Positions 1 to 64,000 are shown, counted from the stretch's first letter. The stretch is DNA of 64,000 nucleotides from an uncultured Gemmatimonadales bacterium (GCA_963783305.1 CAWAMW010000016.1:64001-128000), one strand, 5' to 3'. Notes: generated by a model from the letters alone, not told the origin. Program-made: numbers and translations.

Positions 1-585
1 CAGACCGACAACCCCGAGAATCCAGAGCGATACCCGCACGTCCGCCGTCTTGAAGTAGAAGTAGGGAGGGAGGTGAAGGCCGGCGAGGAAGTTGGCGATC
101 CGACGCGACGGCCCCGCGTCGTCGTCCCCGCTCGCGGAGCGCAGCGTGTCCCGCAGCATCGAGAGCGCCACCAGCGAGAGGATGAACACGAACACCGCAC
201 TGATGTACAGGTCCGCGGCGGCCGAGCCGCCCGAGCCGTGACCATCCCCGCCGCTCGCGAACAGTGCGCTGTTGATCCACACCGCCACCCGGATCCCGAT
301 GAACGAGGTCAGGATCAGGAAGGCGCCCAGGCGCTTGTCCACGTTGCCCAGCTCGCCGTGCTTCCGCGAGCCCATCATCGCCTTGCCGAACTTGTGGGCG
401 ATGTTGCTCCCCACCGCCACCACACCCGGCACCCCGAGGTTCATCATCCCAGGGGTCATGAAGAAGGCGCCGCCGCTCCCTATGAAGCCGGACAGAATGC
501 CGCCGATGAGCCCCAGGACCATGACCTGAATGGCGCTGGACAGGTCCAGGGTAACGAAGTTCGAAACCAGGAATGAGCTTTCCAT
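1..585 (-). CDS. TauE/SafE-family sulfite exporter (3' end runs off the window)
   Basis: My translation from ATG 585: MESSFLVSNF...GLIGGILSGFIGSGGAFFMTPGMMNLGVPGVVAVGSNIAHKFGKA. The G-x-G-G-x4-P motif and hydrophobic helices match TauE. Absent from the ORF track because there is no stop in the window. Confidence 0.85.
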   Translation of the reverse strand, partial: MESSFLVSNFVTLDLSSAIQVMVLGLIGGILSGFIGSGGAFFMTPGMMNLGVPGVVAVGSNIAHKFGKAMMGSRKHGELGNVDKRLGAFLILTSFIGIRVAVWINSALFASGGDGHGSGGSAAADLYISAVFVFILSLVALSMLRDTLRSASGDDDAGPSRRIANFLAGLHLPPYFYFKTADVRVSLWILGVVGL

Positions 586-588
586 GAT

Positions 589-2094
589 CTACTCCATCTT
601 GATCAGCTTCATGACCGACCGGGTCACGGTCCCGTAGGACCAGGCGATGACCGGGATGAAGGCGAAGACGGTGAGGGCGACGAGGAGGCGGCTGATGGCT
701 CCGCCCCTGGCGGCGAGGAACTCGAGTACGGGGACCTGATTGAAGAAGACGGCGAGGTAGAGGATCACGACAACGACCAGGTATCCCACGAGTCGCACGG
801 TGTCGCGCCGGCCGAAGAGGAACTCGGCGCGGAGCTCGTCGACGGTGACGACGGGGACGCGCATCCGGCTGGAGATGGACTCCTGGACCTCGCGGCGCAG
901 CCGCATGCGGGCGGCGGGGTTCTTGTCCAGGAACATGTCGCCCATCACCACGAGGGAATGGGGTACGCCGCTGCAGCAGGTGGAGACCAGGCTCCTGCGC
1001 TGGCCGGTGACCAGGCGGGCGCCTCCGGACTTGCCCAGGCGGGCCAGCTCGGTGAGCGTGGCATCCAGCCCCGGGTCGACCGCGGCGTCCTCCACGTCCT
1101 CCTCGATGCCGCCCGGAGCCGCGAGTATCGAAGGCGCGGCCACAGCGCCGGCCAGCGCGGGCTCCGGTGTGGGCGACGCGACGCCGGAGGCTACGAACCG
1201 GACGAGCTCGACGGCGGCGTTCCATTTCTGGGCGATCTCCACCACGCTGCGGAAGGCTTCGCCGCCCGGATCGAAGCTCTCCTGGATCCAGAGGATGGTG
1301 GTGGAGGCCATGGTGACCGCGATGTTTCTGGCGTCGGGGAGGGTCGCCAGCACGGGCTCGATGTGCGGCGCGACTTCCGCGTCGTGGGGCAGGTAGGTGA
1401 CCGTGAGAGCGCGGTTGTGGGCCGTGGCGGTGAAGCTGAAGCGCCGGGTCCGTGGGTCCTCCGCCAGCAGCAGGCGCGCGCGCGCCGACAGCCGCAGGTC
1501 CTCGAGGGTGCGGCGGGAGGCCGGCGTCATCTGGAACTCGGGGAGCTGGCACATGCCGAGGAGCGACGCCGCCGCGTTGCGGACGTTCATCCGCTCCACA
1601 TTCACCACCACATCGTATTCCGCGGCCTCCTCACCGGACACGCCGTACATGCCGCGGGCCCAGTTCCGCCGGTCTTCCTCGACGGCCTCGAGGTAGCGGC
1701 GGGCCTTTTCGTGGTCGAGGCCGAGGTCGCGCATGGTGGCGGAGATGCGCCCCTCCTCGTCGGCCACCAGCCGCACGCGGAGCACGTGATTGACGCCGCG
1801 TAGCAGGAGGTGCCCGGTCCGGCCGTGATAGACGATCGGACCCTCGAGGGCCCTGTCGCAGAGGTAGGCGGTGCAGAACGCCAGGTAGTGGTCGCGCTCC
1901 CGGGCCAGCCGCTCGGTGAACATCTGCGGCTTCACGATGCTCGTCTCGAGCTTGCTCACCTGGACGCCGGCGAGGATCGCCTCCTCGATCAGCTTCTCAC
2001 GGCTGATCACCGCATAGCCGAGCTTCTCGGCCAGGGTCTCGGCCAGCTCCTTGCCCCGGGACAGCGAGCCTCTGGAAACACAGATAATCTGCAT
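589..2094 (-). CDS. Cytidylate-kinase-like protein with extra domains and two C-terminal TM helices
   Basis: Start MQIICVSRGSLSRGKELAETLAEKLGY after a GGAGGAG RBS; VYHGRTGH, LRVRLVA and YDVVVN motifs; hydrophobic C-terminus. The ORF-track extension to 2604 overlaps the upstream gene. Confidence 0.8.
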   Translation of the reverse strand: MQIICVSRGSLSRGKELAETLAEKLGYAVISREKLIEEAILAGVQVSKLETSIVKPQMFTERLARERDHYLAFCTAYLCDRALEGPIVYHGRTGHLLLRGVNHVLRVRLVADEEGRISATMRDLGLDHEKARRYLEAVEEDRRNWARGMYGVSGEEAAEYDVVVNVERMNVRNAAASLLGMCQLPEFQMTPASRRTLEDLRLSARARLLLAEDPRTRRFSFTATAHNRALTVTYLPHDAEVAPHIEPVLATLPDARNIAVTMASTTILWIQESFDPGGEAFRSVVEIAQKWNAAVELVRFVASGVASPTPEPALAGAVAAPSILAAPGGIEEDVEDAAVDPGLDATLTELARLGKSGGARLVTGQRRSLVSTCCSGVPHSLVVMGDMFLDKNPAARMRLRREVQESISSRMRVPVVTVDELRAEFLFGRRDTVRLVGYLVVVVILYLAVFFNQVPVLEFLAARGGAISRLLVALTVFAFIPVIAWSYGTVTRSVMKLIKME

Positions 2095-2138
2095 GGTACC
2101 ACTCCTCCCCGGTTCCCGGGGACTCGGAGTTGAAGAGC

Positions 2139-3740
2139 TCACGGGGGACCGCCGAGCACTGGCATGCCCATGGCCGGCCAGACGAAGCACACGAAGAGCG
2201 CCAGGACGGCCATCAGGAGGAGGCTGGCGGGGACACCGGCGATGAAGAACTCCTTCGTCGTGAACTGGTTGCTGGTGTAGGCGATGGCGTTGGGCGCAGC
2301 GCCGATCAGGAGGAGGAAGGGCATCCCGGCGGTGACGAGACACGCGAAGAGGACAACCTCCGGGGCTACGCCCAGGTAGGGTGCCATGACGAGGGCCACC
2401 GGCATGGTGATGGCGATGGCAGCGACGTTCATGATGAAGTTGGTCATGACCAGCACGAACGCCGCGATGCCGAGGACGAAGACGACCCAGTGGGCGTTCA
2501 CGAAGAGGGACAGCCAGTGGATGGCCAGCCAGGAGGCGGCACCGGTCTCCCACAGGCAGAAGCCGAGGCTCATGGCCCCGCCGAAGAGCAGGATGATGTT
2601 CCACGACGTCTTCTCGAGATCCTCGAGGGAGACGATCCGGAGCACGAAGAAGAGGACGGTGGCGGTGAGGATGATGGCGCTCTTGTCCACCTCGGCCATG
2701 GCCGGCACGAAGTTGCGCACGCTGAGGAGCGTGATGGCCATGAGCACGAGAACGAGAGCCAGCACCTCCTCGCGGGTGATGGGGCCGAGGTTCTCGTGGA
2801 GACGCCGGACCCGGTCGCGGAGCCCCGGGATCGTCTTCCGCTCGGGTGGATACCAGAGCATCATGTACCCCCAGATCAGGAGGGTCATCAGGATGCCCAC
2901 CGGGAACATGAAGAAGGACAGCTCGAAGAAGCCGATGGACCCGCCGGTGATCTGGTTGTAGAAGCCGAGGGCCACGGCACCGCGGGCGGCGCCCAGGAGG
3001 GTGATAATGCTCCCGGCCCCCGCCACGAAGGCCATCCCCATGAACAGCCCTTTCCCGAAGCGGGTGGGCTCGGTGTCATCGGAGTAGAGGGCGTAGACGG
3101 CGAGCAGCAGCGGGAACACGGTGGCCGCCACGGCGGTGTGGGCCATGATGAGGGTGAGGGCGGCGGTGAGGGCGAAGCAGCCGAGATAGATCATGCTGGT
3201 CCGCTCGCCCACGATGCTGAGCATGCGGTAGGCGAGGCGTCGGGTCAGGCCGGTCTTGGTGAAGACCATGCCGAACATGAGGGACCCGAAGATGAACCAG
3301 ACGGACGGGTCCATGAAGTCGGTGAACGCGGTGCGGGCCGGTCGGATGAGGAAGAGCGCCTGCAGGACGCCCACCGCGATGCTGGTCACGCCGATGGGGA
3401 CCACCTCGCTGATCCACCAGGTGGCGGCGAAGAGGAAGAGTCCGAGGGCCGCCTTCCCCTGCGGCGTGAGGGGGAAGGCCTCTCCCCGCGGATCCATGGC
3501 GGGGCCCGGGGTGGGAGCGAAGTAGAGGAGCGCGAACAGCGCCACGCCCAGTATGACGAATACGACCCGTCGCCGCTGCGCGGCCGGGGTGAGCTGGGGC
3601 GCGGAGGGCGGCGGTCCATCGCCGTCCCCGGCCACGCGTTTGGCGATGCGGACGGACCCCGGCCGCTCGGCAACCGTCGCGTGGCCGACACCCTTCTCCT
3701 CCATCCCCCCCTTCGCGGGGGCCACCACCGGACTGGACAT
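2139..3740 (-). CDS. DASS/SLC13-family anion transporter (probable sulfate permease)
   Basis: Many TM helices; WWISEVVPIGVT, TNFIMNVAA and PNAIAY motifs. Sulfate as substrate is inferred from context. Confidence 0.85.
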   Translation of the reverse strand: MSSPVVAPAKGGMEEKGVGHATVAERPGSVRIAKRVAGDGDGPPPSAPQLTPAAQRRRVVFVILGVALFALLYFAPTPGPAMDPRGEAFPLTPQGKAALGLFLFAATWWISEVVPIGVTSIAVGVLQALFLIRPARTAFTDFMDPSVWFIFGSLMFGMVFTKTGLTRRLAYRMLSIVGERTSMIYLGCFALTAALTLIMAHTAVAATVFPLLLAVYALYSDDTEPTRFGKGLFMGMAFVAGAGSIITLLGAARGAVALGFYNQITGGSIGFFELSFFMFPVGILMTLLIWGYMMLWYPPERKTIPGLRDRVRRLHENLGPITREEVLALVLVLMAITLLSVRNFVPAMAEVDKSAIILTATVLFFVLRIVSLEDLEKTSWNIILLFGGAMSLGFCLWETGAASWLAIHWLSLFVNAHWVVFVLGIAAFVLVMTNFIMNVAAIAITMPVALVMAPYLGVAPEVVLFACLVTAGMPFLLLIGAAPNAIAYTSNQFTTKEFFIAGVPASLLLMAVLALFVCFVWPAMGMPVLGGPP

Positions 3741-3769
3741 CTATCTCTCCGTGCGGGGCTCTACGGCCC

Positions 3770-4297
3770 TCACTCGAGCAGCATTGCCAGCTCATTGAAC
3801 ACGTCCACGGACCGCACCACCCCCACGAGGTCACCGCCATCCACGACGGGGATCAGGCTGAGGTCGAGGGAGACCATGGTGGAGAGCGCCTTCATGATGT
3901 GGTCATCCGCGGACAGGACGGCCTCGATGGGGCGCATGACATCGCTGACCGGGCGGGCACCCTGTTTCCGGATCCCGCTCACCATCCGGTCGAAGGGGAG
4001 CTCGGCCAGGTTGGGGTCGATGGCGATGTCGAAAGGCTTGTTGCGGTATTCCAGCGGGCGACTGAGGAGGAAGCGCGGCTCGAGCCCCCTCAGGATGTCG
4101 CGGCGGCGGACGTAGCCGACCAGGACCTCGATCCCGTCGAAGACGAGGACGCAGCGGGGCAGGGACTTGCGGAGCGCGACCTCGAGCTGTGCCGAGGTGA
4201 AGACCGCCATGGCGTCGCGGAGCGAGGCCGTGTCCCTCACCGATGGGTACCGATCGATGGGGATCAGGATATCCTTGAGGTGTGTCATCGAGTCCAC
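3770..4297 (-). CDS. CBS-domain pair protein
   Basis: VSDVMRPI...IPVVDGGDLVGVVRSVDVF CBS motif. Confidence 0.85.
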   Translation of the reverse strand: MDSMTHLKDILIPIDRYPSVRDTASLRDAMAVFTSAQLEVALRKSLPRCVLVFDGIEVLVGYVRRRDILRGLEPRFLLSRPLEYRNKPFDIAIDPNLAELPFDRMVSGIRKQGARPVSDVMRPIEAVLSADDHIMKALSTMVSLDLSLIPVVDGGDLVGVVRSVDVFNELAMLLE

Positions 4298-4301
4298 GCT
4301 C

Positions 4302-4739
4302 CTACCACCCCCTCTTGCGCGTGATGTCGTTGATGCGCCGCTGGATCCTCTGGTCGTCGAGCGTGGCGCGACGGTGGGCCGCGTCCTCGATGAGGTCCAC
4401 CAGCTCGGCGAGCTCGGCCGGCTTCTCCACCAGGTCGAGTGCTCCGGCCTTCATGGCCTCCACCGCCTGCGCGACGGTGGCGCGGCCGGTGAGGATGATC
4501 ACCTGGAGGTCGGGGTAAAGGGCGCGGAGGCCGCGCATCGTCTGGAGCCCGTCGAGCCCGGGCATGGCCATGTCGAGGAGCACCGCGTCATAGCCGCGGT
4601 CGCGGCCGCGGGCGCTCGCGAGGGCGTCGGCGCCGCTCGTGGCCACGTCGACCTCGAGGCCGCGCGCCGCGAGTCGTGCGCCCAGCACCGCCACGAAGTC
4701 TTCCTCATCGTCGATCAGCAGAACCCGTATATCGCTCAT
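4302..4739 (-). CDS. Single-domain response regulator
   Basis: MSDIRVLLIDDEEDF...LLDMAMPGLDG...ILTG...EKP; short helical tail. Confidence 0.9.
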   Translation of the reverse strand: MSDIRVLLIDDEEDFVAVLGARLAARGLEVDVATSGADALASARGRDRGYDAVLLDMAMPGLDGLQTMRGLRALYPDLQVIILTGRATVAQAVEAMKAGALDLVEKPAELAELVDLIEDAAHRRATLDDQRIQRRINDITRKRGW

Positions 4740-5137
4740 GATTCGACCCTCCGATCCGCGGCGTCCTTCAGGACCTGCTCCAGCACCTCGATGGCGACCG
4801 GCTTGGACAGGAGCGTGCGGGCACCAACGGCGTGCGCCGCCTCGTCGTCCTCGGGTGCGGTTCGCCCGGTGAGCAGGACGACCTCCGTCTCCGGATGGTC
4901 GGCGCGGATCCGGGCGGTCAGCTCGAGACCGCCGATCCCGGGCATCCGGATATCCACCAGCACCACGTCCCACGACTCCCGCGCCATGCGGTCCAGCGCC
5001 GCCACGCCGTGCGTGACGCCCGCGGCGATGAAGCCCCGGAGCTGGAGGCGCTCGGTGAGCGCGCTCACCAGCTCCTCCTCGTCATCCACGATCAGCACGC
5101 GCACGGTTTCCATAGGGTGCTCCGGCTCAGAGTTCAT
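4736..5137 (-). CDS. Single-domain response regulator
   Basis: VLIVDDE...VDIRMPGIGG...LLTG...SKP. Confidence 0.9.
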   Translation of the reverse strand: MNSEPEHPMETVRVLIVDDEEELVSALTERLQLRGFIAAGVTHGVAALDRMARESWDVVLVDIRMPGIGGLELTARIRADHPETEVVLLTGRTAPEDDEAAHAVGARTLLSKPVAIEVLEQVLKDAADRRVES

Positions 5138-6884
5138 CCACGGGAAGGGTGACGGTGAATCGCGTCCCCTCTCCCACCGTGCTCTCGACGGTTATGTCCC
5201 CGCCGAGCTTCTGGACGATGCCATATGTGATGGACAGCCCCAGGCCGGTCCCCGCCCCCTTCTTGGTCGTGAAGAACGGATCGAAGATCCGGGGCAGGTT
5301 TTCCTCGCTGATGCCCACGCCGTCATCGAAAATGGTCACGGCCACCGCCCCGCGGCTCGACGGGCCCACCTCGAGCTCTATGTGCCCGCCGTCCTCCACC
5401 GCCGCGAAGGCGTTGTTGATGATGTTCAGGAACACCTGCTGGAGCTGACCGCGGTCGCTGACGACGGGGGGCGTGTCCTCGGCGTGACGCAGCTCGATCT
5501 CGATCTCGCGATAGCGGGCCTCCTGCTCCAGGAACCCCAGGACCTCATGCAGCAGCACGTCCAGGTGGATCGTCTCGCGCTGCACGTCCATGTGCTTCGC
5601 GAAGCCGAGGAGGCGGTGGGTGATCCCGCCGCAGCGCTCCGCCGACTTCAGGACCGAGTCCAGGATCTCCAGCATCTTCTCGCGTGGGGGCGGCTCGGAG
5701 GAGCGGGTGAGGAGGTCGTGCAGCAGCCCGGCCTTCTGACTGATGATGGACAGCGGATTGTTGATCTCGTGCGCGACCCCGGCCCCGAGGCGGCCGATGG
5801 CCGCCAGCTTGTTGGTGTACTCGATCTCGTGGAAGAGCGCGGCGCGTCGGCGGTCGGCCTCGCGAGCGGTGCGGACGGCGTAGATCGCGCCGCCGATGAC
5901 GAGAGCCAGGATGATGATCCCGCTGACGAGGGGCAGCAGCACGAGGTCTCGGCGGAGCGAGGCCCAGCCGGCGTGGAACTCGTCGCGGGGGCTGAGCAGG
6001 ACCAGCGTGAAGGGGGAGCGCTGGAGGCGCGCGAAGGCCGCCACCACGGGCGTGCCGAGCCCGTCCGTGGTGGAGATGAAGGTGGTCTCCTCGGTGTAGG
6101 GCAGCGGGGGCAGGGGCGCGGTGTCGAGCACGGCGCCGTAGAGCCGTGAGGGTGTCTGGAGCACGCCGTGGTCGTTGACGATGAACGCGTCGCTGAAGGT
6201 GGGGACGCCCAGGGCGTGGCAGCGCCCGCAGGCGGAGCCGCGCTCGGGCCGTCGGCTGCCCCGATCGCGTACCAGCCAGTGGAAGACGTCAGTGTCGATG
6301 GTCGCCCGCAGCGCGAACCAGCGGCCACCGCCGCGGTCCCCATGGATGGCGACCACGATGTGGGGGAGGTTTCGGTACCCCAGGAATACGTCGCTGACGT
6401 GGGACCCGCGCGTGGCGACCTCCCGGAACCACTCCTGCTCGCTGTAGTCGCGTCCCTCCAGCGCGTACGGGCCCGCGTAGGCGACCTGCAGCCCGCTGTC
6501 ATCGATGAGCCCGAGGTCCACCACACCGCTGAACGTCTGCTCCAGGTCGCGGAGCACCGCCTCCAGCCGGGCCGGTTCCGTCAGCGACTCGTACGAGTTG
6601 CTCCGGACCACGAGGTGGAGCGCCGACAGCCGCTCGTCCAGGTACGCTTCCAGCGAGTGCCTGCCCGCTTCCGCGAACCGGAGCATCGGTCGGGTCTGCT
6701 GTGATCGGAACGCCTCCCGGTATTCCCGGTAGCTGATCCAGGACATGACGCCGAGAGGGAGCAGTGAGATGGCCGAGACGACCAGCACGAACGTGATGAG
6801 CATCCGGCGGTAGCGGCCGCCGGAGATCAGTCGCTCGACATCCGGTCGTTCCGTGGGGGGTGGACCCCGACCCTTGGTGCGCAT
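5127..6884 (-). CDS. Membrane sensor histidine kinase with Cache-like periplasmic domain
   Basis: Two TMs; H box AHEINNPL, N box NIINNA, DDGVGI, FDPFFTTK, GTGLGL. Confidence 0.92.
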   Translation of the reverse strand: MRTKGRGPPPTERPDVERLISGGRYRRMLITFVLVVSAISLLPLGVMSWISYREYREAFRSQQTRPMLRFAEAGRHSLEAYLDERLSALHLVVRSNSYESLTEPARLEAVLRDLEQTFSGVVDLGLIDDSGLQVAYAGPYALEGRDYSEQEWFREVATRGSHVSDVFLGYRNLPHIVVAIHGDRGGGRWFALRATIDTDVFHWLVRDRGSRRPERGSACGRCHALGVPTFSDAFIVNDHGVLQTPSRLYGAVLDTAPLPPLPYTEETTFISTTDGLGTPVVAAFARLQRSPFTLVLLSPRDEFHAGWASLRRDLVLLPLVSGIIILALVIGGAIYAVRTAREADRRRAALFHEIEYTNKLAAIGRLGAGVAHEINNPLSIISQKAGLLHDLLTRSSEPPPREKMLEILDSVLKSAERCGGITHRLLGFAKHMDVQRETIHLDVLLHEVLGFLEQEARYREIEIELRHAEDTPPVVSDRGQLQQVFLNIINNAFAAVEDGGHIELEVGPSSRGAVAVTIFDDGVGISEENLPRIFDPFFTTKKGAGTGLGLSITYGIVQKLGGDITVESTVGEGTRFTVTLPVDEL

Positions 6885-6892
6885 GCCCCGCC

Positions 6893-7834
6893 TCAGCCGC
6901 CGGTGCCGGCAGCGGACGGGTCCGGCGGAGCGGTCGCTCCCGACCGCCCCGCGCGCCGGATGGTGTCCATCAGGATCTCGATGTCCACCGGCTTCTGCAG
7001 GTAGTCGAGCGCGCCCAGGCGTCGAGCCTCCTTCTCATCGCGTTCCGAGCCGTGGCCCGTGAGGATGACGACGGGCAGCTCCGGGTAAAGCTTCTTCACC
7101 CGCCGGAGCACCTCCAGGCCATCGAGGTCCGGCATGCGGAGATCGAGGACCATGACGTCCGGCCGCTCCCCCTCCAGAAGCTCCAGTGCCTGCGCCCCCC
7201 CCAGCGCCACGTCGCCGCCCATCTCCCGCATCCGCATCCGCTCCTCCAGCGTGCGGACGAAGTCCTCCTCATCGTCGACGAAGAGCACCTTGAGCGACCC
7301 CGGGGCCGCGTGTGCGCTCGGCTCGACCGGCGATGCGGGCGCAGGGGCGCGGGCCTCGGCTCGCTCGGACTCCAGGTACTCCACGGCGAGGTCGGTGCCC
7401 CCCTCCGCGAGTGCGGCGGCGGTCATGGACCGGCTGAACTCGCGTCCGGACTCCTTCAGCGCGTCCAGCGCCCGTCTCCACGCAGAGCGGATGGAGTCCA
7501 GCAGCTCCCCGGTGTCCGCCGGCTTCTCCAGATAGCGATAGGCACCCAGCCGCCGTGCCTCCTCCTCGGCCTCCGGGGAGCCGCGGCCCGTGAGGACGAT
7601 GACCTGGATATGGGGGTGCTCGCGCTTTACGCGCTCCAGCACCGTCATCCCGTCGATCCCCGGCATGCGGAGGTCGAGGACCACGACGTGAGGGGCGTCG
7701 GCCGCCACCGCCTCGAGCGCCTCTTCACCGCTGAGGGCGACCCGGGCGGCGACATCGCGCAGAGCCAGGCGCCCGGCCATCGCGCGGACATAGTCCTCCT
7801 CGTCGTCCACGAGGAGCAGCTTGAGCGGGCTCAT
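6893..7834 (-). CDS. Tandem double-receiver response regulator
   Basis: Two complete receiver domains (LLLVDDEED and VLFVDDEED, each with DLRMP and KP) joined by a helical/Pro-rich linker. Confidence 0.9.
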   Translation of the reverse strand: MSPLKLLLVDDEEDYVRAMAGRLALRDVAARVALSGEEALEAVAADAPHVVVLDLRMPGIDGMTVLERVKREHPHIQVIVLTGRGSPEAEEEARRLGAYRYLEKPADTGELLDSIRSAWRRALDALKESGREFSRSMTAAALAEGGTDLAVEYLESERAEARAPAPASPVEPSAHAAPGSLKVLFVDDEEDFVRTLEERMRMREMGGDVALGGAQALELLEGERPDVMVLDLRMPDLDGLEVLRRVKKLYPELPVVILTGHGSERDEKEARRLGALDYLQKPVDIEILMDTIRRAGRSGATAPPDPSAAGTGG

Positions 7835-8520
7835 GATTCGACCTCCGGGAGCAGCAGGATCACCCCGCGGCTGTCGCGCTCCAGGGTCGCCGACAGCGCG
7901 GCGAGGATGGGCCGGAGCGCGTCGTGGGACCCGCCCATGGCGTCGTCCGGGCCGGGGTCGTCGGCGGGGAGGCCGAAAACGACCGCGGCGCCGCCCTTCC
8001 GTGTCTCGGGCTGCACCACGAGGGTCGCACCGTCCGCGCTCCTTTCCAGGGACCATTCCATGAGGGCCACCAGCGCCATGTACAGGTCCAGGGCTACGGC
8101 GGTGGTGTGCACATCATTGGCGGCGGGCTGGATCTCGATCCGGCGGCCGCCCTGCTGTGCGAAGCGGCGAGTCAGGGCGACGGTGAGGGCCACGGCGTCG
8201 GCGAGCGACAGGCGCTCGCTGCCCTGGTCGAGGCCGTGCATGATGCGGTTCAGTGAAGTGGAGAGGTCGGCGCCCCGCGCGACCTGGATCCGGATCCGCT
8301 CCAGCGACCACCGCACTCGCCCGGCATCCGGGGCGACGCCCGGGCCGGCCAGGTCCGTCAGATCCCCGATGAGCCCCGCCGACTCCTTCACGATCGCCAG
8401 CACGTTGCGGATCTCGTGGGTCGCGCTCGCGGTGAGCCGCGCAATGAACGCGGCTCGGCGAGCATCCTGCCCCGGGAGCGTCAGCCAGGCCGGTGCCGGA
8501 GTCGTCGTCGCGGCGGTCAT
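7831..8520 (-). CDS. Soluble HisKA protein with degenerate ATPase domain (pseudokinase/phosphotransferase-like)
   Basis: H box ATHEIRNVLAIVKE present; no recognisable N, DxGxG or GxGLG boxes; no TM or sensor domain. Confidence 0.7.
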   Translation of the reverse strand: MTAATTTPAPAWLTLPGQDARRAAFIARLTASATHEIRNVLAIVKESAGLIGDLTDLAGPGVAPDAGRVRWSLERIRIQVARGADLSTSLNRIMHGLDQGSERLSLADAVALTVALTRRFAQQGGRRIEIQPAANDVHTTAVALDLYMALVALMEWSLERSADGATLVVQPETRKGGAAVVFGLPADDPGPDDAMGGSHDALRPILAALSATLERDSRGVILLLPEVES

Positions 8521-10088
8521 GTCGAGTCGCTCGCGGCGAAGCTCTCGTCGGGTGCGATGGCGAAGTTCGTCGCGGTAGTGATGGCGTCCACGAGCCCCGC
8601 CACGGTGTGGGGCGATGCCTCCGCCGCCGGCTCGATCCCCAGTTCCCGGAGCGCGCGGGTGGTCATGGGGCTGATGGAGGCGATGCGGGCGTTCGAGAGC
8701 GTGTTCCCGTAGAGCCGGGCCAGGGAGCGGGCGGTGGCCGCGCTGGTGACCGCGATCCAGTCGACTTCCCTCTCGACCAGCGCGAGGGCCACGTCCGGGT
8801 CCGCCGCCTCCACGTCCGCCGTTTCGTACACGACGACCTCGTGGACGCGGGCGCCGCGAGCATCCAGCTCCGCGGCCAGCGCAGGCACATCGGCACCGCC
8901 ACGGGCGAGGAGGAACTGTCCGGCCCCGCCGTCGCCCATCAGGTGGTCGGCCAGCTCTCGGGGACGGAAGGCGCCGGGTACCAGGTCGGGACGGAGGCGG
9001 TAGGCCGCGAGCCGCTCGGCGGTGCCGGCGCCCACGGCCGCGATCCGCACGCCGCCCAGCTTCCGGGCGTCCTCGGAGCGCTCGGAGAGGCGGCCCATGA
9101 GGCCGTCCACGCCGTTGGGGCTGGAGAAGACGAGCCAGTCGTAGTGCCACATGTGGTCGATGGCGTGGTCCACCGCGGTCCAGCTCGATGGCGGGACCAC
9201 ACGGATGGCGGGCTGCACGACCACCTCCGCACCGCGCTCGGCGAGCCCCTCGCGGACCCGGTTGGCGGTGCCGACGGAGCCGGCCACCACCACCGTGGCG
9301 CCAAAGAGCGGTCGCGACTCGAACCACGAGATGGACGGGCTGTGGGCCACCACCTCCCCCACCACGAAGAGGGCGGGAGGTCGGACGTTACGGCCCTGCA
9401 CCACCTCCGCGACCGTGCCGAGGGTGCAGCGGACGGTCTGCTGGCGGGCGCGGCTGCACCAGCGCACGATGGCCACCGGCGTTTCGGGTGAACGCCCGTG
9501 GTCCATGAGCGCGCCGCTCCACTGCTCCACGCCCTTCACGGCCATGTAGAACACGAGCGTGCCAGGGAAGGCGGCCAGCGCCCCGTAGTCCAGGTTCGTC
9601 CGGCCCTTGCCGGAGCGCTCGCGGCCGGTGACCAGCGCCACCGCGGAGGCGTCCTCGTGGTGCGTGAGGGGGATCTCGGCGAACGCGGCGATCGAGAGGC
9701 CGGAGGTGACGCCGGGGACCACCTCGAAGGGAATCCCGAGCTGTCGGAGCGCCGCAGTCTCATCGATGAGCCGGCCGAAGATGCCGGGGTCGCCGCCCTT
9801 GAGCCGGACCACGCAACGCCCCGCGAGAGCGGCCTCGATCATGGTCGCGGTGATCTCGTCGGGCGTGAGGCGCGGGCCGCCGTTGTGATGCCCCAGGCGG
9901 ACCCGTTCGGCGCCGGGTCGGGCGTGCTCCACCAGGCTGGGGTTGGCCAGGTAGTCGTAGAGCACCAGGTCCGCCTTGCCGAGGCACTCGGCTCCCCGCA
10001 GCGTGAGGAGGCCCGGATGGCCGGGCCCCGCGCCCACGAGGTAAACGGTGCCACATCCGCTCCGTGAAAAACCGCGAACCGCTGTCAT
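8517..10088 (-). CDS. cobA: Uroporphyrinogen-III C-methyltransferase / uroporphyrinogen-III synthase fusion (CobA-HemD)
   Basis: VYLVGAGPGHPGLLTLRG, VRLKGGDP, VVPGVTS; C-terminal HemD with YDWLVFSSPNGV and AVGAGTA. Confidence 0.93.
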   Translation of the reverse strand: MTAVRGFSRSGCGTVYLVGAGPGHPGLLTLRGAECLGKADLVLYDYLANPSLVEHARPGAERVRLGHHNGGPRLTPDEITATMIEAALAGRCVVRLKGGDPGIFGRLIDETAALRQLGIPFEVVPGVTSGLSIAAFAEIPLTHHEDASAVALVTGRERSGKGRTNLDYGALAAFPGTLVFYMAVKGVEQWSGALMDHGRSPETPVAIVRWCSRARQQTVRCTLGTVAEVVQGRNVRPPALFVVGEVVAHSPSISWFESRPLFGATVVVAGSVGTANRVREGLAERGAEVVVQPAIRVVPPSSWTAVDHAIDHMWHYDWLVFSSPNGVDGLMGRLSERSEDARKLGGVRIAAVGAGTAERLAAYRLRPDLVPGAFRPRELADHLMGDGGAGQFLLARGGADVPALAAELDARGARVHEVVVYETADVEAADPDVALALVEREVDWIAVTSAATARSLARLYGNTLSNARIASISPMTTRALRELGIEPAAEASPHTVAGLVDAITTATNFAIAPDESFAASDST

Positions 10089-10930
10089 CGTGATACCTCC
10101 CTGGCCAGCTCGAGCAGGAGAATTCGGAATGCGGGGAGCTCTCCCACCGGCGGGAGGAGCTCGATGTCGGTGTCCTCGTGGGCGCGTCCGAGCGCCTCGA
10201 TCACGGGACGGATGTCACGCTCCACGTGACCGCCGGCGGTCATGAAGAGGGGGAGCACGCGGATCCGGCGGTGGCCGTTGGCGGCGGCGTCCTTGACGGC
10301 CTCCTCCAGCGAGGGCGAGGCGAACTGCGAGTATGCGAGTTGGACGGAGTCGGGGCCGGTGCGAACGCTCAGGGAGCGGGCGAGCGCTTCCAGCGGTGCG
10401 CCCCACGCTGGATCGCGGCTGCCGTGCGCCACGAGGATGAGGAGCGAGTCGTCCGCGGTCCCCGTTCCGGTGGTCCGCGCGTCGGCCGACAACCACTCCG
10501 CGATCTCGTCGCGGACGCGGCGAGCGCGGCCGGGTTCCTGCCCATCGGTGAAGGTGGCGACGGTGAGCCCGTCGTCCTCGAAGACCGCGCCGAAGATGAC
10601 CTCGGAGCGCTCGCCGCAGGTGGCATCGCACAGGAGGATGCCGCGCTCGCGGGCGAGCCCCGCCACGACGGCGTTGGTCTCCGGGTCGTCGGTGGCGACC
10701 ACGACGAGCTGGACGCCCTCGAGGTGGGCGGGCTCGAAGCGTGCCTTCCGCCATTGCACGCCCCGGTGGCCGAGCTCGGCGGCGATGGCATCGGTCACGG
10801 CGGGGGCGATGACGGTGACGCGGGCACCGGCGTCGGCGAGGCGAAGGGCCTTGCGCGCGCCCACCGCGCCGCCACCCACGACCGTGCACGGCCGCTCTCG
10901 AAGGTCGAGTCCCACGGGGAGGAATCGCAT
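10085..10930 (-). CDS. Precorrin-2 dehydrogenase (SirC/CysG-N-like) fused to CbiX/SirB chelatase
   Basis: MRFLPVGLDL...VVGGGAVGARK Rossmann fold; C-terminal LILVAHGSRDP...PLFMTAGGHVERDI CbiX motifs. Confidence 0.85.
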   Translation of the reverse strand: MRFLPVGLDLRERPCTVVGGGAVGARKALRLADAGARVTVIAPAVTDAIAAELGHRGVQWRKARFEPAHLEGVQLVVVATDDPETNAVVAGLARERGILLCDATCGERSEVIFGAVFEDDGLTVATFTDGQEPGRARRVRDEIAEWLSADARTTGTGTADDSLLILVAHGSRDPAWGAPLEALARSLSVRTGPDSVQLAYSQFASPSLEEAVKDAAANGHRRIRVLPLFMTAGGHVERDIRPVIEALGRAHEDTDIELLPPVGELPAFRILLLELAREVSR

Positions 10931-11376
10931 CAGTGGCCCGTGGTGAGCAGGCCGCTCGCCGCGGCCAGCAGCACGCCGATCTCCAGGATGGCGATGGCGG
11001 CATAGACGCGATCGCCATTCCGGATCAGCGTCGGGAGGATGACGGCGAAGCAGAGGATGGTGATGCCCGCGAGGATGGCGATGCCCACGAAATTCAGGTA
11101 GTCGCCTTTGCCGAGGGCCGAGAGCCACCACCAGCCCGTGAGGTGCTGGTCCCGGTGGAGGTAGTCGTGATTGATGGCTTCCAGGTACTCGCCCACGGGC
11201 AGGCTCCAGTACTCCGGCAGGTCATGGATGGGCACCGCCGGCTCCACCAGCCCGGTGATATAGACGAGGAAGGTGAGGAGCAGGATGGCGAGCCCGGAGT
11301 ACATCCCCGCGGACAGCACGTTCGCGTAGATCCGCTGCTCTTCGGTGATCCCTGGACTGGTTCCGGATTCCGTCAT
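10930..11376 (-). CDS. DUF1634-like membrane protein (usual TauE partner)
   Basis: EEQRIYANVL, GDYLNFVGIAIL, three TMs; directly follows a TauE gene. Confidence 0.75.
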   Translation of the reverse strand: MTESGTSPGITEEQRIYANVLSAGMYSGLAILLLTFLVYITGLVEPAVPIHDLPEYWSLPVGEYLEAINHDYLHRDQHLTGWWWLSALGKGDYLNFVGIAILAGITILCFAVILPTLIRNGDRVYAAIAILEIGVLLAAASGLLTTGH

Positions 11377-11398
11377 TCCGTGCCTCGTTCCGTCCTGG

Positions 11399-12481
11399 TC
11401 ACACGATGAAGGGGAGTCCCAGCCCCTTCGTGATGGCCTTGGCTCCCGCGAACAGGAGGATCAGGATCACCATCCAGCGGATGAACGCCGGCTTGGCGAC
11501 CTTGAGCAGCCTCACCCCCACCAGCGACCCGAGCATGATGCCCACCAGCGAGGGGACCACCAGCAGCGGGATGATGCAGCCCTGGTTCATGTAGACCCAC
11601 GCGGCCGACGTGTCGGTGATGGAGAGGAGGAACTTGCTCGTTCCCACGCTGACCTTGAGTGGCGCGCCGAACACCAGATTCAGCACCGGCACGTTGGCCC
11701 ACCCGGCGCCCAGCCCGAACATCCCGGCCATGAAGCCAATGACAATGAAGAGGAGGAGCCCCATGGGAGTCCGGTGGATCTTCCAGTCCACCTCCTGCCC
11801 CATGCTCGCCTCCATGTACACGCCGCTGATGCCCAGAGCCGTGGAGAGTCGGTCGGCGCGGGGCACCACGGGGAAGGTGGATTTCTTCGCCCGGAGCATG
11901 ATCGCCACGATCCCGAGGATCGCGACGCCGAGCGAGGTCTGGATCACGTTCGTCGGGAGCGCCAGCCCGACCATGGCGCCGAACACGGCGCACGTCGACG
12001 CGATGAGCGCCACGGGCATGGCCAGCCGGAGGTTCGCCAGGTTCATCCGCAGGAACCCGGGGCCGGCCGCGAGCGCGCCCGACATGGCCACCAGCAGACC
12101 GGTGCCGCGCACGAAGTCGAGGTGGAACGGGCAGAACCCGCTCACGATCGGCACGAAGAGCACGCCGCCGCCCACACCGGCCATGGCGGCCAGGATCCCC
12201 ATGACGAACGTCATGACGAAGAGTGTGGCCGGCCAGAACCACCACGCGGCGGAGATGCCGGTCGCGGCGGCGCCGTCCGTGGCGGCACCGAGCCCTGTGG
12301 CGGCGGCCTCCTGCGCGTGGAGCGACGCGGGCGGGCTGGCGAGCAGGAGGGCGATCACGACCGCGAGCAGGAGCGCGAGCCCGAGGAGAGCGGTACCCGG
12401 CGCGATGGCGGAGCGGGCGCTGGGCACGCGGCTGCCAGCGTTACGCCGGAGAGCGATCGGGGTCGGATGAAATCTCGTCAT
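11399..12481 (-). CDS. TauE/SafE-family sulfite exporter
   Basis: Duplicated AGVGGGVLFVP / FGLGAGWANVP motifs; about 8-9 TMs. Confidence 0.88.
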   Translation of the reverse strand: MTRFHPTPIALRRNAGSRVPSARSAIAPGTALLGLALLLAVVIALLLASPPASLHAQEAAATGLGAATDGAAATGISAAWWFWPATLFVMTFVMGILAAMAGVGGGVLFVPIVSGFCPFHLDFVRGTGLLVAMSGALAAGPGFLRMNLANLRLAMPVALIASTCAVFGAMVGLALPTNVIQTSLGVAILGIVAIMLRAKKSTFPVVPRADRLSTALGISGVYMEASMGQEVDWKIHRTPMGLLLFIVIGFMAGMFGLGAGWANVPVLNLVFGAPLKVSVGTSKFLLSITDTSAAWVYMNQGCIIPLLVVPSLVGIMLGSLVGVRLLKVAKPAFIRWMVILILLFAGAKAITKGLGLPFIV

Positions 12482-12493
12482 GGTCCGCTCCGA

Positions 12494-13312
12494 TCAGGGG
12501 TACGGATCGAACCAGTCGATCTTGAGGTGGACCTCATCCACGCCGGGCACGCCGCGGGCGAGGCGGGCGAGCCGGTCGCCCATCTGGCCGCTGCTGTGGA
12601 GCGGTGCACGGCCGGTTATATCGACGCGCCCGCCCTCCGCGGTGGCGTCGAGCTCGAGGCCCCGGAGCGCCTCGTCCTCCACGAGCGCGACCTTGACCCG
12701 GCACGCGGTGCGGAAGTCCTCGAGGCGGTGGCGGACCGCGGGCGTGATCTCGAACTCGGGCTGCCGGATCATGCGGGCGATCATGCCGCAGGCGGCATCG
12801 ACCTCGACGTGGGCGAGGTTGATCATGACGTCGTAGAGGGCGGGGTCCCCGACATCGGAGTCGTGGAGCGCGCGGACCCAGTGGCTGCGCGCCTCGTCCA
12901 GGTCCCGGATGTAGGACGCGGCGGTGTCGGCGTCCATGTCGGATTCGCCCATGACGGCCTGCACGCGCATGCCCATGGGCGCGATGCAGCGGACGGTCAG
13001 GGTGGCGGGAAGGCCATTGAGCAACAGTCCGCCGGTGAGGCCGTGATAGACCAGGTTTCCCTCCACCACCCGCTCCGCCAGCGCGGCCTGGAGTGCCAGG
13101 ACGTGCACCCGGCGCATGGTGGAGAATGGCTCCCACAGGGTGGGCCGTCCGGTCAGCCGCTCTTCCAGTCGTTCCGCAGACACGCCCAGCCGCTCGGCCG
13201 CGTCCTGCACCACCTCCTCGCCGACGATGGGGTACTCCAGCCCGCGGGCGAGGCATTCCGCCAGCTGGGTTCCGAACGTCTTCGTGCCCCGGCAGATTGC
13301 GAAGATCGCCAC
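12494..13312 (-). CDS. Cytidylate-kinase-like protein with C-terminal BON-like domain
   Basis: GTG start after GGAGG; AIFAICRGTKTFG, LVYHG, DPALYDVMINL; ends VDITG...ARGVPGVDEV (BON-like). Confidence 0.8.
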   Translation of the reverse strand: MAIFAICRGTKTFGTQLAECLARGLEYPIVGEEVVQDAAERLGVSAERLEERLTGRPTLWEPFSTMRRVHVLALQAALAERVVEGNLVYHGLTGGLLLNGLPATLTVRCIAPMGMRVQAVMGESDMDADTAASYIRDLDEARSHWVRALHDSDVGDPALYDVMINLAHVEVDAACGMIARMIRQPEFEITPAVRHRLEDFRTACRVKVALVEDEALRGLELDATAEGGRVDITGRAPLHSSGQMGDRLARLARGVPGVDEVHLKIDWFDPYP

Positions 13313-13313
13313 G

Positions 13314-13970
13314 TCACACCTCCGTCCGGCGCAGCCGCGCGTCGAGTTGCTCGTGGCAGCGGTCCGCGAAGGCCTCGAGCTGGGCACGTCGAGCGGGAGT
13401 CATGGCGTAGGCGGGGTGGGCCGCGAGATCGGCGATCCCGACGCAGGCGGTGTCCACGGTGAGCCAGCGCTGGTTGATCGTGATGTCGTAGAGGAACGGG
13501 TCGTTCACGTCGGCATCGAACTGCACCTTCACCCACCGCTGCCGCTCCCGATCGACGTTCTCGATGAAGGAGGAGGCGGCCGCCCGGGTCATGCGGTGGT
13601 GCGCCTTCGTGAGATAGCCGATGCGCTTTTCCAGTGGTGCGATGAGCCGAACGCGCAGCACGCCCGGGAGCCCGGCCAGCAGGAACTGGCCGCCGATACC
13701 GTGATAGACGAGGCGGCCCTCCAGGCAGCGGTCGGCCAGCGCGGTCCGCACCGCCAGGAGGTAGATCTGGCGGTCGTTGTTGATCCGTGACCAGAGGCCG
13801 GGGGTGGTCTCGAACTTCTCCCGCACCACGTCGGGAGGGAGCCCCAGCTCCAGCGCGGCCTCGTGCAGGATCTCGCTGGCGACGCACGGATAGTCGAGCA
13901 TGCCGGCGAGGCAATCGGCGACGATGCGTCCGCCGCTCATGGTCCCGCGCGAGATGGTGATGATGGCCAT
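13314..13970 (-). CDS. Cytidylate-kinase-like protein
   Basis: MAIITISRGTMSGG, LVYHG, LRVRLIAPLEKR, DPFLYDITIN. Confidence 0.85.
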   Translation of the reverse strand: MAIITISRGTMSGGRIVADCLAGMLDYPCVASEILHEAALELGLPPDVVREKFETTPGLWSRINNDRQIYLLAVRTALADRCLEGRLVYHGIGGQFLLAGLPGVLRVRLIAPLEKRIGYLTKAHHRMTRAAASSFIENVDRERQRWVKVQFDADVNDPFLYDITINQRWLTVDTACVGIADLAAHPAYAMTPARRAQLEAFADRCHEQLDARLRRTEV

Positions 13971-13979
13971 GGCTCCTCC

Positions 13980-15392
13980 TCACCCGGGAACGCCCGCGGC
14001 GGTGCGGGCGCGGAATCGGAGCGCGGCGCGCACGAGCCCGGGCGCCCACGTGGCCGCGGCGAGGGCGTGAACGTGGGTGTAGGAGGCGAGAACCTGCCTG
14101 CGCATGAGGCCGTCGCGGGCGCCGTCGAAGCCGTAGCCGCGACGCACGGCGAACGCAAAGCTCAGCTCGTCCTCCGTGGCCCGCAGATACGTGTGGTGGA
14201 ACTCGTGGCCCCGGAGCGTTTCGCCCAGCGGGATGAACGGGTTCTCGGCCACCGTCTCCAGGATGGTGTAGCCGTGACCACGCGGCCGCTCCTGGAAATC
14301 GAACGCAGCGGGGAGGACGCCGGCCATGGGGTAGCGCCGGCCGCGGATGTCGAGCTCCATCCCGAGGAACACCGCGCCGCCGCACTCGGCGTACATGGGC
14401 ATGCCCGCCTCGGCGGCCGCGCGGACGTCCTCGCGGAACCAGTGGTTCTCGGCCAGGGTGGCGGCCATGGTCTCGGGGAACCCGCCGCCGATGTAGAGGG
14501 CGTCGACCCGGGGAAGGACACGGTCGGTGAGGGGCGAGACAGCCACCACCTCCGCGCCTTCCCGGGCCAACGCTTCGAGATTCTCCGGATAGTAGAACTG
14601 GAACGCCGCGTCCTGGAACACGCCGATCCGGACGGGCTCGGCGCCCCGGACGATCGCCTGCCTCGGTCCGGCCGGCATGCAGAGCGTGCTCGAGGAGAGA
14701 TCCGGCGCACGTCGAGCGATGGCGGTGATGGCGGGCAGGTCCAGGTGCCGACGGGCCAGCTCACCGGCCGCCCGGATCGCGGCCCCCCGCCCACCGTGCT
14801 CCGCGGGTGGGATCAGGCCCAGGTGTCGCTCCGGGAAGATGGGCTGGTCCAGGCGTGGCAGGGCCCCCACTACGGGGAGCCCCGTGGCCTCCGTGATGGA
14901 GTCCCGGATCACCGTCTCGTGGCGGCAGCCGGAGACACGGTTCAGCACCACGGCGGCCAGCGGCACCTCGGGGTCCAGCCGCTGACAGCCGAGCACCGAG
15001 GCGGCCACGGTCCGCGTCGCCTTGGTGCAGTCCACGACCAGGAGGACCGGGACACCCAGCATCTTGGCGAGCTCCGCGGAGCTGAACGAGCCGCGCGCGT
15101 CGGCGCCGTCGTAGAGGCCGCGGTTGCCCTCGATGACGGCCACATCGGCGTCGCAGGCGTGCTCGATGAACGAACGCCGGATCGCGTCCGGGGTGAGGAG
15201 AAAGAGATCCAGGTTCCTGCACGGCCGTCCGGCCGCCGATGCCGACCAGGCGGCGTCGATGTAGTCCGGCCCCTTCTTGAACGGCGCGACGCTCAACCCC
15301 TCCGCGCGCCAGGCCGCCTGGAGCCCCACGCTCAGCAGCGTCTTGCCACCACCGCCGCTGAGCCCGGCCACCAGCACCCGCGGGATCTCCAT
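13980..15392 (-). CDS. dsrN: DsrN, siroheme amidase (cobyrinate a,c-diamide synthase family)
   Basis: GLSGGGGKT, FKKGPDYID, EGNRGLYDG, YAECGG; lies directly after dsrL. Confidence 0.9.
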   Translation of the reverse strand: MEIPRVLVAGLSGGGGKTLLSVGLQAAWRAEGLSVAPFKKGPDYIDAAWSASAAGRPCRNLDLFLLTPDAIRRSFIEHACDADVAVIEGNRGLYDGADARGSFSSAELAKMLGVPVLLVVDCTKATRTVAASVLGCQRLDPEVPLAAVVLNRVSGCRHETVIRDSITEATGLPVVGALPRLDQPIFPERHLGLIPPAEHGGRGAAIRAAGELARRHLDLPAITAIARRAPDLSSSTLCMPAGPRQAIVRGAEPVRIGVFQDAAFQFYYPENLEALAREGAEVVAVSPLTDRVLPRVDALYIGGGFPETMAATLAENHWFREDVRAAAEAGMPMYAECGGAVFLGMELDIRGRRYPMAGVLPAAFDFQERPRGHGYTILETVAENPFIPLGETLRGHEFHHTYLRATEDELSFAFAVRRGYGFDGARDGLMRRQVLASYTHVHALAAATWAPGLVRAALRFRARTAAGVPG

Positions 15393-15396
15393 GGCG

Positions 15397-17082
15397 TCAC
15401 GCCATCTCGATGAACCCGCAGGGGCAGATCTCGGCGCACTTCGCGCACCCGGTGCAGTTGCCGAGGTTGAAGCCGTACAGCTCCCCCCCCTTCATGGGTT
15501 TGGCGATGGCGCTGTCCTGGCAGTACATCCAGCACTTCTCGCAGTCGAAGCAGTGGCCGCAGCTCATGCAGCGGTCCGCCTCGTCGAGCAGCTGCTCGGC
15601 CGTGAACCCCAGGTTCACCTCGGTCTCCAGGTCCGTCAGCCGATCCTCGAGCGGCAGCACCGCCGCCTCGTTCCGGGCCTTCGTCACGTAGTGGTCCAGG
15701 CGCATCCGGTCCGTGCGGACCACCGGGCGCTCGTCCGGCTGCGCCGCTGTGCCCCTGAACTTCCGGTCCATGGCCTCCGCCGCGCGGCGGCCGTGACCGA
15801 TGGCGTCGGTCACCAGGGCGAGACGCGTCACGTCCCCACCGGCCCAGACGCCGTCCACCTTCGTCGTGCCATCCGCGTCCGTCCGGACCCAGTCGTTCCC
15901 GTCGATCAGCGACTCGAAGCCCGCGAAGTCCGGGGCCTGGCTCACCGCCGAGATCACCGCGCTCGCCGGGATCTCGAACTCCGACCCCTCGATGGGCACC
16001 GGCCGGCGGCGGCCCGAGGCGTCGGGCTCGCCCAGCTCCATGCGGATCGCGCGCATGGCGGTGACCCGTCCGTTCTCCTTCCGGAACCCGGCGGGAGCCG
16101 CGAGGAACTCGACGTTCACGCCCTCGGCGATGGCCTCCTCGACCTCCTCCCTGATGGCCGGCATCTCCTGGAGCGTGCGGCGGTAGAGGACGGTTACATT
16201 GGCGCCCAGACGCTTGCAGATCCGGGCCGCGTCAATGGCCGTGTCCCCGCCACCCACCACGATGGCCACCACGTCGTCGCCCAGGTCCAGCTGCTCGCCG
16301 TGATGGAAGCGGTTGAGGAAGTCCACACCCGAGAACACGTTCGGCGCGTCCTCCCCCTCCAGGCCGAGTCGGACCCCCTGCTGCGCCCCCAGCGCGACAT
16401 AGACCGCGTCGTACTCGCGGAGCAGGCCGTCGATCCCGGGCTCGCCGCCCACCTTCACCCCCGTCCTGAGCTCCACGCCCAGGTCCAGGATCCGCTGGAC
16501 CTCCTCATCGAGCACCCGCTCCGGCAGACGGTACCCGGGGATCCCGTAGCGCAGCATGCCCCCGGCCTTCTCCATGCCCTCGAAGACCGTCACGCCGTAG
16601 CCGCGGCGGGCCAGCTGGTAGGCACACGAGAGGCCGCTCGGCCCCGCGCCCACGATGGCCACCGTCTCCGGCCGTCGCTCCTCCGTGAGACGCCGGAGCC
16701 CCAGGGCGTTTTCGCGGCCGTAATCGCCAATGGCGCGCTCGACCTTGTTGATGCTCACCGCGCCCTCGAGCTCACGGCGGTTGCACTCCGTCTCGCACGG
16801 CGCGGGACAGACCCGGCCGCAGACGGACGGGAAGGGGCTCGTGTCGGTGTAGATGTCCCACGCCTCCCGCATGGCCTGGTCCCGATCCTTCCCCAGCTTC
16901 GTGGCCTGCGCGATCGTCGTGAGGAACTCCCGGATCCGGTTCCCGCTCGGGCACCGGTCCGTGCACGGCGGTCGCTTCTCAATGTGACGCGGCCGGAGCG
17001 GGGACTGCTCGCGTCCGCCGCCACCCCCGTAGGAGCGCTTGTCGAACGACTTCTTGACCTTCTTCACCTTCTTGACAGCCAT
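15397..17082 (-). CDS. dsrL: DsrL, iron-sulfur flavoprotein (probably NADP(H)-type DsrL-2)
   Basis: PPCTDRCPSG, CGRVCPAPCETECNR, GAGPSG, GGGDTAID, LYRRT, C-terminal CMSCGHCFDCEKC and CTGCAKCAEICP ferredoxin; follows dsrABD. Confidence 0.92.
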   Translation of the reverse strand: MAVKKVKKVKKSFDKRSYGGGGGREQSPLRPRHIEKRPPCTDRCPSGNRIREFLTTIAQATKLGKDRDQAMREAWDIYTDTSPFPSVCGRVCPAPCETECNRRELEGAVSINKVERAIGDYGRENALGLRRLTEERRPETVAIVGAGPSGLSCAYQLARRGYGVTVFEGMEKAGGMLRYGIPGYRLPERVLDEEVQRILDLGVELRTGVKVGGEPGIDGLLREYDAVYVALGAQQGVRLGLEGEDAPNVFSGVDFLNRFHHGEQLDLGDDVVAIVVGGGDTAIDAARICKRLGANVTVLYRRTLQEMPAIREEVEEAIAEGVNVEFLAAPAGFRKENGRVTAMRAIRMELGEPDASGRRRPVPIEGSEFEIPASAVISAVSQAPDFAGFESLIDGNDWVRTDADGTTKVDGVWAGGDVTRLALVTDAIGHGRRAAEAMDRKFRGTAAQPDERPVVRTDRMRLDHYVTKARNEAAVLPLEDRLTDLETEVNLGFTAEQLLDEADRCMSCGHCFDCEKCWMYCQDSAIAKPMKGGELYGFNLGNCTGCAKCAEICPCGFIEMA

Positions 17083-17140
17083 GGCCCCACCTCCCGCGAC
17101 ACGCGCGCGATCGACGTTGTTACCGCGTTGTTACCGCTTC

Positions 17141-17171
17141 CCTCCGCCCCCCATGATGCCGGGGGCGGAGG
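17141..17171 (-). terminator. Strong GC stem-loop between dsrD and dsrL (no U-tract; partial terminator or RNA stabiliser)
   Basis: CCTCCGCCCCC (17141-17151) pairs with GGGGGCGGAGG (17161-17171), 9-nt loop. Confidence 0.5.
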
Positions 17172-17207
17172 AGGAAGACGCTGCAGTCGTGACCCCCTGC
17201 GTTGGGT

Positions 17208-17456
17208 TCAGCTACCTTCCGCAGCGCCCTCCTTGTGCGGTACCTCGATGAAGCTGCCGCCGAAGTACGTGTACACACACCGCCCGGAGTCCATCAGGGT
17301 CCGGATGGCGGCCTTGCACGTCGTCCGATCGGCCTCCTCCCCATATTTCTCCTTCATCGCCTTGGTCAGGTCCAGGGCCTTGAACTTCTTCTTCCCCTGG
17401 TACTGGGCGACCATGTCGTACATGGCGTCTGCGACCTGCTCCGTTGTGACGGCCAT
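17208..17456 (-). CDS. dsrD: DsrD
   Basis: 82 aa directly after dsrB; KKKFKALDL...KAAIRTLMDSGRCVYTYFGGS winged-helix-type pattern. Confidence 0.85.
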   Translation of the reverse strand: MAVTTEQVADAMYDMVAQYQGKKKFKALDLTKAMKEKYGEEADRTTCKAAIRTLMDSGRCVYTYFGGSFIEVPHKEGAAEGS

Positions 17457-17467
17457 GGTGCTCCTCC

Positions 17468-18550
17468 TTAGTGTCTGAGGTGCGTGGACCGCTTGAATGT
17501 CAGCCCGGCGTACCTGTAGTCATCAATGTGCTCCTTCTGGAACTCGATGCCCGTCAGCTGGAAGAACTTCGGCCAGCCGATCCGCTCGATGAACTCGCCC
17601 ATCCGCTCGTGCTTCCGGGCGCCGTCCACCCACACGTCCACGATCTTCCGAACCGTGTTCACCACGGTCGGCCAGCGCGGCGGCTCGTTCTCGATGAACG
17701 GGACGGCCAGCTTCGAGAACATGGGCTCGTGACGGGCGTTGGAGACCTTGCCCCCCACCCACAGCGAGATCCCGTCGTTCAGCGCGTCCGCCATCGGCAG
17801 CGCCGGACAGACCGAGAAGCAGTTCGCGCAGTACATGCACAGCTCCTCGTCGATCACCACCGACGGGTTGCCATCCACCGTGGTCGGCCGGATCGCCGCC
17901 GTGGGGCACGCCGCCACCACGTTCGGGATCTCGCACAGCTTGTTCAGGTTGCCCTGCACCTTCGGCGGCCGCCGATGCACGCCCAGGATCGCGATGTCCG
18001 AACAGTGCACTGCGCCGCACATGTTCAGGCAGCACGCGAGCGCGATCCTCAGCTTGCCCGGGATCGGACGCGTGCCGTCGAAGTGCTCGTGCAGGTCGTC
18101 CATGACCGCCTTCACCAGACCGGACGCGTCCGTGGCCGCCGAGTGGCAGTGGACCCAGCCCTGGGTGTGCACGATGTTCGACACCGCGTGGCCGATCCCG
18201 CCCACCGGGTGCCCCAGATCCGCGAGCTCCGCGATGAGCGGCTCGATCTTCGACTCCTCCGTGAGGAGGAACTCCACGTTGTGCCGGCTGGTGAAGCGCA
18301 GGTAGCCGTCGCAGTACTTGTCGGCCAGCTCCGCGTACTTCCGGATGCGCTTCGTGCCCAGCAGCCGGGGCGAGGCGGCGCGCACCGTGAAGAGCATGTC
18401 GCCCGACTCTCCCACGTGGACCATGACGCCCGGCCTGATGATCCGGTGGAACTTCCAGGTCCCGTAGTTCTTCTTGACCATCGGGTGCAGGAAGCGCTTG
18501 TAGTCCGGGGGGCCGATGTCGGTCCTTCTTTCCTCCATTGCCGTTGCCAT
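17468..18550 (-). CDS. dsrB: Dissimilatory sulfite reductase beta subunit
   Basis: [51 protein letters not shown]. Confidence 0.98.
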
Positions 18551-18614
18551 CGTCTATCTCCCGATTGTCCGTTCGTTCGTTGGTTATCCGCTCCAGGTCC
18601 GCCCTCGGGCGGCG

Positions 18615-19847
18615 CTACGCCTTCACCGTTTCGACCTCTTCCTCCTCGACCTCTTCCTCCTCCTCCTCGTAGTATTCCTCGAAGAAGATGTAGGGGTTGT
18701 CGCGGGGGGCGTTGACCATTTCGGGGATGGGCTCGAGGCCGATGGCCTCGATGAAGTTGCCGAGCCCGACGCGCTGCATGAGCTCGCCGACGCGTTCGCG
18801 GTTCTTGCCGTGCTCACCCCAGAAGTCCCAGATCCGCTCGGCGAGGTCCTTCAGCTCCTCGTAGGGCGGCTCCATCTTCATGAACGGCACGATCACCGAC
18901 GAGAGCTGGGCGCCCTCCACGATGGGCGCCTTGGCCCCGAGGAGGATGGTCGCGCCGCGGTCGGTGCCCGGGCGCAGCGCCTCGGGCATCGCGTTGATGC
19001 AGTGCATGCACTTCACGCAGTTGCTGTTGTCGATCGTGAGCGTCTCGCCGTCCCACTCCATGCACTTCGTGGGGCAGTTGCTCACGACCTCGCGCTGGAT
19101 GTCGAGCCCCTCGGCGGCGTACCGCGTGACGCGCTCCTCGTCCATCCGGATGTCGTCCCGCCACGTCCCGATGATGGACATGTCCGCGCGGGCGATGGCC
19201 GCGACGCAGTCGTTGGGGCAGCCGGAGGCCTTGAACTTGAACTTGTACGGGAACGCCGGACGGTGGAGCTCGTCCTGGAAGGTGTTGGTGATGTCGTGGG
19301 TGAAGTCGAGCGTGTCGAAGCACGCCCACTCACACCGCGCCGGCCCGACGCAGCAGCTCGGGGTCCGCACATCGGAGCCGGAGCCGCCCAGGTCGAAGTC
19401 GTTGTCCGTCAGCTCCTTGAACGTGGGCTCCAGCTCGTCCGTGGACGTGCCCAGGAAGATGATGTCGCCCGTGGAGCCGTGCATGTTGGTGAGGCCGGAG
19501 CCGTGCCGGTCCCAGATGTCGCACAGGGTCCGCAGCGCGTCGGACGTGTAGAACCACCCCGCCGGCTGGTTGACCCGGAGCGTGTGGAAATGGGCGATGG
19601 CCGGGTACTCCTCCGGCCGGTCGTTGTAGCGGCCGATGACGCCGCCGCCGTACCCCATGACGCCCACGATCCCGCCGTGCTTCCAGTGGCCGACCTTCTC
19701 CTCGTAGGAACGCTCCAGCAGCTGCAGGAGCTGCTTGCAGGACTCCTTCTCGCTGGCCATCTCCTTGATCTGTGTGACGAAGCTGGGCCATGCTCCCTTT
19801 TCCAGCTCGTCCAAGAGCGGAGTGCCTTTACCGTTACCGTCTGCCAT
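18615..19847 (-). CDS. dsrA: Dissimilatory sulfite reductase alpha subunit
   Basis: [60 protein letters not shown]. Confidence 0.98.
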
Positions 19848-19896
19848 CCTGATCTCCTTTCAACGGTTGCTCTGGCGTCTGCGCCAGCACTGCGAA

Positions 19897-21060
19897 TCAC
19901 ACCGACTCGAGCTGCTTCTCCCTCACATTCACCACGATCCTGCTCAGGGCCGTGAGGATCGCGAAGCCAAACGCATACACCCCCACGGTTACGGCGACCT
20001 CCACGAGCGTCGGCGCGTACTCGGTCACCTCGCCCAGCGGCGAGGGGATGAACCCACCTACGACCAGCCCCATCCCCTTCTCGATCCAGATGGCGATGAT
20101 CACGGCCACGGCGGTCGTTGCGAGCAGCCCCTCCCGCCGGCGCGTGGCCGGTGTGACGAGGAGGGCGACGCAGACGACGGTCAGAACGGCGTTGGTCCAC
20201 ATCCACGGGACGAGGTTGGTGTGCCCCTCGAGCCCGATGTAGAGGTACTGGAAGGTCTGGACGTGGTGCGGCATGTCGCTGTAGAGGCCGGTGAAGAGCT
20301 CCACCCCCACGAAGAACAGGTTCAGCGCCATGGCGTAGGCGACGATCACCGCCAGCTTCCGGATGGCCGTCCAGCCCACGTCGAAGCGGGTGGTGTGGCG
20401 CAGCAGCAGGGCGAGCAGGATCAGGAGGCTGGGCCCCGAGGCGAACGCCGACGCCAGGAACCGGGGCGCCAGGATCGCGGTCATCCAGAAGCTGCGCGCT
20501 TCCAGGCCGGAATAGAGGAACGCGGTGACCGTGTGGATGCTCACCGCCCACGGGATCGACAGGTAGATGAGCGGCTTTATCCAGGCGGGGGGCGGCCCGT
20601 CCTTCCGCTCGGCGTCGAAGGTGACGGACCCGATCACCAGGTTCAGGATCAGGTAGCCGAAGAGGACGACGCTGTCCCAGAACATGACCGAGTTGAGCGT
20701 GGGGTGCAGGAACATGTTCAGCACGCGTTCCGGGCGGCCCATGTCCACGAAGATGAAGACCATGCACATGAGGACGGCGGAGACCGCCAGGAACTCGCCG
20801 AGGATCACCAGCCTGCCGAAGGCCTTGTAGTCGTGGAGGTAGTAGGGCAGCACCACCATGACGGCGGACGCGGCCACGCCCACGAGGAAGGTGAACTGGG
20901 CGATATAGAGGCCCCAGGTGACGTCGCGGTTCATGCCGGTGACGCCGAGCCCCTCCGTGAACTGCTGGCCGTAGGCCAGCGCGCCCATGGCCATGAGGAT
21001 CGCCCAGACCCCCATGAGGGCCCAGTACCTCTTGCCGCCTCTGAACGCCGCTTCCAGCAT
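19897..21060 (-). CDS. dsrP: DsrP, NrfD/PsrC-family membrane subunit
   Basis: GLGVTGMNRDVTWGLYIAQFTFLVGVAA, SIHTVTAF, PRFLASAF. Confidence 0.95.
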   Translation of the reverse strand: MLEAAFRGGKRYWALMGVWAILMAMGALAYGQQFTEGLGVTGMNRDVTWGLYIAQFTFLVGVAASAVMVVLPYYLHDYKAFGRLVILGEFLAVSAVLMCMVFIFVDMGRPERVLNMFLHPTLNSVMFWDSVVLFGYLILNLVIGSVTFDAERKDGPPPAWIKPLIYLSIPWAVSIHTVTAFLYSGLEARSFWMTAILAPRFLASAFASGPSLLILLALLLRHTTRFDVGWTAIRKLAVIVAYAMALNLFFVGVELFTGLYSDMPHHVQTFQYLYIGLEGHTNLVPWMWTNAVLTVVCVALLVTPATRRREGLLATTAVAVIIAIWIEKGMGLVVGGFIPSPLGEVTEYAPTLVEVAVTVGVYAFGFAILTALSRIVVNVREKQLESV

Positions 21061-21093
21061 GTCACTCCCTCACTCGCCGCCGATCGGCGGGAT

Positions 21094-21954
21094 TCACACG
21101 ACGTAGTAGACCTTCGGTCCGGTCCCCAGCTCGGGGCGTCGGACCATGGACGACCGCTCCCTCAGGATCCGGCTCACCTCCGACTCCGGGTCCCCCAGGT
21201 CACCGAACACCAGCGCACCCGCACCGCCCTCCACTCCGGCGGCGGCCTCTACGCACGCCGGCTGAAGCCCGTCCCGAAGCCGCTCCGCGCAGAAGTTGCA
21301 CTTCTCCACCACGCCCCGGGTGCGGGTGGGGAAGTCGGAGAGGAGCGCGCCCGCGTCGTCGGTCTCGATGAAGGGGCGCGGGTCGCGCCAGTTGAAGCTC
21401 CGGGAGCCGTAGGGGCAGGCGGCCATGCAGTAGCGGCAGCCGATGCACCGGTGCATGTCCATCATCACAATGCCGTCCGACGCGCGCTTCCAGGTGGCCT
21501 GGGTGGGACACACCCGGACGCACGGCGGGCTCTCGCAGTGGTTGCACATCACGAGGACCGGCGCGGTGCGGGTCTCCTCGGGGGTGCGATCGTGTACCCG
21601 CTCGGGGAAGACGTGGCCGTACTCCGCGCTCCACACCCACTTCACCTCGTCCTGCGGGTCGGGGACGCGGGGGATGTTGTGCGCGCGCCGGCAGGCGTCG
21701 ATCACCGTCGTCCGGACCGGCTCGGCCGAGCACTTGTCGACGTCCACGACCATGGCCAGCTGCCGCCCGGCGCCCGGCGCCGCGGCCGCTCCGCCCGCGG
21801 CGCCCGCGGCGTCCGCGTGCGCCTGGAGCGCCTCGGCCCCGTCGCACGCCGTGAGCAGCGGGAGCGCCCAGCCGGCGCCCAGGGCGACGCCCGACTCCTT
21901 CAGGAAACGCCGGCGGCTCCGGCCGCCCCCGCTCGTGGCGTCAGGGCTCGACAT
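21094..21954 (-). CDS. dsrO: DsrO, Tat-exported 4Fe-4S protein
   Basis: SRRRFLK Tat motif; CNHCESPPCVRVCPT, CIGCRYCMAACPY, VEKCNFC, LGTGPKVYY. Confidence 0.95.
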   Translation of the reverse strand: MSSPDATSGGGRSRRRFLKESGVALGAGWALPLLTACDGAEALQAHADAAGAAGGAAAAPGAGRQLAMVVDVDKCSAEPVRTTVIDACRRAHNIPRVPDPQDEVKWVWSAEYGHVFPERVHDRTPEETRTAPVLVMCNHCESPPCVRVCPTQATWKRASDGIVMMDMHRCIGCRYCMAACPYGSRSFNWRDPRPFIETDDAGALLSDFPTRTRGVVEKCNFCAERLRDGLQPACVEAAAGVEGGAGALVFGDLGDPESEVSRILRERSSMVRRPELGTGPKVYYVV

Positions 21955-22312
21955 GGCACTCCCAGCAGGTGGGGCCCACATCCGCGTACTCGTGGCAGCG
22001 GACGCAGAACGTCTGGCGATCGTTGTGGCACCCCATGCAGGTGCCGGTGAGGCTGATGGCGTGCACGGCTCCGGTGGACGACGTGTACTCCGTCGCACCC
22101 TCCCGGACGGCGGCCTGGCGCCAGGCGCCCAGGAGCGCGGGGTGGTGGGCACGCATGTACTCCGCGCTCTCCACGCACTCCGTCTCGGCGGCGGGATAGA
22201 CCAGCTCGGGGGCCGCGCCCTCCGCGCGGGTCAGCGTGCCGTACCACGCGGGGAAGAGGGCGAGCGCGACGAAGACGCCGAGGCCCGTGTAGATCCAGGT
22301 GCGGTCGCTCAT
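21941..22312 (-). CDS. dsrJ: DsrJ, triheme cytochrome c
   Basis: N-terminal TM; CVES...MR; CMGCH, CVRCH, CWECH. Confidence 0.93.
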   Translation of the reverse strand: MSDRTWIYTGLGVFVALALFPAWYGTLTRAEGAAPELVYPAAETECVESAEYMRAHHPALLGAWRQAAVREGATEYTSSTGAVHAISLTGTCMGCHNDRQTFCVRCHEYADVGPTCWECHVEP

Positions 22313-24030
22313 GAGAGCCCTCCCGCCGGTACCGGCTCGGCTTCGGTGGTGGCGGGCACCGGCGGGCTCGCGGGCGGGCTCGTGGGCGGGCTCTCGGCGG
22401 GCAGCTCTTCCGGCGCCTCCCGCCCCGGGATCGGCTCGAGCCGGAGGTCGTGCGTCCGCGGCCCCTCGCCCTTCAGCACCAGTGCGTTGGCCACCAGCTC
22501 GCTGATGCCCGTCACCTCGACGCCGGGCGCCCAGTAGTCACAGACCGTGACGAGGGTCGCGCGGTCGATGGCGCACATGGCCGCCAGCCGGTTCACGTCG
22601 TGCTTCTCCTGGACGTGCTTGACCGCGAGACCGCGGGGCATGCCGCCGCGGAGCCGCACCTCCATGTTCTCGTCGGTGCCGAGACCGGCGCCGCCGCCGC
22701 AGCAGAAGGTCTGCTCCCGGATCGTGTTCTCGGGCATCTCGTGGAAGTGGTTGCAGACCGCGTTCAGCACGTAGCGCGGCTCCTCGAAGATCCCCATGGC
22801 CCGGGCGGGGTTGCAGGAGTCGTGGAACGTCACGCGGAGGTGGTCGTTCCGCGACGGCTCCAGCTCGAGCTTGTCGTGGCGGATGGCGTCGGCCAGGAAC
22901 TCCATGAGGTGGACCATCTTGGTGGAGCGCGCGTTCTCGAAGACGGTCCCCGTGAGGGGCGACGTGGGGACCTCGAGGAAGTCGGCGGGTCCGTTCACCG
23001 TGTCCATGTACTGGTTCACGACGCGCCACATGTGGCCGCACTCGCCGCCCAGGATCCACTTCACCTTCAGCCGCTTCGCCTCCGTGTACATCTTCGCGTT
23101 GAGGCGCTTGATCATCTCGTGGGAGGTGAAGAGGCCGAAGTTGCCGCCCTCGCTGGCGTAGGTGCTCCAGGTGTAGTCGATCCCCAGCTCGTGGAAGAGG
23201 ACCATGTACGCCATGCAGGTATAGATGCCGGGGGCCGCCACGTAGTCGCCGGAGGGGGTGACGAAGAGGATCTCGGCGCCCTTCCTGTTGATGGGCAGGT
23301 CCACGCGGATGCCGGTGGCCTCCTCAATGTCGTCCACCATGAACTCCAGGGTGTCCACCAGACCGTGCGGCTGGATCCCCAGGTGGTTTCCCGTGCGGAA
23401 GCAGTTGGCCGCCGGCTCGATGATCCAGTTCACGTAGAGCCCGAGCAGACCCAGCAGCTCCCGGCCCATCATGGTGATCTCGGCCGTGTCAATGCCGTAG
23501 GGGCAGAACACGCTGCAGCGACGGCACTCCGTGCACTGGTAGAAGTAGTAGAACCACTCCTTGATCACGTCCTCCGTCAGCGTGCGGCCGCCCGCCAGCT
23601 CCCCGAAGATCTTCCCCATGGCGGTGAAGTCCTTCCGGTAGATGGAGCGGAGCAGCTCGGCGCGGACCACGGGCATGTTCTTCGGGTCCCCGCTGCCGAG
23701 GAAGAAGTGGCACTTGTCGGCGCACGCGCCGCAGCGGACGCAGGTGTCCATGAAGAGCTTGAAGCTGCGGTACTTCTTCAGCCGCTCGGCCATCCCGTCG
23801 AGGATGATCCGCTGCCAGTCGTGGGGCAGCTGCCAGTCGACGTCCGTAACCGCCCACTCCCGCGGGTTCGGCAGACCCAGATACTCCAGGTGACGGGGCT
23901 TGCCGGGGTAGATGAAGGTCCCGGGCCGCAGGTCCGTGGGCGTCTCCTGCCACGGCGTGGCCGGCGGGCGCCAGTCCACGCCCAGCAGCGCCTGCTTGTC
24001 GTAGTAGTCGGGCTCGTCGAAGCGTGCCAT
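22309..24030 (-). CDS. dsrK: DsrK
   Basis: Start MARFDEPDYY; CVRCGACADKC, CTECRRCSVFCPYGID, GECGH, FHDSCN, CCGGG. Confidence 0.96.
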   Translation of the reverse strand: MARFDEPDYYDKQALLGVDWRPPATPWQETPTDLRPGTFIYPGKPRHLEYLGLPNPREWAVTDVDWQLPHDWQRIILDGMAERLKKYRSFKLFMDTCVRCGACADKCHFFLGSGDPKNMPVVRAELLRSIYRKDFTAMGKIFGELAGGRTLTEDVIKEWFYYFYQCTECRRCSVFCPYGIDTAEITMMGRELLGLLGLYVNWIIEPAANCFRTGNHLGIQPHGLVDTLEFMVDDIEEATGIRVDLPINRKGAEILFVTPSGDYVAAPGIYTCMAYMVLFHELGIDYTWSTYASEGGNFGLFTSHEMIKRLNAKMYTEAKRLKVKWILGGECGHMWRVVNQYMDTVNGPADFLEVPTSPLTGTVFENARSTKMVHLMEFLADAIRHDKLELEPSRNDHLRVTFHDSCNPARAMGIFEEPRYVLNAVCNHFHEMPENTIREQTFCCGGGAGLGTDENMEVRLRGGMPRGLAVKHVQEKHDVNRLAAMCAIDRATLVTVCDYWAPGVEVTGISELVANALVLKGEGPRTHDLRLEPIPGREAPEELPAESPPTSPPASPPVPATTEAEPVPAGGLS

Positions 24031-24032
24031 GG

Positions 24033-25040
24033 CTATTCCTTCTCCACCGGGAGGCCGGCGCCGACCATCTTGTCCCTGAACTCCTCCTCGTACTCTTCGT
24101 AGCCGTGCACGTGGACCGGGTGGTCCCACGGGTTCACGTGCCGCACCGCGCGGTTGTTGTTCGGGAGGTTGCGCGTGGGACTGAGGAAGACGCCCGCCAT
24201 GTGGACGAGCTTGCTGAACGGGAAGTAGGCCAGGAGCACGGACGCCAGGAACAGGTGTCCGAAGAAGAGGGGCGCGATCCCGTCCGGCACCACGGGGTCG
24301 AAGTGCACGAGCCCGAGTGCCAGCTCCTTGATCGCCACCACGTCCGTGTGCGCCAGGTGCCGGAGCCAGAACCCGCTGAGCCCGATCCCCAGGAGCAGGA
24401 AGAGGGGGAAGTAGTCGTTCGGGAGCGAGATGTAGCGCACCTGGGCGTGGGCGAGCCGCCGGTAGAGCAGGTAGCTGGTGCCGAGCAGGAAGAGCACGGT
24501 CGTGATGTAGACTGTGGGCAGCCCCACCTGGACGAAGCCGTCCACGGCGGCCACGCCGGTGACGAGCGCCGGCACGGGTTCGGTGAAGAAGCGGAGGTGC
24601 CGGATCAGGATGAAGAGGAGCGACCAGTGCATGGCCATGGCGGCCGCCCAGAGCGTGAGCGAGGTGCCGTAGACCAGTCGGTCCCCGTTCACCATCGCCG
24701 CGCGGGTGTTCTTGAGGAGCGATCGGAAGACCAGCACCTCGAGCGCCACCCGGCCCGCCGCGCCCAGACGGCTGTGCGGGTTGTCGAGGCGGGCGTGCCG
24801 GATCCACGGCAGCGACTTCTGCTGACCGCTGGTCGTGGTGATCCGGAACGGCACGGGCACCCGCGCCCAGCCGAGCACCCGGTGGACCAGCCCCGCCAGG
24901 AAGAGGAAAATGGCGAGGTACGGGATCACGACGCCCAGGAGGAACCCCAGGCCGAGGGAAGCGCCCACCAGGGCGATCCCGAACAGCGTCGAGACGACCA
25001 CCAGGGGAAGCAGGACCTTCGTGAGCGGGCCGGCCGTCAT
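24033..25040 (-). CDS. dsrM: DsrM, b-type cytochrome membrane subunit
   Basis: PVPFRITTTSGQQKSL, HWSLLFILIRH, YFPFSKLVH, PTRNLPNNNR. Confidence 0.96.
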   Translation of the reverse strand: MTAGPLTKVLLPLVVVSTLFGIALVGASLGLGFLLGVVIPYLAIFLFLAGLVHRVLGWARVPVPFRITTTSGQQKSLPWIRHARLDNPHSRLGAAGRVALEVLVFRSLLKNTRAAMVNGDRLVYGTSLTLWAAAMAMHWSLLFILIRHLRFFTEPVPALVTGVAAVDGFVQVGLPTVYITTVLFLLGTSYLLYRRLAHAQVRYISLPNDYFPLFLLLGIGLSGFWLRHLAHTDVVAIKELALGLVHFDPVVPDGIAPLFFGHLFLASVLLAYFPFSKLVHMAGVFLSPTRNLPNNNRAVRHVNPWDHPVHVHGYEEYEEEFRDKMVGAGLPVEKE

Positions 25041-25633
25041 CGGGAATCCTCCATTCGCGCGTGCGTGCGTGCACGCGATCCCTGGATCTGCACGGGCACC
25101 TGCCCTGGCTCGCTCGCGGAGTCCGTGGAGGCCGCGACCCCGTTCAGCCGGTCCACGATCCAGCCGACGTGTCGCCGCATCTCGCTCACCCTGAGCTGCG
25201 CCAGCTCCTCGCGGAGCGAGACATAGACGTCGAACGCCACGAGGGCGAGGTGATCGACCCGGTCCTCGAACGCGCGGAGCTCGCCGGGGTCGACGTCGGT
25301 GCCATCGTCCGCGGCCAGACGGGCGCGAACAATGGACTTCAGCTCGAGGACGAAGCCCACTGCGGTGGACGGTGCGATCTGCTGCACGGCCCGGATCCGG
25401 AGCATCTCGGAGAGCGGTGCGGCCAACGCCGGTGTGATTGGGTCGCCCGCGGCGAGAGAGCGGAAGAGCGCGCGGGTACCCTGCCGTACGGAATGTCCAA
25501 TCGGGTTGGCGAACCGGTCGGTGGGTCGGCGGAGCAGCGCGCCGCCCTCGGCCGGGTAGGCCGCCAGGACGCGGTCGAGCCAGAGCTCGACCATCGTGTC
25601 CTCCCGTTCCTCCAGTAGCTGTCGCAGCATCAT
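25037..25633 (-). CDS. dsrT: DsrT (RsbRD N-terminal domain family)
   Basis: DRFANPIG, IRAVQ, AFDVYVSLREELAQLRVSE; directly upstream of dsrM. Confidence 0.88.
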   Translation of the reverse strand: MMLRQLLEEREDTMVELWLDRVLAAYPAEGGALLRRPTDRFANPIGHSVRQGTRALFRSLAAGDPITPALAAPLSEMLRIRAVQQIAPSTAVGFVLELKSIVRARLAADDGTDVDPGELRAFEDRVDHLALVAFDVYVSLREELAQLRVSEMRRHVGWIVDRLNGVAASTDSASEPGQVPVQIQGSRARTHARMEDSR

Positions 25634-25755
25634 GACCTCGGCGCGCCGCTTGTCGAGCGCGCATCCTTCGTTCGGCCGGCTCCCGCGCCGGCATGGGAAC
25701 ACCAGCGCCGTGGCCGGCCGGCCGCGCGTCGAGGCGCGGTCGGCCGGCTATGGCG

Positions 25756-26073
25756 TCAGACGCAGCCCGTGGGCTTCGGCAGGCCCGCCACCTTGCAGGC
25801 GCCCTTCGCCGGTCCACTGGGGAAGAGGTCGTAGATCTCCTTGAGCTTGAAGTCCGTCTCCTTGCAGAGCTTGCGGACCATGGGAGCCATGTTGTACTCG
25901 AGGTAGTAGTTCCGGAGGTAGTTCACGACCCTCCAGTGCTGCTCGGTCAGCACCTCGACCGCCTCGGTCTTCGCCAGGTCCGCTGCGACGGCCTCGTCCC
26001 AGCCGGCCGGGTCCTGGATGAACCCGTCCTCGTCGATGTCGAGTAGCTTCCCACCCAATTGCACCTGTGCCAT
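25756..26073 (-). CDS. dsrC: DsrC sulfur carrier
   Basis: DEDGFI, LTEQHW, LFPSGPAKGACKVAGLPKPTGCV; both C-terminal Cys present (CX10C). Confidence 0.97.
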   Translation of the reverse strand: MAQVQLGGKLLDIDEDGFIQDPAGWDEAVAADLAKTEAVEVLTEQHWRVVNYLRNYYLEYNMAPMVRKLCKETDFKLKEIYDLFPSGPAKGACKVAGLPKPTGCV

Positions 26074-26144
26074 CGATCCCTCCGTTGCTGAGCCGCTCGC
26101 GCGACTCCTGAGTTCCCGGCTGCTGCACGCAGCCGCGGCTGCCT

Positions 26145-26537
26145 TCAGGCGAACTCCAGCTCCACACGCGGGCCGCACTGGAGCGTCGCGGGAACGGGGA
26201 ACCGCGAGGCCAGGCCTCGCAGCTCCTCCCGCGCCGACTCCGGCACATCCTCCGGGAGCTCCACGTCCACGACGAAGCTCGACACCCGCTTCGGGTCCTG
26301 GACCAGCTCCGCGGTGAGGCTCACACCCACGTCCCCCCGGGTGTAGCCGTGCTCGGTGCAGTACTTCTGGACCATGATGGCCAGGCAGCCGCCCAGCGCG
26401 GCCGCCAGCAGCTCCACCGGGTTCAACCCGCCATCCGCGCCCCCCTCCGCCGCCGACATGTCGGTGACGATCCGGTGGTCGCGGAGCCCGATGGTGAAGG
26501 CCAGACCTTCCCGCCTCGTTACGGTCAACAGGTCCAT
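26145..26537 (-). CDS. OsmC-family protein
   Basis: TD..EGGADGGLNPVELLAAALGGC motif; second motif reads FPVPATL. Confidence 0.85.
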   Translation of the reverse strand: MDLLTVTRREGLAFTIGLRDHRIVTDMSAAEGGADGGLNPVELLAAALGGCLAIMVQKYCTEHGYTRGDVGVSLTAELVQDPKRVSSFVVDVELPEDVPESAREELRGLASRFPVPATLQCGPRVELEFA

Positions 26538-26553
26538 GATTCGATCCCTTCCG

Positions 26554-27816
26554 CTACTTCGCCGCCGTCCCCGTGGCGGCGCCGTGAAGCTTGACTTCCA
26601 CCTTCTCCTCCAGCGTGTCGTAGAACGCACGCAGGTGCTCGATCACCTCCGGCTTGCTGAACTGCGTTGGCACCGGCTTGCCCTCGGACATGAGCTTCCG
26701 GAGCATGGTGCCGGAGAGGAGGAGACGGGCGCCGGAGACGTAGTTCCCGTCGTCGTCGATGATGGCCTTGGACTCGTGCGGGCACGTCTTCATGGAGGCC
26801 ATCTCGCCGCACTCGTAGCAGTAGAACGTCCAGTCCATCTTCAGCGGCTGGGTCAACAGCCCGCCCTCCGGGATCTCGTTGAAGATCTCCTGGGCGTCGA
26901 ACGGGCCGTAGTAGTCGCCCACACCGGCGTGGTCGCGGCCCACGATCAGGTGCGAGCAGCCGTAGTTCTGGCGGAAGAGCGCGTGCAGCAGCGCCTCACG
27001 CGGCCCCGCGTACCGCATATCGAGCGGATAGCCGCCCTGCACGACGCGCTCGGGCCGGAAGTAGTTCTGGACCAGCGCGTCGATGCACTTCACCCGCGTC
27101 TCGGCCGGGATGTCGCCGGGCTTGAGCGCGCCCAGCAGCTGGTGGATGTACACGCCGTCGGTCACCTCGATGGCGACCTTGGCCAGGTACGCGTGGGACT
27201 GGTGCATGGGGTTGCGAAGCTGCAGCGCCGCCACCGTGTGCCAGCCCCGCTCCTCGAAGATCGCCCGCGCGTCGGCCGGCCTCTGGTAGATCCCCGCGAA
27301 CTCCGTGGGGAAGTTGCCCTCGCTCAGAACCTGGATCGGCCCGCCAATGTTCACGTCGCGCTGGGCCATGACCTGCGCCACACCGGGGTGCTCGGTGTCC
27401 GTGGTGCGGAAGACCTCCCGGCACTCCAGCTCCCGGTCGATGGTGTACTTCTCCCGTACCGTCATGATCGCCATGACGACGCCCGTCTCCTCGTCGAAGA
27501 GGGTGACCTCCTCGCCATCCTGGAGCTGGTCGGCGACCTCCTTCGTGACCGACATGGTCACCGGGATCGGCCAGAACGTGCCGTCCGCCAGCCGCATCTC
27601 GGTGACGGCGCCCTTCCAGTCGTCGTGGCCCATGAATCCGTAGAGAGGCGTGAAGCCGCCGATCCCCATCATGATCGCGTCCCCGACCTCGCGGGACGTC
27701 ATGGGGATCTTCCGCAGCATCTCCGCCCGGTTCTGCGCGTCGCGCAGCTCGTCGCCCTCCAGCATCAGGGGCTTGAGCACCCCGTCCTTGCCGTGTGGCT
27801 TCACCAGCTGAGACAT
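26554..27816 (-). CDS. sat: Sulfate adenylyltransferase
   Basis: [42 protein letters not shown]. Confidence 0.98.
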
Positions 27817-27890
27817 GAATCCGTTCCTCTCTCGGGCCTCGATCGGCCCGTGCAGTGTCGGGGGCCGCGGCGCGGCCCCGGTCTAGCGCA

Positions 27891-29108
27891 TCACCCGTTC
27901 GCCCCCGCGAGCCGCACCGGCCGCGCGTGCGCGACACGGTCGGTCTGCACGGCGTACGTCATGGCCAGCGTGCGGTACCACATGTGGGCGAACTTCGAGT
28001 ACGGCAGGTACACCAACAGCCCGAACACCAGGACGAGGTGCGCGAAGTAGACGACGTAGGCCGTGTACTCCACGGTGCCCATGGTTTCCGGGGTCACCAC
28101 GAACCGGAACACCTGGGTGGCGAAGCCCGTCACGCCGACCCAGAAGAGGAGCCCGATGAAGGTCCAGTCGAACGGCGTGCTCCGGTGCTTTCCGTCCGTC
28201 GGGGCATTCAGGCGGTCCAGAATCGCCTTGCCCGTTCCCACGATCAGGATGACCCCGCCGATATTGGCGAGGATCTTCATGGGGTGGAGGAGGTCGAACG
28301 GGTACAGGCTCGCGACCCCCACCATGGGCATGAAGTACAGGTCCACCACGGCCCACACCGTGACCACGAAGAGGGCGAGGAACCCGTAGAACGCGAGCAT
28401 GTGGGCGAGCTTCCGCTGCTTCTGGTCCCCGCAGTTCCCGAAGCGCCGGTGGAGGAAGATGTCCCCCAGCGCGACGGCAAGGCTCGGCAGGAAGCTCCCT
28501 TGGGCTGCCGCCCTCCCGGCGACCGCGTCCTGCGCCTTCATCCCCGACCAGAAGCGGGTAAGACCGCCGATCAGCCCGACGAACGCCAGGAGCGTGAACG
28601 AGGTGTAGAACCCGATGAGCAGCCAGTGCGGGAACAGTTGAGCGTAAAACGCCTCGTGGCCGCCGTGCAGTCCCAGCGCGTTGGCCAGCGGGTCCCGCAC
28701 CAGGAGCGCGGCCGCGAGCAGCAGCGCGGGAACGAGCAGCAGCATGAAGGGCGTGGCACGAACGGAGTTCACCCACCGCGCGACGGCCTGCGGGATCGCA
28801 TAATGCTCGATGGTCTGCTGCCGGATCGCCGCGAGCACGTCCCCCGGCCGCGCACCCCGGGGACAGCGCATCGAGCAGTCGTTGCACTGGTGGCAGAGCC
28901 AAATGTCGGGGTCCGCCACCAGCTTCTCCTTCAGACCCCACTGCGCCCAGAGCATCTCCTTGCGGGGGAACGCGTTAGTCTCGCACGCCAGCTCGCAGAC
29001 CACCGAGCAGGTGGCGCACTGGAAGCACTTCTTCAGGTCGCCCCCGCCCGACGCCATCACCGCTTCGACGAACTCCCGATCCGGACGCATCGCCACAGCC
29101 TGGGACAT
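27891..29108 (-). CDS. qmoC: QmoC
   Basis: CFQCATCSVVC, CHQCNDCSMRCPRGA followed by TM helices and PYSKFAH. Confidence 0.95.
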   Translation of the reverse strand: MSQAVAMRPDREFVEAVMASGGGDLKKCFQCATCSVVCELACETNAFPRKEMLWAQWGLKEKLVADPDIWLCHQCNDCSMRCPRGARPGDVLAAIRQQTIEHYAIPQAVARWVNSVRATPFMLLLVPALLLAAALLVRDPLANALGLHGGHEAFYAQLFPHWLLIGFYTSFTLLAFVGLIGGLTRFWSGMKAQDAVAGRAAAQGSFLPSLAVALGDIFLHRRFGNCGDQKQRKLAHMLAFYGFLALFVVTVWAVVDLYFMPMVGVASLYPFDLLHPMKILANIGGVILIVGTGKAILDRLNAPTDGKHRSTPFDWTFIGLLFWVGVTGFATQVFRFVVTPETMGTVEYTAYVVYFAHLVLVFGLLVYLPYSKFAHMWYRTLAMTYAVQTDRVAHARPVRLAGANG

Positions 29109-29120
29109 GGATCCCCTCCT

Positions 29121-31370
29121 CTACATGCCCTTGAAGGGATTGAGGCCGACGGCGTCCACCTCCGCGGCGAACTCGTCGATGATCTCCGGCAGGCGGCGGA
29201 ACTGGTCGATGGGGAGCTGGACCAGCCGCACCCGCTCCTCCTCCAGCGCCAGCTGCTGGAGCTTCTCCCGGACGTTCTTGCTCCGGGTCTCCATCAGCTC
29301 GCTGCCCCGGATGTAGTGGCACTGGTAATCCTCACCGGAACGGCAGCCCACGAGCAGCACGCCGTCGAAGCCGCGCGCCAGCGCGTCGGCCACCCAGACC
29401 ACGTTCACCGAGCCCAGGCAGCGCACCGGGATGAACCGGATGAACGCCGAGTGGCGGATGCGGTTGAGGCCGGCGGCGTCCAGGGCCGGGTAGCCGTCGT
29501 TCTCGCAGAGGAATCCCAGCAGACGCGGCTTCTCATCCCATTCGTCCGGGATGTTCACCGCCTTGATCATCGAAGACACGATCTCCGGTGAGTAATCGTC
29601 GAAGGAGATGATCCGCTCGGGGCATGCCCCCATGCAGATGCCGCAGCGGCGGCACCGGAGCGGGTTCGGCTGCGGCGTGCCCTTGGCGTCCTCGTTGAGC
29701 GTGCCGAACGGGCACTCCTCCGTGCAGCGCTTGCACTGGGTGCACCGCTGGAGCGCGAACTCCGGGTGCGACATGTCGCCCCAGCGCGGGTGCACCGTCT
29801 CGCCCTTCGCCGCCAGCACCACCGTCTGGATCGCCTTGAGCGCTGCGCCCGAGCCGTCCTCCCGCGCCATCATGGAGTCCTGCGGCGCCCGGACCGCGCC
29901 CGCCGCGTAGATGCCCGTCCGGCGGGTTTCGTACGGGAAGCAGATGAAGTGGGAGTCCGGGAAGTCGTACTTCAGCACCGGCAGGTCCGGCCCCTGGCGG
30001 TAGCCGAGGCCCAGGACCGACTCGCCCTCCAGGTGGGCGAGCGACTCCACGGTGGCCTTGGCCGCCTCGAGCTGTGCGCCCTGCTCGTCCTTGCCGACGA
30101 TCGCCTTCGCATCCGTGTAGCGGCGGAGCGCCTCTCCGTCCACGGAGCGCGGCACCATCCCCGTGGCGAGGACGACCAGGTCGGCCTCGATGTCGATGGC
30201 GTCGCCCAGGAGGGAGTGCTCGCCGTGGACCACGAGCGCGTCGCCCGACGGCTCCACGCCCGTCACATCGGCCTTGGTGAAGAAGATGCCGCTGTCCTCC
30301 TGCGCCCGGCGGTAGAGCTCCTCGTACTGCCCCGGGGTGCGGATATCCTTGTAGAGGACGTAGACCTCGGCCCGGGGGTCGAGCTCGCGGGCGACGAGCG
30401 CCTGCTTGATGCTCACCCGGCAGCAGACCGCGGAGCAGTAGGGCAGGTGATCGGCGTCGCGGGACCCGGCGCACTGGATGAACGCGATGCGGCGCGGCGG
30501 AGCGTCGTCGCCCGGCCGATGGATCCGGCCCGCGGCGATCATCTCCTCCATCTGCACGTTGGTGATCACGTTCGGGGAGTGGCCGTAGCCGAGGTGCCCG
30601 AGGCGAGACGCGTCGTACGGCTTCCAGCCGGTGGCCTGGACGATGGACCCGGCGCGCACAGCCGTGGCGCCGTCGTTGGACCGGAGCGAGACATCGAACT
30701 GCCCCGGCTGGCCCGTGATCTCCTCGATGGTCGTGCCCGTGTGGACCGTGATACGGGGGTCCGCCTCCACCTGCATGACCTGGTCGGCGACCCTGGAGAC
30801 CTCTACGTCCCGATAAGGCGGGCGGTGCTGAAGCTGACGGGCGAACCGGCCCATCCAGCCGCCGAGCCGATCCTCCTTCTCCACCAGGACCACCGCGTGG
30901 CCGGCACGTGCGCCATCCAGCGCAGCGCTCATCCCCGCCACACCGCCACCCACCACCAGGATCGTTTGGTCCACCTCCTCCTGGACGGGGTGCGGGACGT
31001 GGGCCTTCGTCACGCGCACGATGCCCATCCGCAGATAATCCTCGGCGAGCATCTGGGTGTCCTCGTCGTTCGGCTCGTGGCTCCACACCACGTGCTCGCG
31101 CAGGTTCACCCGCTCCGTCTGGACGCCCTCGAACGTGAACGCGTCCGCCATCACCCGCGGGGAGCACCCGGCCACCACGATGGCGGTCACGCCCTCCTCA
31201 CGGATGTCCCGCCCGATCTGCTCCCGCCCCTCGTCCCCGCACAGACACGCGTGCTCCCGGCACGTACCAATCCCCTGCTCGCCCGTGGCCACCCCGGCCA
31301 GCGCCGTGAGGTCCAGGGAGTCGCCGATTCCGCACCCGCTGCAGACGTATACCGCCGTGTTCTTATCCAT
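29121..31370 (-). CDS. qmoB: QmoB (HdrA-like plus MvhD domain)
   Basis: Start MDKNTAVYVCSGCGIG; GGGVAG, QCAGSRD, DSHFICFPYETRRTG, CTQCKRCTEECP, FLCENDGYP, PVRCLGS. Confidence 0.96.
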   Translation of the reverse strand: MDKNTAVYVCSGCGIGDSLDLTALAGVATGEQGIGTCREHACLCGDEGREQIGRDIREEGVTAIVVAGCSPRVMADAFTFEGVQTERVNLREHVVWSHEPNDEDTQMLAEDYLRMGIVRVTKAHVPHPVQEEVDQTILVVGGGVAGMSAALDGARAGHAVVLVEKEDRLGGWMGRFARQLQHRPPYRDVEVSRVADQVMQVEADPRITVHTGTTIEEITGQPGQFDVSLRSNDGATAVRAGSIVQATGWKPYDASRLGHLGYGHSPNVITNVQMEEMIAAGRIHRPGDDAPPRRIAFIQCAGSRDADHLPYCSAVCCRVSIKQALVARELDPRAEVYVLYKDIRTPGQYEELYRRAQEDSGIFFTKADVTGVEPSGDALVVHGEHSLLGDAIDIEADLVVLATGMVPRSVDGEALRRYTDAKAIVGKDEQGAQLEAAKATVESLAHLEGESVLGLGYRQGPDLPVLKYDFPDSHFICFPYETRRTGIYAAGAVRAPQDSMMAREDGSGAALKAIQTVVLAAKGETVHPRWGDMSHPEFALQRCTQCKRCTEECPFGTLNEDAKGTPQPNPLRCRRCGICMGACPERIISFDDYSPEIVSSMIKAVNIPDEWDEKPRLLGFLCENDGYPALDAAGLNRIRHSAFIRFIPVRCLGSVNVVWVADALARGFDGVLLVGCRSGEDYQCHYIRGSELMETRSKNVREKLQQLALEEERVRLVQLPIDQFRRLPEIIDEFAAEVDAVGLNPFKGM

Positions 31371-32700
31371 GGCTCTGTCCCCCCGCCATGGCCGGGACGG
31401 GCTCGTCCGCGGCCGGTTCCATCGTACCGATCGCGTCCGGCGCGGCCCCGGCGACCCCGAGGGCGCGGATCGCTCCCGCCGTGGCGTCGCGCACACACGC
31501 AGCCACGTCGATGGGGCGCTTGGCGCAGCCCACGGGCAACATCCCGGGTAGCGGCTGGTCCGGCGCCAGGAACCCGAAGTCGTCGGTCTCCATCCCGCCC
31601 TCCAGGCGCGCGCCGCCGATCCCCGCGGGGATCATCCCCGTAGCCAGGACCACCAGGTCCACCACGCGGCGGACCCGCTCGCCCGTGAGCGTGTCCTCGG
31701 CCTCCACCTCGAGCCCGTCTCCCTCAGGCGTCACCCGCCCGACCTTGCCTTTGATGAGCGTGAGCTTCTCGTCCGTCTGCGATGCGGCGTAGAAGTCCTC
31801 GAGGCGTCCGGGTGCCCGGATGTCGATGTAGAAGACGTAGATCTCGGCGTCCGGATAGCGGGCGCGGACGTAGCGCGCCTGCTTGAGCGAGGCCAGGCAG
31901 CAGACGCCCGAGCAGTGCCGGTAGTGGTTTTCGTCCCTCGACCCGGCGCACTGGACGAACGCCACGGAGCGGATGGGATCGCCGTTCGAGGGCCTCACGA
32001 GCTCGCCGCGCGTGGGTCCGTTCGGGGCCGCCAGCCGCTCCAGCATCACGTTGGTGAGGATGTCCGGGTGGGTGCCGAAGCCGAGCCCCTCGAAGCGGGC
32101 CGCGTCCGGCGGGTTCCAGCCGGTCGCCCAGACCACCGCACCCACGTCCAGCTCCTCGGTCTCCTCGGCCATGCCCAGGTCGATGGCGTCGAAGGGGCAG
32201 GCGGGGAGGCACTTGCCGCAGCTCTCGCCAGGGCAGACGCTGCCATCGATCGCGAAGCGGAAGGGGTAGGCCATCTCGAACGGCAGGTACGCCGCACTCG
32301 TGGTCGTCATCCCGAGGTTGTAGGCATCGGGCCGTTCCACCGGGCATACGTCCGCGCAGGCGCCGCACGCCGTGCAGCTCTCGCGCACGAAACGCGGGCT
32401 CTTCCGGATCGTGGCCCGATAATGGCCCGGGTCGCCGGTGATGCTCTCCACCTCCGCCAGCGTGAGGACCCGGATCCGCGGGCTGGTCTTGATCCGGCGC
32501 ACGTTGATCTCGAGACCGCACGTGGGGGGGCACAACTTGGGGAAGTACTCGTTCAGCGCGGCGACCCGCCCGCCCAGATACGCGGCCTTCTCCACCAGCA
32601 CGACCTCCGCACCGGCCTCCGAGGCCTCGACCGCCGCAGTGATCCCACTGATCCCGCCGCCCACCACCAGCAGCCGCGGCCCCGCTCCCCGCGCCGTCAC
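31363..32700 (-). CDS. qmoA: QmoA (HdrA-like)
   Basis: GGGISG, YFPKLCPPTCG, QCAGSRDEN, DIRAPG. Confidence 0.95.
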   Translation of the reverse strand: MTARGAGPRLLVVGGGISGITAAVEASEAGAEVVLVEKAAYLGGRVAALNEYFPKLCPPTCGLEINVRRIKTSPRIRVLTLAEVESITGDPGHYRATIRKSPRFVRESCTACGACADVCPVERPDAYNLGMTTTSAAYLPFEMAYPFRFAIDGSVCPGESCGKCLPACPFDAIDLGMAEETEELDVGAVVWATGWNPPDAARFEGLGFGTHPDILTNVMLERLAAPNGPTRGELVRPSNGDPIRSVAFVQCAGSRDENHYRHCSGVCCLASLKQARYVRARYPDAEIYVFYIDIRAPGRLEDFYAASQTDEKLTLIKGKVGRVTPEGDGLEVEAEDTLTGERVRRVVDLVVLATGMIPAGIGGARLEGGMETDDFGFLAPDQPLPGMLPVGCAKRPIDVAACVRDATAGAIRALGVAGAAPDAIGTMEPAADEPVPAMAGGQSHG

Positions 32701-33615
32701 GGCGCGCCACCCGGGACCACCTCGGAGTCCGCGGCCGTGCGGGCCCCGCGACCCCGCTTCTCGATGATCCGCTTCTCCAGCCGCTCCTGCACTTCCGCCA
32801 CCGCGTCCTCGCGCAGCTTCATGGTGGCCTCCCGGAACAGCGCGAAGCGCAGCCAGAGGAAGCCGAAGCGCAGCAGCGCCTCGTCGCTCTGCCGCATCTC
32901 GTCCACCAGGTCCTCGTCCACATCGAACTTCCGCAGCAGCGAGCTCTCGAAGACGAAGGTGCGGAATCCGTCGAGGTCGTACATGGCCCGGAAGAACATC
33001 TCGAGACGCTCCGGCGAGAGCACGCCGCCGTTCTCGAAGAACTCGTGCAGCGTCAGCTCCTTGTACGCCTCACCCCAGCGGTCGTACTCCTCCACGCCCT
33101 GGGCGTCCATCCACTCGCCGACGGTCCATTCGCTGGCCTCATCGAACCCGCGGCAGCCTTCCTCCTCCAGCAGGAAGTAGAAGCGCTCGCCGCGCCAGCC
33201 GTCGGCCGTGTCGCGCGCGGCGGCCAGGCCCAGCGGGTACATGCGGCAGGGCCACGGGCGGTCCTCGTAGATCCCGCAGCCGGCGGCGGTGACGAAGGGG
33301 CAGCTGCGGGTCTCGTCGTCGTTCATCCGCAGCACCACGACCGGCGTCGTCATGTCCTTCTGGACGGGGAGGAGCGTGTGACGGTCGAGGAACTCGGCCG
33401 ATCCCAGCCCCAGCCGCCGCCTCATGCGGAGCACGTCGTACGGGGAGAGGAAGATGTTGACGTCGCTGCAGCACTTGTTGAAGCAGGATATGCCGGGGTG
33501 ACAGCCGAAGCGGAAGGTGTCGGTCCGGTCCCAGGCGCGGTCGGTCCTGGAGGATCCGCTCCTCCAGCGTGCCCGTGGCCGCGCCCGACGGGGCGGGGGA
33601 GGTGGCGTCGCTCAT
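32697..33615 (-). pseudogene. YkgJ-family cysteine-cluster protein with a 1-nt frameshift near 33522 (pseudogene or sequencing indel)
   Basis: ATG 33615 gives MSDAT...RLGPD. Removing one base near 33522-33526 continues DTFRFGCHPGISCFNKCCSDVNIFLSPYD, in frame with the ORF ending at 32697 (CPF, CGIYEDRPWPCRMYP). Confidence 0.8.
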
Positions 33616-33908
33616 GGCTGCTCCTCGTCGTCGTCCACGATCATCTCGCGCGTGGCCTGCGCCGACCAGACCGGGACCATGATCCCGGCGTTCTGGCCCG
33701 GGTTCCAGGCGTAGCGGTAGGAAGCGTTCTGCTGGTACTGCTCCCGCATCCAGTTCCAGCCCTGGACGAAGTAGGGGCAGTCATCGTCGAAGCAGACCCG
33801 GAAGAACTCGTCGTTCCAGCTGGTGCCGTCCGGCACCCGCCAGGTCCGCAGGAGTGACCCGCAGTGCGGGCAGATCGTCTGACGGTCCTCGATTACAGCG
33901 TCCATCAC
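33612..33908 (-). CDS. Small zinc-ribbon-like hypothetical protein
   Basis: CPHC and CFDDDCPY Cys motifs; stop overlaps the ykgJ-like start. Confidence 0.75.
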   Translation of the reverse strand: MMDAVIEDRQTICPHCGSLLRTWRVPDGTSWNDEFFRVCFDDDCPYFVQGWNWMREQYQQNASYRYAWNPGQNAGIMVPVWSAQATREMIVDDDEEQP

Positions 33909-34031
33909 AGTGCCCCCCGATCAGCGGGGCGGGCGGCCCCTGGCGGCGACGTCGCCACCCGGAGCGCCTCGTCCCTCCAGCGCTCTACAAACCGACGGGG
34001 ACGCGCACCGCAGCGCGCGCCCCCGACGGGC

Positions 34032-35951
34032 TCAGTGTGCCGCCACCAGCTTCGGTGACTCCATCGTGATGTACTTCACCGGGCGCTTGATCATCTGCCA
34101 GGTGTTCGACGCCTGATCGAACCTGCAGTTGCAGAAGGCCAACCAGTTGTCGTTGTCCATGTGCGGCTTGTCCGCACGGAAGTAGTAGCCAGGCCAGCGC
34201 GTCTCCTCCCGGAACAGCATGGACCGCACGTGCGCTTCGCCCTGGTACATCCGGTGCACCGCCTCCCACGCCCGCATCAGCTCGTGCAGGCTCTCGGCGC
34301 CCAGGCTCTCCGCGTCCTCCTTCAGGAAGTCGATGAGCTCCAGCCCCTTCTCCATCAGCTTGTCGTTCGTCTTGAACTGCGACGACACGCCGCCCGCATA
34401 CTCGTCCATGATCTTCTGCAGCCGATACATGAACTGCTGCGGCCGGATGTAGCTGGGGTTGATGTCCGGGTCCGTGGTCTCGTTCTTGTGCTCCTCGAAC
34501 GTGGCCAGCGGCTTGAGGACCTTCGCCCGGAGCAGCTCCACCTGCGCCTCATCGACGACCGGCGCCTCGTTGTGGTCCAGGATGTAGGAGAGCGCCGCCT
34601 TGCCGGCGATCCGTCCCTCCGTGAAGGAGCCGGACGAGAACTTGTGGCTGGAGGCGCCCGTGGCGTCGCCGGCGGCGAACAGCCCGTCCACCGTCGTCAT
34701 CCCCGGATAGCCCCAGAAGTACTCATCCTTCGTCTCGTCGGTCTGCAGGTCCTCCGGACCGGAGACCCACGCGCCCGAAGCGCCCGAGTGCGAGCCGATG
34801 AAGTACGGATCGCACGCCATGATCTCCGACGGCTTCTTGTCCGGCTCGGTGTTGTTCGCCGCCCAGAGGATCGCCTGGGAGATCGTCATGTCGAGGAAAT
34901 CCTCCCACGCCTCGGCCTCGAGCTCCTTCAGCTTCTTTTTGGCTTCCTTCTCGTCCCCCGCCTCATCCGCGATCCGCTTGATGGCATCGGCCGTCTGCAT
35001 GTAGATCGGGCTCTTGCCATCCATGACATCCAGCATCATCAGCCAGTTGCGGATGTTCGCCGGACGCGGCTTCACCTTCCCGTACGGCTCCCACTTGTCG
35101 AGCTCGTACTCGTTGTCCTTCATGTAGTTGCCGCCGTACGCGTTCGTGGCCATCGCCTTGAACAGCAGGAACCACGCGCCCACCGGGCCGTACGCGTCCT
35201 TGAAGCGCACCGGGATGAACCGCACCTCCTGGCACGTCATCTCCGCACCCGCGTACAGCGTGAAGAACGCGCTCGCCCCGGAGTTGAACGGCGGATACCA
35301 CGACCGACCGAACCCCTCGCCCGTCGAACGCGGCTTGAACACGTGCACCGCGCCGCCCATGGCAGCCATCACCGCCTTCGCGCGGAACACGTACACCTTG
35401 TTCTCACGCACGCTGAAGCCGATGGCGCCCACGCACTTGTTCCCGTTCATCAGCGGATGCGTGATGAAGACGCGCTCGAAGTACTCACCCTTCGCCTTCG
35501 CCAGCGCGTTCTTCGCCGCCTCCGCCACGATCACCTTGTACGACTCGCCGTTGATCATCAGCTGCCAACGGCCCTCGTGGACGTAGCTGCCCTCCTGGTC
35601 CTTCCAGATCGGCAGACCCCACTTCTCGAACAGGTGCACCGTGTTGTCCACGTGGCGCGCGATGTTCGCCACCAGGTCCTCGCGCGTGATCCCCATCAGG
35701 TCGTTGCGCACGTAGTCGCAATAGTCCTTCAGGGTGTTCTTCCCGCTGTTCAGGTCCACGTACTGGTTGATCGCGGACAGCCCCATGGCCACCGCGCCCG
35801 ACCGGTCCATGGCCGCCTTGTCCACCACTGTCACCTTCAGCCCGTGCTCGCGCGCCCAGTACGATGCCTCCACCGCCGCGCCGCACGCAGCCATACCGCC
35901 CCCGCAGATAAGCAGGTCGGTATCGACCACTACAGTCTCGAAGTCCATCAT
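34032..35951 (-). CDS. aprA: APS reductase alpha subunit
   Basis: GGGMAACG, RSGAVAMGLSAIN, WQLMINGESYK, HKFSSGSFTEGR, EETRWPGYY. Confidence 0.98.
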   Translation of the reverse strand: MMDFETVVVDTDLLICGGGMAACGAAVEASYWAREHGLKVTVVDKAAMDRSGAVAMGLSAINQYVDLNSGKNTLKDYCDYVRNDLMGITREDLVANIARHVDNTVHLFEKWGLPIWKDQEGSYVHEGRWQLMINGESYKVIVAEAAKNALAKAKGEYFERVFITHPLMNGNKCVGAIGFSVRENKVYVFRAKAVMAAMGGAVHVFKPRSTGEGFGRSWYPPFNSGASAFFTLYAGAEMTCQEVRFIPVRFKDAYGPVGAWFLLFKAMATNAYGGNYMKDNEYELDKWEPYGKVKPRPANIRNWLMMLDVMDGKSPIYMQTADAIKRIADEAGDEKEAKKKLKELEAEAWEDFLDMTISQAILWAANNTEPDKKPSEIMACDPYFIGSHSGASGAWVSGPEDLQTDETKDEYFWGYPGMTTVDGLFAAGDATGASSHKFSSGSFTEGRIAGKAALSYILDHNEAPVVDEAQVELLRAKVLKPLATFEEHKNETTDPDINPSYIRPQQFMYRLQKIMDEYAGGVSSQFKTNDKLMEKGLELIDFLKEDAESLGAESLHELMRAWEAVHRMYQGEAHVRSMLFREETRWPGYYFRADKPHMDNDNWLAFCNCRFDQASNTWQMIKRPVKYITMESPKLVAAH

Positions 35952-36000
35952 GTGTCCTTTCTCCTCGCGATGACTCGCGCCGTGTTGGTACCGTTCCCGG

Positions 36001-36468
36001 TTACAGCGTGGGGACCTTGTCGAACTTCAGCGGACCCCGCTCCGTATTCAGTCCTTCCGGCTCCGACATGAGTGTCGAACTCCTGATGTCATTGTCCGCC
36101 GTCGAGTAGTGTCCAAAGGGGTCCGCCTGTCCCTCGGCCACGCCCCGCCGGGTCGGGAACTTGAAACGCTTCGGACGGATCTGACTGTCCCGGAACTGCA
36201 CCGTCCACATGATGTCCTCGCTGCTCCGCATGGCCGTCACCTTCGCCCCCATCGGCACGAAGTCGGCATAGCCACGCACCTCGATCGCCTGGTTCGGGCA
36301 GATCTTCACGCAGCTGTAGCACTCCCAGCACATCTGCGGGTCCTGGTTGTACGCCTTCATGGTGTCCTTGTTGAGCACCATGAGATCGTTTGGACAGATG
36401 TACTGGCAGGCCGTCTTATCCAGCGCCTTGCACCCGTCACACTTGTCCGGGATCACGTAGCTCGGCAT
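36001..36468 (-). CDS. aprB: APS reductase beta subunit
   Basis: MPSYVIPDKCDGCK, CQYICPNDLM, CWECYSCVKICP, RGYADFVP. Confidence 0.98.
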   Translation of the reverse strand: MPSYVIPDKCDGCKALDKTACQYICPNDLMVLNKDTMKAYNQDPQMCWECYSCVKICPNQAIEVRGYADFVPMGAKVTAMRSSEDIMWTVQFRDSQIRPKRFKFPTRRGVAEGQADPFGHYSTADNDIRSSTLMSEPEGLNTERGPLKFDKVPTL

Positions 36469-36515
36469 CCGTCTTTTCCTTTCCGCGCCGTGCGCGTCTT
36501 CGCAGGGGGTCCGAA

Positions 36516-36533
36516 TTGTGAATTTCTTCACGA
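36516..36533. promoter_or_regulatory. Rex operator upstream of aprB
   Basis: TTGTGAA-TTTC-TTCACGA versus Rex consensus TTGTGAA-N4-TTCACAA; about 50 nt upstream of aprB; rex gene adjacent. Confidence 0.85.
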
Positions 36534-36619
36534 TTTCGACCGCGGGCTTCCTCCCATCAGTCCTAGGGCGTCAGCGGCAGATCCGGCTAGCAGGGTCCAG
36601 GAGGGTCGCGCCGCCTAAT

Positions 36620-36637
36620 TCGGGACAGAATTCACGA
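36620..36637. promoter_or_regulatory. Possible second, weaker Rex operator
   Basis: TCGGGAC-AGAA-TTCACGA; one good half-site, downstream of the putative -35. Confidence 0.45.
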
Positions 36638-36641
36638 TTGC

Positions 36642-36670
36642 TCATTAAGCCCCCCGCGCCGCCCTGTCAA
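36642..36670 (-). promoter_or_regulatory. Putative sigma70 promoter of the apr-qmo-sat-dsr run
   Basis: Perfect TTGACA on the minus strand at 36670-36665; AT-rich CTTAATGA where the -10 should fall (weak match). Confidence 0.5.
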
Positions 36671-36679
36671 GGATTTTTG

Positions 36680-36693
36680 TTGACGTATGTTAA
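36680..36693. promoter_or_regulatory. FNR/CRP-like near-palindrome TTGACGTATGTTAA
   Basis: One mismatch from TTGAC-N4-GTCAA; same motif recurs at 37646-37659. Confidence 0.5.
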
Positions 36694-36775
36694 ACATCAT
36701 GCGTGGGTGGGGAAATACGGCGGTGTATCACGCTGTCAGGCAACGACTTGAGAGACGTCTGGGGGTGGGGGAGTG

Positions 36776-37510
36776 TTACGCTCCGTGGAGGGAGGCACTG
36801 GCTGCGCCAACTGTTTCCGAAGTCGCTCCGGCCCCGGATTCACCGACGTTCAGGTCGGCCTCTTCGGACCCCTCCGGGGCCGCCTCGCTCTGCGTCCGCA
36901 GGTGGTAGGAGATCTCGGCCAGCCCGACGGAGATATGCTCGTTGCGAACGAGAACGGAGCTGGGGACGGTGAGGCGGACGGGGCTGAAGTTCCAGATCGC
37001 CCTGACCCCGCCGAGGACCACCAGGTCGGCCACCCCCTGGGTGACGGGGCCGGGGGTGGTGAGCACGGCGAGGGGAATACGGTGCTCCTGGATGTACGGC
37101 TTTAGCTGGTGGACCGACTGGATGGTCAGACCGCCTTCCCGGTCGCCCACCACCCCGAGGTCGCTGTCGAAGGCCGCCACGATATTCAGCCCGAACCGCT
37201 CGAAGCCCTCGTAGTTGAGAATGGCCGCGCCCAGGTGGCCGGTCCCCACCAGTACCGCCCGGTACGACTCGTCGAAGCCGAGCTCCCGCCGGATGGTCCG
37301 GCAGACCTCGCACACGTCGTAACCCACCCGGCTCATCCCCGAGAGTCCGACGGCGGCGAAGTCCTTCCGCACCTGGCTGGCGTCCACGTCGAGGAACCTG
37401 CCCAGCTCGGCGCTCGTGATCGTCTCCACCGGTCGCCTTGCCGTGAGATCCGCAAGGTGCCGGTAGTAGCGGATCAGCCGATCGAGAACCACACGACGCA
37501 TAAATGCCAC
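36776..37510 (-). CDS. rex: Redox-sensing transcriptional repressor Rex
   Basis: RLIRYYR, ITSAELG, QVRKDF, GY, GTGHLG Rossmann motif, AIWNFSP. Confidence 0.95.
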   Translation of the reverse strand: MAFMRRVVLDRLIRYYRHLADLTARRPVETITSAELGRFLDVDASQVRKDFAAVGLSGMSRVGYDVCEVCRTIRRELGFDESYRAVLVGTGHLGAAILNYEGFERFGLNIVAAFDSDLGVVGDREGGLTIQSVHQLKPYIQEHRIPLAVLTTPGPVTQGVADLVVLGGVRAIWNFSPVRLTVPSSVLVRNEHISVGLAEISYHLRTQSEAAPEGSEEADLNVGESGAGATSETVGAASASLHGA

Positions 37511-37645
37511 CCAGCCCCTTCATGACGAAAGCCCGCACGGCATGGGTTCTTTCAAAACCACGCCCGTCCCGCGCAATCCTCGCCATCGGGGGGGCCGCGG
37601 TCAAGTGTATTGCAGCGCGCGGGGAGCGGGGCGCGGGGAAAAAGC

Positions 37646-37697
37646 TTGACGTGGGTTAAGCATTGACGTACAGGTGCATTCGTGAAACATGCCACAA
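37646..37697 (+). promoter_or_regulatory. Promoter of the dsrMK-like operon with overlapping Rex box
   Basis: TTGACG (37646)-N17-TACAGG (37669); TTGACGTGGGTTAA near-palindrome; Rex-like TCGTGAA-ACAT-GCCACAA at 37680-37697 near the expected TSS. Confidence 0.65.
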
Positions 37698-37757
37698 TTG
37701 ACCGGCTGGGGGCGGTGCGGTGCGGCTGGGTGTCGACGCCTTTCGGAAGAGGTGGAT

Positions 37758-38666
37758 ATGTGGGGACCGGTACTGCTGGCCGCGTGCTACGGGCTGCTCG
37801 GGGTGTTCGTGGTGGGGTTCATCGTGCGTGCGGTGCGAATTGCGCGGCTGCCGGTGCACCTGCGGTGGGAGCTTGCGCCGGTGCCGAAGGAGAAGGGGCG
37901 AGGTCGGTATGGGGGATCGTACCTGGAGGAGTACGAGTGGTGGAAGAAGCCGCGGGAGGAGTCGCGGCTGAGTGAGCTGGTGTACATGGGTCGGGAGATC
38001 CTGCTGTTGAAGGCACTGCGGGAGCATAACCGTGCGCTGTGGTGGGTCTCCTTTCCGTTCCACTGGGGTCTCTACCTGCTGCTGGGTGCGACGGGCCTGG
38101 CGGTGTTGGCGGGGCTGCTGGGGCTGGCGGGGACCGGCGGAGCGGCGGGTCCCGTGGTGGCCGCGCTGGGTCCGGTGGCCATGGCCGGATACGCGCTTGG
38201 GATGGTGGGTGCCGTGGGGCTTCTGATCCGGCGCATGACGGTGCGGGCTCTCCGCATGATGACGACGCGCGTGGCCTACCTGAACCTGGTCCTGCTGGGG
38301 ATCGTCTTCGGCACGGGGTTGTGGGGGGCGGCGACGGTGCCGGCGTACGGGGAACGGATGCTGGAGCTGGGCGGGTCACTGCTCCGGGCGGACGCCGGTG
38401 GAGTCCCCGTAGCGTTGGCCGCGCACCTGATGGCGACGCTGGTGTTCCTGGCCTATCTGCCGTTCAGCCAGATGATGCACTTCGTGGCGAAGTACTTCAC
38501 GTACCACCAGGTCCGGTGGGACGACGAGCCGCTGGTACGTGGGGGCGCACTGGAGCGTGAAGTGGTGGAGCTCCTCCAGCAGCCGGTGACGTGGGCTGGA
38601 GCGCACGTGGGGGCGGACGGAACACGGAACTGGGTGGACATCGCGACCCGGGAGGTGGGACAATGA
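37758..38666 (+). CDS. Second DsrM-like (NarI-family) b-cytochrome membrane subunit
   Basis: PVHLRWELAPVP, FPFHWGLY, AHL, YLPFSQMMHF; five TMs. Confidence 0.85.
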   Translation: MWGPVLLAACYGLLGVFVVGFIVRAVRIARLPVHLRWELAPVPKEKGRGRYGGSYLEEYEWWKKPREESRLSELVYMGREILLLKALREHNRALWWVSFPFHWGLYLLLGATGLAVLAGLLGLAGTGGAAGPVVAALGPVAMAGYALGMVGAVGLLIRRMTVRALRMMTTRVAYLNLVLLGIVFGTGLWGAATVPAYGERMLELGGSLLRADAGGVPVALAAHLMATLVFLAYLPFSQMMHFVAKYFTYHQVRWDDEPLVRGGALEREVVELLQQPVTWAGAHVGADGTRNWVDIATREVGQ

Positions 38667-40411
38667 GCGGCGTGGTGAGTGCAGGGAACGGTGGCACAGC
38701 CGGCGTCACCAGGGAGGCACCGCCCGCGCCGCCGGCGGAGGAGCCGGCCGGGGACCGCGTCCCGTCCGAAGCGCCGCCCCATCCGCCTCGGCGCCGGAGC
38801 CATCCGGCCCCTGTGGACCTGCGTGCGATAAGCCGCAACGAGCGGGACGTACTCTCGCCAGTATCGGTCGAGCACCTGGTGCCGCTGCCGCCGCCGTATG
38901 ACCGGATGGAGGACGAGCCGACGTGGAAGGAGCTGAAGCCTGAAGCTCTGGAGAGGATGGTCTGCAACCTGGATGGCGTGGTGGCTTTGAGCCTCCCCTG
39001 GCCGGAGACCGAGGCGGAGAAGCAGGCCTGCGTGGACCGCTTTGAGGCGGGGCTGAAGAAGCTGTTCACCCGCGAGAACAACTGGACGTTCCTGCAGCCG
39101 CTCACCCTCTCCATGGACTACTGCGTGGCGTGCCAGACGTGCAGTGACGCGTGTCCGGTCTACGAGATGAGCGGCGGAAACGACATCTATCGTCCGACGT
39201 ACCGGTCGGAGGTGCTCCGGCGCCTGGCGCGGAAGTACGTGCGGCCCGGGGGGAAGGTGTTGTCGCGGCTGAAGGGGGAGGACATCGAGCTGAACTGGGC
39301 GACCGTGACGCGCCTCTACGAGCTCGCGTACCGGTGTACGATGTGCCGGCGGTGCGCGCAGGCGTGCCCCATCGGCGTGGACAACGGGCTGATCACGCAC
39401 GAGCTGCGGAAGCTCTTCAGCCAGGAGCTGGGGTGGTCGCCGAAGGAGTTGCACGAGAAAGGCACGGTGCTCCAGCTGGAGGTGGGGAGCTCCACGGGGA
39501 TGAACCCGGTGGTGGTGCGGGACAACATCGAGTTCATCGACGAGGACACCACCGAGGAGACGGGGATCGAGGTGAAGACCCCGTTCGACGTCGAGGACGC
39601 GGATGTCCTGCTGATCCACAACGCCGGGGAGATCCTGGCGTGGCCGGAGAACCCGGCGGCGTTCGCCATCCTGCTGAACGCCGCGGGGATCGAATGGACG
39701 CTGTCGTCGGACGAGGTGGCGTACGACGGGGTCAACTACGGCCTTTTCTACGACGACGTGCAGCTGGCGCGCATCGCGCTGCGGCACGCGTCCACCGCCC
39801 GCAAGCTCCGGGTGAACCGGATCGTCATGGGCGAGTGTGGCCATCAGCACAAGGCGCTGATCACCATCGCGGACCGGGTCCTGACCGGGGAGATGTCGGT
39901 GCCCCGCGAGAGCTGCATGCCGCTCCTGGAGGAGATCGTCTTCAGCGGCCGGATCGAGTTCGATCCCTCCAAGAACGACTTCCCGGTGACGCTCCACGAC
40001 CCGTGCAACATCGTGCGGAACCTGGGCATCGTCGAGCCGCAGCGCCGCATCCTCCGCTACCTGTGTCCGCAGTTCCGGGAGATGACGCCCCATGGCGTGG
40101 ACAACTACTGCTGCGGCGGCGGCAGCGGGTTCGCCGTGATGTCGCCCAACAACTTCACCGACTGGCGGGTGAGCGTGGGCGGGCGGAAGAAGTTCCGGCA
40201 GGTGCTGGACGCGTTCGCGGATCGGCCGGAGCCGGAGGTGAAGAAGTACCTGTGCGCCCCATGCTCGAACTGCAAGGGCCAGATCCGCGACATGCTCGAG
40301 TACTACGGCGCGCTGGAGAAGAGCGGGATCACCTATGGCGGGCTCGTGGAGCTGATCGTGAACGCCATGGTCGACGTGAAGGAGCCGTTCATCAAATGGG
40401 AGCAGCACTAG
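38663..40411 (+). CDS. Second DsrK-like/HdrD-like Fe-S CCG-domain protein
   Basis: CVACQTCSDACP, CTMCRRCAQACPIGVD, GECGH, HDPCN, CCGGG, APCSNC. Confidence 0.9.
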   Translation: MSGVVSAGNGGTAGVTREAPPAPPAEEPAGDRVPSEAPPHPPRRRSHPAPVDLRAISRNERDVLSPVSVEHLVPLPPPYDRMEDEPTWKELKPEALERMVCNLDGVVALSLPWPETEAEKQACVDRFEAGLKKLFTRENNWTFLQPLTLSMDYCVACQTCSDACPVYEMSGGNDIYRPTYRSEVLRRLARKYVRPGGKVLSRLKGEDIELNWATVTRLYELAYRCTMCRRCAQACPIGVDNGLITHELRKLFSQELGWSPKELHEKGTVLQLEVGSSTGMNPVVVRDNIEFIDEDTTEETGIEVKTPFDVEDADVLLIHNAGEILAWPENPAAFAILLNAAGIEWTLSSDEVAYDGVNYGLFYDDVQLARIALRHASTARKLRVNRIVMGECGHQHKALITIADRVLTGEMSVPRESCMPLLEEIVFSGRIEFDPSKNDFPVTLHDPCNIVRNLGIVEPQRRILRYLCPQFREMTPHGVDNYCCGGGSGFAVMSPNNFTDWRVSVGGRKKFRQVLDAFADRPEPEVKKYLCAPCSNCKGQIRDMLEYYGALEKSGITYGGLVELIVNAMVDVKEPFIKWEQH

Positions 40412-41775
40412 ACGCGGAGCGCGTGGACCCGGGCCGCTTTTTCGAAACGGTCCTCAACTGTGTGACCGACGGCGTCTTCACGGTCGATCGGGAGTGGCGC
40501 ATCACGTCATTCAACCCGGCGGCGGAGCGCATCGCGGGCGTCCCGGCGGCGCAGGTCCTGGGGCGGCGCTGCACGGAGGTTCTCCATTCCGACCTGTGCG
40601 AGCGCGACTGTCCGATCCGCGAGAGCCTCACCTCCGGGCTCGACGTGGTGGACCGCCCGGCCCGCATCACCACCAGCCGGTCCCGCTCGATCCCCGTGAG
40701 CGTCAGCAGCGCGGTGCTCCGCGCCTCCGATGGCACGGTGCTGGGCGCGGTGGAGACGTTCCGCGACCTGTCGGCCATCGAGCAGCTCCGGCGGGAGCTC
40801 CACGGGCAGTACACGTTCGAGGACATCATCGGGAAGAGCGAGCCCTTCCAGCGCATCTTCGCCATCCTGCCCGACGTGGCGGAGAGCGAGAGCACGGTGC
40901 TCATCGAGGGGCCGAGCGGCTCTGGGAAGGAGCTGATCGCCCGCGCGATCCACAACCTGAGTCCGCGTCGGAAGCGGCCGTACGTGGTGGTGAACTGTGG
41001 CGCGCTGCCCGCCCCGCTCTTCGAGTCGGAGCTCTTCGGCTACAAGCGCGGGGCCTTCACCGACGCCCACCGCGACAAGCCCGGACGGATCACCGTGGCG
41101 GAGGGGGGCACGCTCTTTCTCGACGAGATCGGCGACCTGCCACCCGAGACGCAGGTGAAGCTGCTGCGCCTGCTCCAGGAGAGGGAGTACAACCCCCTCG
41201 GCGGCGTCGAGACGCTGCGGGCCAACGTCCGGATCGTCGCCGCCACCAACCGCAACCTCGCCTCCCTCGTGAGCCAGCGCCGATTCCGCGACGACCTCTA
41301 CTTCCGCCTCGCCGTCGTCCGCATCTCCATTCCTCCGCTCCGCGAGCGCCGCGAGGACATCCCCTACCTCGTGGACCACTTCGTGGAGCGCCTGAACGCC
41401 CGCAAAGGGAAGCGCATCCAGGGCGTGGCGGACGACGTAATGGCGCTGCTCATGCGCCACGAGCTGCCCGGCAATGGACGGCAGGTGGAGAATATCATCG
41501 AGCACGCCTTTGTCCTCTGTCGGAACGGCCTCATCGAGCGCCACCACCTCCCCGGCGAGTTCGTCGACACCGCCGGACCCGATGATCGGCCCGGAGCGCG
41601 CCCCGGGGGACCGCTCCAGGAGAGCGAGGCCCAGGCCATCCGCCACGCTCTCCGCAGCAATGGTGGGCATCGCTCCACTACCGCCGCGCACCTCGGGATC
41701 AGCCGCACCACGCTCTGGCGCAAAATGGTCCGCTACGGGATCGACGCCGCCGAGTACCACCCGAGCCAGGTGTGA
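40396..41775 (+). CDS. PAS-AAA+-HTH sigma54 enhancer-binding protein (OrpR-like)
   Basis: PAS with CTEVLHSDLCERDC; GPSGSGKE, ESELFG, GAFTDA, LFLDEIGD, LGISRTTLWRK; start position approximate. Confidence 0.92.
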   Translation: MGAALDAERVDPGRFFETVLNCVTDGVFTVDREWRITSFNPAAERIAGVPAAQVLGRRCTEVLHSDLCERDCPIRESLTSGLDVVDRPARITTSRSRSIPVSVSSAVLRASDGTVLGAVETFRDLSAIEQLRRELHGQYTFEDIIGKSEPFQRIFAILPDVAESESTVLIEGPSGSGKELIARAIHNLSPRRKRPYVVVNCGALPAPLFESELFGYKRGAFTDAHRDKPGRITVAEGGTLFLDEIGDLPPETQVKLLRLLQEREYNPLGGVETLRANVRIVAATNRNLASLVSQRRFRDDLYFRLAVVRISIPPLRERREDIPYLVDHFVERLNARKGKRIQGVADDVMALLMRHELPGNGRQVENIIEHAFVLCRNGLIERHHLPGEFVDTAGPDDRPGARPGGPLQESEAQAIRHALRSNGGHRSTTAAHLGISRTTLWRKMVRYGIDAAEYHPSQV

Positions 41776-41944
41776 TGGACCCGGAGGCACTCGCCCCCGG
41801 GACACGGGCTCGGCATGGGCCGCCGGGCGTCGAACGCTGATCCTCTCCGTGGCGTGAGCCAGCGGCCAAGGTCCCCTTCCTCCCGCTCCGACCGGCTCTC
41901 TTCTCAGCGTTCCGCTGCGGTCCCGCTCCACACCGAGTGAGCCG

Positions 41945-41993
41945 GTTCCATCCCTGCAACATCGCAACGTTGCACCGGTGAAATACTGAAACA
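41945..41993. promoter_or_regulatory. Candidate enhancer sites for the sigma54 activator
   Basis: Imperfect palindromes GTTCCA-N4-TGCAAC (41945-41960) and GTTGCA-N4-TGAAAT (41969-41984) plus a TGAAACA half-site, 90-140 nt upstream of the -24/-12. Confidence 0.55.
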
Positions 41994-42081
41994 TCGGGGT
42001 CCGACCGCGCGATCTCTATGAGCCACCTCAAATCCCTGCCGGGCAATGGTTTACGGTGGTTTTGCCCGGCGGGGCCCGTAG

Positions 42082-42097
42082 TGGTTTCCCCCTTGCA
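42082..42097 (+). promoter_or_regulatory. Sigma54 (-24/-12) promoter
   Basis: TGGTTTCCCCCTTGCA with exact GG-N10-GC spacing and TTGCA -12; IHF-like core CAATGGTTTA at 42044-42053. Confidence 0.7.
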
Positions 42098-42126
42098 CTA
42101 TGGGAGTCGGAGAAACGGAGGTGCCG

Positions 42127-42498
42127 GTGAGAATCGCGATTCCCCGCATGGGCGAGATCATCGCCCCCTGCTTCGAGCACTGCGCCACCATGGCCGTCTT
42201 TCGCGTGGGGACGGAGGGAGAGATCGAACAGGTGGACTACCCGCTGCGGAGCCGGGAGCCGTTCGATCGGGTCCGTCTCCTCCGCGACCAGGAAGTGGAC
42301 TGCGTGATTTGCGGCGCGGTGGCGGGTCTCTACGAGGACGTGCTCCGGACGACCGGCGTGGAAGTGATCTCGTGGGTCGCCGGGAACGTTGAGGATCTCC
42401 TCTCGCTGTATCTGAGAGGACGACTCGAGGCCGGGGTGGAGCTGCCCACGGGTGCGAGACCCGCCCCTCTGCAGGTGGAACGGACGTGGGAGGTGTGA
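42127..42498 (+). CDS. NifB/NifX-family (FeMo-co-binding fold) protein
   Basis: VRIAIP...IAPCFEHC...VICGAV...GVEVISWVAGNVED; GTG after GGAGG. ATG 42100 would lie upstream of the predicted TSS. Confidence 0.8.
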   Translation: MRIAIPRMGEIIAPCFEHCATMAVFRVGTEGEIEQVDYPLRSREPFDRVRLLRDQEVDCVICGAVAGLYEDVLRTTGVEVISWVAGNVEDLLSLYLRGRLEAGVELPTGARPAPLQVERTWEV

Positions 42499-42501
42499 TC
42501 A

Positions 42502-43953
42502 GTGGCGACGGCACAGCGGTACCCATACAACGTGGAGCAGAAGGGGCTGGAGGGTCAGGATCGGCCGAAGCGATTCCTGCGGGCCCTGTCGGCCATCCTC
42601 GAGCACGGCAATTACGCGGTGGCGCTGGACACCTTCGCCCGCACGAGCGCCCGCTGCGGCCGCTGCGCGGCAAGCTGTCAGCTCTACGAGGCGACCGGGG
42701 CGCCGGAGGACATCCCGTGCCACCGCTCGGAGCTGCTGCTGCGGGTTTACCGCCGCTACTTCACCACGGCGGGGCTGCTGCGGGCGCGGCTCGTGGGCGG
42801 CTTCGAGCTGACGGACGACTACATCGATGAGATGGCCACCGCGTTCTGGCGGTGCACGGCATGCCGCCGCTGCCGCTCCACCTGCCCGGTGGGGATCGAC
42901 CACGGTCTGATCACGCACCTGGCGCGCTGGGCGCTGGGCGAGCTCGACCTGGTGCCCCGGGCGCTGGTGGTATCGGTGCGCGAGCAGCTGGAGGGGAAGA
43001 CGGGGAACACGTCGGCGATCCCGCTTCCGGCGCTGAAGGACACGTGCGAGTTCCTGACCGAGGAGCTGCACGACATCTACGGCGTGGACATCGAGTACCC
43101 CTTCGACGTGAAGGACGCGGAGTACGTCTTCTTCCCGGCGGTCTCGGACTTCCTCATGGAGGCCGACACCCTCATGGGGAACGCGGCGGTCATGCACGTG
43201 ACCGGCGGGTCGTGGACCATCGGGACGGGGAACTACGACGGGATCAACTACGGCCTCTTCTACTCCGACCGCGTGATGGAGCGTGTGGTCCGGAACGTGG
43301 TCGCCGAGGCGCGGCGCCTGAATGCCCGCAAGATCCTCGTCGGAGAGTGCGGCCACGCCACGCGCTCCGCCTGGTACGTGCCCACGTACGGCGGCCCCGA
43401 CGCGCCGCGGGTGGTGAACTGCATGGAGTACACCCACGCCATGCTCGAGGCCGGCCGCATCCCGCTCAAGAACGAGCGCATCCTGGAGCGGGTCACGTAT
43501 CACGACCCGTGCAACATCGCCCGCGTGGGCCGCATCACCGAGCAGCCCCGTGAGATCCTGAAGGCCATCTGCGCCGACTACGTGGAGATGACCCCGAACC
43601 GCCAGGACAACTACTGCTGTGGCGGGGGCGGCGGCACCGTGTCCATCGACGAGATCCGGGCGTTCCGCACCGGCCCCCTCGGCCGCCGGAAGGCCGACCA
43701 GATCCGGGACACAGGGGCGCAGCTCGTCGTCTCGCCGTGTGCCAACTGCAAGAAGCAGCTGAAGGAGCTCTGCCAGGACAATGCGGGGCTGGGCGACGTG
43801 GAGGTAGTGGGGCTCCACGACCTGCTGCTGCGGGTGATCGACTTCGGCGCCGCCACGGCGCAGGGCGCCGTTCCCGAACCGGCTGAGTCGGAAGCCGCGT
43901 TGAAAGCGGCTTCGGAGCCGGCGATCAAGCCCGTTGAGGCCGTCGCCGAATAG
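42502..43953 (+). CDS. HmcF/TmcB-like Fe-S CCG-domain oxidoreductase
   Basis: CTACRRCRSTCPVGID, GECGHA, YHDPCN, CCGGGGG, SPCANC; first Cys of the N-terminal ferredoxin motif is Ser (SARCGRCAASC). Confidence 0.85.
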   Translation: MATAQRYPYNVEQKGLEGQDRPKRFLRALSAILEHGNYAVALDTFARTSARCGRCAASCQLYEATGAPEDIPCHRSELLLRVYRRYFTTAGLLRARLVGGFELTDDYIDEMATAFWRCTACRRCRSTCPVGIDHGLITHLARWALGELDLVPRALVVSVREQLEGKTGNTSAIPLPALKDTCEFLTEELHDIYGVDIEYPFDVKDAEYVFFPAVSDFLMEADTLMGNAAVMHVTGGSWTIGTGNYDGINYGLFYSDRVMERVVRNVVAEARRLNARKILVGECGHATRSAWYVPTYGGPDAPRVVNCMEYTHAMLEAGRIPLKNERILERVTYHDPCNIARVGRITEQPREILKAICADYVEMTPNRQDNYCCGGGGGTVSIDEIRAFRTGPLGRRKADQIRDTGAQLVVSPCANCKKQLKELCQDNAGLGDVEVVGLHDLLLRVIDFGAATAQGAVPEPAESEAALKAASEPAIKPVEAVAE

Positions 43954-43995
43954 TCGTCGGTAGCGGATTCCAGGACCAGACGAGGGAGGCGCGGG

Positions 43996-44697
43996 ATGGA
44001 GGCATGGCTGGAGCTCGGGAAGGGGCCCCTCTTCCGGGTGGCGCTGGTGGTCATGGCGCTGGGGCTCGTGCGCCACCTGGCGTTGACGCTCCTGGAGGCG
44101 CGACGGGCCTACGCTCGGGCAGGCGACCGGGTGATCCCGGTGCGGCGGGTCCTTCGCGAGACGCTGGCCTGGCTGCTGCCCACCCACCGCCTGCGGAACC
44201 GCTGGCCGTACAGCGCGACGACCGTCGCTTTCCACGTGGGCGTGATCCTGGTGCCGGTCTTCCTGGCCGGCCACATCGCTCTGCTGGGCGGCGCGCTCGG
44301 CTTCACCTGGCCGGCGCTCCCCGCGGACGTGGCGACGGTGCTCACGCTGCTGACGCTCACCGCCGCCCTGGCGGTGGTCGCGCAGCGCGTCTCGAGCCGC
44401 GAGTCCCGCGCCCTCGGGGGCTTCCAGGACTACGCGCTGCCGCTCCTGGTGGCCCTGGTCTTCGCCAGCGGGTTCGCGGTCGGCCACCCGGCGTGGAACC
44501 CCTTCGGCCGCGACCCGGTGCTCCTCACCCACGTCCTGGCCGGCGACCTCCTGCTGTTCCTCGTTCCGTTCACCAAGCTGACCCATATGGTCCTCCTCCC
44601 GCTGACCCGGTTCGTGGGTGAGCTGGCCTGGCACTTCCCGCCCGACGCCGGCCAGAAGGTCGGCGTCGCGCTGGGGAAGGAGGACGAGCCGATCTGA
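43996..44697 (+). CDS. HmcE/TmcC-like NarI-family membrane subunit
   Basis: GKGPLFR, FHVG, FLAGH, THVLAGD, PFTKLTH. Confidence 0.8.
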   Translation: MEAWLELGKGPLFRVALVVMALGLVRHLALTLLEARRAYARAGDRVIPVRRVLRETLAWLLPTHRLRNRWPYSATTVAFHVGVILVPVFLAGHIALLGGALGFTWPALPADVATVLTLLTLTAALAVVAQRVSSRESRALGGFQDYALPLLVALVFASGFAVGHPAWNPFGRDPVLLTHVLAGDLLLFLVPFTKLTHMVLLPLTRFVGELAWHFPPDAGQKVGVALGKEDEPI

Positions 44698-44699
44698 CC

Positions 44700-45503
44700 A
44701 TGAGCGCCGCCATTCTGATCGATACGACCCGCTGCACCGGCTGCGAGACCTGCGTCGTCGCGTGCAAGGAAGAGAAGGGGCTGGGCCCGGACCGTCTGCG
44801 AGCGGGGCAGCAGTCGGTACACGCCCTCTCCTCCACCCGCTTCACCACCGTGCTCCGCCGCCCCGGCGAGCAGTACGTGAAACAGCAGTGCCGGCACTGC
44901 CTCGAGCCCGCGTGCGTCAGCGCCTGCCTCGTCGGTGCCATGCAGAAGACCCCCGAGGGGCCGGTCATCTACGACTCAGAGCTCTGCATGGGGTGTCGCT
45001 ACTGCATGGTCGCGTGTCCGTACTCCATCCCGCGCTACGACTGGGAGGAGCCGGCGCCGTACGTCCGGAAATGCGACATGTGCTACGAGCGCATCACCGC
45101 CGGCGGGCTCCCGGCGTGCGTGGAGGCGTGCCCCGAGGGCGCGCTGGAGTTCGGCGACCGCGACGCGCTGATCGCCGCCGCCCATGGCCGCATCGCCGCG
45201 CACCCCGACCGCTACGTCCCGGAGGTGTTCGGCGAGCGGGAGTTCGGTGGCACGTCGGTCCTCTACCTGGCCGACATGTCGCTCGGGTTCCTGAGCTGGG
45301 CGAAGGAGCTGCGGAGCGATGAGCTGCCGCCGCTCACCTGGGCGTCTCTGAAGAAGGTGCCCTGGGAGGTGGTGGGGATGGGCGGTGCCATGACCGGCCT
45401 CTACTGGGTGATCAACCGCCGCATGACCCTCGCGGCGCGGGCGGCGCACGCGGCGCAGGAGGCGCACGCGGCGCGGGTGGAGGAGGAGGTGCGCGATGTC
45501 TGA
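44700..45503 (+). CDS. HybA/HmcB-like 4x[4Fe-4S] protein with C-terminal anchor
   Basis: CTGCETCVVAC, CRHCLEPACVSAC, CMGCRYCMVACP, KCDMC, GGTSVLYL. Confidence 0.9.
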   Translation: MSAAILIDTTRCTGCETCVVACKEEKGLGPDRLRAGQQSVHALSSTRFTTVLRRPGEQYVKQQCRHCLEPACVSACLVGAMQKTPEGPVIYDSELCMGCRYCMVACPYSIPRYDWEEPAPYVRKCDMCYERITAGGLPACVEACPEGALEFGDRDALIAAAHGRIAAHPDRYVPEVFGEREFGGTSVLYLADMSLGFLSWAKELRSDELPPLTWASLKKVPWEVVGMGGAMTGLYWVINRRMTLAARAAHAAQEAHAARVEEEVRDV

Positions 45504-47463
45504 TCGGCTGAGCCGACTGAAGACCGTGCTCTGGGCGCTCGTGGGTGTACTGGCCGCCGTGAGCGTGATCCGCTTCACCTATGGCCTGGGAGCCGTCACG
45601 GACCTCTCCGACTCGGCTCCGTGGGGGCTCTGGATCGGCTTCGACGTCATGTCCGGCGTCGCGCTGGCTGCAGGCGGCTTCGTACTGGCCGCCACGGTCC
45701 ACATCTTCCGCCTGGAGCGGTACCGACCGTTCGTCCGCGCCGCCATCCTGACGGCGCTGCTGGGATATGCCGCCGTGGCGGTGGGGCTCCTCTACGATCT
45801 CGGGCTGCCCTGGCGGATCTGGCACCCGCTGGTCCACTGGCAGATCCACTCCGTGCTGTTCGAAGTGGCCATGTGCGTGATGCTCTACCTTGCCGTGCTG
45901 GCGCTGGAGTTTGCCCCCGTGGTGCTCGAGCACCCACGCTTCGACCGGCCTCTCTTCCGGAGCCTCCTCCGCGGGCTTCGGCGCGTGACCATCCCGCTGG
46001 TGATTGCCGGCATCGTGCTTTCCACGCTGCACCAGTCGTCGCTCGGCTCACTCTTCCTCATCGCGCCCGACCGGCTCCACCCGCTCTGGTACTCGCACAG
46101 CATCTACCTCCAGTTCTTCATCTCGGCCGTGGCGCTGGGGCTCACCACCGTGATCCTCGAGGCACTCTTCTCCCGCTACTTCCTCGGCCACCAGGTCCAT
46201 GCCCAGGAGGTCGGCGGCCTCGGCCTCGCCGCCTCCCTCGTGCTCTGGCTCTACCTGGCCATCCGGCTCGGCGACCTGGCCGCGCGCGGGGTATTGGGCA
46301 CCGCCCTCGACGGCTCCTGGCAGGCCCGGCTCTTCCTCTTCGAGATCGCGCTCAGCGCCGCCGTACCCGCCACCCTCCTGCTGATTCCAGCCGTACGCGC
46401 GCGCCTGGCGTGGGTGGGCATTGCCGCCGGGATGGTCGTGGCCGGCCTGATCGGGCACCGCCTCGATGTCTCCATCGTCGCCTTCGCGCGGCCCGAGGGC
46501 TTCGCGTACTTCCCGACGTGGGAAGAGGTGGCGGTCAGCCTCGGGATCGTGGCCGGCGGGATGCTGGTGTTCCTCTTTTTCGTCGAGCGGCTGCGCGTCT
46601 TCGACGACGTGGCGGGCCTCGCTCCCCGGCGGGAGCCGAGTTGGGAGGCGGCCGGCGTGCGAACCCTCCGCGCGCCCGCCTCCGGGCTCCCGCGCCGCTA
46701 CAGCCTCGCGGCCCTGGGCGGAGCGGCGACCGCGCTCCTCTTCCTGCCCCTGGGCGGACCTTCGGCGCCCGCGTCGCCGGTGATGGCGCCCCGGCGGATG
46801 GAAGGGGCCGTTACCCGGGTCGGCCCCGGGCGGACGCCGGTCGTGGAGCTCGCCGACGCCGGGTCCGCCACCGCCCTGCTCCTCGTCATCGACGGGAACC
46901 GCGCGGGCGAGATCGCGCTCTTCGACCACGCGGCCCACGAGGCCCGGCTGGAGGAAGGGTCGTGTGCGACCTGCCATCACCTGGACCTGCCCCTCGACCG
47001 TGGCACCTCGTGCTCGGCATGCCACCGCGACATGTACGCGCCCACGCCGCTCTTCGACCACCGCCTTCACGAGGACGCGCTCGGCGGAACCGACGGCTGC
47101 GCCGAATGCCACGCCGCCGCAGCAGTTCACAGCTACGACACCGCGACCGCGTGCTCGGAGTGCCACGCACCCGGGCAGGGCGAGCGGATCGCTGCGCCGG
47201 AGCCGCACTGGCGCGATGCCGCGAGCTACATGGATGCCATGCACGGCCTCTGCGTGGAGTGCCACGAGGATGCCGTGGCTGCCGCGCCGGGCGACCATCC
47301 GGCCGACCTGGGCGCCTGCCGCACCTGCCACGACCCCGACGGTCAGGAGAAGCTCCGGCGGCTCCAGCCCCGGCCTGATCCCGCCGCCAGCGTGGCCGGC
47401 GCCGGAGCGCCCGCCGCCACAGCCGGCACCGCCATCAACGCCGCCGTTCGGCGCAGGGAGTGA
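45496..47463 (+). CDS. HybB/HmcC (NrfD-family) membrane protein fused to a hexaheme class-III-like cytochrome c
   Basis: PWGLWIGFDV, LAAGGF, STLHQSSLG; C-terminal CATCH, CSACH, CAECH, CSECH, CVECH, CRTCH with FDH..H motifs. Confidence 0.88.
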   Translation: MSDRLSRLKTVLWALVGVLAAVSVIRFTYGLGAVTDLSDSAPWGLWIGFDVMSGVALAAGGFVLAATVHIFRLERYRPFVRAAILTALLGYAAVAVGLLYDLGLPWRIWHPLVHWQIHSVLFEVAMCVMLYLAVLALEFAPVVLEHPRFDRPLFRSLLRGLRRVTIPLVIAGIVLSTLHQSSLGSLFLIAPDRLHPLWYSHSIYLQFFISAVALGLTTVILEALFSRYFLGHQVHAQEVGGLGLAASLVLWLYLAIRLGDLAARGVLGTALDGSWQARLFLFEIALSAAVPATLLLIPAVRARLAWVGIAAGMVVAGLIGHRLDVSIVAFARPEGFAYFPTWEEVAVSLGIVAGGMLVFLFFVERLRVFDDVAGLAPRREPSWEAAGVRTLRAPASGLPRRYSLAALGGAATALLFLPLGGPSAPASPVMAPRRMEGAVTRVGPGRTPVVELADAGSATALLLVIDGNRAGEIALFDHAAHEARLEEGSCATCHHLDLPLDRGTSCSACHRDMYAPTPLFDHRLHEDALGGTDGCAECHAAAAVHSYDTATACSECHAPGQGERIAAPEPHWRDAASYMDAMHGLCVECHEDAVAAAPGDHPADLGACRTCHDPDGQEKLRRLQPRPDPAASVAGAGAPAATAGTAINAAVRRRE

Positions 47464-47467
47464 TCTG

Positions 47468-48610
47468 ATGCCGCCGTATGCCCGCGAGCTCCAGGACTGG
47501 ATCCGCTCCGACCTGTTCGATGCGGTCCCGATGTCCATCAGCGTCATCAGCCGCAACTACCGGATCGTCGAGGCGAATCGGACCTTCGCGGAGTCCTTCG
47601 GCGACTGGCGGGGCAGGGCGTGCTATGAGGTCTACAAGGGGCGGGCCCAGCCGTGCCCTCGCTGTGGGGCGCTGGAGGCGTTCGTGGATGGCCGGTCTCG
47701 CACCCGCGAGGAGTCGGGCGTCGTGCAGGGCGGCCTCGCCATCGACTACCTCGTCCACCTGGTGCCGCTCGTGCGCACCAACGGCGAGATCCCGTACGTC
47801 ATCGAGATGTGCACCGACATCACCGCCGTGAAGCGGCTCGAGCGCGAGAAGCGCGAGGCGGAGCGGCTCGCCGCTGTCGGCGAGACCGTCGCCGGCATCG
47901 CCCACGGGATCAAGAACGTCCTCATGGGCCTGGAAGGCGGCATGTACGCCGTGAACACTGGGATCGCTCGGGGCGACGACCAGCGGATTGCCAGCGGCTG
48001 GGCCACGCTGGAAGAGAACGTCGGCCGCATCTCCGAGTTCGTGAAGGAGTTCCTGGACTTCGCCAAGGGCCGGGAGACCGACGTTCGCCCGGTGGATCCC
48101 GACGCCCCCGCTCGGGCCGTGGCGGAGCTGTTCCGCGATCGAGCGGCGCAGGTTGGCGTCCGGCTCGAAACCCGTCTGGCCGGCGGTCCGCTGTTCCCGC
48201 TGGACGAGGAGGGGGTCCACGCCTGCCTTTCGAACCTCGTCTCGAACGCCATCGACGCGTGTACCATGGCGGACCAGGACGGCCGCGAGTTCGTCATCAC
48301 TCTCGCCTCCCGGGCGGAGGAGGACACGCTGGTCTACGAGGTGGCCGACAACGGGGCGGGCATGGACTACGAAATCAGTCGCAAGGTCTTTTCGAAGTTC
48401 TTCACCACCAAGGGCTCCGACCGGGGCACCGGTCTGGGGCTCCTGACGACCAAGAGGATCGTCCACCAGCACGGCGGACAGATCACGTTCGAGACCCAGG
48501 AGGGCGAGGGATCGGTGTTCCGCATCACGCTGCCCAGGCACCGCACTGGCGAGGCCGCGGATGAGGACCGGACCGGCCCCACTCCCCTCCCGATCCAGGA
48601 GGAGGGGTGA
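47468..48610 (+). CDS. Cytoplasmic PAS histidine kinase
   Basis: PAS with CYE...CPRC; AHGIKN, NLVSNAIDA, DNGAGM, FFTTKG, GTGLGL. Confidence 0.92.
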   Translation: MPPYARELQDWIRSDLFDAVPMSISVISRNYRIVEANRTFAESFGDWRGRACYEVYKGRAQPCPRCGALEAFVDGRSRTREESGVVQGGLAIDYLVHLVPLVRTNGEIPYVIEMCTDITAVKRLEREKREAERLAAVGETVAGIAHGIKNVLMGLEGGMYAVNTGIARGDDQRIASGWATLEENVGRISEFVKEFLDFAKGRETDVRPVDPDAPARAVAELFRDRAAQVGVRLETRLAGGPLFPLDEEGVHACLSNLVSNAIDACTMADQDGREFVITLASRAEEDTLVYEVADNGAGMDYEISRKVFSKFFTTKGSDRGTGLGLLTTKRIVHQHGGQITFETQEGEGSVFRITLPRHRTGEAADEDRTGPTPLPIQEEG

Positions 48611-48614
48611 CCGT

Positions 48615-49163
48615 ATGGTGCGACCGGAAGACAGGACCGTGCTGGTGGTGGACGATGAGCCCAATGTCCGCATCTACCTCGCCCGCATCCTCCAGGACGC
48701 CGGCTTCCGCGTCCGAACCGCCGCCGACGGGTTCGAGGCGCTGGAGATGATCCGCCGCGAGCCGCCGGACTTCATCTCCCTCGACCTGGTCATGCCCCGG
48801 AAGAGCGGCCACAAGCTCCTCTACGAAATGCGAAAGGACCGCACGCTCGCCGACATCCCCGTCCTCATCGTCACGGCCCACGCCCGTGACGAGCTGGGCG
48901 AGGGGGAACTGAGGGAGATCGTGGAGGACCGGGTGATCTCGGGCCCCGGCGTCTATCTCGAGAAGCCCGTCCGGCCGCTGGACTACGTGCGGGCGGTGCA
49001 GCGGGCGGTGGGCGTCACCGAGACGCTCGCGGACGACGACCGGGTCGCGCTCCAGGAAGAGCTGCGAGACGCGCTGCCGGCCGCCGAGCCGCACGCGCTC
49101 CGTCGGGCGCTGGAAGCGCTGAGGAAGGCCCCCGCGGGCGGCGGGGACTCTCCGGATCATTAG
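48615..49163 (+). CDS. Response regulator (receiver plus short tail)
   Basis: VLVVDDEP, LDLVMPRKSG, IVTAH, EKP. Confidence 0.9.
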   Translation: MVRPEDRTVLVVDDEPNVRIYLARILQDAGFRVRTAADGFEALEMIRREPPDFISLDLVMPRKSGHKLLYEMRKDRTLADIPVLIVTAHARDELGEGELREIVEDRVISGPGVYLEKPVRPLDYVRAVQRAVGVTETLADDDRVALQEELRDALPAAEPHALRRALEALRKAPAGGGDSPDH

Positions 49164-49189
49164 ACCGCCCGGAAGTGGGAGACCGGAGC

Positions 49190-49609
49190 ATGCCGAGTCA
49201 GGTGGGTATGAGGAAGATCCTCATCGTGGATGACGAGCCCGCGGTGGTCAGCTATCTGGAGATGCTGCTCCAGGACCACGGCTACGCCACCGTAACCGCC
49301 GACGACGGGGAGTCGGCCATGGAGGAGGTGCGGAAGGAGCACCCGGACCTGGTGACGCTGGACATCTCCATGCCAACAGCCAGCGGGACCCGGTTCTACA
49401 AGGCGCTCAAGACGGACCCGGTGCTCGCGAGCACCCCCGTCCTGATCGTCACCGCGGTGACGGGCTACGGCGGGGACCCGTACGGCTACGAGAAATTCAT
49501 CAGCCGCAGCCGGCTCGTGCCGCCGCCGGAGGGGTTCTTCCCCAAGCCCATCGACCGCACCCGCTTCCTCGAGGAGGTGGACCGGCTCCTGCTCCACGCA
49601 GGGGTCTGA
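49190..49609 (+). CDS. Single-domain response regulator (Rrf1/DivK-like)
   Basis: ILIVDDEP, LDISMPTASG, IVTAV, PKP; start may instead be 49208. Confidence 0.88.
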   Translation: MPSQVGMRKILIVDDEPAVVSYLEMLLQDHGYATVTADDGESAMEEVRKEHPDLVTLDISMPTASGTRFYKALKTDPVLASTPVLIVTAVTGYGGDPYGYEKFISRSRLVPPPEGFFPKPIDRTRFLEEVDRLLLHAGV

Positions 49610-49623
49610 GCCCGACGCCGGGG

Positions 49624-50211
49624 TCAGTCCTCGACCCCGGTCTCCAGCTCCTCATCAGCGAACTCGACGTACACGGTCTCGCCGAACCGGCGGCCGTTCT
49701 TCTCGTCGTGCCGCATGAACTCCGGCGGGTCGATGCGGATCCGGAGCGTGTACTCGCCGTCGCCCGGGATCTGCCAGTTCCGGCCGTAGTGGAAGAGCCA
49801 CGGGTGCCAGAGGAACGGCATGGTCTCCGTGCCCACTTCCTCGCCGTGCTCGTCCAGCAGCGTGAGCTCCACGTTCAGCCCCGGGATGAAGCGGTTGTCC
49901 GCCGCGTCCCGCACGCTGATCTCGATATGGATGTTGCCCTCCGGCTCGTGCCACTCCAGCTCGCCGTCCCTGAGCCGGTACATCCCCTCCGCCTCCTCGT
50001 GGGCGATGGCGACGATGTAGTCGCCCGCGTGCTGCTGCGCGCCGGCGTCGGCCACGTTCTCCACCATGTGCTCCAGCGCCTCCACGTACGCCGAGCCCTG
50101 GGCCCGCGCCAGGTCCAGCTCTTCCGGCTCCGCCTCGTCGCTCTCCTCCATGGGCGGATCGGTCGGGCGCGTCGGGGTGCTCCAGCGGTGGTCCTGCTCC
50201 TGCTCTGACAT
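49624..50211 (-). CDS. Iron-transport (P19/Tpd-like) family protein
   Basis: EEAEGMY, HIEISVRD, FIPGL, MPFLWHP..HYGRN, FMRHD. Confidence 0.7.
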   Translation of the reverse strand: MSEQEQDHRWSTPTRPTDPPMEESDEAEPEELDLARAQGSAYVEALEHMVENVADAGAQQHAGDYIVAIAHEEAEGMYRLRDGELEWHEPEGNIHIEISVRDAADNRFIPGLNVELTLLDEHGEEVGTETMPFLWHPWLFHYGRNWQIPGDGEYTLRIRIDPPEFMRHDEKNGRRFGETVYVEFADEELETGVED

Positions 50212-50255
50212 CGTTCTCCTCGCTCGTTCGAACTCGCGCGTTCCCGCGTCTCGGT

Positions 50256-51215
50256 TCACACGAGCGGGCGCAGGTGCCGTGCCGCGAGCCGCAGCGCTGT
50301 GCCCCAGGGGTCGCGTACCACCACTCCCTTCCCGGACCGGTGCACCTCGTGCCCGGCGGATTCCAGGCGCCCGGACGCCGCCACCACGTCGGAGGGGGTG
50401 GGGAGGAGCAGCTCCCACTCCAGCAGCCTGGCCTCGTCCGCGCCCGCCGCCGCCGCATCGGCCGCCCACGTGTTCACCCCCAGGTGGTGGTGGTACCCGC
50501 CCGCCGAGAGGAACAACGCCCCAGGGTAGCTCCACACGACCCGGTCCAGCCCGAGCGCGTCGTGATAGAACGCCGACGCCGCCTCCAGCTCACCCACGCG
50601 CAGGTGGACGTGGCCGATCCTCGCCCCCGCCGGCATGCCGCGCCACCGCGCGTCTGCAGCGGCCCGGACCAGCGCGCCGGTGTCCAGGGGCTCCGTCGTC
50701 ATCACGATCTGTCCGTCCCGCTCCCGCCACTCGGCGCGGGGTCGGTCGGCGTAGACCTCGATGGCCAGCCCGTCCGGGTCCTGCAGGTACAGCGCCTCGC
50801 TTACCAGGTGGTCCGATGACCCCGCCGGCTCGCCCATAGCCGCCAGATGACGGACGAACGCACCCAGGCTCGTCCGGTCTGGAAGCAGCACGGCGAAATG
50901 GAACAGCCCGAGCCGTCCCTGGCGCGGCGCCCGAGCCGCCCCCGGCCGCTCGATCAGCTCGACCAGCGACGCGCTCCGAGTCGCGTCTTCGTCTGCCTCG
51001 GCCGCGCCCGCTGCCTCGGCCGCGCCCGTCTCGCCCGCACCCAGCGCGGCGCGCCCCTCACCGCGACTCAGCACCCGGAGTCCCAGGACCCGCCCGTAGT
51101 AGACGATCGATCGCTCCAGGTCCGCCACCTGGAGGCGCACGCGTCCGGGCCGCGTGGCGGCAGGGAGCCGGGCTCCCGGTGTGGGCTGTGCGATACCGCG
51201 GTCCTCGTCGGTCAT
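50256..51215 (-). CDS. VOC/glyoxalase-family protein (CatE-like)
   Basis: GLFHFAVLLP, SDHLVSEALYLQDPDG, IGHVHL, GGYHHHLGVNTW. Confidence 0.9.
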   Translation of the reverse strand: MTDEDRGIAQPTPGARLPAATRPGRVRLQVADLERSIVYYGRVLGLRVLSRGEGRAALGAGETGAAEAAGAAEADEDATRSASLVELIERPGAARAPRQGRLGLFHFAVLLPDRTSLGAFVRHLAAMGEPAGSSDHLVSEALYLQDPDGLAIEVYADRPRAEWRERDGQIVMTTEPLDTGALVRAAADARWRGMPAGARIGHVHLRVGELEAASAFYHDALGLDRVVWSYPGALFLSAGGYHHHLGVNTWAADAAAAGADEARLLEWELLLPTPSDVVAASGRLESAGHEVHRSGKGVVVRDPWGTALRLAARHLRPLV

Positions 51216-51300
51216 GATATCCTCCCCGGCCCCAGGCCATGGCGCCGGCGCGCTCCGGATGTTCGATTGAGGCGGAGCCTCATGACGACCGGAGGTGGTG

Positions 51301-51756
51301 ATGGAGCGACCAACCAGGATCGTGCTGGCCGTGCGCGTCGGCCATGCCTCCCAGGCCCCCGCCCGGAAGGCGGCCTGGCTCGCCGAGCGGCTGGGAGCGG
51401 AACTGACGCTCGTCTACGTCTCACCCGAGCTCCGGACCGTCGCGGAGGTGGCGGTCGGCGCCGGGATCGACGAGGCGGACGTGCGCGCGGGCATGATCCG
51501 GCAGGCCACCGCTCGCGCCCGCACATGGGGTGACGAGGCACTCCGCGGCATGCCGTTCGATGTGGTGATCGAGGACGGTGTGGTGGCGAAGCGGATTGCC
51601 GCGGTGGCGGCGGAGCTCGAGGCCGACCTCATCGTCGCCGGGAGCGAGGCACACGGCGCTCTCCATGGCATGATCCTCGGCGACACGACGCGCGCGATCC
51701 TGCGCTGCACGCCGTGCCCCGTGGTCGTGGTACCGCCGCTGCCCGAGCGCGACTGA
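51301..51756 (+). CDS. Universal stress protein
   Basis: ADLIVAGS, LGDTTRAILRCTPCPVVVVP. Confidence 0.9.
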   Translation: MERPTRIVLAVRVGHASQAPARKAAWLAERLGAELTLVYVSPELRTVAEVAVGAGIDEADVRAGMIRQATARARTWGDEALRGMPFDVVIEDGVVAKRIAAVAAELEADLIVAGSEAHGALHGMILGDTTRAILRCTPCPVVVVPPLPERD

Positions 51757-51798
51757 CTCCCGCGAGCGACCCTCCTCCCGCGAGCGACCTTCTCGTCG

Positions 51799-52386
51799 TC
51801 AGCCGCCCTGGCCGATCGTCGCCGCCAGCTCCGCGTCCAGCGCACGCGCCCGCTCGATCAGCGTCCCAACCTCAGGATCGATCTCCTCCATCCTCTCGAG
51901 GAGCGTCGCCTCGAACGCCTCCACGCGCGGCGCGATGGCCGGACTCTCCAGTACGGCCGCCTGCGTCGCCTGGAGCTGCTGTTCGATGGCCCGCGCCTCC
52001 ATGACGATCTCCGTCATCGCTTGCTCGTCCTGCGACGACTGGGCCGCCTGACCCCGCTCCATCAACGCCTCCAGGCGCTCCATCCGCTCCGGCGTCTCCG
52101 GGTCCACCTCCACCATGGCCGCCTGGATGTCCTCGCTCAGCGACTCCTGCAACGCCTGCACTTCCGCGTCCTGCATCGCCTGCTGGTGCACCGGCTGGAG
52201 ACGCGCCTGGATCGTTTGAAGCTCCGCCACCTTCGCCCGTGCTTCCGGCGGCAGCTGCATCGGGGCCGCCTCTGGCGCGGGCGCGCTCTGGGGGGCGGGC
52301 GACTCCTGCGCCACGAGCGCCCCCGGCGCCAGCACGAGCAGGGCGGGGATGAGAACGGTCTGGACAAGGCTCTTCTTCACGGACAT
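51799..52386 (-). CDS. Hypothetical secreted helical protein
   Basis: Signal peptide MSVKKSLVQTVLIPALLVLAPGALVAQ; Gln/Glu-rich body. Confidence 0.7.
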   Translation of the reverse strand: MSVKKSLVQTVLIPALLVLAPGALVAQESPAPQSAPAPEAAPMQLPPEARAKVAELQTIQARLQPVHQQAMQDAEVQALQESLSEDIQAAMVEVDPETPERMERLEALMERGQAAQSSQDEQAMTEIVMEARAIEQQLQATQAAVLESPAIAPRVEAFEATLLERMEEIDPEVGTLIERARALDAELAATIGQGG

Positions 52387-52527
52387 CTCCTGCGGCGTTG
52401 GTTCCGAGCCGCGCCTCCCGCGGCCCGGCTGCTCTTCCTCGAACCCCGCCGGCGCCCCGCTGTTCCGATCGCCGGCCCCCCACCCGCGGACGCATGGCGC
52501 GGAGCAGCGGTCCCTCCCATCCTCCTG

Positions 52528-52569
52528 TCCGTGCTCCGTGTTCTGGGATCCGCGTTCCGTATTCCGTAT
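52528..52569. repeat. Six degenerate tandem heptamers (TCCGTRY-like)
   Basis: tccgtgc tccgtgt tctggga tccgcgt tccgtat tccgtat in a divergent intergenic region. Confidence 0.65.
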
Positions 52570-52603
52570 CTTGTGCTGGAGCACCCCTCGATCCCCGAAT
52601 GCC

Positions 52604-54256
52604 ATGTACGACTCCGACGTGATCATCGTGGGCGCCGGCCTCGCCGGGCTCGCAGCCGCCGTGGAGCTGACGGACGCCGGTCGGCGCGTGGTGGTGGTCG
52701 ACCAGGAGCCGGAACAGGCGCTGGGCGGACAGGCCTTCTGGTCCTTCGGTGGCCTCTTCCTCGTGGATTCTCCCGAGCAGCGCCGGATGGGCATCCGCGA
52801 CTCCCTCGACCTCGCCTGGCAGGACTGGCGCGGAACGGCGGCGTTCGACCGCCCCGAGGACGTCTGGCCGCGCCGCTGGGCACGGGCGTACGTGGAGTTC
52901 GCGGCGGGTGAGAAGCGCGCCTGGCTCAGGGAGATGGGGGTCCGTTTCTTCCCGGTGGTGGGATGGGCCGAGCGCGGCGGTCACCTGGCGACGGGGCACG
53001 GCAACTCGGTGCCACGATTCCACATCGTCTGGGGGACGGGGCCCGGACTCCTGGAGCCCTTCGTGGATCGCGCCCGGCGCGCCGAAGCCGACGGGCTACT
53101 GACCTTTCGCTTCCGCCACCGCGTCACCGGTCTGGAGACCACCGACGGCGTGGTCGACGGCGTCACCGGCGATGTCCTGGCGCCGTCGGACGCACCCCGC
53201 GGGATGGCCAGTTCTCGTGAGGTGGTCGAGCCGTTCCTCCTGCGAGCGGGCGCGGTCGTGGTCACCTCCGGCGGGATCGGCGCCAATTTCGACCTGGTCC
53301 GAAGGAACTGGCCCGAGCGCATGGGCCCGCCCCCCTCGCGCCTGCTCGCCGGTGTCCCCGACCACGTGGACGGACGGATGCTCGCCGTGGCCGCCGCCGC
53401 CGGCGGCCGGGTCATCAACCCCGACCGCATGTGGCACTACACAGAAGGTGTGGAGAACTGGAGCCCCATCTGGAGCCGCCACGGCATCCGCATTCTCCCG
53501 GGCCCCTCCTCGATCTGGCTCGATGCCACCGGCGGACGACTCCCCGTCCCGTGCCTCCCCGGCTTCGACACGCTCGGCACGCTCGAGCACATCATGCGCA
53601 CCGGCCACCACTATTCGTGGTTCGTGCTGAACCAGCGCATCATCGAGAAGGAGTTCGCCCTCTCCGGCTCCGAGCAGAACCCCGACCTCACCGGCCGCTC
53701 CATCATGGGTGTCCTCTCTCGCCTGAGGCCGGGAGCCCCGGCACCCGTCGAAGCGTTCAAGGAGAAGGGTCCGGATTTCGTCGTCGCCGCCGACCTCGAG
53801 ACCCTCGTCGCGGGCATGAACGGCATCACCGACGAGCCGCTCCTCGACCTCGAGCGCGTCCGCCACGAGGTCGAAGCCCGTGACCGCGACCTCGACAACC
53901 CGTTCGGCAAGGACCTCCAGATCGCCGCCATCCGCTCCGCGCGCGGCTACCGCGGCGACCGGCTCATCCGCGTCGCGCCACCCCACCGGATCCTGGACCC
54001 GAAGGCGGGCCCACTCATCGGCGTCCGGCTGAACATCCTCACCCGCAAGACCCTCGGCGGCCTCGAGACCGACCTGTCCGCCCGTGTGCTCCGCGACGGC
54101 TCCGACCCCGTGCCCGGCCTCTGGGCCGCCGGCGAGGTGGCGGGTTTCGGCGGCGGTGGCATGCACGGGTATCGCTCCCTCGAGGGCAGTTTCCTCGGAG
54201 GGTGCCTCTTTTCCGGTCGCACGGCCGGCCGGGCGCTCGCGCGCGAGCTGACATAG
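52604..54256 (+). CDS. FAD-binding dehydrogenase (KsdD-like/COG3573 family)
   Basis: VIIVGAGLAGL, GGQAFWSFGGLF, HGNSVPRFHIVWGTG, HGYRSLEGSFLGGC. Confidence 0.9.
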   Translation: MYDSDVIIVGAGLAGLAAAVELTDAGRRVVVVDQEPEQALGGQAFWSFGGLFLVDSPEQRRMGIRDSLDLAWQDWRGTAAFDRPEDVWPRRWARAYVEFAAGEKRAWLREMGVRFFPVVGWAERGGHLATGHGNSVPRFHIVWGTGPGLLEPFVDRARRAEADGLLTFRFRHRVTGLETTDGVVDGVTGDVLAPSDAPRGMASSREVVEPFLLRAGAVVVTSGGIGANFDLVRRNWPERMGPPPSRLLAGVPDHVDGRMLAVAAAAGGRVINPDRMWHYTEGVENWSPIWSRHGIRILPGPSSIWLDATGGRLPVPCLPGFDTLGTLEHIMRTGHHYSWFVLNQRIIEKEFALSGSEQNPDLTGRSIMGVLSRLRPGAPAPVEAFKEKGPDFVVAADLETLVAGMNGITDEPLLDLERVRHEVEARDRDLDNPFGKDLQIAAIRSARGYRGDRLIRVAPPHRILDPKAGPLIGVRLNILTRKTLGGLETDLSARVLRDGSDPVPGLWAAGEVAGFGGGGMHGYRSLEGSFLGGCLFSGRTAGRALARELT

Positions 54257-54369
54257 GGACCGCTGGTTCGGGACCCCACGCGGGACCCGGCACGAGTTAA
54301 GGCTGGCGTAGCGGTTGCAGGTGGGGAACCGCGCACGACGAACCCGAGCCCACAACGGAGGAAACACCC

Positions 54370-54771
54370 ATGGATCGCCTGAAGAAGATGTTCCAGTCGC
54401 ACCCCAACCCCGCCAGCGACGCCGGCGATGCGGCGTTCGCGCTGGTCACCGCCGCCGCGGAGTGCGCCTACGTCTGCACCACCTGCGCCAATGCGTGCAC
54501 CGAGGAGGACGATCCTTCCAGGCTGAGCGCGTGCATCCGCACGAACCTCGACTGCGCCGACATCTCGCACACCACCGCGCGGCTGATCTCGCGACCGGGT
54601 GAGCAGGAGCCGGCGCTGCTCCGCGCCCAGCTCGACGCCTGCGCCACCGCCTGCCGCGCCTGCGCCGACGAGTGCGACAAGCACGATCACGAACACTGCC
54701 GGATCTGCGCCGAGTCGTGCCGCGCCTGCGCCGACGCGTGCGACGCCATGAAGAAGGCGCTGGTCGCCTGA
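54370..54771 (+). CDS. Four-helix-bundle copper storage protein (Csp3/DUF326)
   Basis: Repeated CxxxCxxC motifs, LDCADI, CADECDKHDHEHCRICAESC; no signal peptide. Confidence 0.9.
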   Translation: MDRLKKMFQSHPNPASDAGDAAFALVTAAAECAYVCTTCANACTEEDDPSRLSACIRTNLDCADISHTTARLISRPGEQEPALLRAQLDACATACRACADECDKHDHEHCRICAESCRACADACDAMKKALVA

Positions 54772-54821
54772 CACCGGGGGCATCCGCCGGAGGGGCCGCG
54801 GGCGCGGTGGAGCGGTAGTGG

Positions 54822-57557
54822 CTACCCGGCGGTGTCGCCGTCCATGTCGTCCATCTGCTCCACCGCCCGCTGCAGGCTCCGGATCGCGTCTTCGAGCGTC
54901 CGGCGCAGCGCACGCACGGCCTCCGCGCCGCGGCTCGCGGGGGCCGTCTGTACGGTCTCGAGCTCGGCCGGGAGCTCCACGGGCGGGAGCTCGCCCACCA
55001 GCGCGCCCACCGACGATTCCATGGTCCCGTGCATCACCACCTTCGACGCGTCGGCCAGGATGATGCGCCGGAGCTCCGGGAACTCGAGGCTCTCGGGTCG
55101 CAGGAACACCGGCTCGGCGTAGAGGAGCGACTCGCCCACGGGCACCACCAGCAGGATCCCCCGCATGACCTCGGAGCCACCCTGTCCCCAGAGCGTGAAC
55201 TGCTCGGAGATGACGGCGTCGTTGTCGATCCGCGCTTCCACCTGCCCCGGCCCGTCCACGTGGCGGCCGGAGGGGAACCGGAAGAGCACCCGCTCACCGT
55301 AGCGCTCGCCGTCGTTCCGGGCGGCGATCCAGCCCACGAGGTTGTGTCGGTTGTTGGGCGTGAACGGCTGGATCAGCAGGAATTCCTCCTTTGCCTCGCC
55401 CGGCAGCCGCGCCACGATGTAGTAGGGGCGGAGCGGCTGGGCGCGCCCGAACGATGATTGCACCGGCACGGACCACTGGTCCTCCTTGTTGTAGAAGACC
55501 ACCGGGTCGCGCATGTGGTACTGCAGCAGCATCTGGCTCTGGACGGTGAACTGGTCCAGCGGGACCCGCACGTGGGCCCGCAGGTAGTCGGGCAGCTCGT
55601 CGGCCGACTTGAACAGGTCCGGGAACGTGCGCTGGTAGGCCAGGACCAGAGGGTCGGAGTCGTCGAAGACGTAGAAGTTGATGCTCCCGTTGTACGCGTC
55701 CACCACCGCCTTCACGCTGTTCCGTATGTAGTTGAAGCGGCCGCTCCAGGGCGTGGAGTAGGGGTACCGGTCCGTGACGGTGTAGGCGTCCTGGATCCAG
55801 AAGAGCCGGCCGGCCGCCACCACCGCATACGCCTCCCGGTCCCGTAGCAGGAAAGGGGCGATCGTCGAGAAGCGCTCAGGGATCACTCGCCGGTACTGGA
55901 TCCGGCTGTCGTCGTTGATCTCGCCGGAGATCAGAATGTTCAGGTCTCTGAACTTCCAAGCGTACATCAGGCGCCGGAAGAACGACGACAGCTCCACGCC
56001 ACCGTCCCCGGCGTAATTGGTGTACACCGGCCCGTCCCCACCCGGGTAGTTGAACTCCTGCATCCCGCTCCGGGCAATGACGTAGTCCAGGCTCTTGAGC
56101 CCGTAATAGACCTCCGGCCGGTCGAGCGGGATCTTGCCCCGGGGCGGCACGTCGCTGATGAAGAAGGTGGGCCGACCGCCGGACTCCACCTCGGTGACGG
56201 GGCTCATGGCCACACCGTAGCCGTGGGTGAACTGAAGCTGCCGGTTCACCCACCGTTGCGCTTCCTCCGGCAGCTTCTCCGCCGACAGCTCGCGCGTGGC
56301 GAGCATGACCTGCCGCAGCTGGCCGTCCACCACGTACCGGTCGGTGTGGACGGCGCGGAAATCGTAGTAGAGCCGGAAGAACTGGATCTGGTTGTAGCTC
56401 TGGAGCAGCGGTGTCTCATCCCAGAGCCGCACGTTCTGGATGGTGCCCTGGTTCTCGGCCACCGTCTGCGCATCCACATCGCCCCGCGCCGGGTGACTCT
56501 GCGACCGGATGTCCTCCAGCCCGAACGCCTGTCGCGTGTACTGGATGTTGTTCGCCAGGTATTCGCGCTCCACCGCCAGCTCGCTCGGCTCCACCCGCAG
56601 CCGCTGGAAGAGCGTAGGGGCGGCGCCGCCCACCAGGAGCGTCATGGCGAGCCACACGGCCACGGGCGCCACCAGACGCCGTGTGCCCCGGGCGTAGAGC
56701 CCCGCCGCGGCCAGCGCCGCGGCCGCCAGCACCGCGATGACCGTGAGCAGCGCCCGGCCAGGCAGGTTGATGACGCTGTCGGTGTGACCCACGCCGAAGA
56801 CCGCGCCGGTGGGCGAGTAGAGCAGCTCGTAGCGACCCAGCCAGTGGCCGGCGGCAATGATGAGGAAGAGCCCGGCGCCGAGGAGCGACAGCTGGACCCG
56901 CGCCGGCCGCGCGAAGGTGAAGTGATCGACCCGGATACGGCTGGTGAGGTAATAGAACGCGGCGACGATGGCCATCACCCCGATCACGGCGGCGAGCAGC
57001 CAGAGCCGGAGCAGCTCGAGGGCAGGGAGCGTGAAGATGAAGAAGCCGAAGTCCAGGCCGAAGATCGGGTCCGTCTGTCCGAAGGGGACGCGGTTGAGGA
57101 ACAGGAGCACCGTCTCCCACTCGGCCGCCGGGTGCGACGCGAGCACCAGCGCCGCCAGGACCGTAACGCCCGCGGCCACACGGCCGAGGAGCTTCCGGAT
57201 GAACCTGTAGTCGTCCCAGGACAGCCCGTCCGGGAGCGCAACCGTCCCCCGCGTGGCCCGCCAGGCGTAGTACACGTTCGGCGCAGCCAGGGCCAGGAAT
57301 ACGACCAGACCCACCAGATAGAGGACCAGCCGGGTGACGGTCGTCGTGACGAGTACCCCCTCCTGCTCCACGCCGCTGAACCAGAGCCAGTCGGTGTAGA
57401 ACGAGTGGGCCCAGCGGAGTCCGAGCCAGAGCAGGACGAGCCCCAGCGCCCAGAGGACGAGCCGCACCAGCCGATCGACCCGCACCAGGTCGAGGTCCTG
57501 CAGCCGGAATGACTGCGGCTCACCCCTCGGGTTCACCGGCCCTGGAAAATCCGCCAT
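54822..57557 (-). CDS. UPF0182-family membrane protein
   Basis: YTDWLWF, DPIFGLD, NVRLWD, FTHGYG, NYIRNSVK, FYNKEDQW. Confidence 0.93.
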   Translation of the reverse strand: MADFPGPVNPRGEPQSFRLQDLDLVRVDRLVRLVLWALGLVLLWLGLRWAHSFYTDWLWFSGVEQEGVLVTTTVTRLVLYLVGLVVFLALAAPNVYYAWRATRGTVALPDGLSWDDYRFIRKLLGRVAAGVTVLAALVLASHPAAEWETVLLFLNRVPFGQTDPIFGLDFGFFIFTLPALELLRLWLLAAVIGVMAIVAAFYYLTSRIRVDHFTFARPARVQLSLLGAGLFLIIAAGHWLGRYELLYSPTGAVFGVGHTDSVINLPGRALLTVIAVLAAAALAAAGLYARGTRRLVAPVAVWLAMTLLVGGAAPTLFQRLRVEPSELAVEREYLANNIQYTRQAFGLEDIRSQSHPARGDVDAQTVAENQGTIQNVRLWDETPLLQSYNQIQFFRLYYDFRAVHTDRYVVDGQLRQVMLATRELSAEKLPEEAQRWVNRQLQFTHGYGVAMSPVTEVESGGRPTFFISDVPPRGKIPLDRPEVYYGLKSLDYVIARSGMQEFNYPGGDGPVYTNYAGDGGVELSSFFRRLMYAWKFRDLNILISGEINDDSRIQYRRVIPERFSTIAPFLLRDREAYAVVAAGRLFWIQDAYTVTDRYPYSTPWSGRFNYIRNSVKAVVDAYNGSINFYVFDDSDPLVLAYQRTFPDLFKSADELPDYLRAHVRVPLDQFTVQSQMLLQYHMRDPVVFYNKEDQWSVPVQSSFGRAQPLRPYYIVARLPGEAKEEFLLIQPFTPNNRHNLVGWIAARNDGERYGERVLFRFPSGRHVDGPGQVEARIDNDAVISEQFTLWGQGGSEVMRGILLVVPVGESLLYAEPVFLRPESLEFPELRRIILADASKVVMHGTMESSVGALVGELPPVELPAELETVQTAPASRGAEAVRALRRTLEDAIRSLQRAVEQMDDMDGDTAG

Positions 57558-57672
57558 GACAATCACCTCTTCTCTGACACGAGATTTCCCGCAACGTAAC
57601 CCCGGCGCGTGCGCCGGGGCGAGGCGCCGGTCGCGGCGGGGGTGTGCATGGGATTTGCAATCGCCGCTCGCC

Positions 57673-58245
57673 ATGATCGACCTGCGAACACCCGACCCGC
57701 GCACGGCCCGACACGCACACGGCCTCCGACACGTTGCGGCCGCGATCCTCGTCCTCGCCGCTATGGGCGCCAGCACGCCCGCCTCGGCCCAGGACAAGGC
57801 CACCGGAAGCGCTCTCGCCGCAGCCGGCGGCGGGGTCGTCGGGCTCGTTGCCGGCGCGTACACCAACCTGGCCATCGTGGTGCTCAAGACCCGCTACGGT
57901 CACTATCAGCACTCGTTCAGGGACGCGTTCGGCTGGGAGTCCGCGCCCATCCTCATCGGCGGCGCCGCCGGCGTGACCATAGGGCTCGCCGACCGCAACC
58001 TCGTGATCCCCTGGATCATCGGTGGGAGCGCCGGCTTCGCGGTGGGCGCCGGGCTCGGCATCCTCTACGGCGAGATGGCCTGGGGCGACTCGGAGAGCCG
58101 CTGGGCCAACGCCGCCGTGGGCGCGGCCATCGGCATGGTCATCGGCAGTACCGTCGCCCTCGCCCACGACTGGAATAAGGGCGAGAGTGCCGCGCCCTCC
58201 GACGCCGCGGCCGTGCGCGTCCCGCTCCTCACACTGGGATTCTGA
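57673..58245 (+). CDS. Hypothetical Gly-rich membrane protein
   Basis: Signal-like segment ending ASAQ, glycine-zipper helices; sits 2 nt before the next gene. Confidence 0.65.
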   Translation: MIDLRTPDPRTARHAHGLRHVAAAILVLAAMGASTPASAQDKATGSALAAAGGGVVGLVAGAYTNLAIVVLKTRYGHYQHSFRDAFGWESAPILIGGAAGVTIGLADRNLVIPWIIGGSAGFAVGAGLGILYGEMAWGDSESRWANAAVGAAIGMVIGSTVALAHDWNKGESAAPSDAAAVRVPLLTLGF

Positions 58246-58247
58246 CG

Positions 58248-59474
58248 GTGAGCCCGACCCTGGTCCCGACGCCCTCGCTCCGTCGGCTCATGCGGCCCGC
58301 CGCGCTCCTGGCCGCTACCCTCCTCGGCGGCTGCTCCAGCTCGCTGCCACCCCTCCCGGACTGGCAGCCGGTGCCCCTGCCGGCCGACGAGGAGGTGGAG
58401 TCCGTCCTCCTCTTCTTCGGGGACCCAGGCAAATCCGACTACCAGCAGGCGCCGGTCATCGCGGATGCCGCCCGTCAGGTGGAGTCGTGGTCCGCGCGCC
58501 TGGGGCGGGACTCGGCCGTGAGCGTGGTGTATCTGGGTGACCTGGTCTATCCCGAGGGTCTGCGCCCGCCGGGGGACCCGAACTACCCGCGCGACTCGCT
58601 GTACGTCCAGGCGGAGATCGAGGTGGTGGAAGGACCGGCCGCCCGCGCCCACGAGACGCGCGCCTACTTCATTGCCGGCAACCACGACTGGGGTCAGGCC
58701 CGGGGGATCGAGGGAGTGGAGCGGCTGCGCAACCTCGACTCCTTCCTGGATCGCGCGCGCCGCCGCCAGGATGTCAACGTGGACCTGGTGCCGACCGCCG
58801 GGGAGCCGGGGCCCCACATCGTCGACATCGGCCGCTCGCTCCGGCTGATCCTGCTGGACACCGCCTGGTGGCTGCTCTCCCGCGAGCCTGAGCTCAAGAG
58901 CGGCCTCATCGCCCGGATCGAGGACGCCATGGTGGACGCCCGGTTGGAGGGTCGCGCGGTGGTCATCGCCGCCCACCACCCCTGGCAGACCGCAGGGTCG
59001 CACGGCGGCAGCATGCCCTTCTGGGAGGCGTTCGGGCTCCGCTGGTTCCTCTACAGGACGGGCGCGGTGCTCCAGGACATCAACTCGCGGCCCATGAAGG
59101 ACCTCCGGGTCGCCCTCAACGACGTTTTTTCTCGCGTCGGTCCGCCCATGGTCTTCGTCGGCGGGCACGACCACTCGCTCCAGGTCATCGAGGGCCCCGG
59201 CCCCCTCGACCCGCACTGGAGCCTCGTGAGCGGCTCCGGCGTCAAGGTCACCGAGGTGGGGCACGTCCCCGGCATGCGGTTCCGCGCCACCCGCGCGGGG
59301 TACATGACCCTGGTGACGCTGCAGAACGGAGAATCCATCCTCTACGTGCGGGGCGTCCCCGAGGAGTGGGTCGACTGCCCCACCGACGAGTATCCGGACC
59401 CGGCCGAGTGCATGGCGAACGCCCGGAACGAGTTCGACACCGTCTTCTCGATCCGCTTGTCCCGCGAGGACTGA
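58248..59474 (+). CDS. Metallophosphoesterase lipoprotein
   Basis: Lipobox LGGC; GDPG, GDLVY, GNHDW, HHP, GHDH motifs. Confidence 0.88.
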   Translation: MSPTLVPTPSLRRLMRPAALLAATLLGGCSSSLPPLPDWQPVPLPADEEVESVLLFFGDPGKSDYQQAPVIADAARQVESWSARLGRDSAVSVVYLGDLVYPEGLRPPGDPNYPRDSLYVQAEIEVVEGPAARAHETRAYFIAGNHDWGQARGIEGVERLRNLDSFLDRARRRQDVNVDLVPTAGEPGPHIVDIGRSLRLILLDTAWWLLSREPELKSGLIARIEDAMVDARLEGRAVVIAAHHPWQTAGSHGGSMPFWEAFGLRWFLYRTGAVLQDINSRPMKDLRVALNDVFSRVGPPMVFVGGHDHSLQVIEGPGPLDPHWSLVSGSGVKVTEVGHVPGMRFRATRAGYMTLVTLQNGESILYVRGVPEEWVDCPTDEYPDPAECMANARNEFDTVFSIRLSRED

Positions 59475-59622
59475 CGACAGCCCTCCCGTTGCGCCCGTCC
59501 GTCCAGCCGCTCGATGACCTCGGCGCCACGAAAGGCGCGCCCCCGGACCCCGGTTGCGGTGGCGACGGGACTGCCGCGATCTTTTTCGGAACATCCTGAT
59601 CTCGAACCGCCGGACCGACAGA

Positions 59623-61923
59623 ATGAAAGTTTGCATCGTCGCTCCCAACTTCGCCGCGCTCCGTCTGCCGGCGCTGGTCCTCCTCACGTTCCTGTCCGCC
59701 GCGTGTGATGGCGGCGCCACCTCCGCGGAGCCGCCCTCGGCGCCCACCGGTTTTTCGGCGGAGACCGCCTCCAGCACCTCCATCGAACTGAGCTGGTCCG
59801 CCGAGGGCGACGCAGCGGCGTTCCAACTGGAGCGGGCGGGTGCCATTGGCGCGTTCGAGCCGCTGACCACCGTTAGCGCCGGCGCCCGCGCCTATACCGA
59901 TACCCGCCTGGAGCCCGACGCCGCCTACCGCTACCGGATCAGCGCGTGCGACGACGACCTCTGCTCCGCCACGCTCACCGCCAGCGCCCGGACCCTCAAG
60001 CTCCTCGCCATTGGCACCACCACTCTCCCCACCGCCACCGCGGGCGCGACGTACGAGCAGACCATCGGCGCGACCGGCGGCGACGGCAGCTACACCTGGG
60101 ATATCACCGCCGGGTCGCTCCCGCAGGGGCTGTCGCTCGAGACCGCGGGCGGCGCCGCCGTCCTCTCGGGCACCCCCACCGCCGAGGGTAGCTACACGTT
60201 CACGCTCCGGGCGCGGAGCGGCGACGACCAGGCGGCGCAGGTCGAGCTCACGCTTCAGGTGACCCCGGAGCCGCCGCCGGCCCCCACCAACCTCGCCGCC
60301 GGACAGGCCACCATGACGGCTATCCCGCTTTCATGGAGCGCGGGCGAGGACCCCGACAGCTTCGAGCTGGAGCGCACCACCGGCGTGCTGGCCAACTTCG
60401 AGGCCATCGCTACCCTGCCCGGCACCGCCCGCGGCTACACCGACTCCGCCATAACACCGGGAATCACCTACCGCTACCGTGTCCGCTCGTGTGTCGACGG
60501 CGTCTGCTCCGCTTACTCCGCCACCGTCACGATCCTGACCCCGGCGCCCCTCCAGATCATCACCGATACACTCGACATCGCGGTGATCGGCACCGCCTAT
60601 ACCGATGGAGTGATCGCTACCGGCGGTGACGGAAATCTGACCTGGGAAATCGTCGCCGGCACGCTCCCGGCTGGGCTCGCGTTGTCAAAGGCGGAATTCA
60701 GCCAGAACGCGATCATCTCCGGCACGCCCGAGGGCAAGGAGACCGCGACGTTCACCGTGGGAGTCCGGAGCGGCGATGGCCAGACCGACCAGAAGGAGCT
60801 CACGCTCGCCGTCAGGACCACCGCGCCCGTCACCATAGAGACGGTCTGGCTGCCGGTCGTCGTGGCCGAAGGACCGTACAACGTCCTGCTCCAGGCCGCC
60901 GGAGGAGATGGTGAGAACTACGACTGGTCGGTCGACTCCGGCGCTCTGCCACCGGGGCTTGCGATCGTCGGCGATTCGGTCCAGGGCAATCCGCAGGAGG
61001 TCGGGAGTTTCGACGTGACGATCCGCGTCACGAGCGGCGACCGTGCGTACAACAAGGCGTTTACGGTGCGCGTGGTGCCCCAGAGCACCGGCCGCTATGA
61101 CATCACTGCCTATCCCATCGCCGATATCCCGGACGACATCCAGCCGCACGTCGACGACGCGATCGCGCGCTGGGAAGAGGCGCTCACCGGCGACCTCTCG
61201 CCCGCGGCGTTCGCGTTCGATGAGTTCGAGCCAGGCGGCTGCTTCGGCTTCGGCGACGCGCTGAACGGCACATCGCTCGACGACATCATCATGCTGGTGA
61301 ACATCGACTCGATCGACGGCCGCGGGAGCGTCATCGGGCAGGCGGGGCCGTGTGCGGTACGTGGGGGCTCCCGCCTCCCACTGGCGGGCGTCCTCACGCT
61401 CGACGTAGCGGACCTCCAGGCCAGAGTCGGGACCGACAACCTCACCGACCTCATCTTCCACGAGATGGGGCATATCCTGGGCTTCGGCACCCTCTGGGGC
61501 GGGCTGCGGACGGCCACGGACACCGACAGCGTCAGCTTCACCGGCGAGAGAGCCGTGGAGGAATGGCGCTCTCTCGGCCGCACGGGGAACGTGCCGGTGG
61601 AGGCGACTGGCGGTGAGGGGACGAAGAACTCCCACTGGCGGGAGAGCGTCTTCGGCAACGAGGTGATGACCGGCTTCACCGAGGCGGTCGGTGTGTTCCA
61701 GCCTCTGAGCCGCGTCACCATCGCGTCCATGGCGGACCTCGGGTACGCGGTCGACCTGGGCGTCGCCGACTCCTTCAGCCTCTACGCGGCGATCATGGCC
61801 GGCGGAGGCACGGCGCGGGAGCACGGCTGGGATGTCGTACTGACGGCCCCGCCGCGCGTACTCCGCGACAACCAGTGGGGACGCACGTTCCCCCGCCAGG
61901 AGCGCGCGCCGGACCGTCCGTAG
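59623..61923 (+). CDS. Lipoprotein with FN3 and Ig-like repeats and a leishmanolysin-like (M8) Zn metallopeptidase
   Basis: LSAAC lipobox; FN3 (YRYRISAC, YRYRVRSC); GSLPQGL Ig repeats; HEMGHILG, SHWRE, EVMT Met-turn. Confidence 0.85.
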   Translation: MKVCIVAPNFAALRLPALVLLTFLSAACDGGATSAEPPSAPTGFSAETASSTSIELSWSAEGDAAAFQLERAGAIGAFEPLTTVSAGARAYTDTRLEPDAAYRYRISACDDDLCSATLTASARTLKLLAIGTTTLPTATAGATYEQTIGATGGDGSYTWDITAGSLPQGLSLETAGGAAVLSGTPTAEGSYTFTLRARSGDDQAAQVELTLQVTPEPPPAPTNLAAGQATMTAIPLSWSAGEDPDSFELERTTGVLANFEAIATLPGTARGYTDSAITPGITYRYRVRSCVDGVCSAYSATVTILTPAPLQIITDTLDIAVIGTAYTDGVIATGGDGNLTWEIVAGTLPAGLALSKAEFSQNAIISGTPEGKETATFTVGVRSGDGQTDQKELTLAVRTTAPVTIETVWLPVVVAEGPYNVLLQAAGGDGENYDWSVDSGALPPGLAIVGDSVQGNPQEVGSFDVTIRVTSGDRAYNKAFTVRVVPQSTGRYDITAYPIADIPDDIQPHVDDAIARWEEALTGDLSPAAFAFDEFEPGGCFGFGDALNGTSLDDIIMLVNIDSIDGRGSVIGQAGPCAVRGGSRLPLAGVLTLDVADLQARVGTDNLTDLIFHEMGHILGFGTLWGGLRTATDTDSVSFTGERAVEEWRSLGRTGNVPVEATGGEGTKNSHWRESVFGNEVMTGFTEAVGVFQPLSRVTIASMADLGYAVDLGVADSFSLYAAIMAGGGTAREHGWDVVLTAPPRVLRDNQWGRTFPRQERAPDRP

Positions 61924-61938
61924 CCGGCGATCCGTAGC

Positions 61939-64000
61939 CTACTCCGCACGGAGCGCTACCACCGGGCTCACCCTGGCCGCGCGGCGAGCCGGGAGCCACG
62001 AGGCAATGGATGCGACCAGCAGGAACAGGGCGGGGACGGCCAGGAATATCAAAGGGTCGTTCCCGGCCGTCCGGAACAGCAGGCTCTCGATGAAACGATT
62101 CAGGACCAGCGCGGCGGCCGCGCCCAGGGCGACCCCGGCCGCCGCAAGCGTCAACCCGCGCCGCACCACCATGAACGAGACCGCGCGCGTCCCCGCGCCC
62201 AGCGCGCGCCGCACGCCGATCTCCCGCGTACGTTGCGCCACCACGAAGCCCAGTAGCCCGTAGAGTCCCACGACCGCGAGGGCCAGGGCGGCGGCCGCGA
62301 AAGCGCTGAGGACGAACGTATTGAAGCGCGGCCCCGCCACGGCGGCCGATCGGCTGCGCTCCATCGGCCGAACGTCGGGGACCGGGAGCGCCGGGTCTAC
62401 CTCCCACACCGCCTCGCGGATCGCCGCCGGCAGCCCCGCCACAGGCCCGTCGGTGCGGACCATGAGCGTCATGGCGGGCAGGACGATCTGCTGGTAGGAG
62501 AGGAACATGACCGGGGCCGGGTCGCTGTCGAGCGCTACGTCCTGGATGTCGCCCACCACGCCGATGACGGTGCGGGGCTCGCCATCGATGCCGCCCCAGT
62601 ACAACCGCCTCCCCACCGCCGCCTCGCCCGGCCAGAGCCGCTCGGCCAGTGTGCGGGTGACGATGACCGTGGGCGGATTGCCGTAGCGGTCGTCGGAGGT
62701 GAAGAGCCGCCCGCGGAGCAGCGGGACGTCCATGGTCTCGAACCAGTTGGGAGTGACCGTCCGCCAGCGCGCCGACATGTAGCCGGCCTCGCCCGCCTCC
62801 CGGGCCCGCTCCTCGGGCGTCACATCATTGGCGAGGTTGAGCCCGCTGAACGGGTCGACGAACGCCGCGGCGGCCGCCGATACGCCAGGGATGCCAGCTA
62901 CGGCGTCGAGGATGTTGCGGTAGGTCAGATAGAGCTGGAACTCCTCTGGGTAGCGCGCGTGGGGTAGGGCGAGGGGAACGGACCAGACGTCGCTGGTGCG
63001 GAACCCGGGATCGACGTCCTGGAGCCTGGAAAAGCTCCGGACCATGAGCCCGGCGCCCAGAAGGAGCATGACGGCAACGGCGACCTGCGCCACCACGAGC
63101 GCGTCCCGGAGGCGCCGCTGGCCCCGCGACGCGCCCGTCCGGCCGCTCTCCCGGAGCTGCGCCGACGCGTTGGTGCGGCCGGCCTGCAGGGCGGGGAGCA
63201 CGCCGGCCAGGAGCGCGGTCGCGAGGGAGGCGGCCGCGGCGAAGGTGAGAACGCGGAGGTCGAGCCCCACGGCGTCCACCCGCGGGATCGTTGCGGGCGC
63301 GGCGGACCGGAACGCCGCTACCGCCCAGGCCGCGGCCGCGACTCCCACGGCCGCCCCGGCGGCGGCGAGCACGAAGGTCTCGGTCAGGAGCTGCCGCACG
63401 ATACGGCCGCGGCCGGCGCCCAGCGCCACTCGTACCCCGAGGTCACGCCGGCGCGCGGTAGCGTGGGCGAGCAGCAGGTTGGCCACGTTGGCGCACGCCA
63501 TGAGGAGCAGCAGCGCCACGGCGCCCCCGAGCACCGCGCCCGCCCGCCGTATCTCCGGCCTCACCAGCGCGTCGTGGAGGCCGCGCACCTCCACGCCCCA
63601 CCCCACCATTTGCGGGTGTGATTCTGCCAGCCCGGCGCTGATTGCCGCCAGCTCCGACTCCGCTCGCGCACGCGTCGCCCCCGGGGCCAGCCGACCCACG
63701 ACGTCGAGCCAGTGGTTCGTGCGGTCCGCATCCGCCTGCGGCACCAGCGGCAGCCACAGCTCCGCGTCGAAGAACTCGAAGTCCGCCGGCATCACGCCCA
63801 CCACCGTGTGCGCTTCGTCGTCGAGCACGATGGACCGGCCCACCAGCGAGGGGTCCCCGCCGAACCGACGCTGCCAGAGGCCGTGGCTCAGAACCACCAC
63901 ACGCGCGTCGCCACCCGGAGAGTCCTCCGCTTCGCTGAACGTGCGGCCGAGCAGCGGGCGCGCCCCGAGGACTCCGAATAACGTGTGCGTCGTCGCCAGG
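61939..64000 (-). CDS. ADOP-type duplicated ABC permease (MacB/FtsX domains; 5' end off the window)
   Basis: VVLSHGLWQRRFG, LLMACANVANLLL, RVALGAGRGRIVRQLLTE, QRTREIGVRRALGA, PARRAARVSP. Confidence 0.93.
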   Translation of the reverse strand, partial: LATTHTLFGVLGARPLLGRTFSEAEDSPGGDARVVVLSHGLWQRRFGGDPSLVGRSIVLDDEAHTVVGVMPADFEFFDAELWLPLVPQADADRTNHWLDVVGRLAPGATRARAESELAAISAGLAESHPQMVGWGVEVRGLHDALVRPEIRRAGAVLGGAVALLLLMACANVANLLLAHATARRRDLGVRVALGAGRGRIVRQLLTETFVLAAAGAAVGVAAAAWAVAAFRSAAPATIPRVDAVGLDLRVLTFAAAASLATALLAGVLPALQAGRTNASAQLRESGRTGASRGQRRLRDALVVAQVAVAVMLLLGAGLMVRSFSRLQDVDPGFRTSDVWSVPLALPHARYPEEFQLYLTYRNILDAVAGIPGVSAAAAAFVDPFSGLNLANDVTPEERAREAGEAGYMSARWRTVTPNWFETMDVPLLRGRLFTSDDRYGNPPTVIVTRTLAERLWPGEAAVGRRLYWGGIDGEPRTVIGVVGDIQDVALDSDPAPVMFLSYQQIVLPAMTLMVRTDGPVAGLPAAIREAVWEVDPALPVPDVRPMERSRSAAVAGPRFNTFVLSAFAAAALALAVVGLYGLLGFVVAQRTREIGVRRALGAGTRAVSFMVVRRGLTLAAAGVALGAAAALVLNRFIESLLFRTAGNDPLIFLAVPALFLLVASIASWLPARRAARVSPVVALRAE

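Follow-up and report, generated by a model that had tools for sequence, protein, structure and literature searches.

A conserved block of about 52 kb predicted to carry the genes for sulfate respiration in a soil-type Gemmatimonadota genome

The window analysed here is a stretch of 64,000 nucleotides of contig C16. Genes were called with a composition-based gene model, domains were assigned with Pfam and families with NCBIfam; family scores are given in bits, followed by the cut-off in brackets. Positions 1-49609 hold intact rex, aprBA, qmoABC, sat, dsrC, dsrT, dsrMKJOP and dsrAB, together with a DsrD-like gene, dsrL, dsrN, sirohaem synthesis genes, a DASS transporter, two TauE genes and an Hmc/Tmc-like complex. 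This agrees with the initial annotation, whose named genes were all found, intact and mostly above curated cut-offs. All the catalytic subunits of the dissimilatory pathway are present at full length. The names qmoA, qmoB, dsrT and dsrD were assigned from domains, position and motifs without a specific model, and the same applies to dsrL, which matches the general model NF009410. The flanking genes are also as first described, namely an ADOP permease (760.2 bits, cut-off 622.3) and a protein with fn3, He_PIG and Peptidase_M8 domains.

All 37 genes between position 37492 and base 1 lie on the minus strand, and the run continues past the left edge of the window through the rest of a TauE gene, a response regulator and a histidine kinase, to C16:61247. 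The genes are thus co-oriented as had been proposed; the length first given, 36.5 kb, is too short, the measured run being 40,246 bp (39 genes), of which 2.75 kb lie to the left of the window.

The run begins with rex (36776..37492), encoding a redox-sensing repressor (NF003994, 197.9 bits (130); Pfam Put_DNA-bind_N and CoA_binding). It is followed by aprB (36001..36468; TIGR02060, 183.6 bits (135.65)) and aprA (34032..35951; TIGR02061, 870 bits (641.75)). Between aprA and qmoA there is a gene for a 98-residue cysteine-rich, zinc-ribbon-like protein (33612..33908; weak Ogr_Delta match, 1.7e-5), which is syntenic in loci from several phyla, and a second syntenic gene (32697..33434), which overlaps the start of qmoA and encodes 245 residues with a weak match to CxxCxxCC (PF03692, E 0.0018, below cut-off). 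The qmoA gene (31363..32700) encodes an HdrA-like flavoprotein, identified from HdrA-type matches below cut-off and from its position. The product of qmoB (29121..31370) is HdrA-like with a FlpD/MvhD domain (PF02662, 1.9e-37), again below family cut-offs and named with the help of position, while qmoC (27891..29108) encodes the membrane subunit (NF038018, 398.7 bits (300)).

Next come sat, encoding ATP sulfurylase (26554..27816; NF003166, 484 bits (387)), and a gene for an OsmC-like protein (26145..26537; PF02566), which is found between sat and dsrC across the Gemmatimonadota/Planctomycetota clade described below. DsrC (25756..26073) matches the DsrC subfamily model (TIGR03342, 119.9 bits (53.5)) and has both C-terminal cysteines, ending in ...CKVAGLPKPTGCV. 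The dsrT gene (25037..25702; RsbRD_N domain, PF14361, 1.2e-15) lies immediately before dsrM. All five genes of dsrMKJOP (19897..25040) score above NCBIfam equivalog cut-offs: dsrM (24033-25040, 478.3 bits (300)), dsrK (22309-24030, 714.6 bits (400)), dsrJ (21941-22312, 137.1 bits (100), with three CxxCH motifs), dsrO (21094-21954, 272.7 bits (200)) and dsrP (19897-21060, 453.3 bits (350)).

The sulfite reductase genes are dsrA (18615..19814; TIGR02064, 573.7 bits (392.85); PDB DsrA chains, E 5.7e-164) and dsrB (17468..18550; TIGR02066, 476.2 bits (341.5)). An 82-residue DsrD-like winged-helix protein (17208..17456) is encoded immediately after dsrB, and related loci have 70 distinct ORFs in this place. 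The protein has no Pfam match (DsrD included) and no PDB sequence match. Its predicted model (pLDDT 87) aligns with DsrD (1ucr_A) at Z 7.8, with an rmsd of 3.1 over 69 residues and 20% identity, a match that ranks 43rd, level with those to many other winged helices. It is followed by dsrL (15397..17082; NF009410, 560.8 bits (516)), classed as type 2 from its motifs, and dsrN (13980..15392; NF002204, 433.3 bits (254)), encoding a CobB-type amidase predicted to amidate sirohaem.

The remainder of the run contains mainly transport, cofactor and regulatory genes. Two Cytidylate_kin2 (PF13189) paralogues (12494..13970) follow dsrN, a pairing that is kept in loci L009, L010, L057 and L064 and in two genomes of the phylum, G059 (another family of the class) and G167 (same genus). 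A TauE/TSUP permease (11399-12427) is encoded next to a 148-residue three-helix membrane protein with a weak DUF1634 match (together 10930..12427), and sirohaem synthesis is represented by two fusions (8517..10930), sirC/cbiX (10085-10930) and cobA/hemD (8517-10037). A regulatory set (3770..8520) comprises a 229-residue protein, a double-REC protein, a histidine kinase, two REC proteins and a CBS protein, in an order identical to that in G059 and G167. To its left are a DASS anion symporter (2139..3740; TIGR00785, 216.8 bits (198.6)), predicted to take up sulfate, a third Cytidylate_kin2-like protein with two C-terminal membrane helices (589-2094; Pfam) and the second TauE (1-585; Pfam), which extends past the left end of the window.

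To the right of rex the genes are on the plus strand. The first are DsrMK paralogues (37752..40411; dsrM2K2 or HmeCD-like), which have Nitrate_red_gam and CCG domains and score 323.7 bits with the DsrK model, below its cut-off of 400. After a PAS-sigma-54 activator (40423..41775; PF00158, 2.7e-65) comes the Hmc/Tmc-like complex (42100..47463), whose genes keep their order in G059. These encode FeMo-co-like, HmcF/TmcB-like, TmcC/HmcE-like and HmcB-like proteins and an HmcC-like NrfD protein fused to a six-haem cytochrome c (six CxxCH at residues 490-612). True membership of either family was considered and rejected: scores for HmcB (244.4 (420)), HmcC (304.9 (550)), HmcF (193.6 (750)) and TmcC (120.4 (240)) are all below cut-off, and in place of a separate HmcA/TmcA multihaem cytochrome there is the six-haem domain on the NrfD subunit. 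The complex is therefore a member of neither family, yet is predicted to work like them. A histidine kinase and two REC proteins (47468..49609) form the right end of the conserved block, where synteny with G059 also ends.

A Rex operator, TTGTGAATTTCTTCACGA, with one mismatch to the consensus, lies 48 nt upstream of aprB (36516..36533), and a weaker Rex-like site with three mismatches lies in the divergent promoter region between rex and the dsrM2-like gene (37680..37697). Three sites with up to three mismatches were seen, compared to 0.26 expected, and none of 100 shuffles reached three. There is thus a rex gene above cut-off together with an operator before aprB. The Rex box is not conserved in G059, and only one of nine other loci with aprB has a site with up to three mismatches. 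The proposal that one Rex-boxed promoter serves the whole run is unproven, as the strong box sits after rex and precedes only aprB; the run is a candidate single transcript. Scans for consensus promoters and terminators gave nothing above shuffles. A palindrome-like motif, TTAACATACGTCAA when read on the minus strand, is found upstream of aprB (36680..36693), with a second copy, TTAACCCACGTCAA, upstream of rex (37646..37659). In the whole genome of 4.35 Mb the exact pattern, TTAACNNACGTCAA, is found at just two places; it is a possible CRP/FNR-type site.

The host had tentatively been placed outside the Desulfobacterota, and this holds: it belongs to the Gemmatimonadota, since G116, of the same order, is sequence-identical to a Gemmatimonadaceae record and G049, of the same class, to a Gemmatimonadota record. 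RpoB identity is 63-87% inside the phylum sample, compared to 46-53% to Planctomycetota. The genome is 96% complete. In this soil-type member of the phylum, one conserved block of about 52 kb carries every gene for the reduction of sulfate to sulfide. As the initial annotation noted, the only missing part is a pyrophosphatase; outside the block the genome encodes an H+-PPase, at C16:592795-594783 (883.9 bits), and, on contig C17, a soluble PPase (193 bits).

The block suggests the following mechanism. Sulfate would be imported by the DASS symporter, possibly aided by the TauE/TSUP permeases, and activated by Sat to APS, with the pyrophosphate split by the H+-PPase or soluble PPase encoded elsewhere. 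AprBA would reduce APS to sulfite with electrons drawn from the quinone pool via QmoABC, and DsrAB with DsrC would convert sulfite to the DsrC trisulfide, which DsrMKJOP would reduce, releasing sulfide. For DsrAB, the CobA/HemD and SirC/CbiX fusions would supply the sirohaem and DsrN would amidate it. DsrAB would be activated by the DsrD-like protein and would receive electrons from NADPH through DsrL-2. Periplasmic donors would be coupled to DsrC by the DsrMK paralogues and by the Hmc/Tmc-like complex and its fused six-haem cytochrome. Control is predicted to be layered, with Rex (responding to NADH/NAD+) at the aprB promoter, the rare palindrome at both promoters, the PAS-sigma-54 activator, and two sets of two-component proteins.

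We consider it probable that the block serves the respiration of sulfate to sulfide, and that it is old in its lineage and was probably exchanged with Planctomycetota. The direction of the pathway cannot be read from sequence alone, and a passage in Hausmann et al. (2018; PMC6018796) describes reductive-type Dsr sets that operate in reverse in some bacteria. Three features favour the reductive direction: the DsrD-like gene, the motifs of DsrL and the lack of DsrH. The DsrL sequence contains the YRR motif (...TVLYRRT...), and in its distal N-terminal cluster Ser and Arg occupy ligand places three and four (...CPSGNR...); PMC7596348 links both traits to the DsrL-2 of organisms with reductive DsrAB. 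Nothing in the 96%-complete genome matches DsrH (PF04077, the family searched for DsrEFH). In a DsrAB tree of the 80 closest loci and relatives from the phylum, the closest labelled relatives are Acidobacteriota, Ignavibacteria and Zixibacteria lineages, described as reductive in the literature.

The same gene set could instead work mainly in reverse, or in disproportionation, taking sulfide or sulfur through DsrMKJOP, DsrC and DsrAB to sulfite and then through AprBA and Sat to sulfate, with electrons passing to oxygen or nitrate. DsrL would then place electrons onto NADP+, and sulfite or sulfate would leave the cell through the TauE proteins. This would fit the presence of DsrL at all, which according to PMC7596348 and passages of PMC6018796 was first known from sulfur oxidisers, and also other sulfur genes in the neighbourhood, which encode YeeE-rhodanese and octahaem cytochrome proteins and lie some 33 kb to the left. 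Passages of PMC11316326 moreover report sulfide- and sulfite-oxidising genes in most Gemmatimonadota metagenome-assembled genomes (MAGs). The haem-copper oxidases, with at least six strong COX1-family matches in the genome, can be read in the same way. Against it stand the three features above, together with the presence of dsrT and the related marine clusters, which passages of PMC11316326 present as sulfate reduction. On balance we regard operation in reverse as unlikely. Under the reductive reading, the several oxidase genes suggest a facultative aerobe, which is likely to breathe sulfate when oxygen runs out.

Within the phylum the block is patchy. A dsrA above cut-off was found in 8 of 401 sampled genomes, and in only one of the seven other genomes of the host's family. 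Almost the whole 52-kb block is present with its order kept in G059, on a contig of 1.88 Mb, and in G167, with protein identities of 40-87%. The order dsrC-T-MKJOP-AB-D-L-N marks a DsrAB clade (support 100) in which 19 rows are Gemmatimonadota, 6 are Planctomycetota and 3 carry no label. Of 76 loci, 24 have dsrP immediately upstream of dsrA, every one of them in this clade; none of the 52 others shows this placement. The Planctomycetota blocks share the order and match as closely as blocks from the same class, with DsrA 74-81% identical, though RpoB is only 46-53% identical, and therefore an old transfer between the phyla is likely. A single clade for all Gemmatimonadota DsrAB is rejected (p-AU 1.3e-8), and there is a second DsrAB lineage in the phylum, in G012. 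A Gemmatimonadota clade without Planctomycetota is not rejected (p-AU 0.43), and neither is congruence within the class.

The block was first described as a potentially transferable module. The patchy distribution, the sharing with Planctomycetota, and the conflict between gene tree and species tree bear this out in part, and are what is expected of a mobile island; the flanks of the block also differ between G000 and G059. The marks of recent movement are missing: no gene for an integrase, a transposase or conjugation is present among the 59 genes of the window and 36 genes of the flanks (52 kb flanks; Pfam), and no tRNA in the window or, as a check of the borders, in loci L085 and L086. The composition is ordinary, with a GC content of 0.686 compared to about 0.69 for the contig and a tetranucleotide distance at the 79th percentile among 155 windows of 50 kb. 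The DsrAB groups also track host families (f1 with f1, f6 with f6). A recently acquired and still mobile island is therefore very unlikely. It is concluded that the block is old in the host lineage, that a minority of Gemmatimonadota keep it as one unit, and that it was probably exchanged with Planctomycetota long ago.

A stronger version of this, which we put forward tentatively and think somewhat doubtful, is that the block crossed between the two phyla in one piece, as a self-contained 52-kb cassette that brings, besides the enzymes, the means to make its own sirohaem, transporters, a further two membrane redox complexes and regulation on three levels, and would have made facultative sulfate reducers of oxygen-respiring heterotrophs. 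If true, this contradicts the published view that Gemmatimonadota DsrAB has not been exchanged with other phyla.

A chimeric contig or a binning artefact, in which the block of another organism was joined to a Gemmatimonadota contig, is hardly credible: the assembly is of metagenome type, in 17 contigs, and the short Logan contigs of the best-holding run give little independent support, but the block lies at 61-114 kb within an 803-kb contig of even GC and ordinary tetranucleotide make-up, a 385-nt contig of run X1 (possibly the source sample) spans the right border without a single difference (49574-49958), and the block occurs in seven further genomes of the phylum sample, with synteny in G059 and G167.

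The arrangement is less novel than was first thought. It is common in dsr-positive Gemmatimonadota, and the clusters are already in print (PMC7596348 and passages of PMC11316326), so that the host is a new example of a known thing: sulfate-reduction gene sets have been reported for the phylum. The presence of dsrL in Gemmatimonadota was published in 2020 (PMC7596348), and several of the loci closest to ours are MAGs labelled Gemmatimonadota with matching gene order. Passages of a study of marine Gemmatimonadota MAGs (Microbiome 2024, PMC11316326) describe clusters with DsrAB, SAT, AprAB and QmoABC, confined to particular clades (21 MAGs out of 100 in one group and 16 out of 85 in another). The phylum and the core set are the same as here. 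Those lineages are marine, whereas the run that best holds our window, and may be its source, is labelled soil. Beyond what those passages describe, the present block adds the 52-kb extent, embedded regulators, sirohaem genes, transporters and gene order, as well as the Planctomycetota that share its clade and order and the separate DsrAB lineage of G012.

The inventory is also that of the peatland Acidobacteria SbA1-7, for which passages of Hausmann et al. (2018; PMC6018796) list sat, aprBA, qmoABC, dsrAB and dsrC, along with dsrD, dsrN, dsrT, dsrMKJOP and dsrL, and further dsrM2K2 paralogues, the sirohaem genes dsrV and dsrWa, and conserved unknowns that are syntenic. In SbA2 all the genes are on one scaffold, and the SbA1-7 genomes carry genes for oxygen respiration too, according to the same passages. 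The Acidobacteriota differ in phylum, in DsrA (66-72% identical), and in order, which is dsrAB-D-L-(N)-C-T-MKJOP with dsrM2K2 or Hmc-like genes upstream, compared to dsrC-T-MKJOP-AB-D-L-N here.

Desulfovibrio-type reducers have the same enzymes and the same predicted chemistry, and it was DsrA structures that our DsrA matched. Rex control of sulfate-reduction genes is known in these organisms, and their genes are scattered over several loci. Clustered sulfate-respiration genes were reportedly found on fosmids of uncultured prokaryotes by Mussmann et al. in 2005, in J Bacteriol; to judge by the title, that work shares with ours the idea of such genes moving together. According to passages of PMC6018796, dsrL is not found in classical reducers, in contrast to the single block described here, which has dsrL, cofactor genes and transporters together.

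The window has a GC content of 69%, and because of this raw ORF lists are crowded with shadow ORFs. A codon-position GC model called 59 genes in it, which were identified using Pfam and NCBIfam. The initial annotation had proposed a complete sulfate-respiration gene set at 1..49609, and this was confirmed: all of the genes that it listed were identified, and the core enzymes score well over the curated NCBIfam cut-offs. On the minus strand, from 37492 downward, rex, aprB and aprA are followed by two small conserved cysteine-rich proteins (98 and 245 aa; 32697-33908, from the gene model and Pfam), and then by qmoA, qmoB, qmoC, sat, an OsmC-like gene, dsrC, dsrT, dsrM, K, J, O and P, dsrA and dsrB, in that order. 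After dsrB come an 82-aa DsrD-like gene, dsrL and dsrN (Pfam, NCBIfam and position), two Cytidylate_kin2 paralogues, a TauE gene with a small membrane protein, and sirC/cbiX and cobA/hemD fusions. The same strand carries a signalling set (a 229-aa protein, a double-REC protein, a histidine kinase, two REC proteins and a CBS protein) and, at its left end in the window, a DASS symporter, a third Cytidylate_kin2-like protein and a second TauE. From 37752 to 49609 the genes lie on the plus strand and encode DsrMK paralogues, a sigma-54 activator with a PAS domain, an Hmc/Tmc-like set, and a kinase with two receiver proteins. DsrC has both of its cysteines, and DsrJ its three haem motifs. The HmcC/NrfD-type membrane subunit (45496-47463) has a six-haem cytochrome c, with six CxxCH motifs, fused to its C-terminus, and the four-gene Hmc/Tmc-like set that includes this subunit also adjoins dsrAB elsewhere, in loci with the labels Ignavibacteria, Bacteroidota, Kryptoniota and Acidobacteriota.

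Several less familiar genes recur in related loci. The 98-aa protein between aprA and qmoA is zinc-ribbon-like, and its 245-aa neighbour gives a weak CxxCxxCC match. The pair is found at the same place in G059, a genome from another family, and in nine dsrA loci labelled Acidobacteriota, Myxococcota or Deltaproteobacteria, or not labelled (L019, L036, L037, L044, L046, L049, L062, L063 and L071); the two proteins could be components of the Apr-Qmo module that lack a name. The three PF13189 (Cytidylate_kin2) paralogues (589-2094, 12494-13312 and 13314-13970) have a degenerate P-loop, and one bears a C-terminal pair of membrane helices. The two that follow dsrN are kept in dsrA loci L009, L010, L057 and L064, in G059, and in the same-genus genome G167. 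The OsmC-like gene (26145-26537) between sat and dsrC is present in every Gemmatimonadota and Planctomycetota locus covering the place, and none was seen there in the mapped dsrA loci of other phyla.

The source genome is 4.35 Mb in 17 contigs and 96% complete; the window covers C16:64001-128000, and this contig is 803 kb long. The minus-strand run extends left past the window: beyond the remainder of TauE it takes in a response regulator and a kinase, reaching C16:61247. It therefore comprises 39 genes over 40,246 bp, so that the co-orientation originally described holds, but not its length of about 36.5 kb. Most gaps between its genes are shorter than 130 nt, the longest in gene-model coordinates being 307, 177, 125 and 123 nt, and scans for consensus promoters and terminators gave no signal over shuffles. 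With the plus-strand part, the whole block measures 52,363 bp. Synteny with G059 ends exactly at the right limit given in the initial annotation, 49609. In public sequencing runs, among which no RNA run was listed, this border is covered by short contigs only, at a depth of about 5x. Relatives lacking dsr failed as a guide to the borders, because the flanking genes have only paralogues of 35-49% identity there. Beyond the right border, the UPF0182 gene at 54822-57566 is a second, divergent copy; its same-genus orthologue is 73-79% identical and split across two contigs, and four other genomes of the family have only a copy of 35-36% identity. About 33 kb left of the window, a cluster at 993-6745 of L086 (G000:C16:24001-44000) encodes YeeE-type sulfur transporters, one with a rhodanese, together with a multihaem-cytochrome b fusion and an octahaem cytochrome. 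With this cluster the contig has two sulfur-related respiratory sets.

The host had been guessed to resemble Gemmatimonadota or Acidobacteriota, and it is a member of the former. Among 401 sampled genomes of its phylum, eight, its own included, have dsrA over the cut-off. Three of these have the same sequence as records that bear the labels Gemmatimonadaceae, Gemmatimonadota and 'bacterium', and the one matching the Gemmatimonadaceae record belongs to the same order as the window's genome. RpoB identity to the dsr-positive relatives is 87% for G167 (same genus), 76% for G116 (same order), 72% for G049 (same class), 69% for G059 and 63% for G012 (another class).

Window proteins were compared by tblastn with the 80 closest dsrA loci in a species-level genome collection and with stretches of phylum relatives. 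In G059, on a 1.88-Mb contig, nearly the entire block is found in the same order at 40-83% identity; the genes from rex to DASS share one strand, and those from the sigma-54 activator to the last receiver lie on the opposite one. In G167, the left two thirds are present, up to the contig end. In 24 of the 76 loci with upstream sequence, dsrP immediately precedes dsrA, and all 24 fall within one DsrAB clade; none of the remaining 52 has this arrangement, their order being dsrAB-D-(L/N)-C-T-MKJOP. Because it recurs in relatives, and because the dsrP-dsrA order is limited to one clade, the gene order is a lineage hallmark and not peculiar to this genome. Apparent DsrA-DsrB fusions in loci L027, L037 and L058 arose from a stop that had been read through.

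In a DsrAB tree of 78 rows, the window groups with its genus within a clade of support 100, made up of 19 Gemmatimonadota, six Planctomycetota-labelled and three unlabelled rows. The five Planctomycetota genomes examined have RpoB just 46-53% identical to that of the window's genome, yet their blocks match the window's as closely as does that of G059, of the same class (identities to the window for locus L068 and G059: DsrA 78/79, DsrK 82/82, DsrL 73/76). In GC and tetranucleotide composition, the Planctomycetota dsr contigs match the rpoB contigs of the same genomes, a test that is partly circular because binning itself uses composition. Nesting of Planctomycetota inside Gemmatimonadota is not robust, as a Gemmatimonadota clade without them is not rejected (p-AU 0.43), and either direction of transfer between the phyla is therefore allowed. 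The DsrAB of G012 (on G012:C62, gene order dsrAB-D-N-L-sat-aprBA-dsrC-T-M) belongs to another lineage, where it groups with rows from Zixibacteria and Elusimicrobiota. A single clade for all Gemmatimonadota DsrAB is rejected (p-AU 1.3e-8, for a group defined after the tree was seen), and the G012 lineage represents a second origin of the pathway within this phylum. The suggestion of a transferable module stands insofar as Planctomycetota share the clade and have similar blocks, but the block is not a recent island: Pfam searches of the window and flanks found no integrase or transposase genes in it, no tRNA borders it, and its composition is ordinary. We read it as an old resident, lost or never gained across most of the phylum, with an ancient exchange between two phyla.

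The direction of the pathway was considered from several genes. DsrL has the YRR motif and Ser/Arg ligand pattern tied to DsrL-2 of organisms with reductive DsrAB (Löffler et al., PMC7596348), DsrH was not found in the 96% complete genome, and both an H+-PPase and a soluble PPase are encoded. The DsrD-like gene follows dsrB here and, as 70 distinct ORFs, in related loci too. Its model is a winged helix (pLDDT 87) that matches DsrD of PDB 1UCR with Z 7.8, other winged helices scoring equally, and no tie to DsrD was found by Pfam, by a profile search of PDB sequences, or by Foldseek at E up to 0.001. DsrD of Desulfovibrio has been shown to enhance the reduction of sulfite by DsrAB in vitro (PMC8794893). 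The genome also has at least six strong matches to haem-copper oxidase subunit I. As far as genes can indicate, the set fits best with a facultative aerobe that would respire sulfate under anoxia, operation in reverse being a less likely reading. Such a life style was shown in an acidobacterium whose gene set is similar (PMC10564751, summarized in PMC10591310).

Upstream of aprB, at a distance of 48 nt, is a Rex operator that differs from the consensus at one position. A weaker site occupies the divergent region between rex and dsrM2, the DsrM paralogue. In G059 the stronger of the two is not conserved. The near-palindrome TTAACNNACGTCAA occurs upstream of aprB (36680-36693) and rex (37646-37659). 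As an exact pattern it has these two sites only in the 4.35-Mb genome, against four for the looser TTRAC-N4-GTYAA. It looks like a candidate CRP/FNR-type operator. No gene for such a regulator lies within the window, and the palindrome is absent from the block promoters in G059. The sole TTRAC-N4-GTYAA site in G167 is at about 10075 of L103 (G167:C79), followed by a Rex half-site, TTGTGAA, and precedes another redox cluster (NmrA-like, cytochrome c, multihaem cytochrome, OsmC-like and HmcB/HmcC-like genes), and the motif may therefore mark a small anaerobic redox regulon. Matches to the strict sigma-54 consensus numbered 16, where 18.3 were expected. A loose sigma-54-like element, TGGTTT-N5-TTGCA with correctly spaced GG-N10-GC, is found at 42080-42095, downstream of the sigma-54 activator gene and just before 42100, the predicted start of a FeMo-co-like gene, whose real start codon may be the later ATG.

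Hidden cycling of sulfur in soils and sediments is attributed to non-classical sulfate reducers, and to our knowledge no sulfate reducer from Gemmatimonadota has been cultured. The block is a clean, complete and well-assembled case from this phylum, in which the whole pathway is kept, and may have travelled, as a single stretch of about 50 kb that includes genes for its cofactors, transport and control, and it points to an old exchange with Planctomycetota. The Rex box, the genome-unique palindrome and the sigma-54 activator provide handles for enrichment and transcript studies.

The high novelty first attributed to the block did not hold up, as Gemmatimonadota clusters of this kind are already published: the available text of PMC11316326 describes marine MAG clades with DsrAB, SAT, AprAB and QmoABC clusters. 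That text also holds that Gemmatimonadota DsrAB seem not to have been transferred from other phyla, a view that is qualified by the present results. dsrL is listed for Gemmatimonadetes and Planctomycetes (PMC7596348), and Gemmatimonadota MAGs with DsrAB and PhsA are described as likely sulfur reducers (PMC12345210). Anantharaman et al. (2018) list Planctomycetes, with Gemmatimonadetes absent, and the main text of a 2023 review of dsrAB carriers mentions neither Gemmatimonad* nor Planctomyc* (PMC10591310). The block is thus a new, well-assembled and probably terrestrial example of a published kind, which leaves the known picture of the pathway unchanged and adds block size and conservation, a lineage-specific gene order, the Planctomycetota link and a rare promoter motif. 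For Acidobacteria, PMC6018796 reports the same gene inventory.
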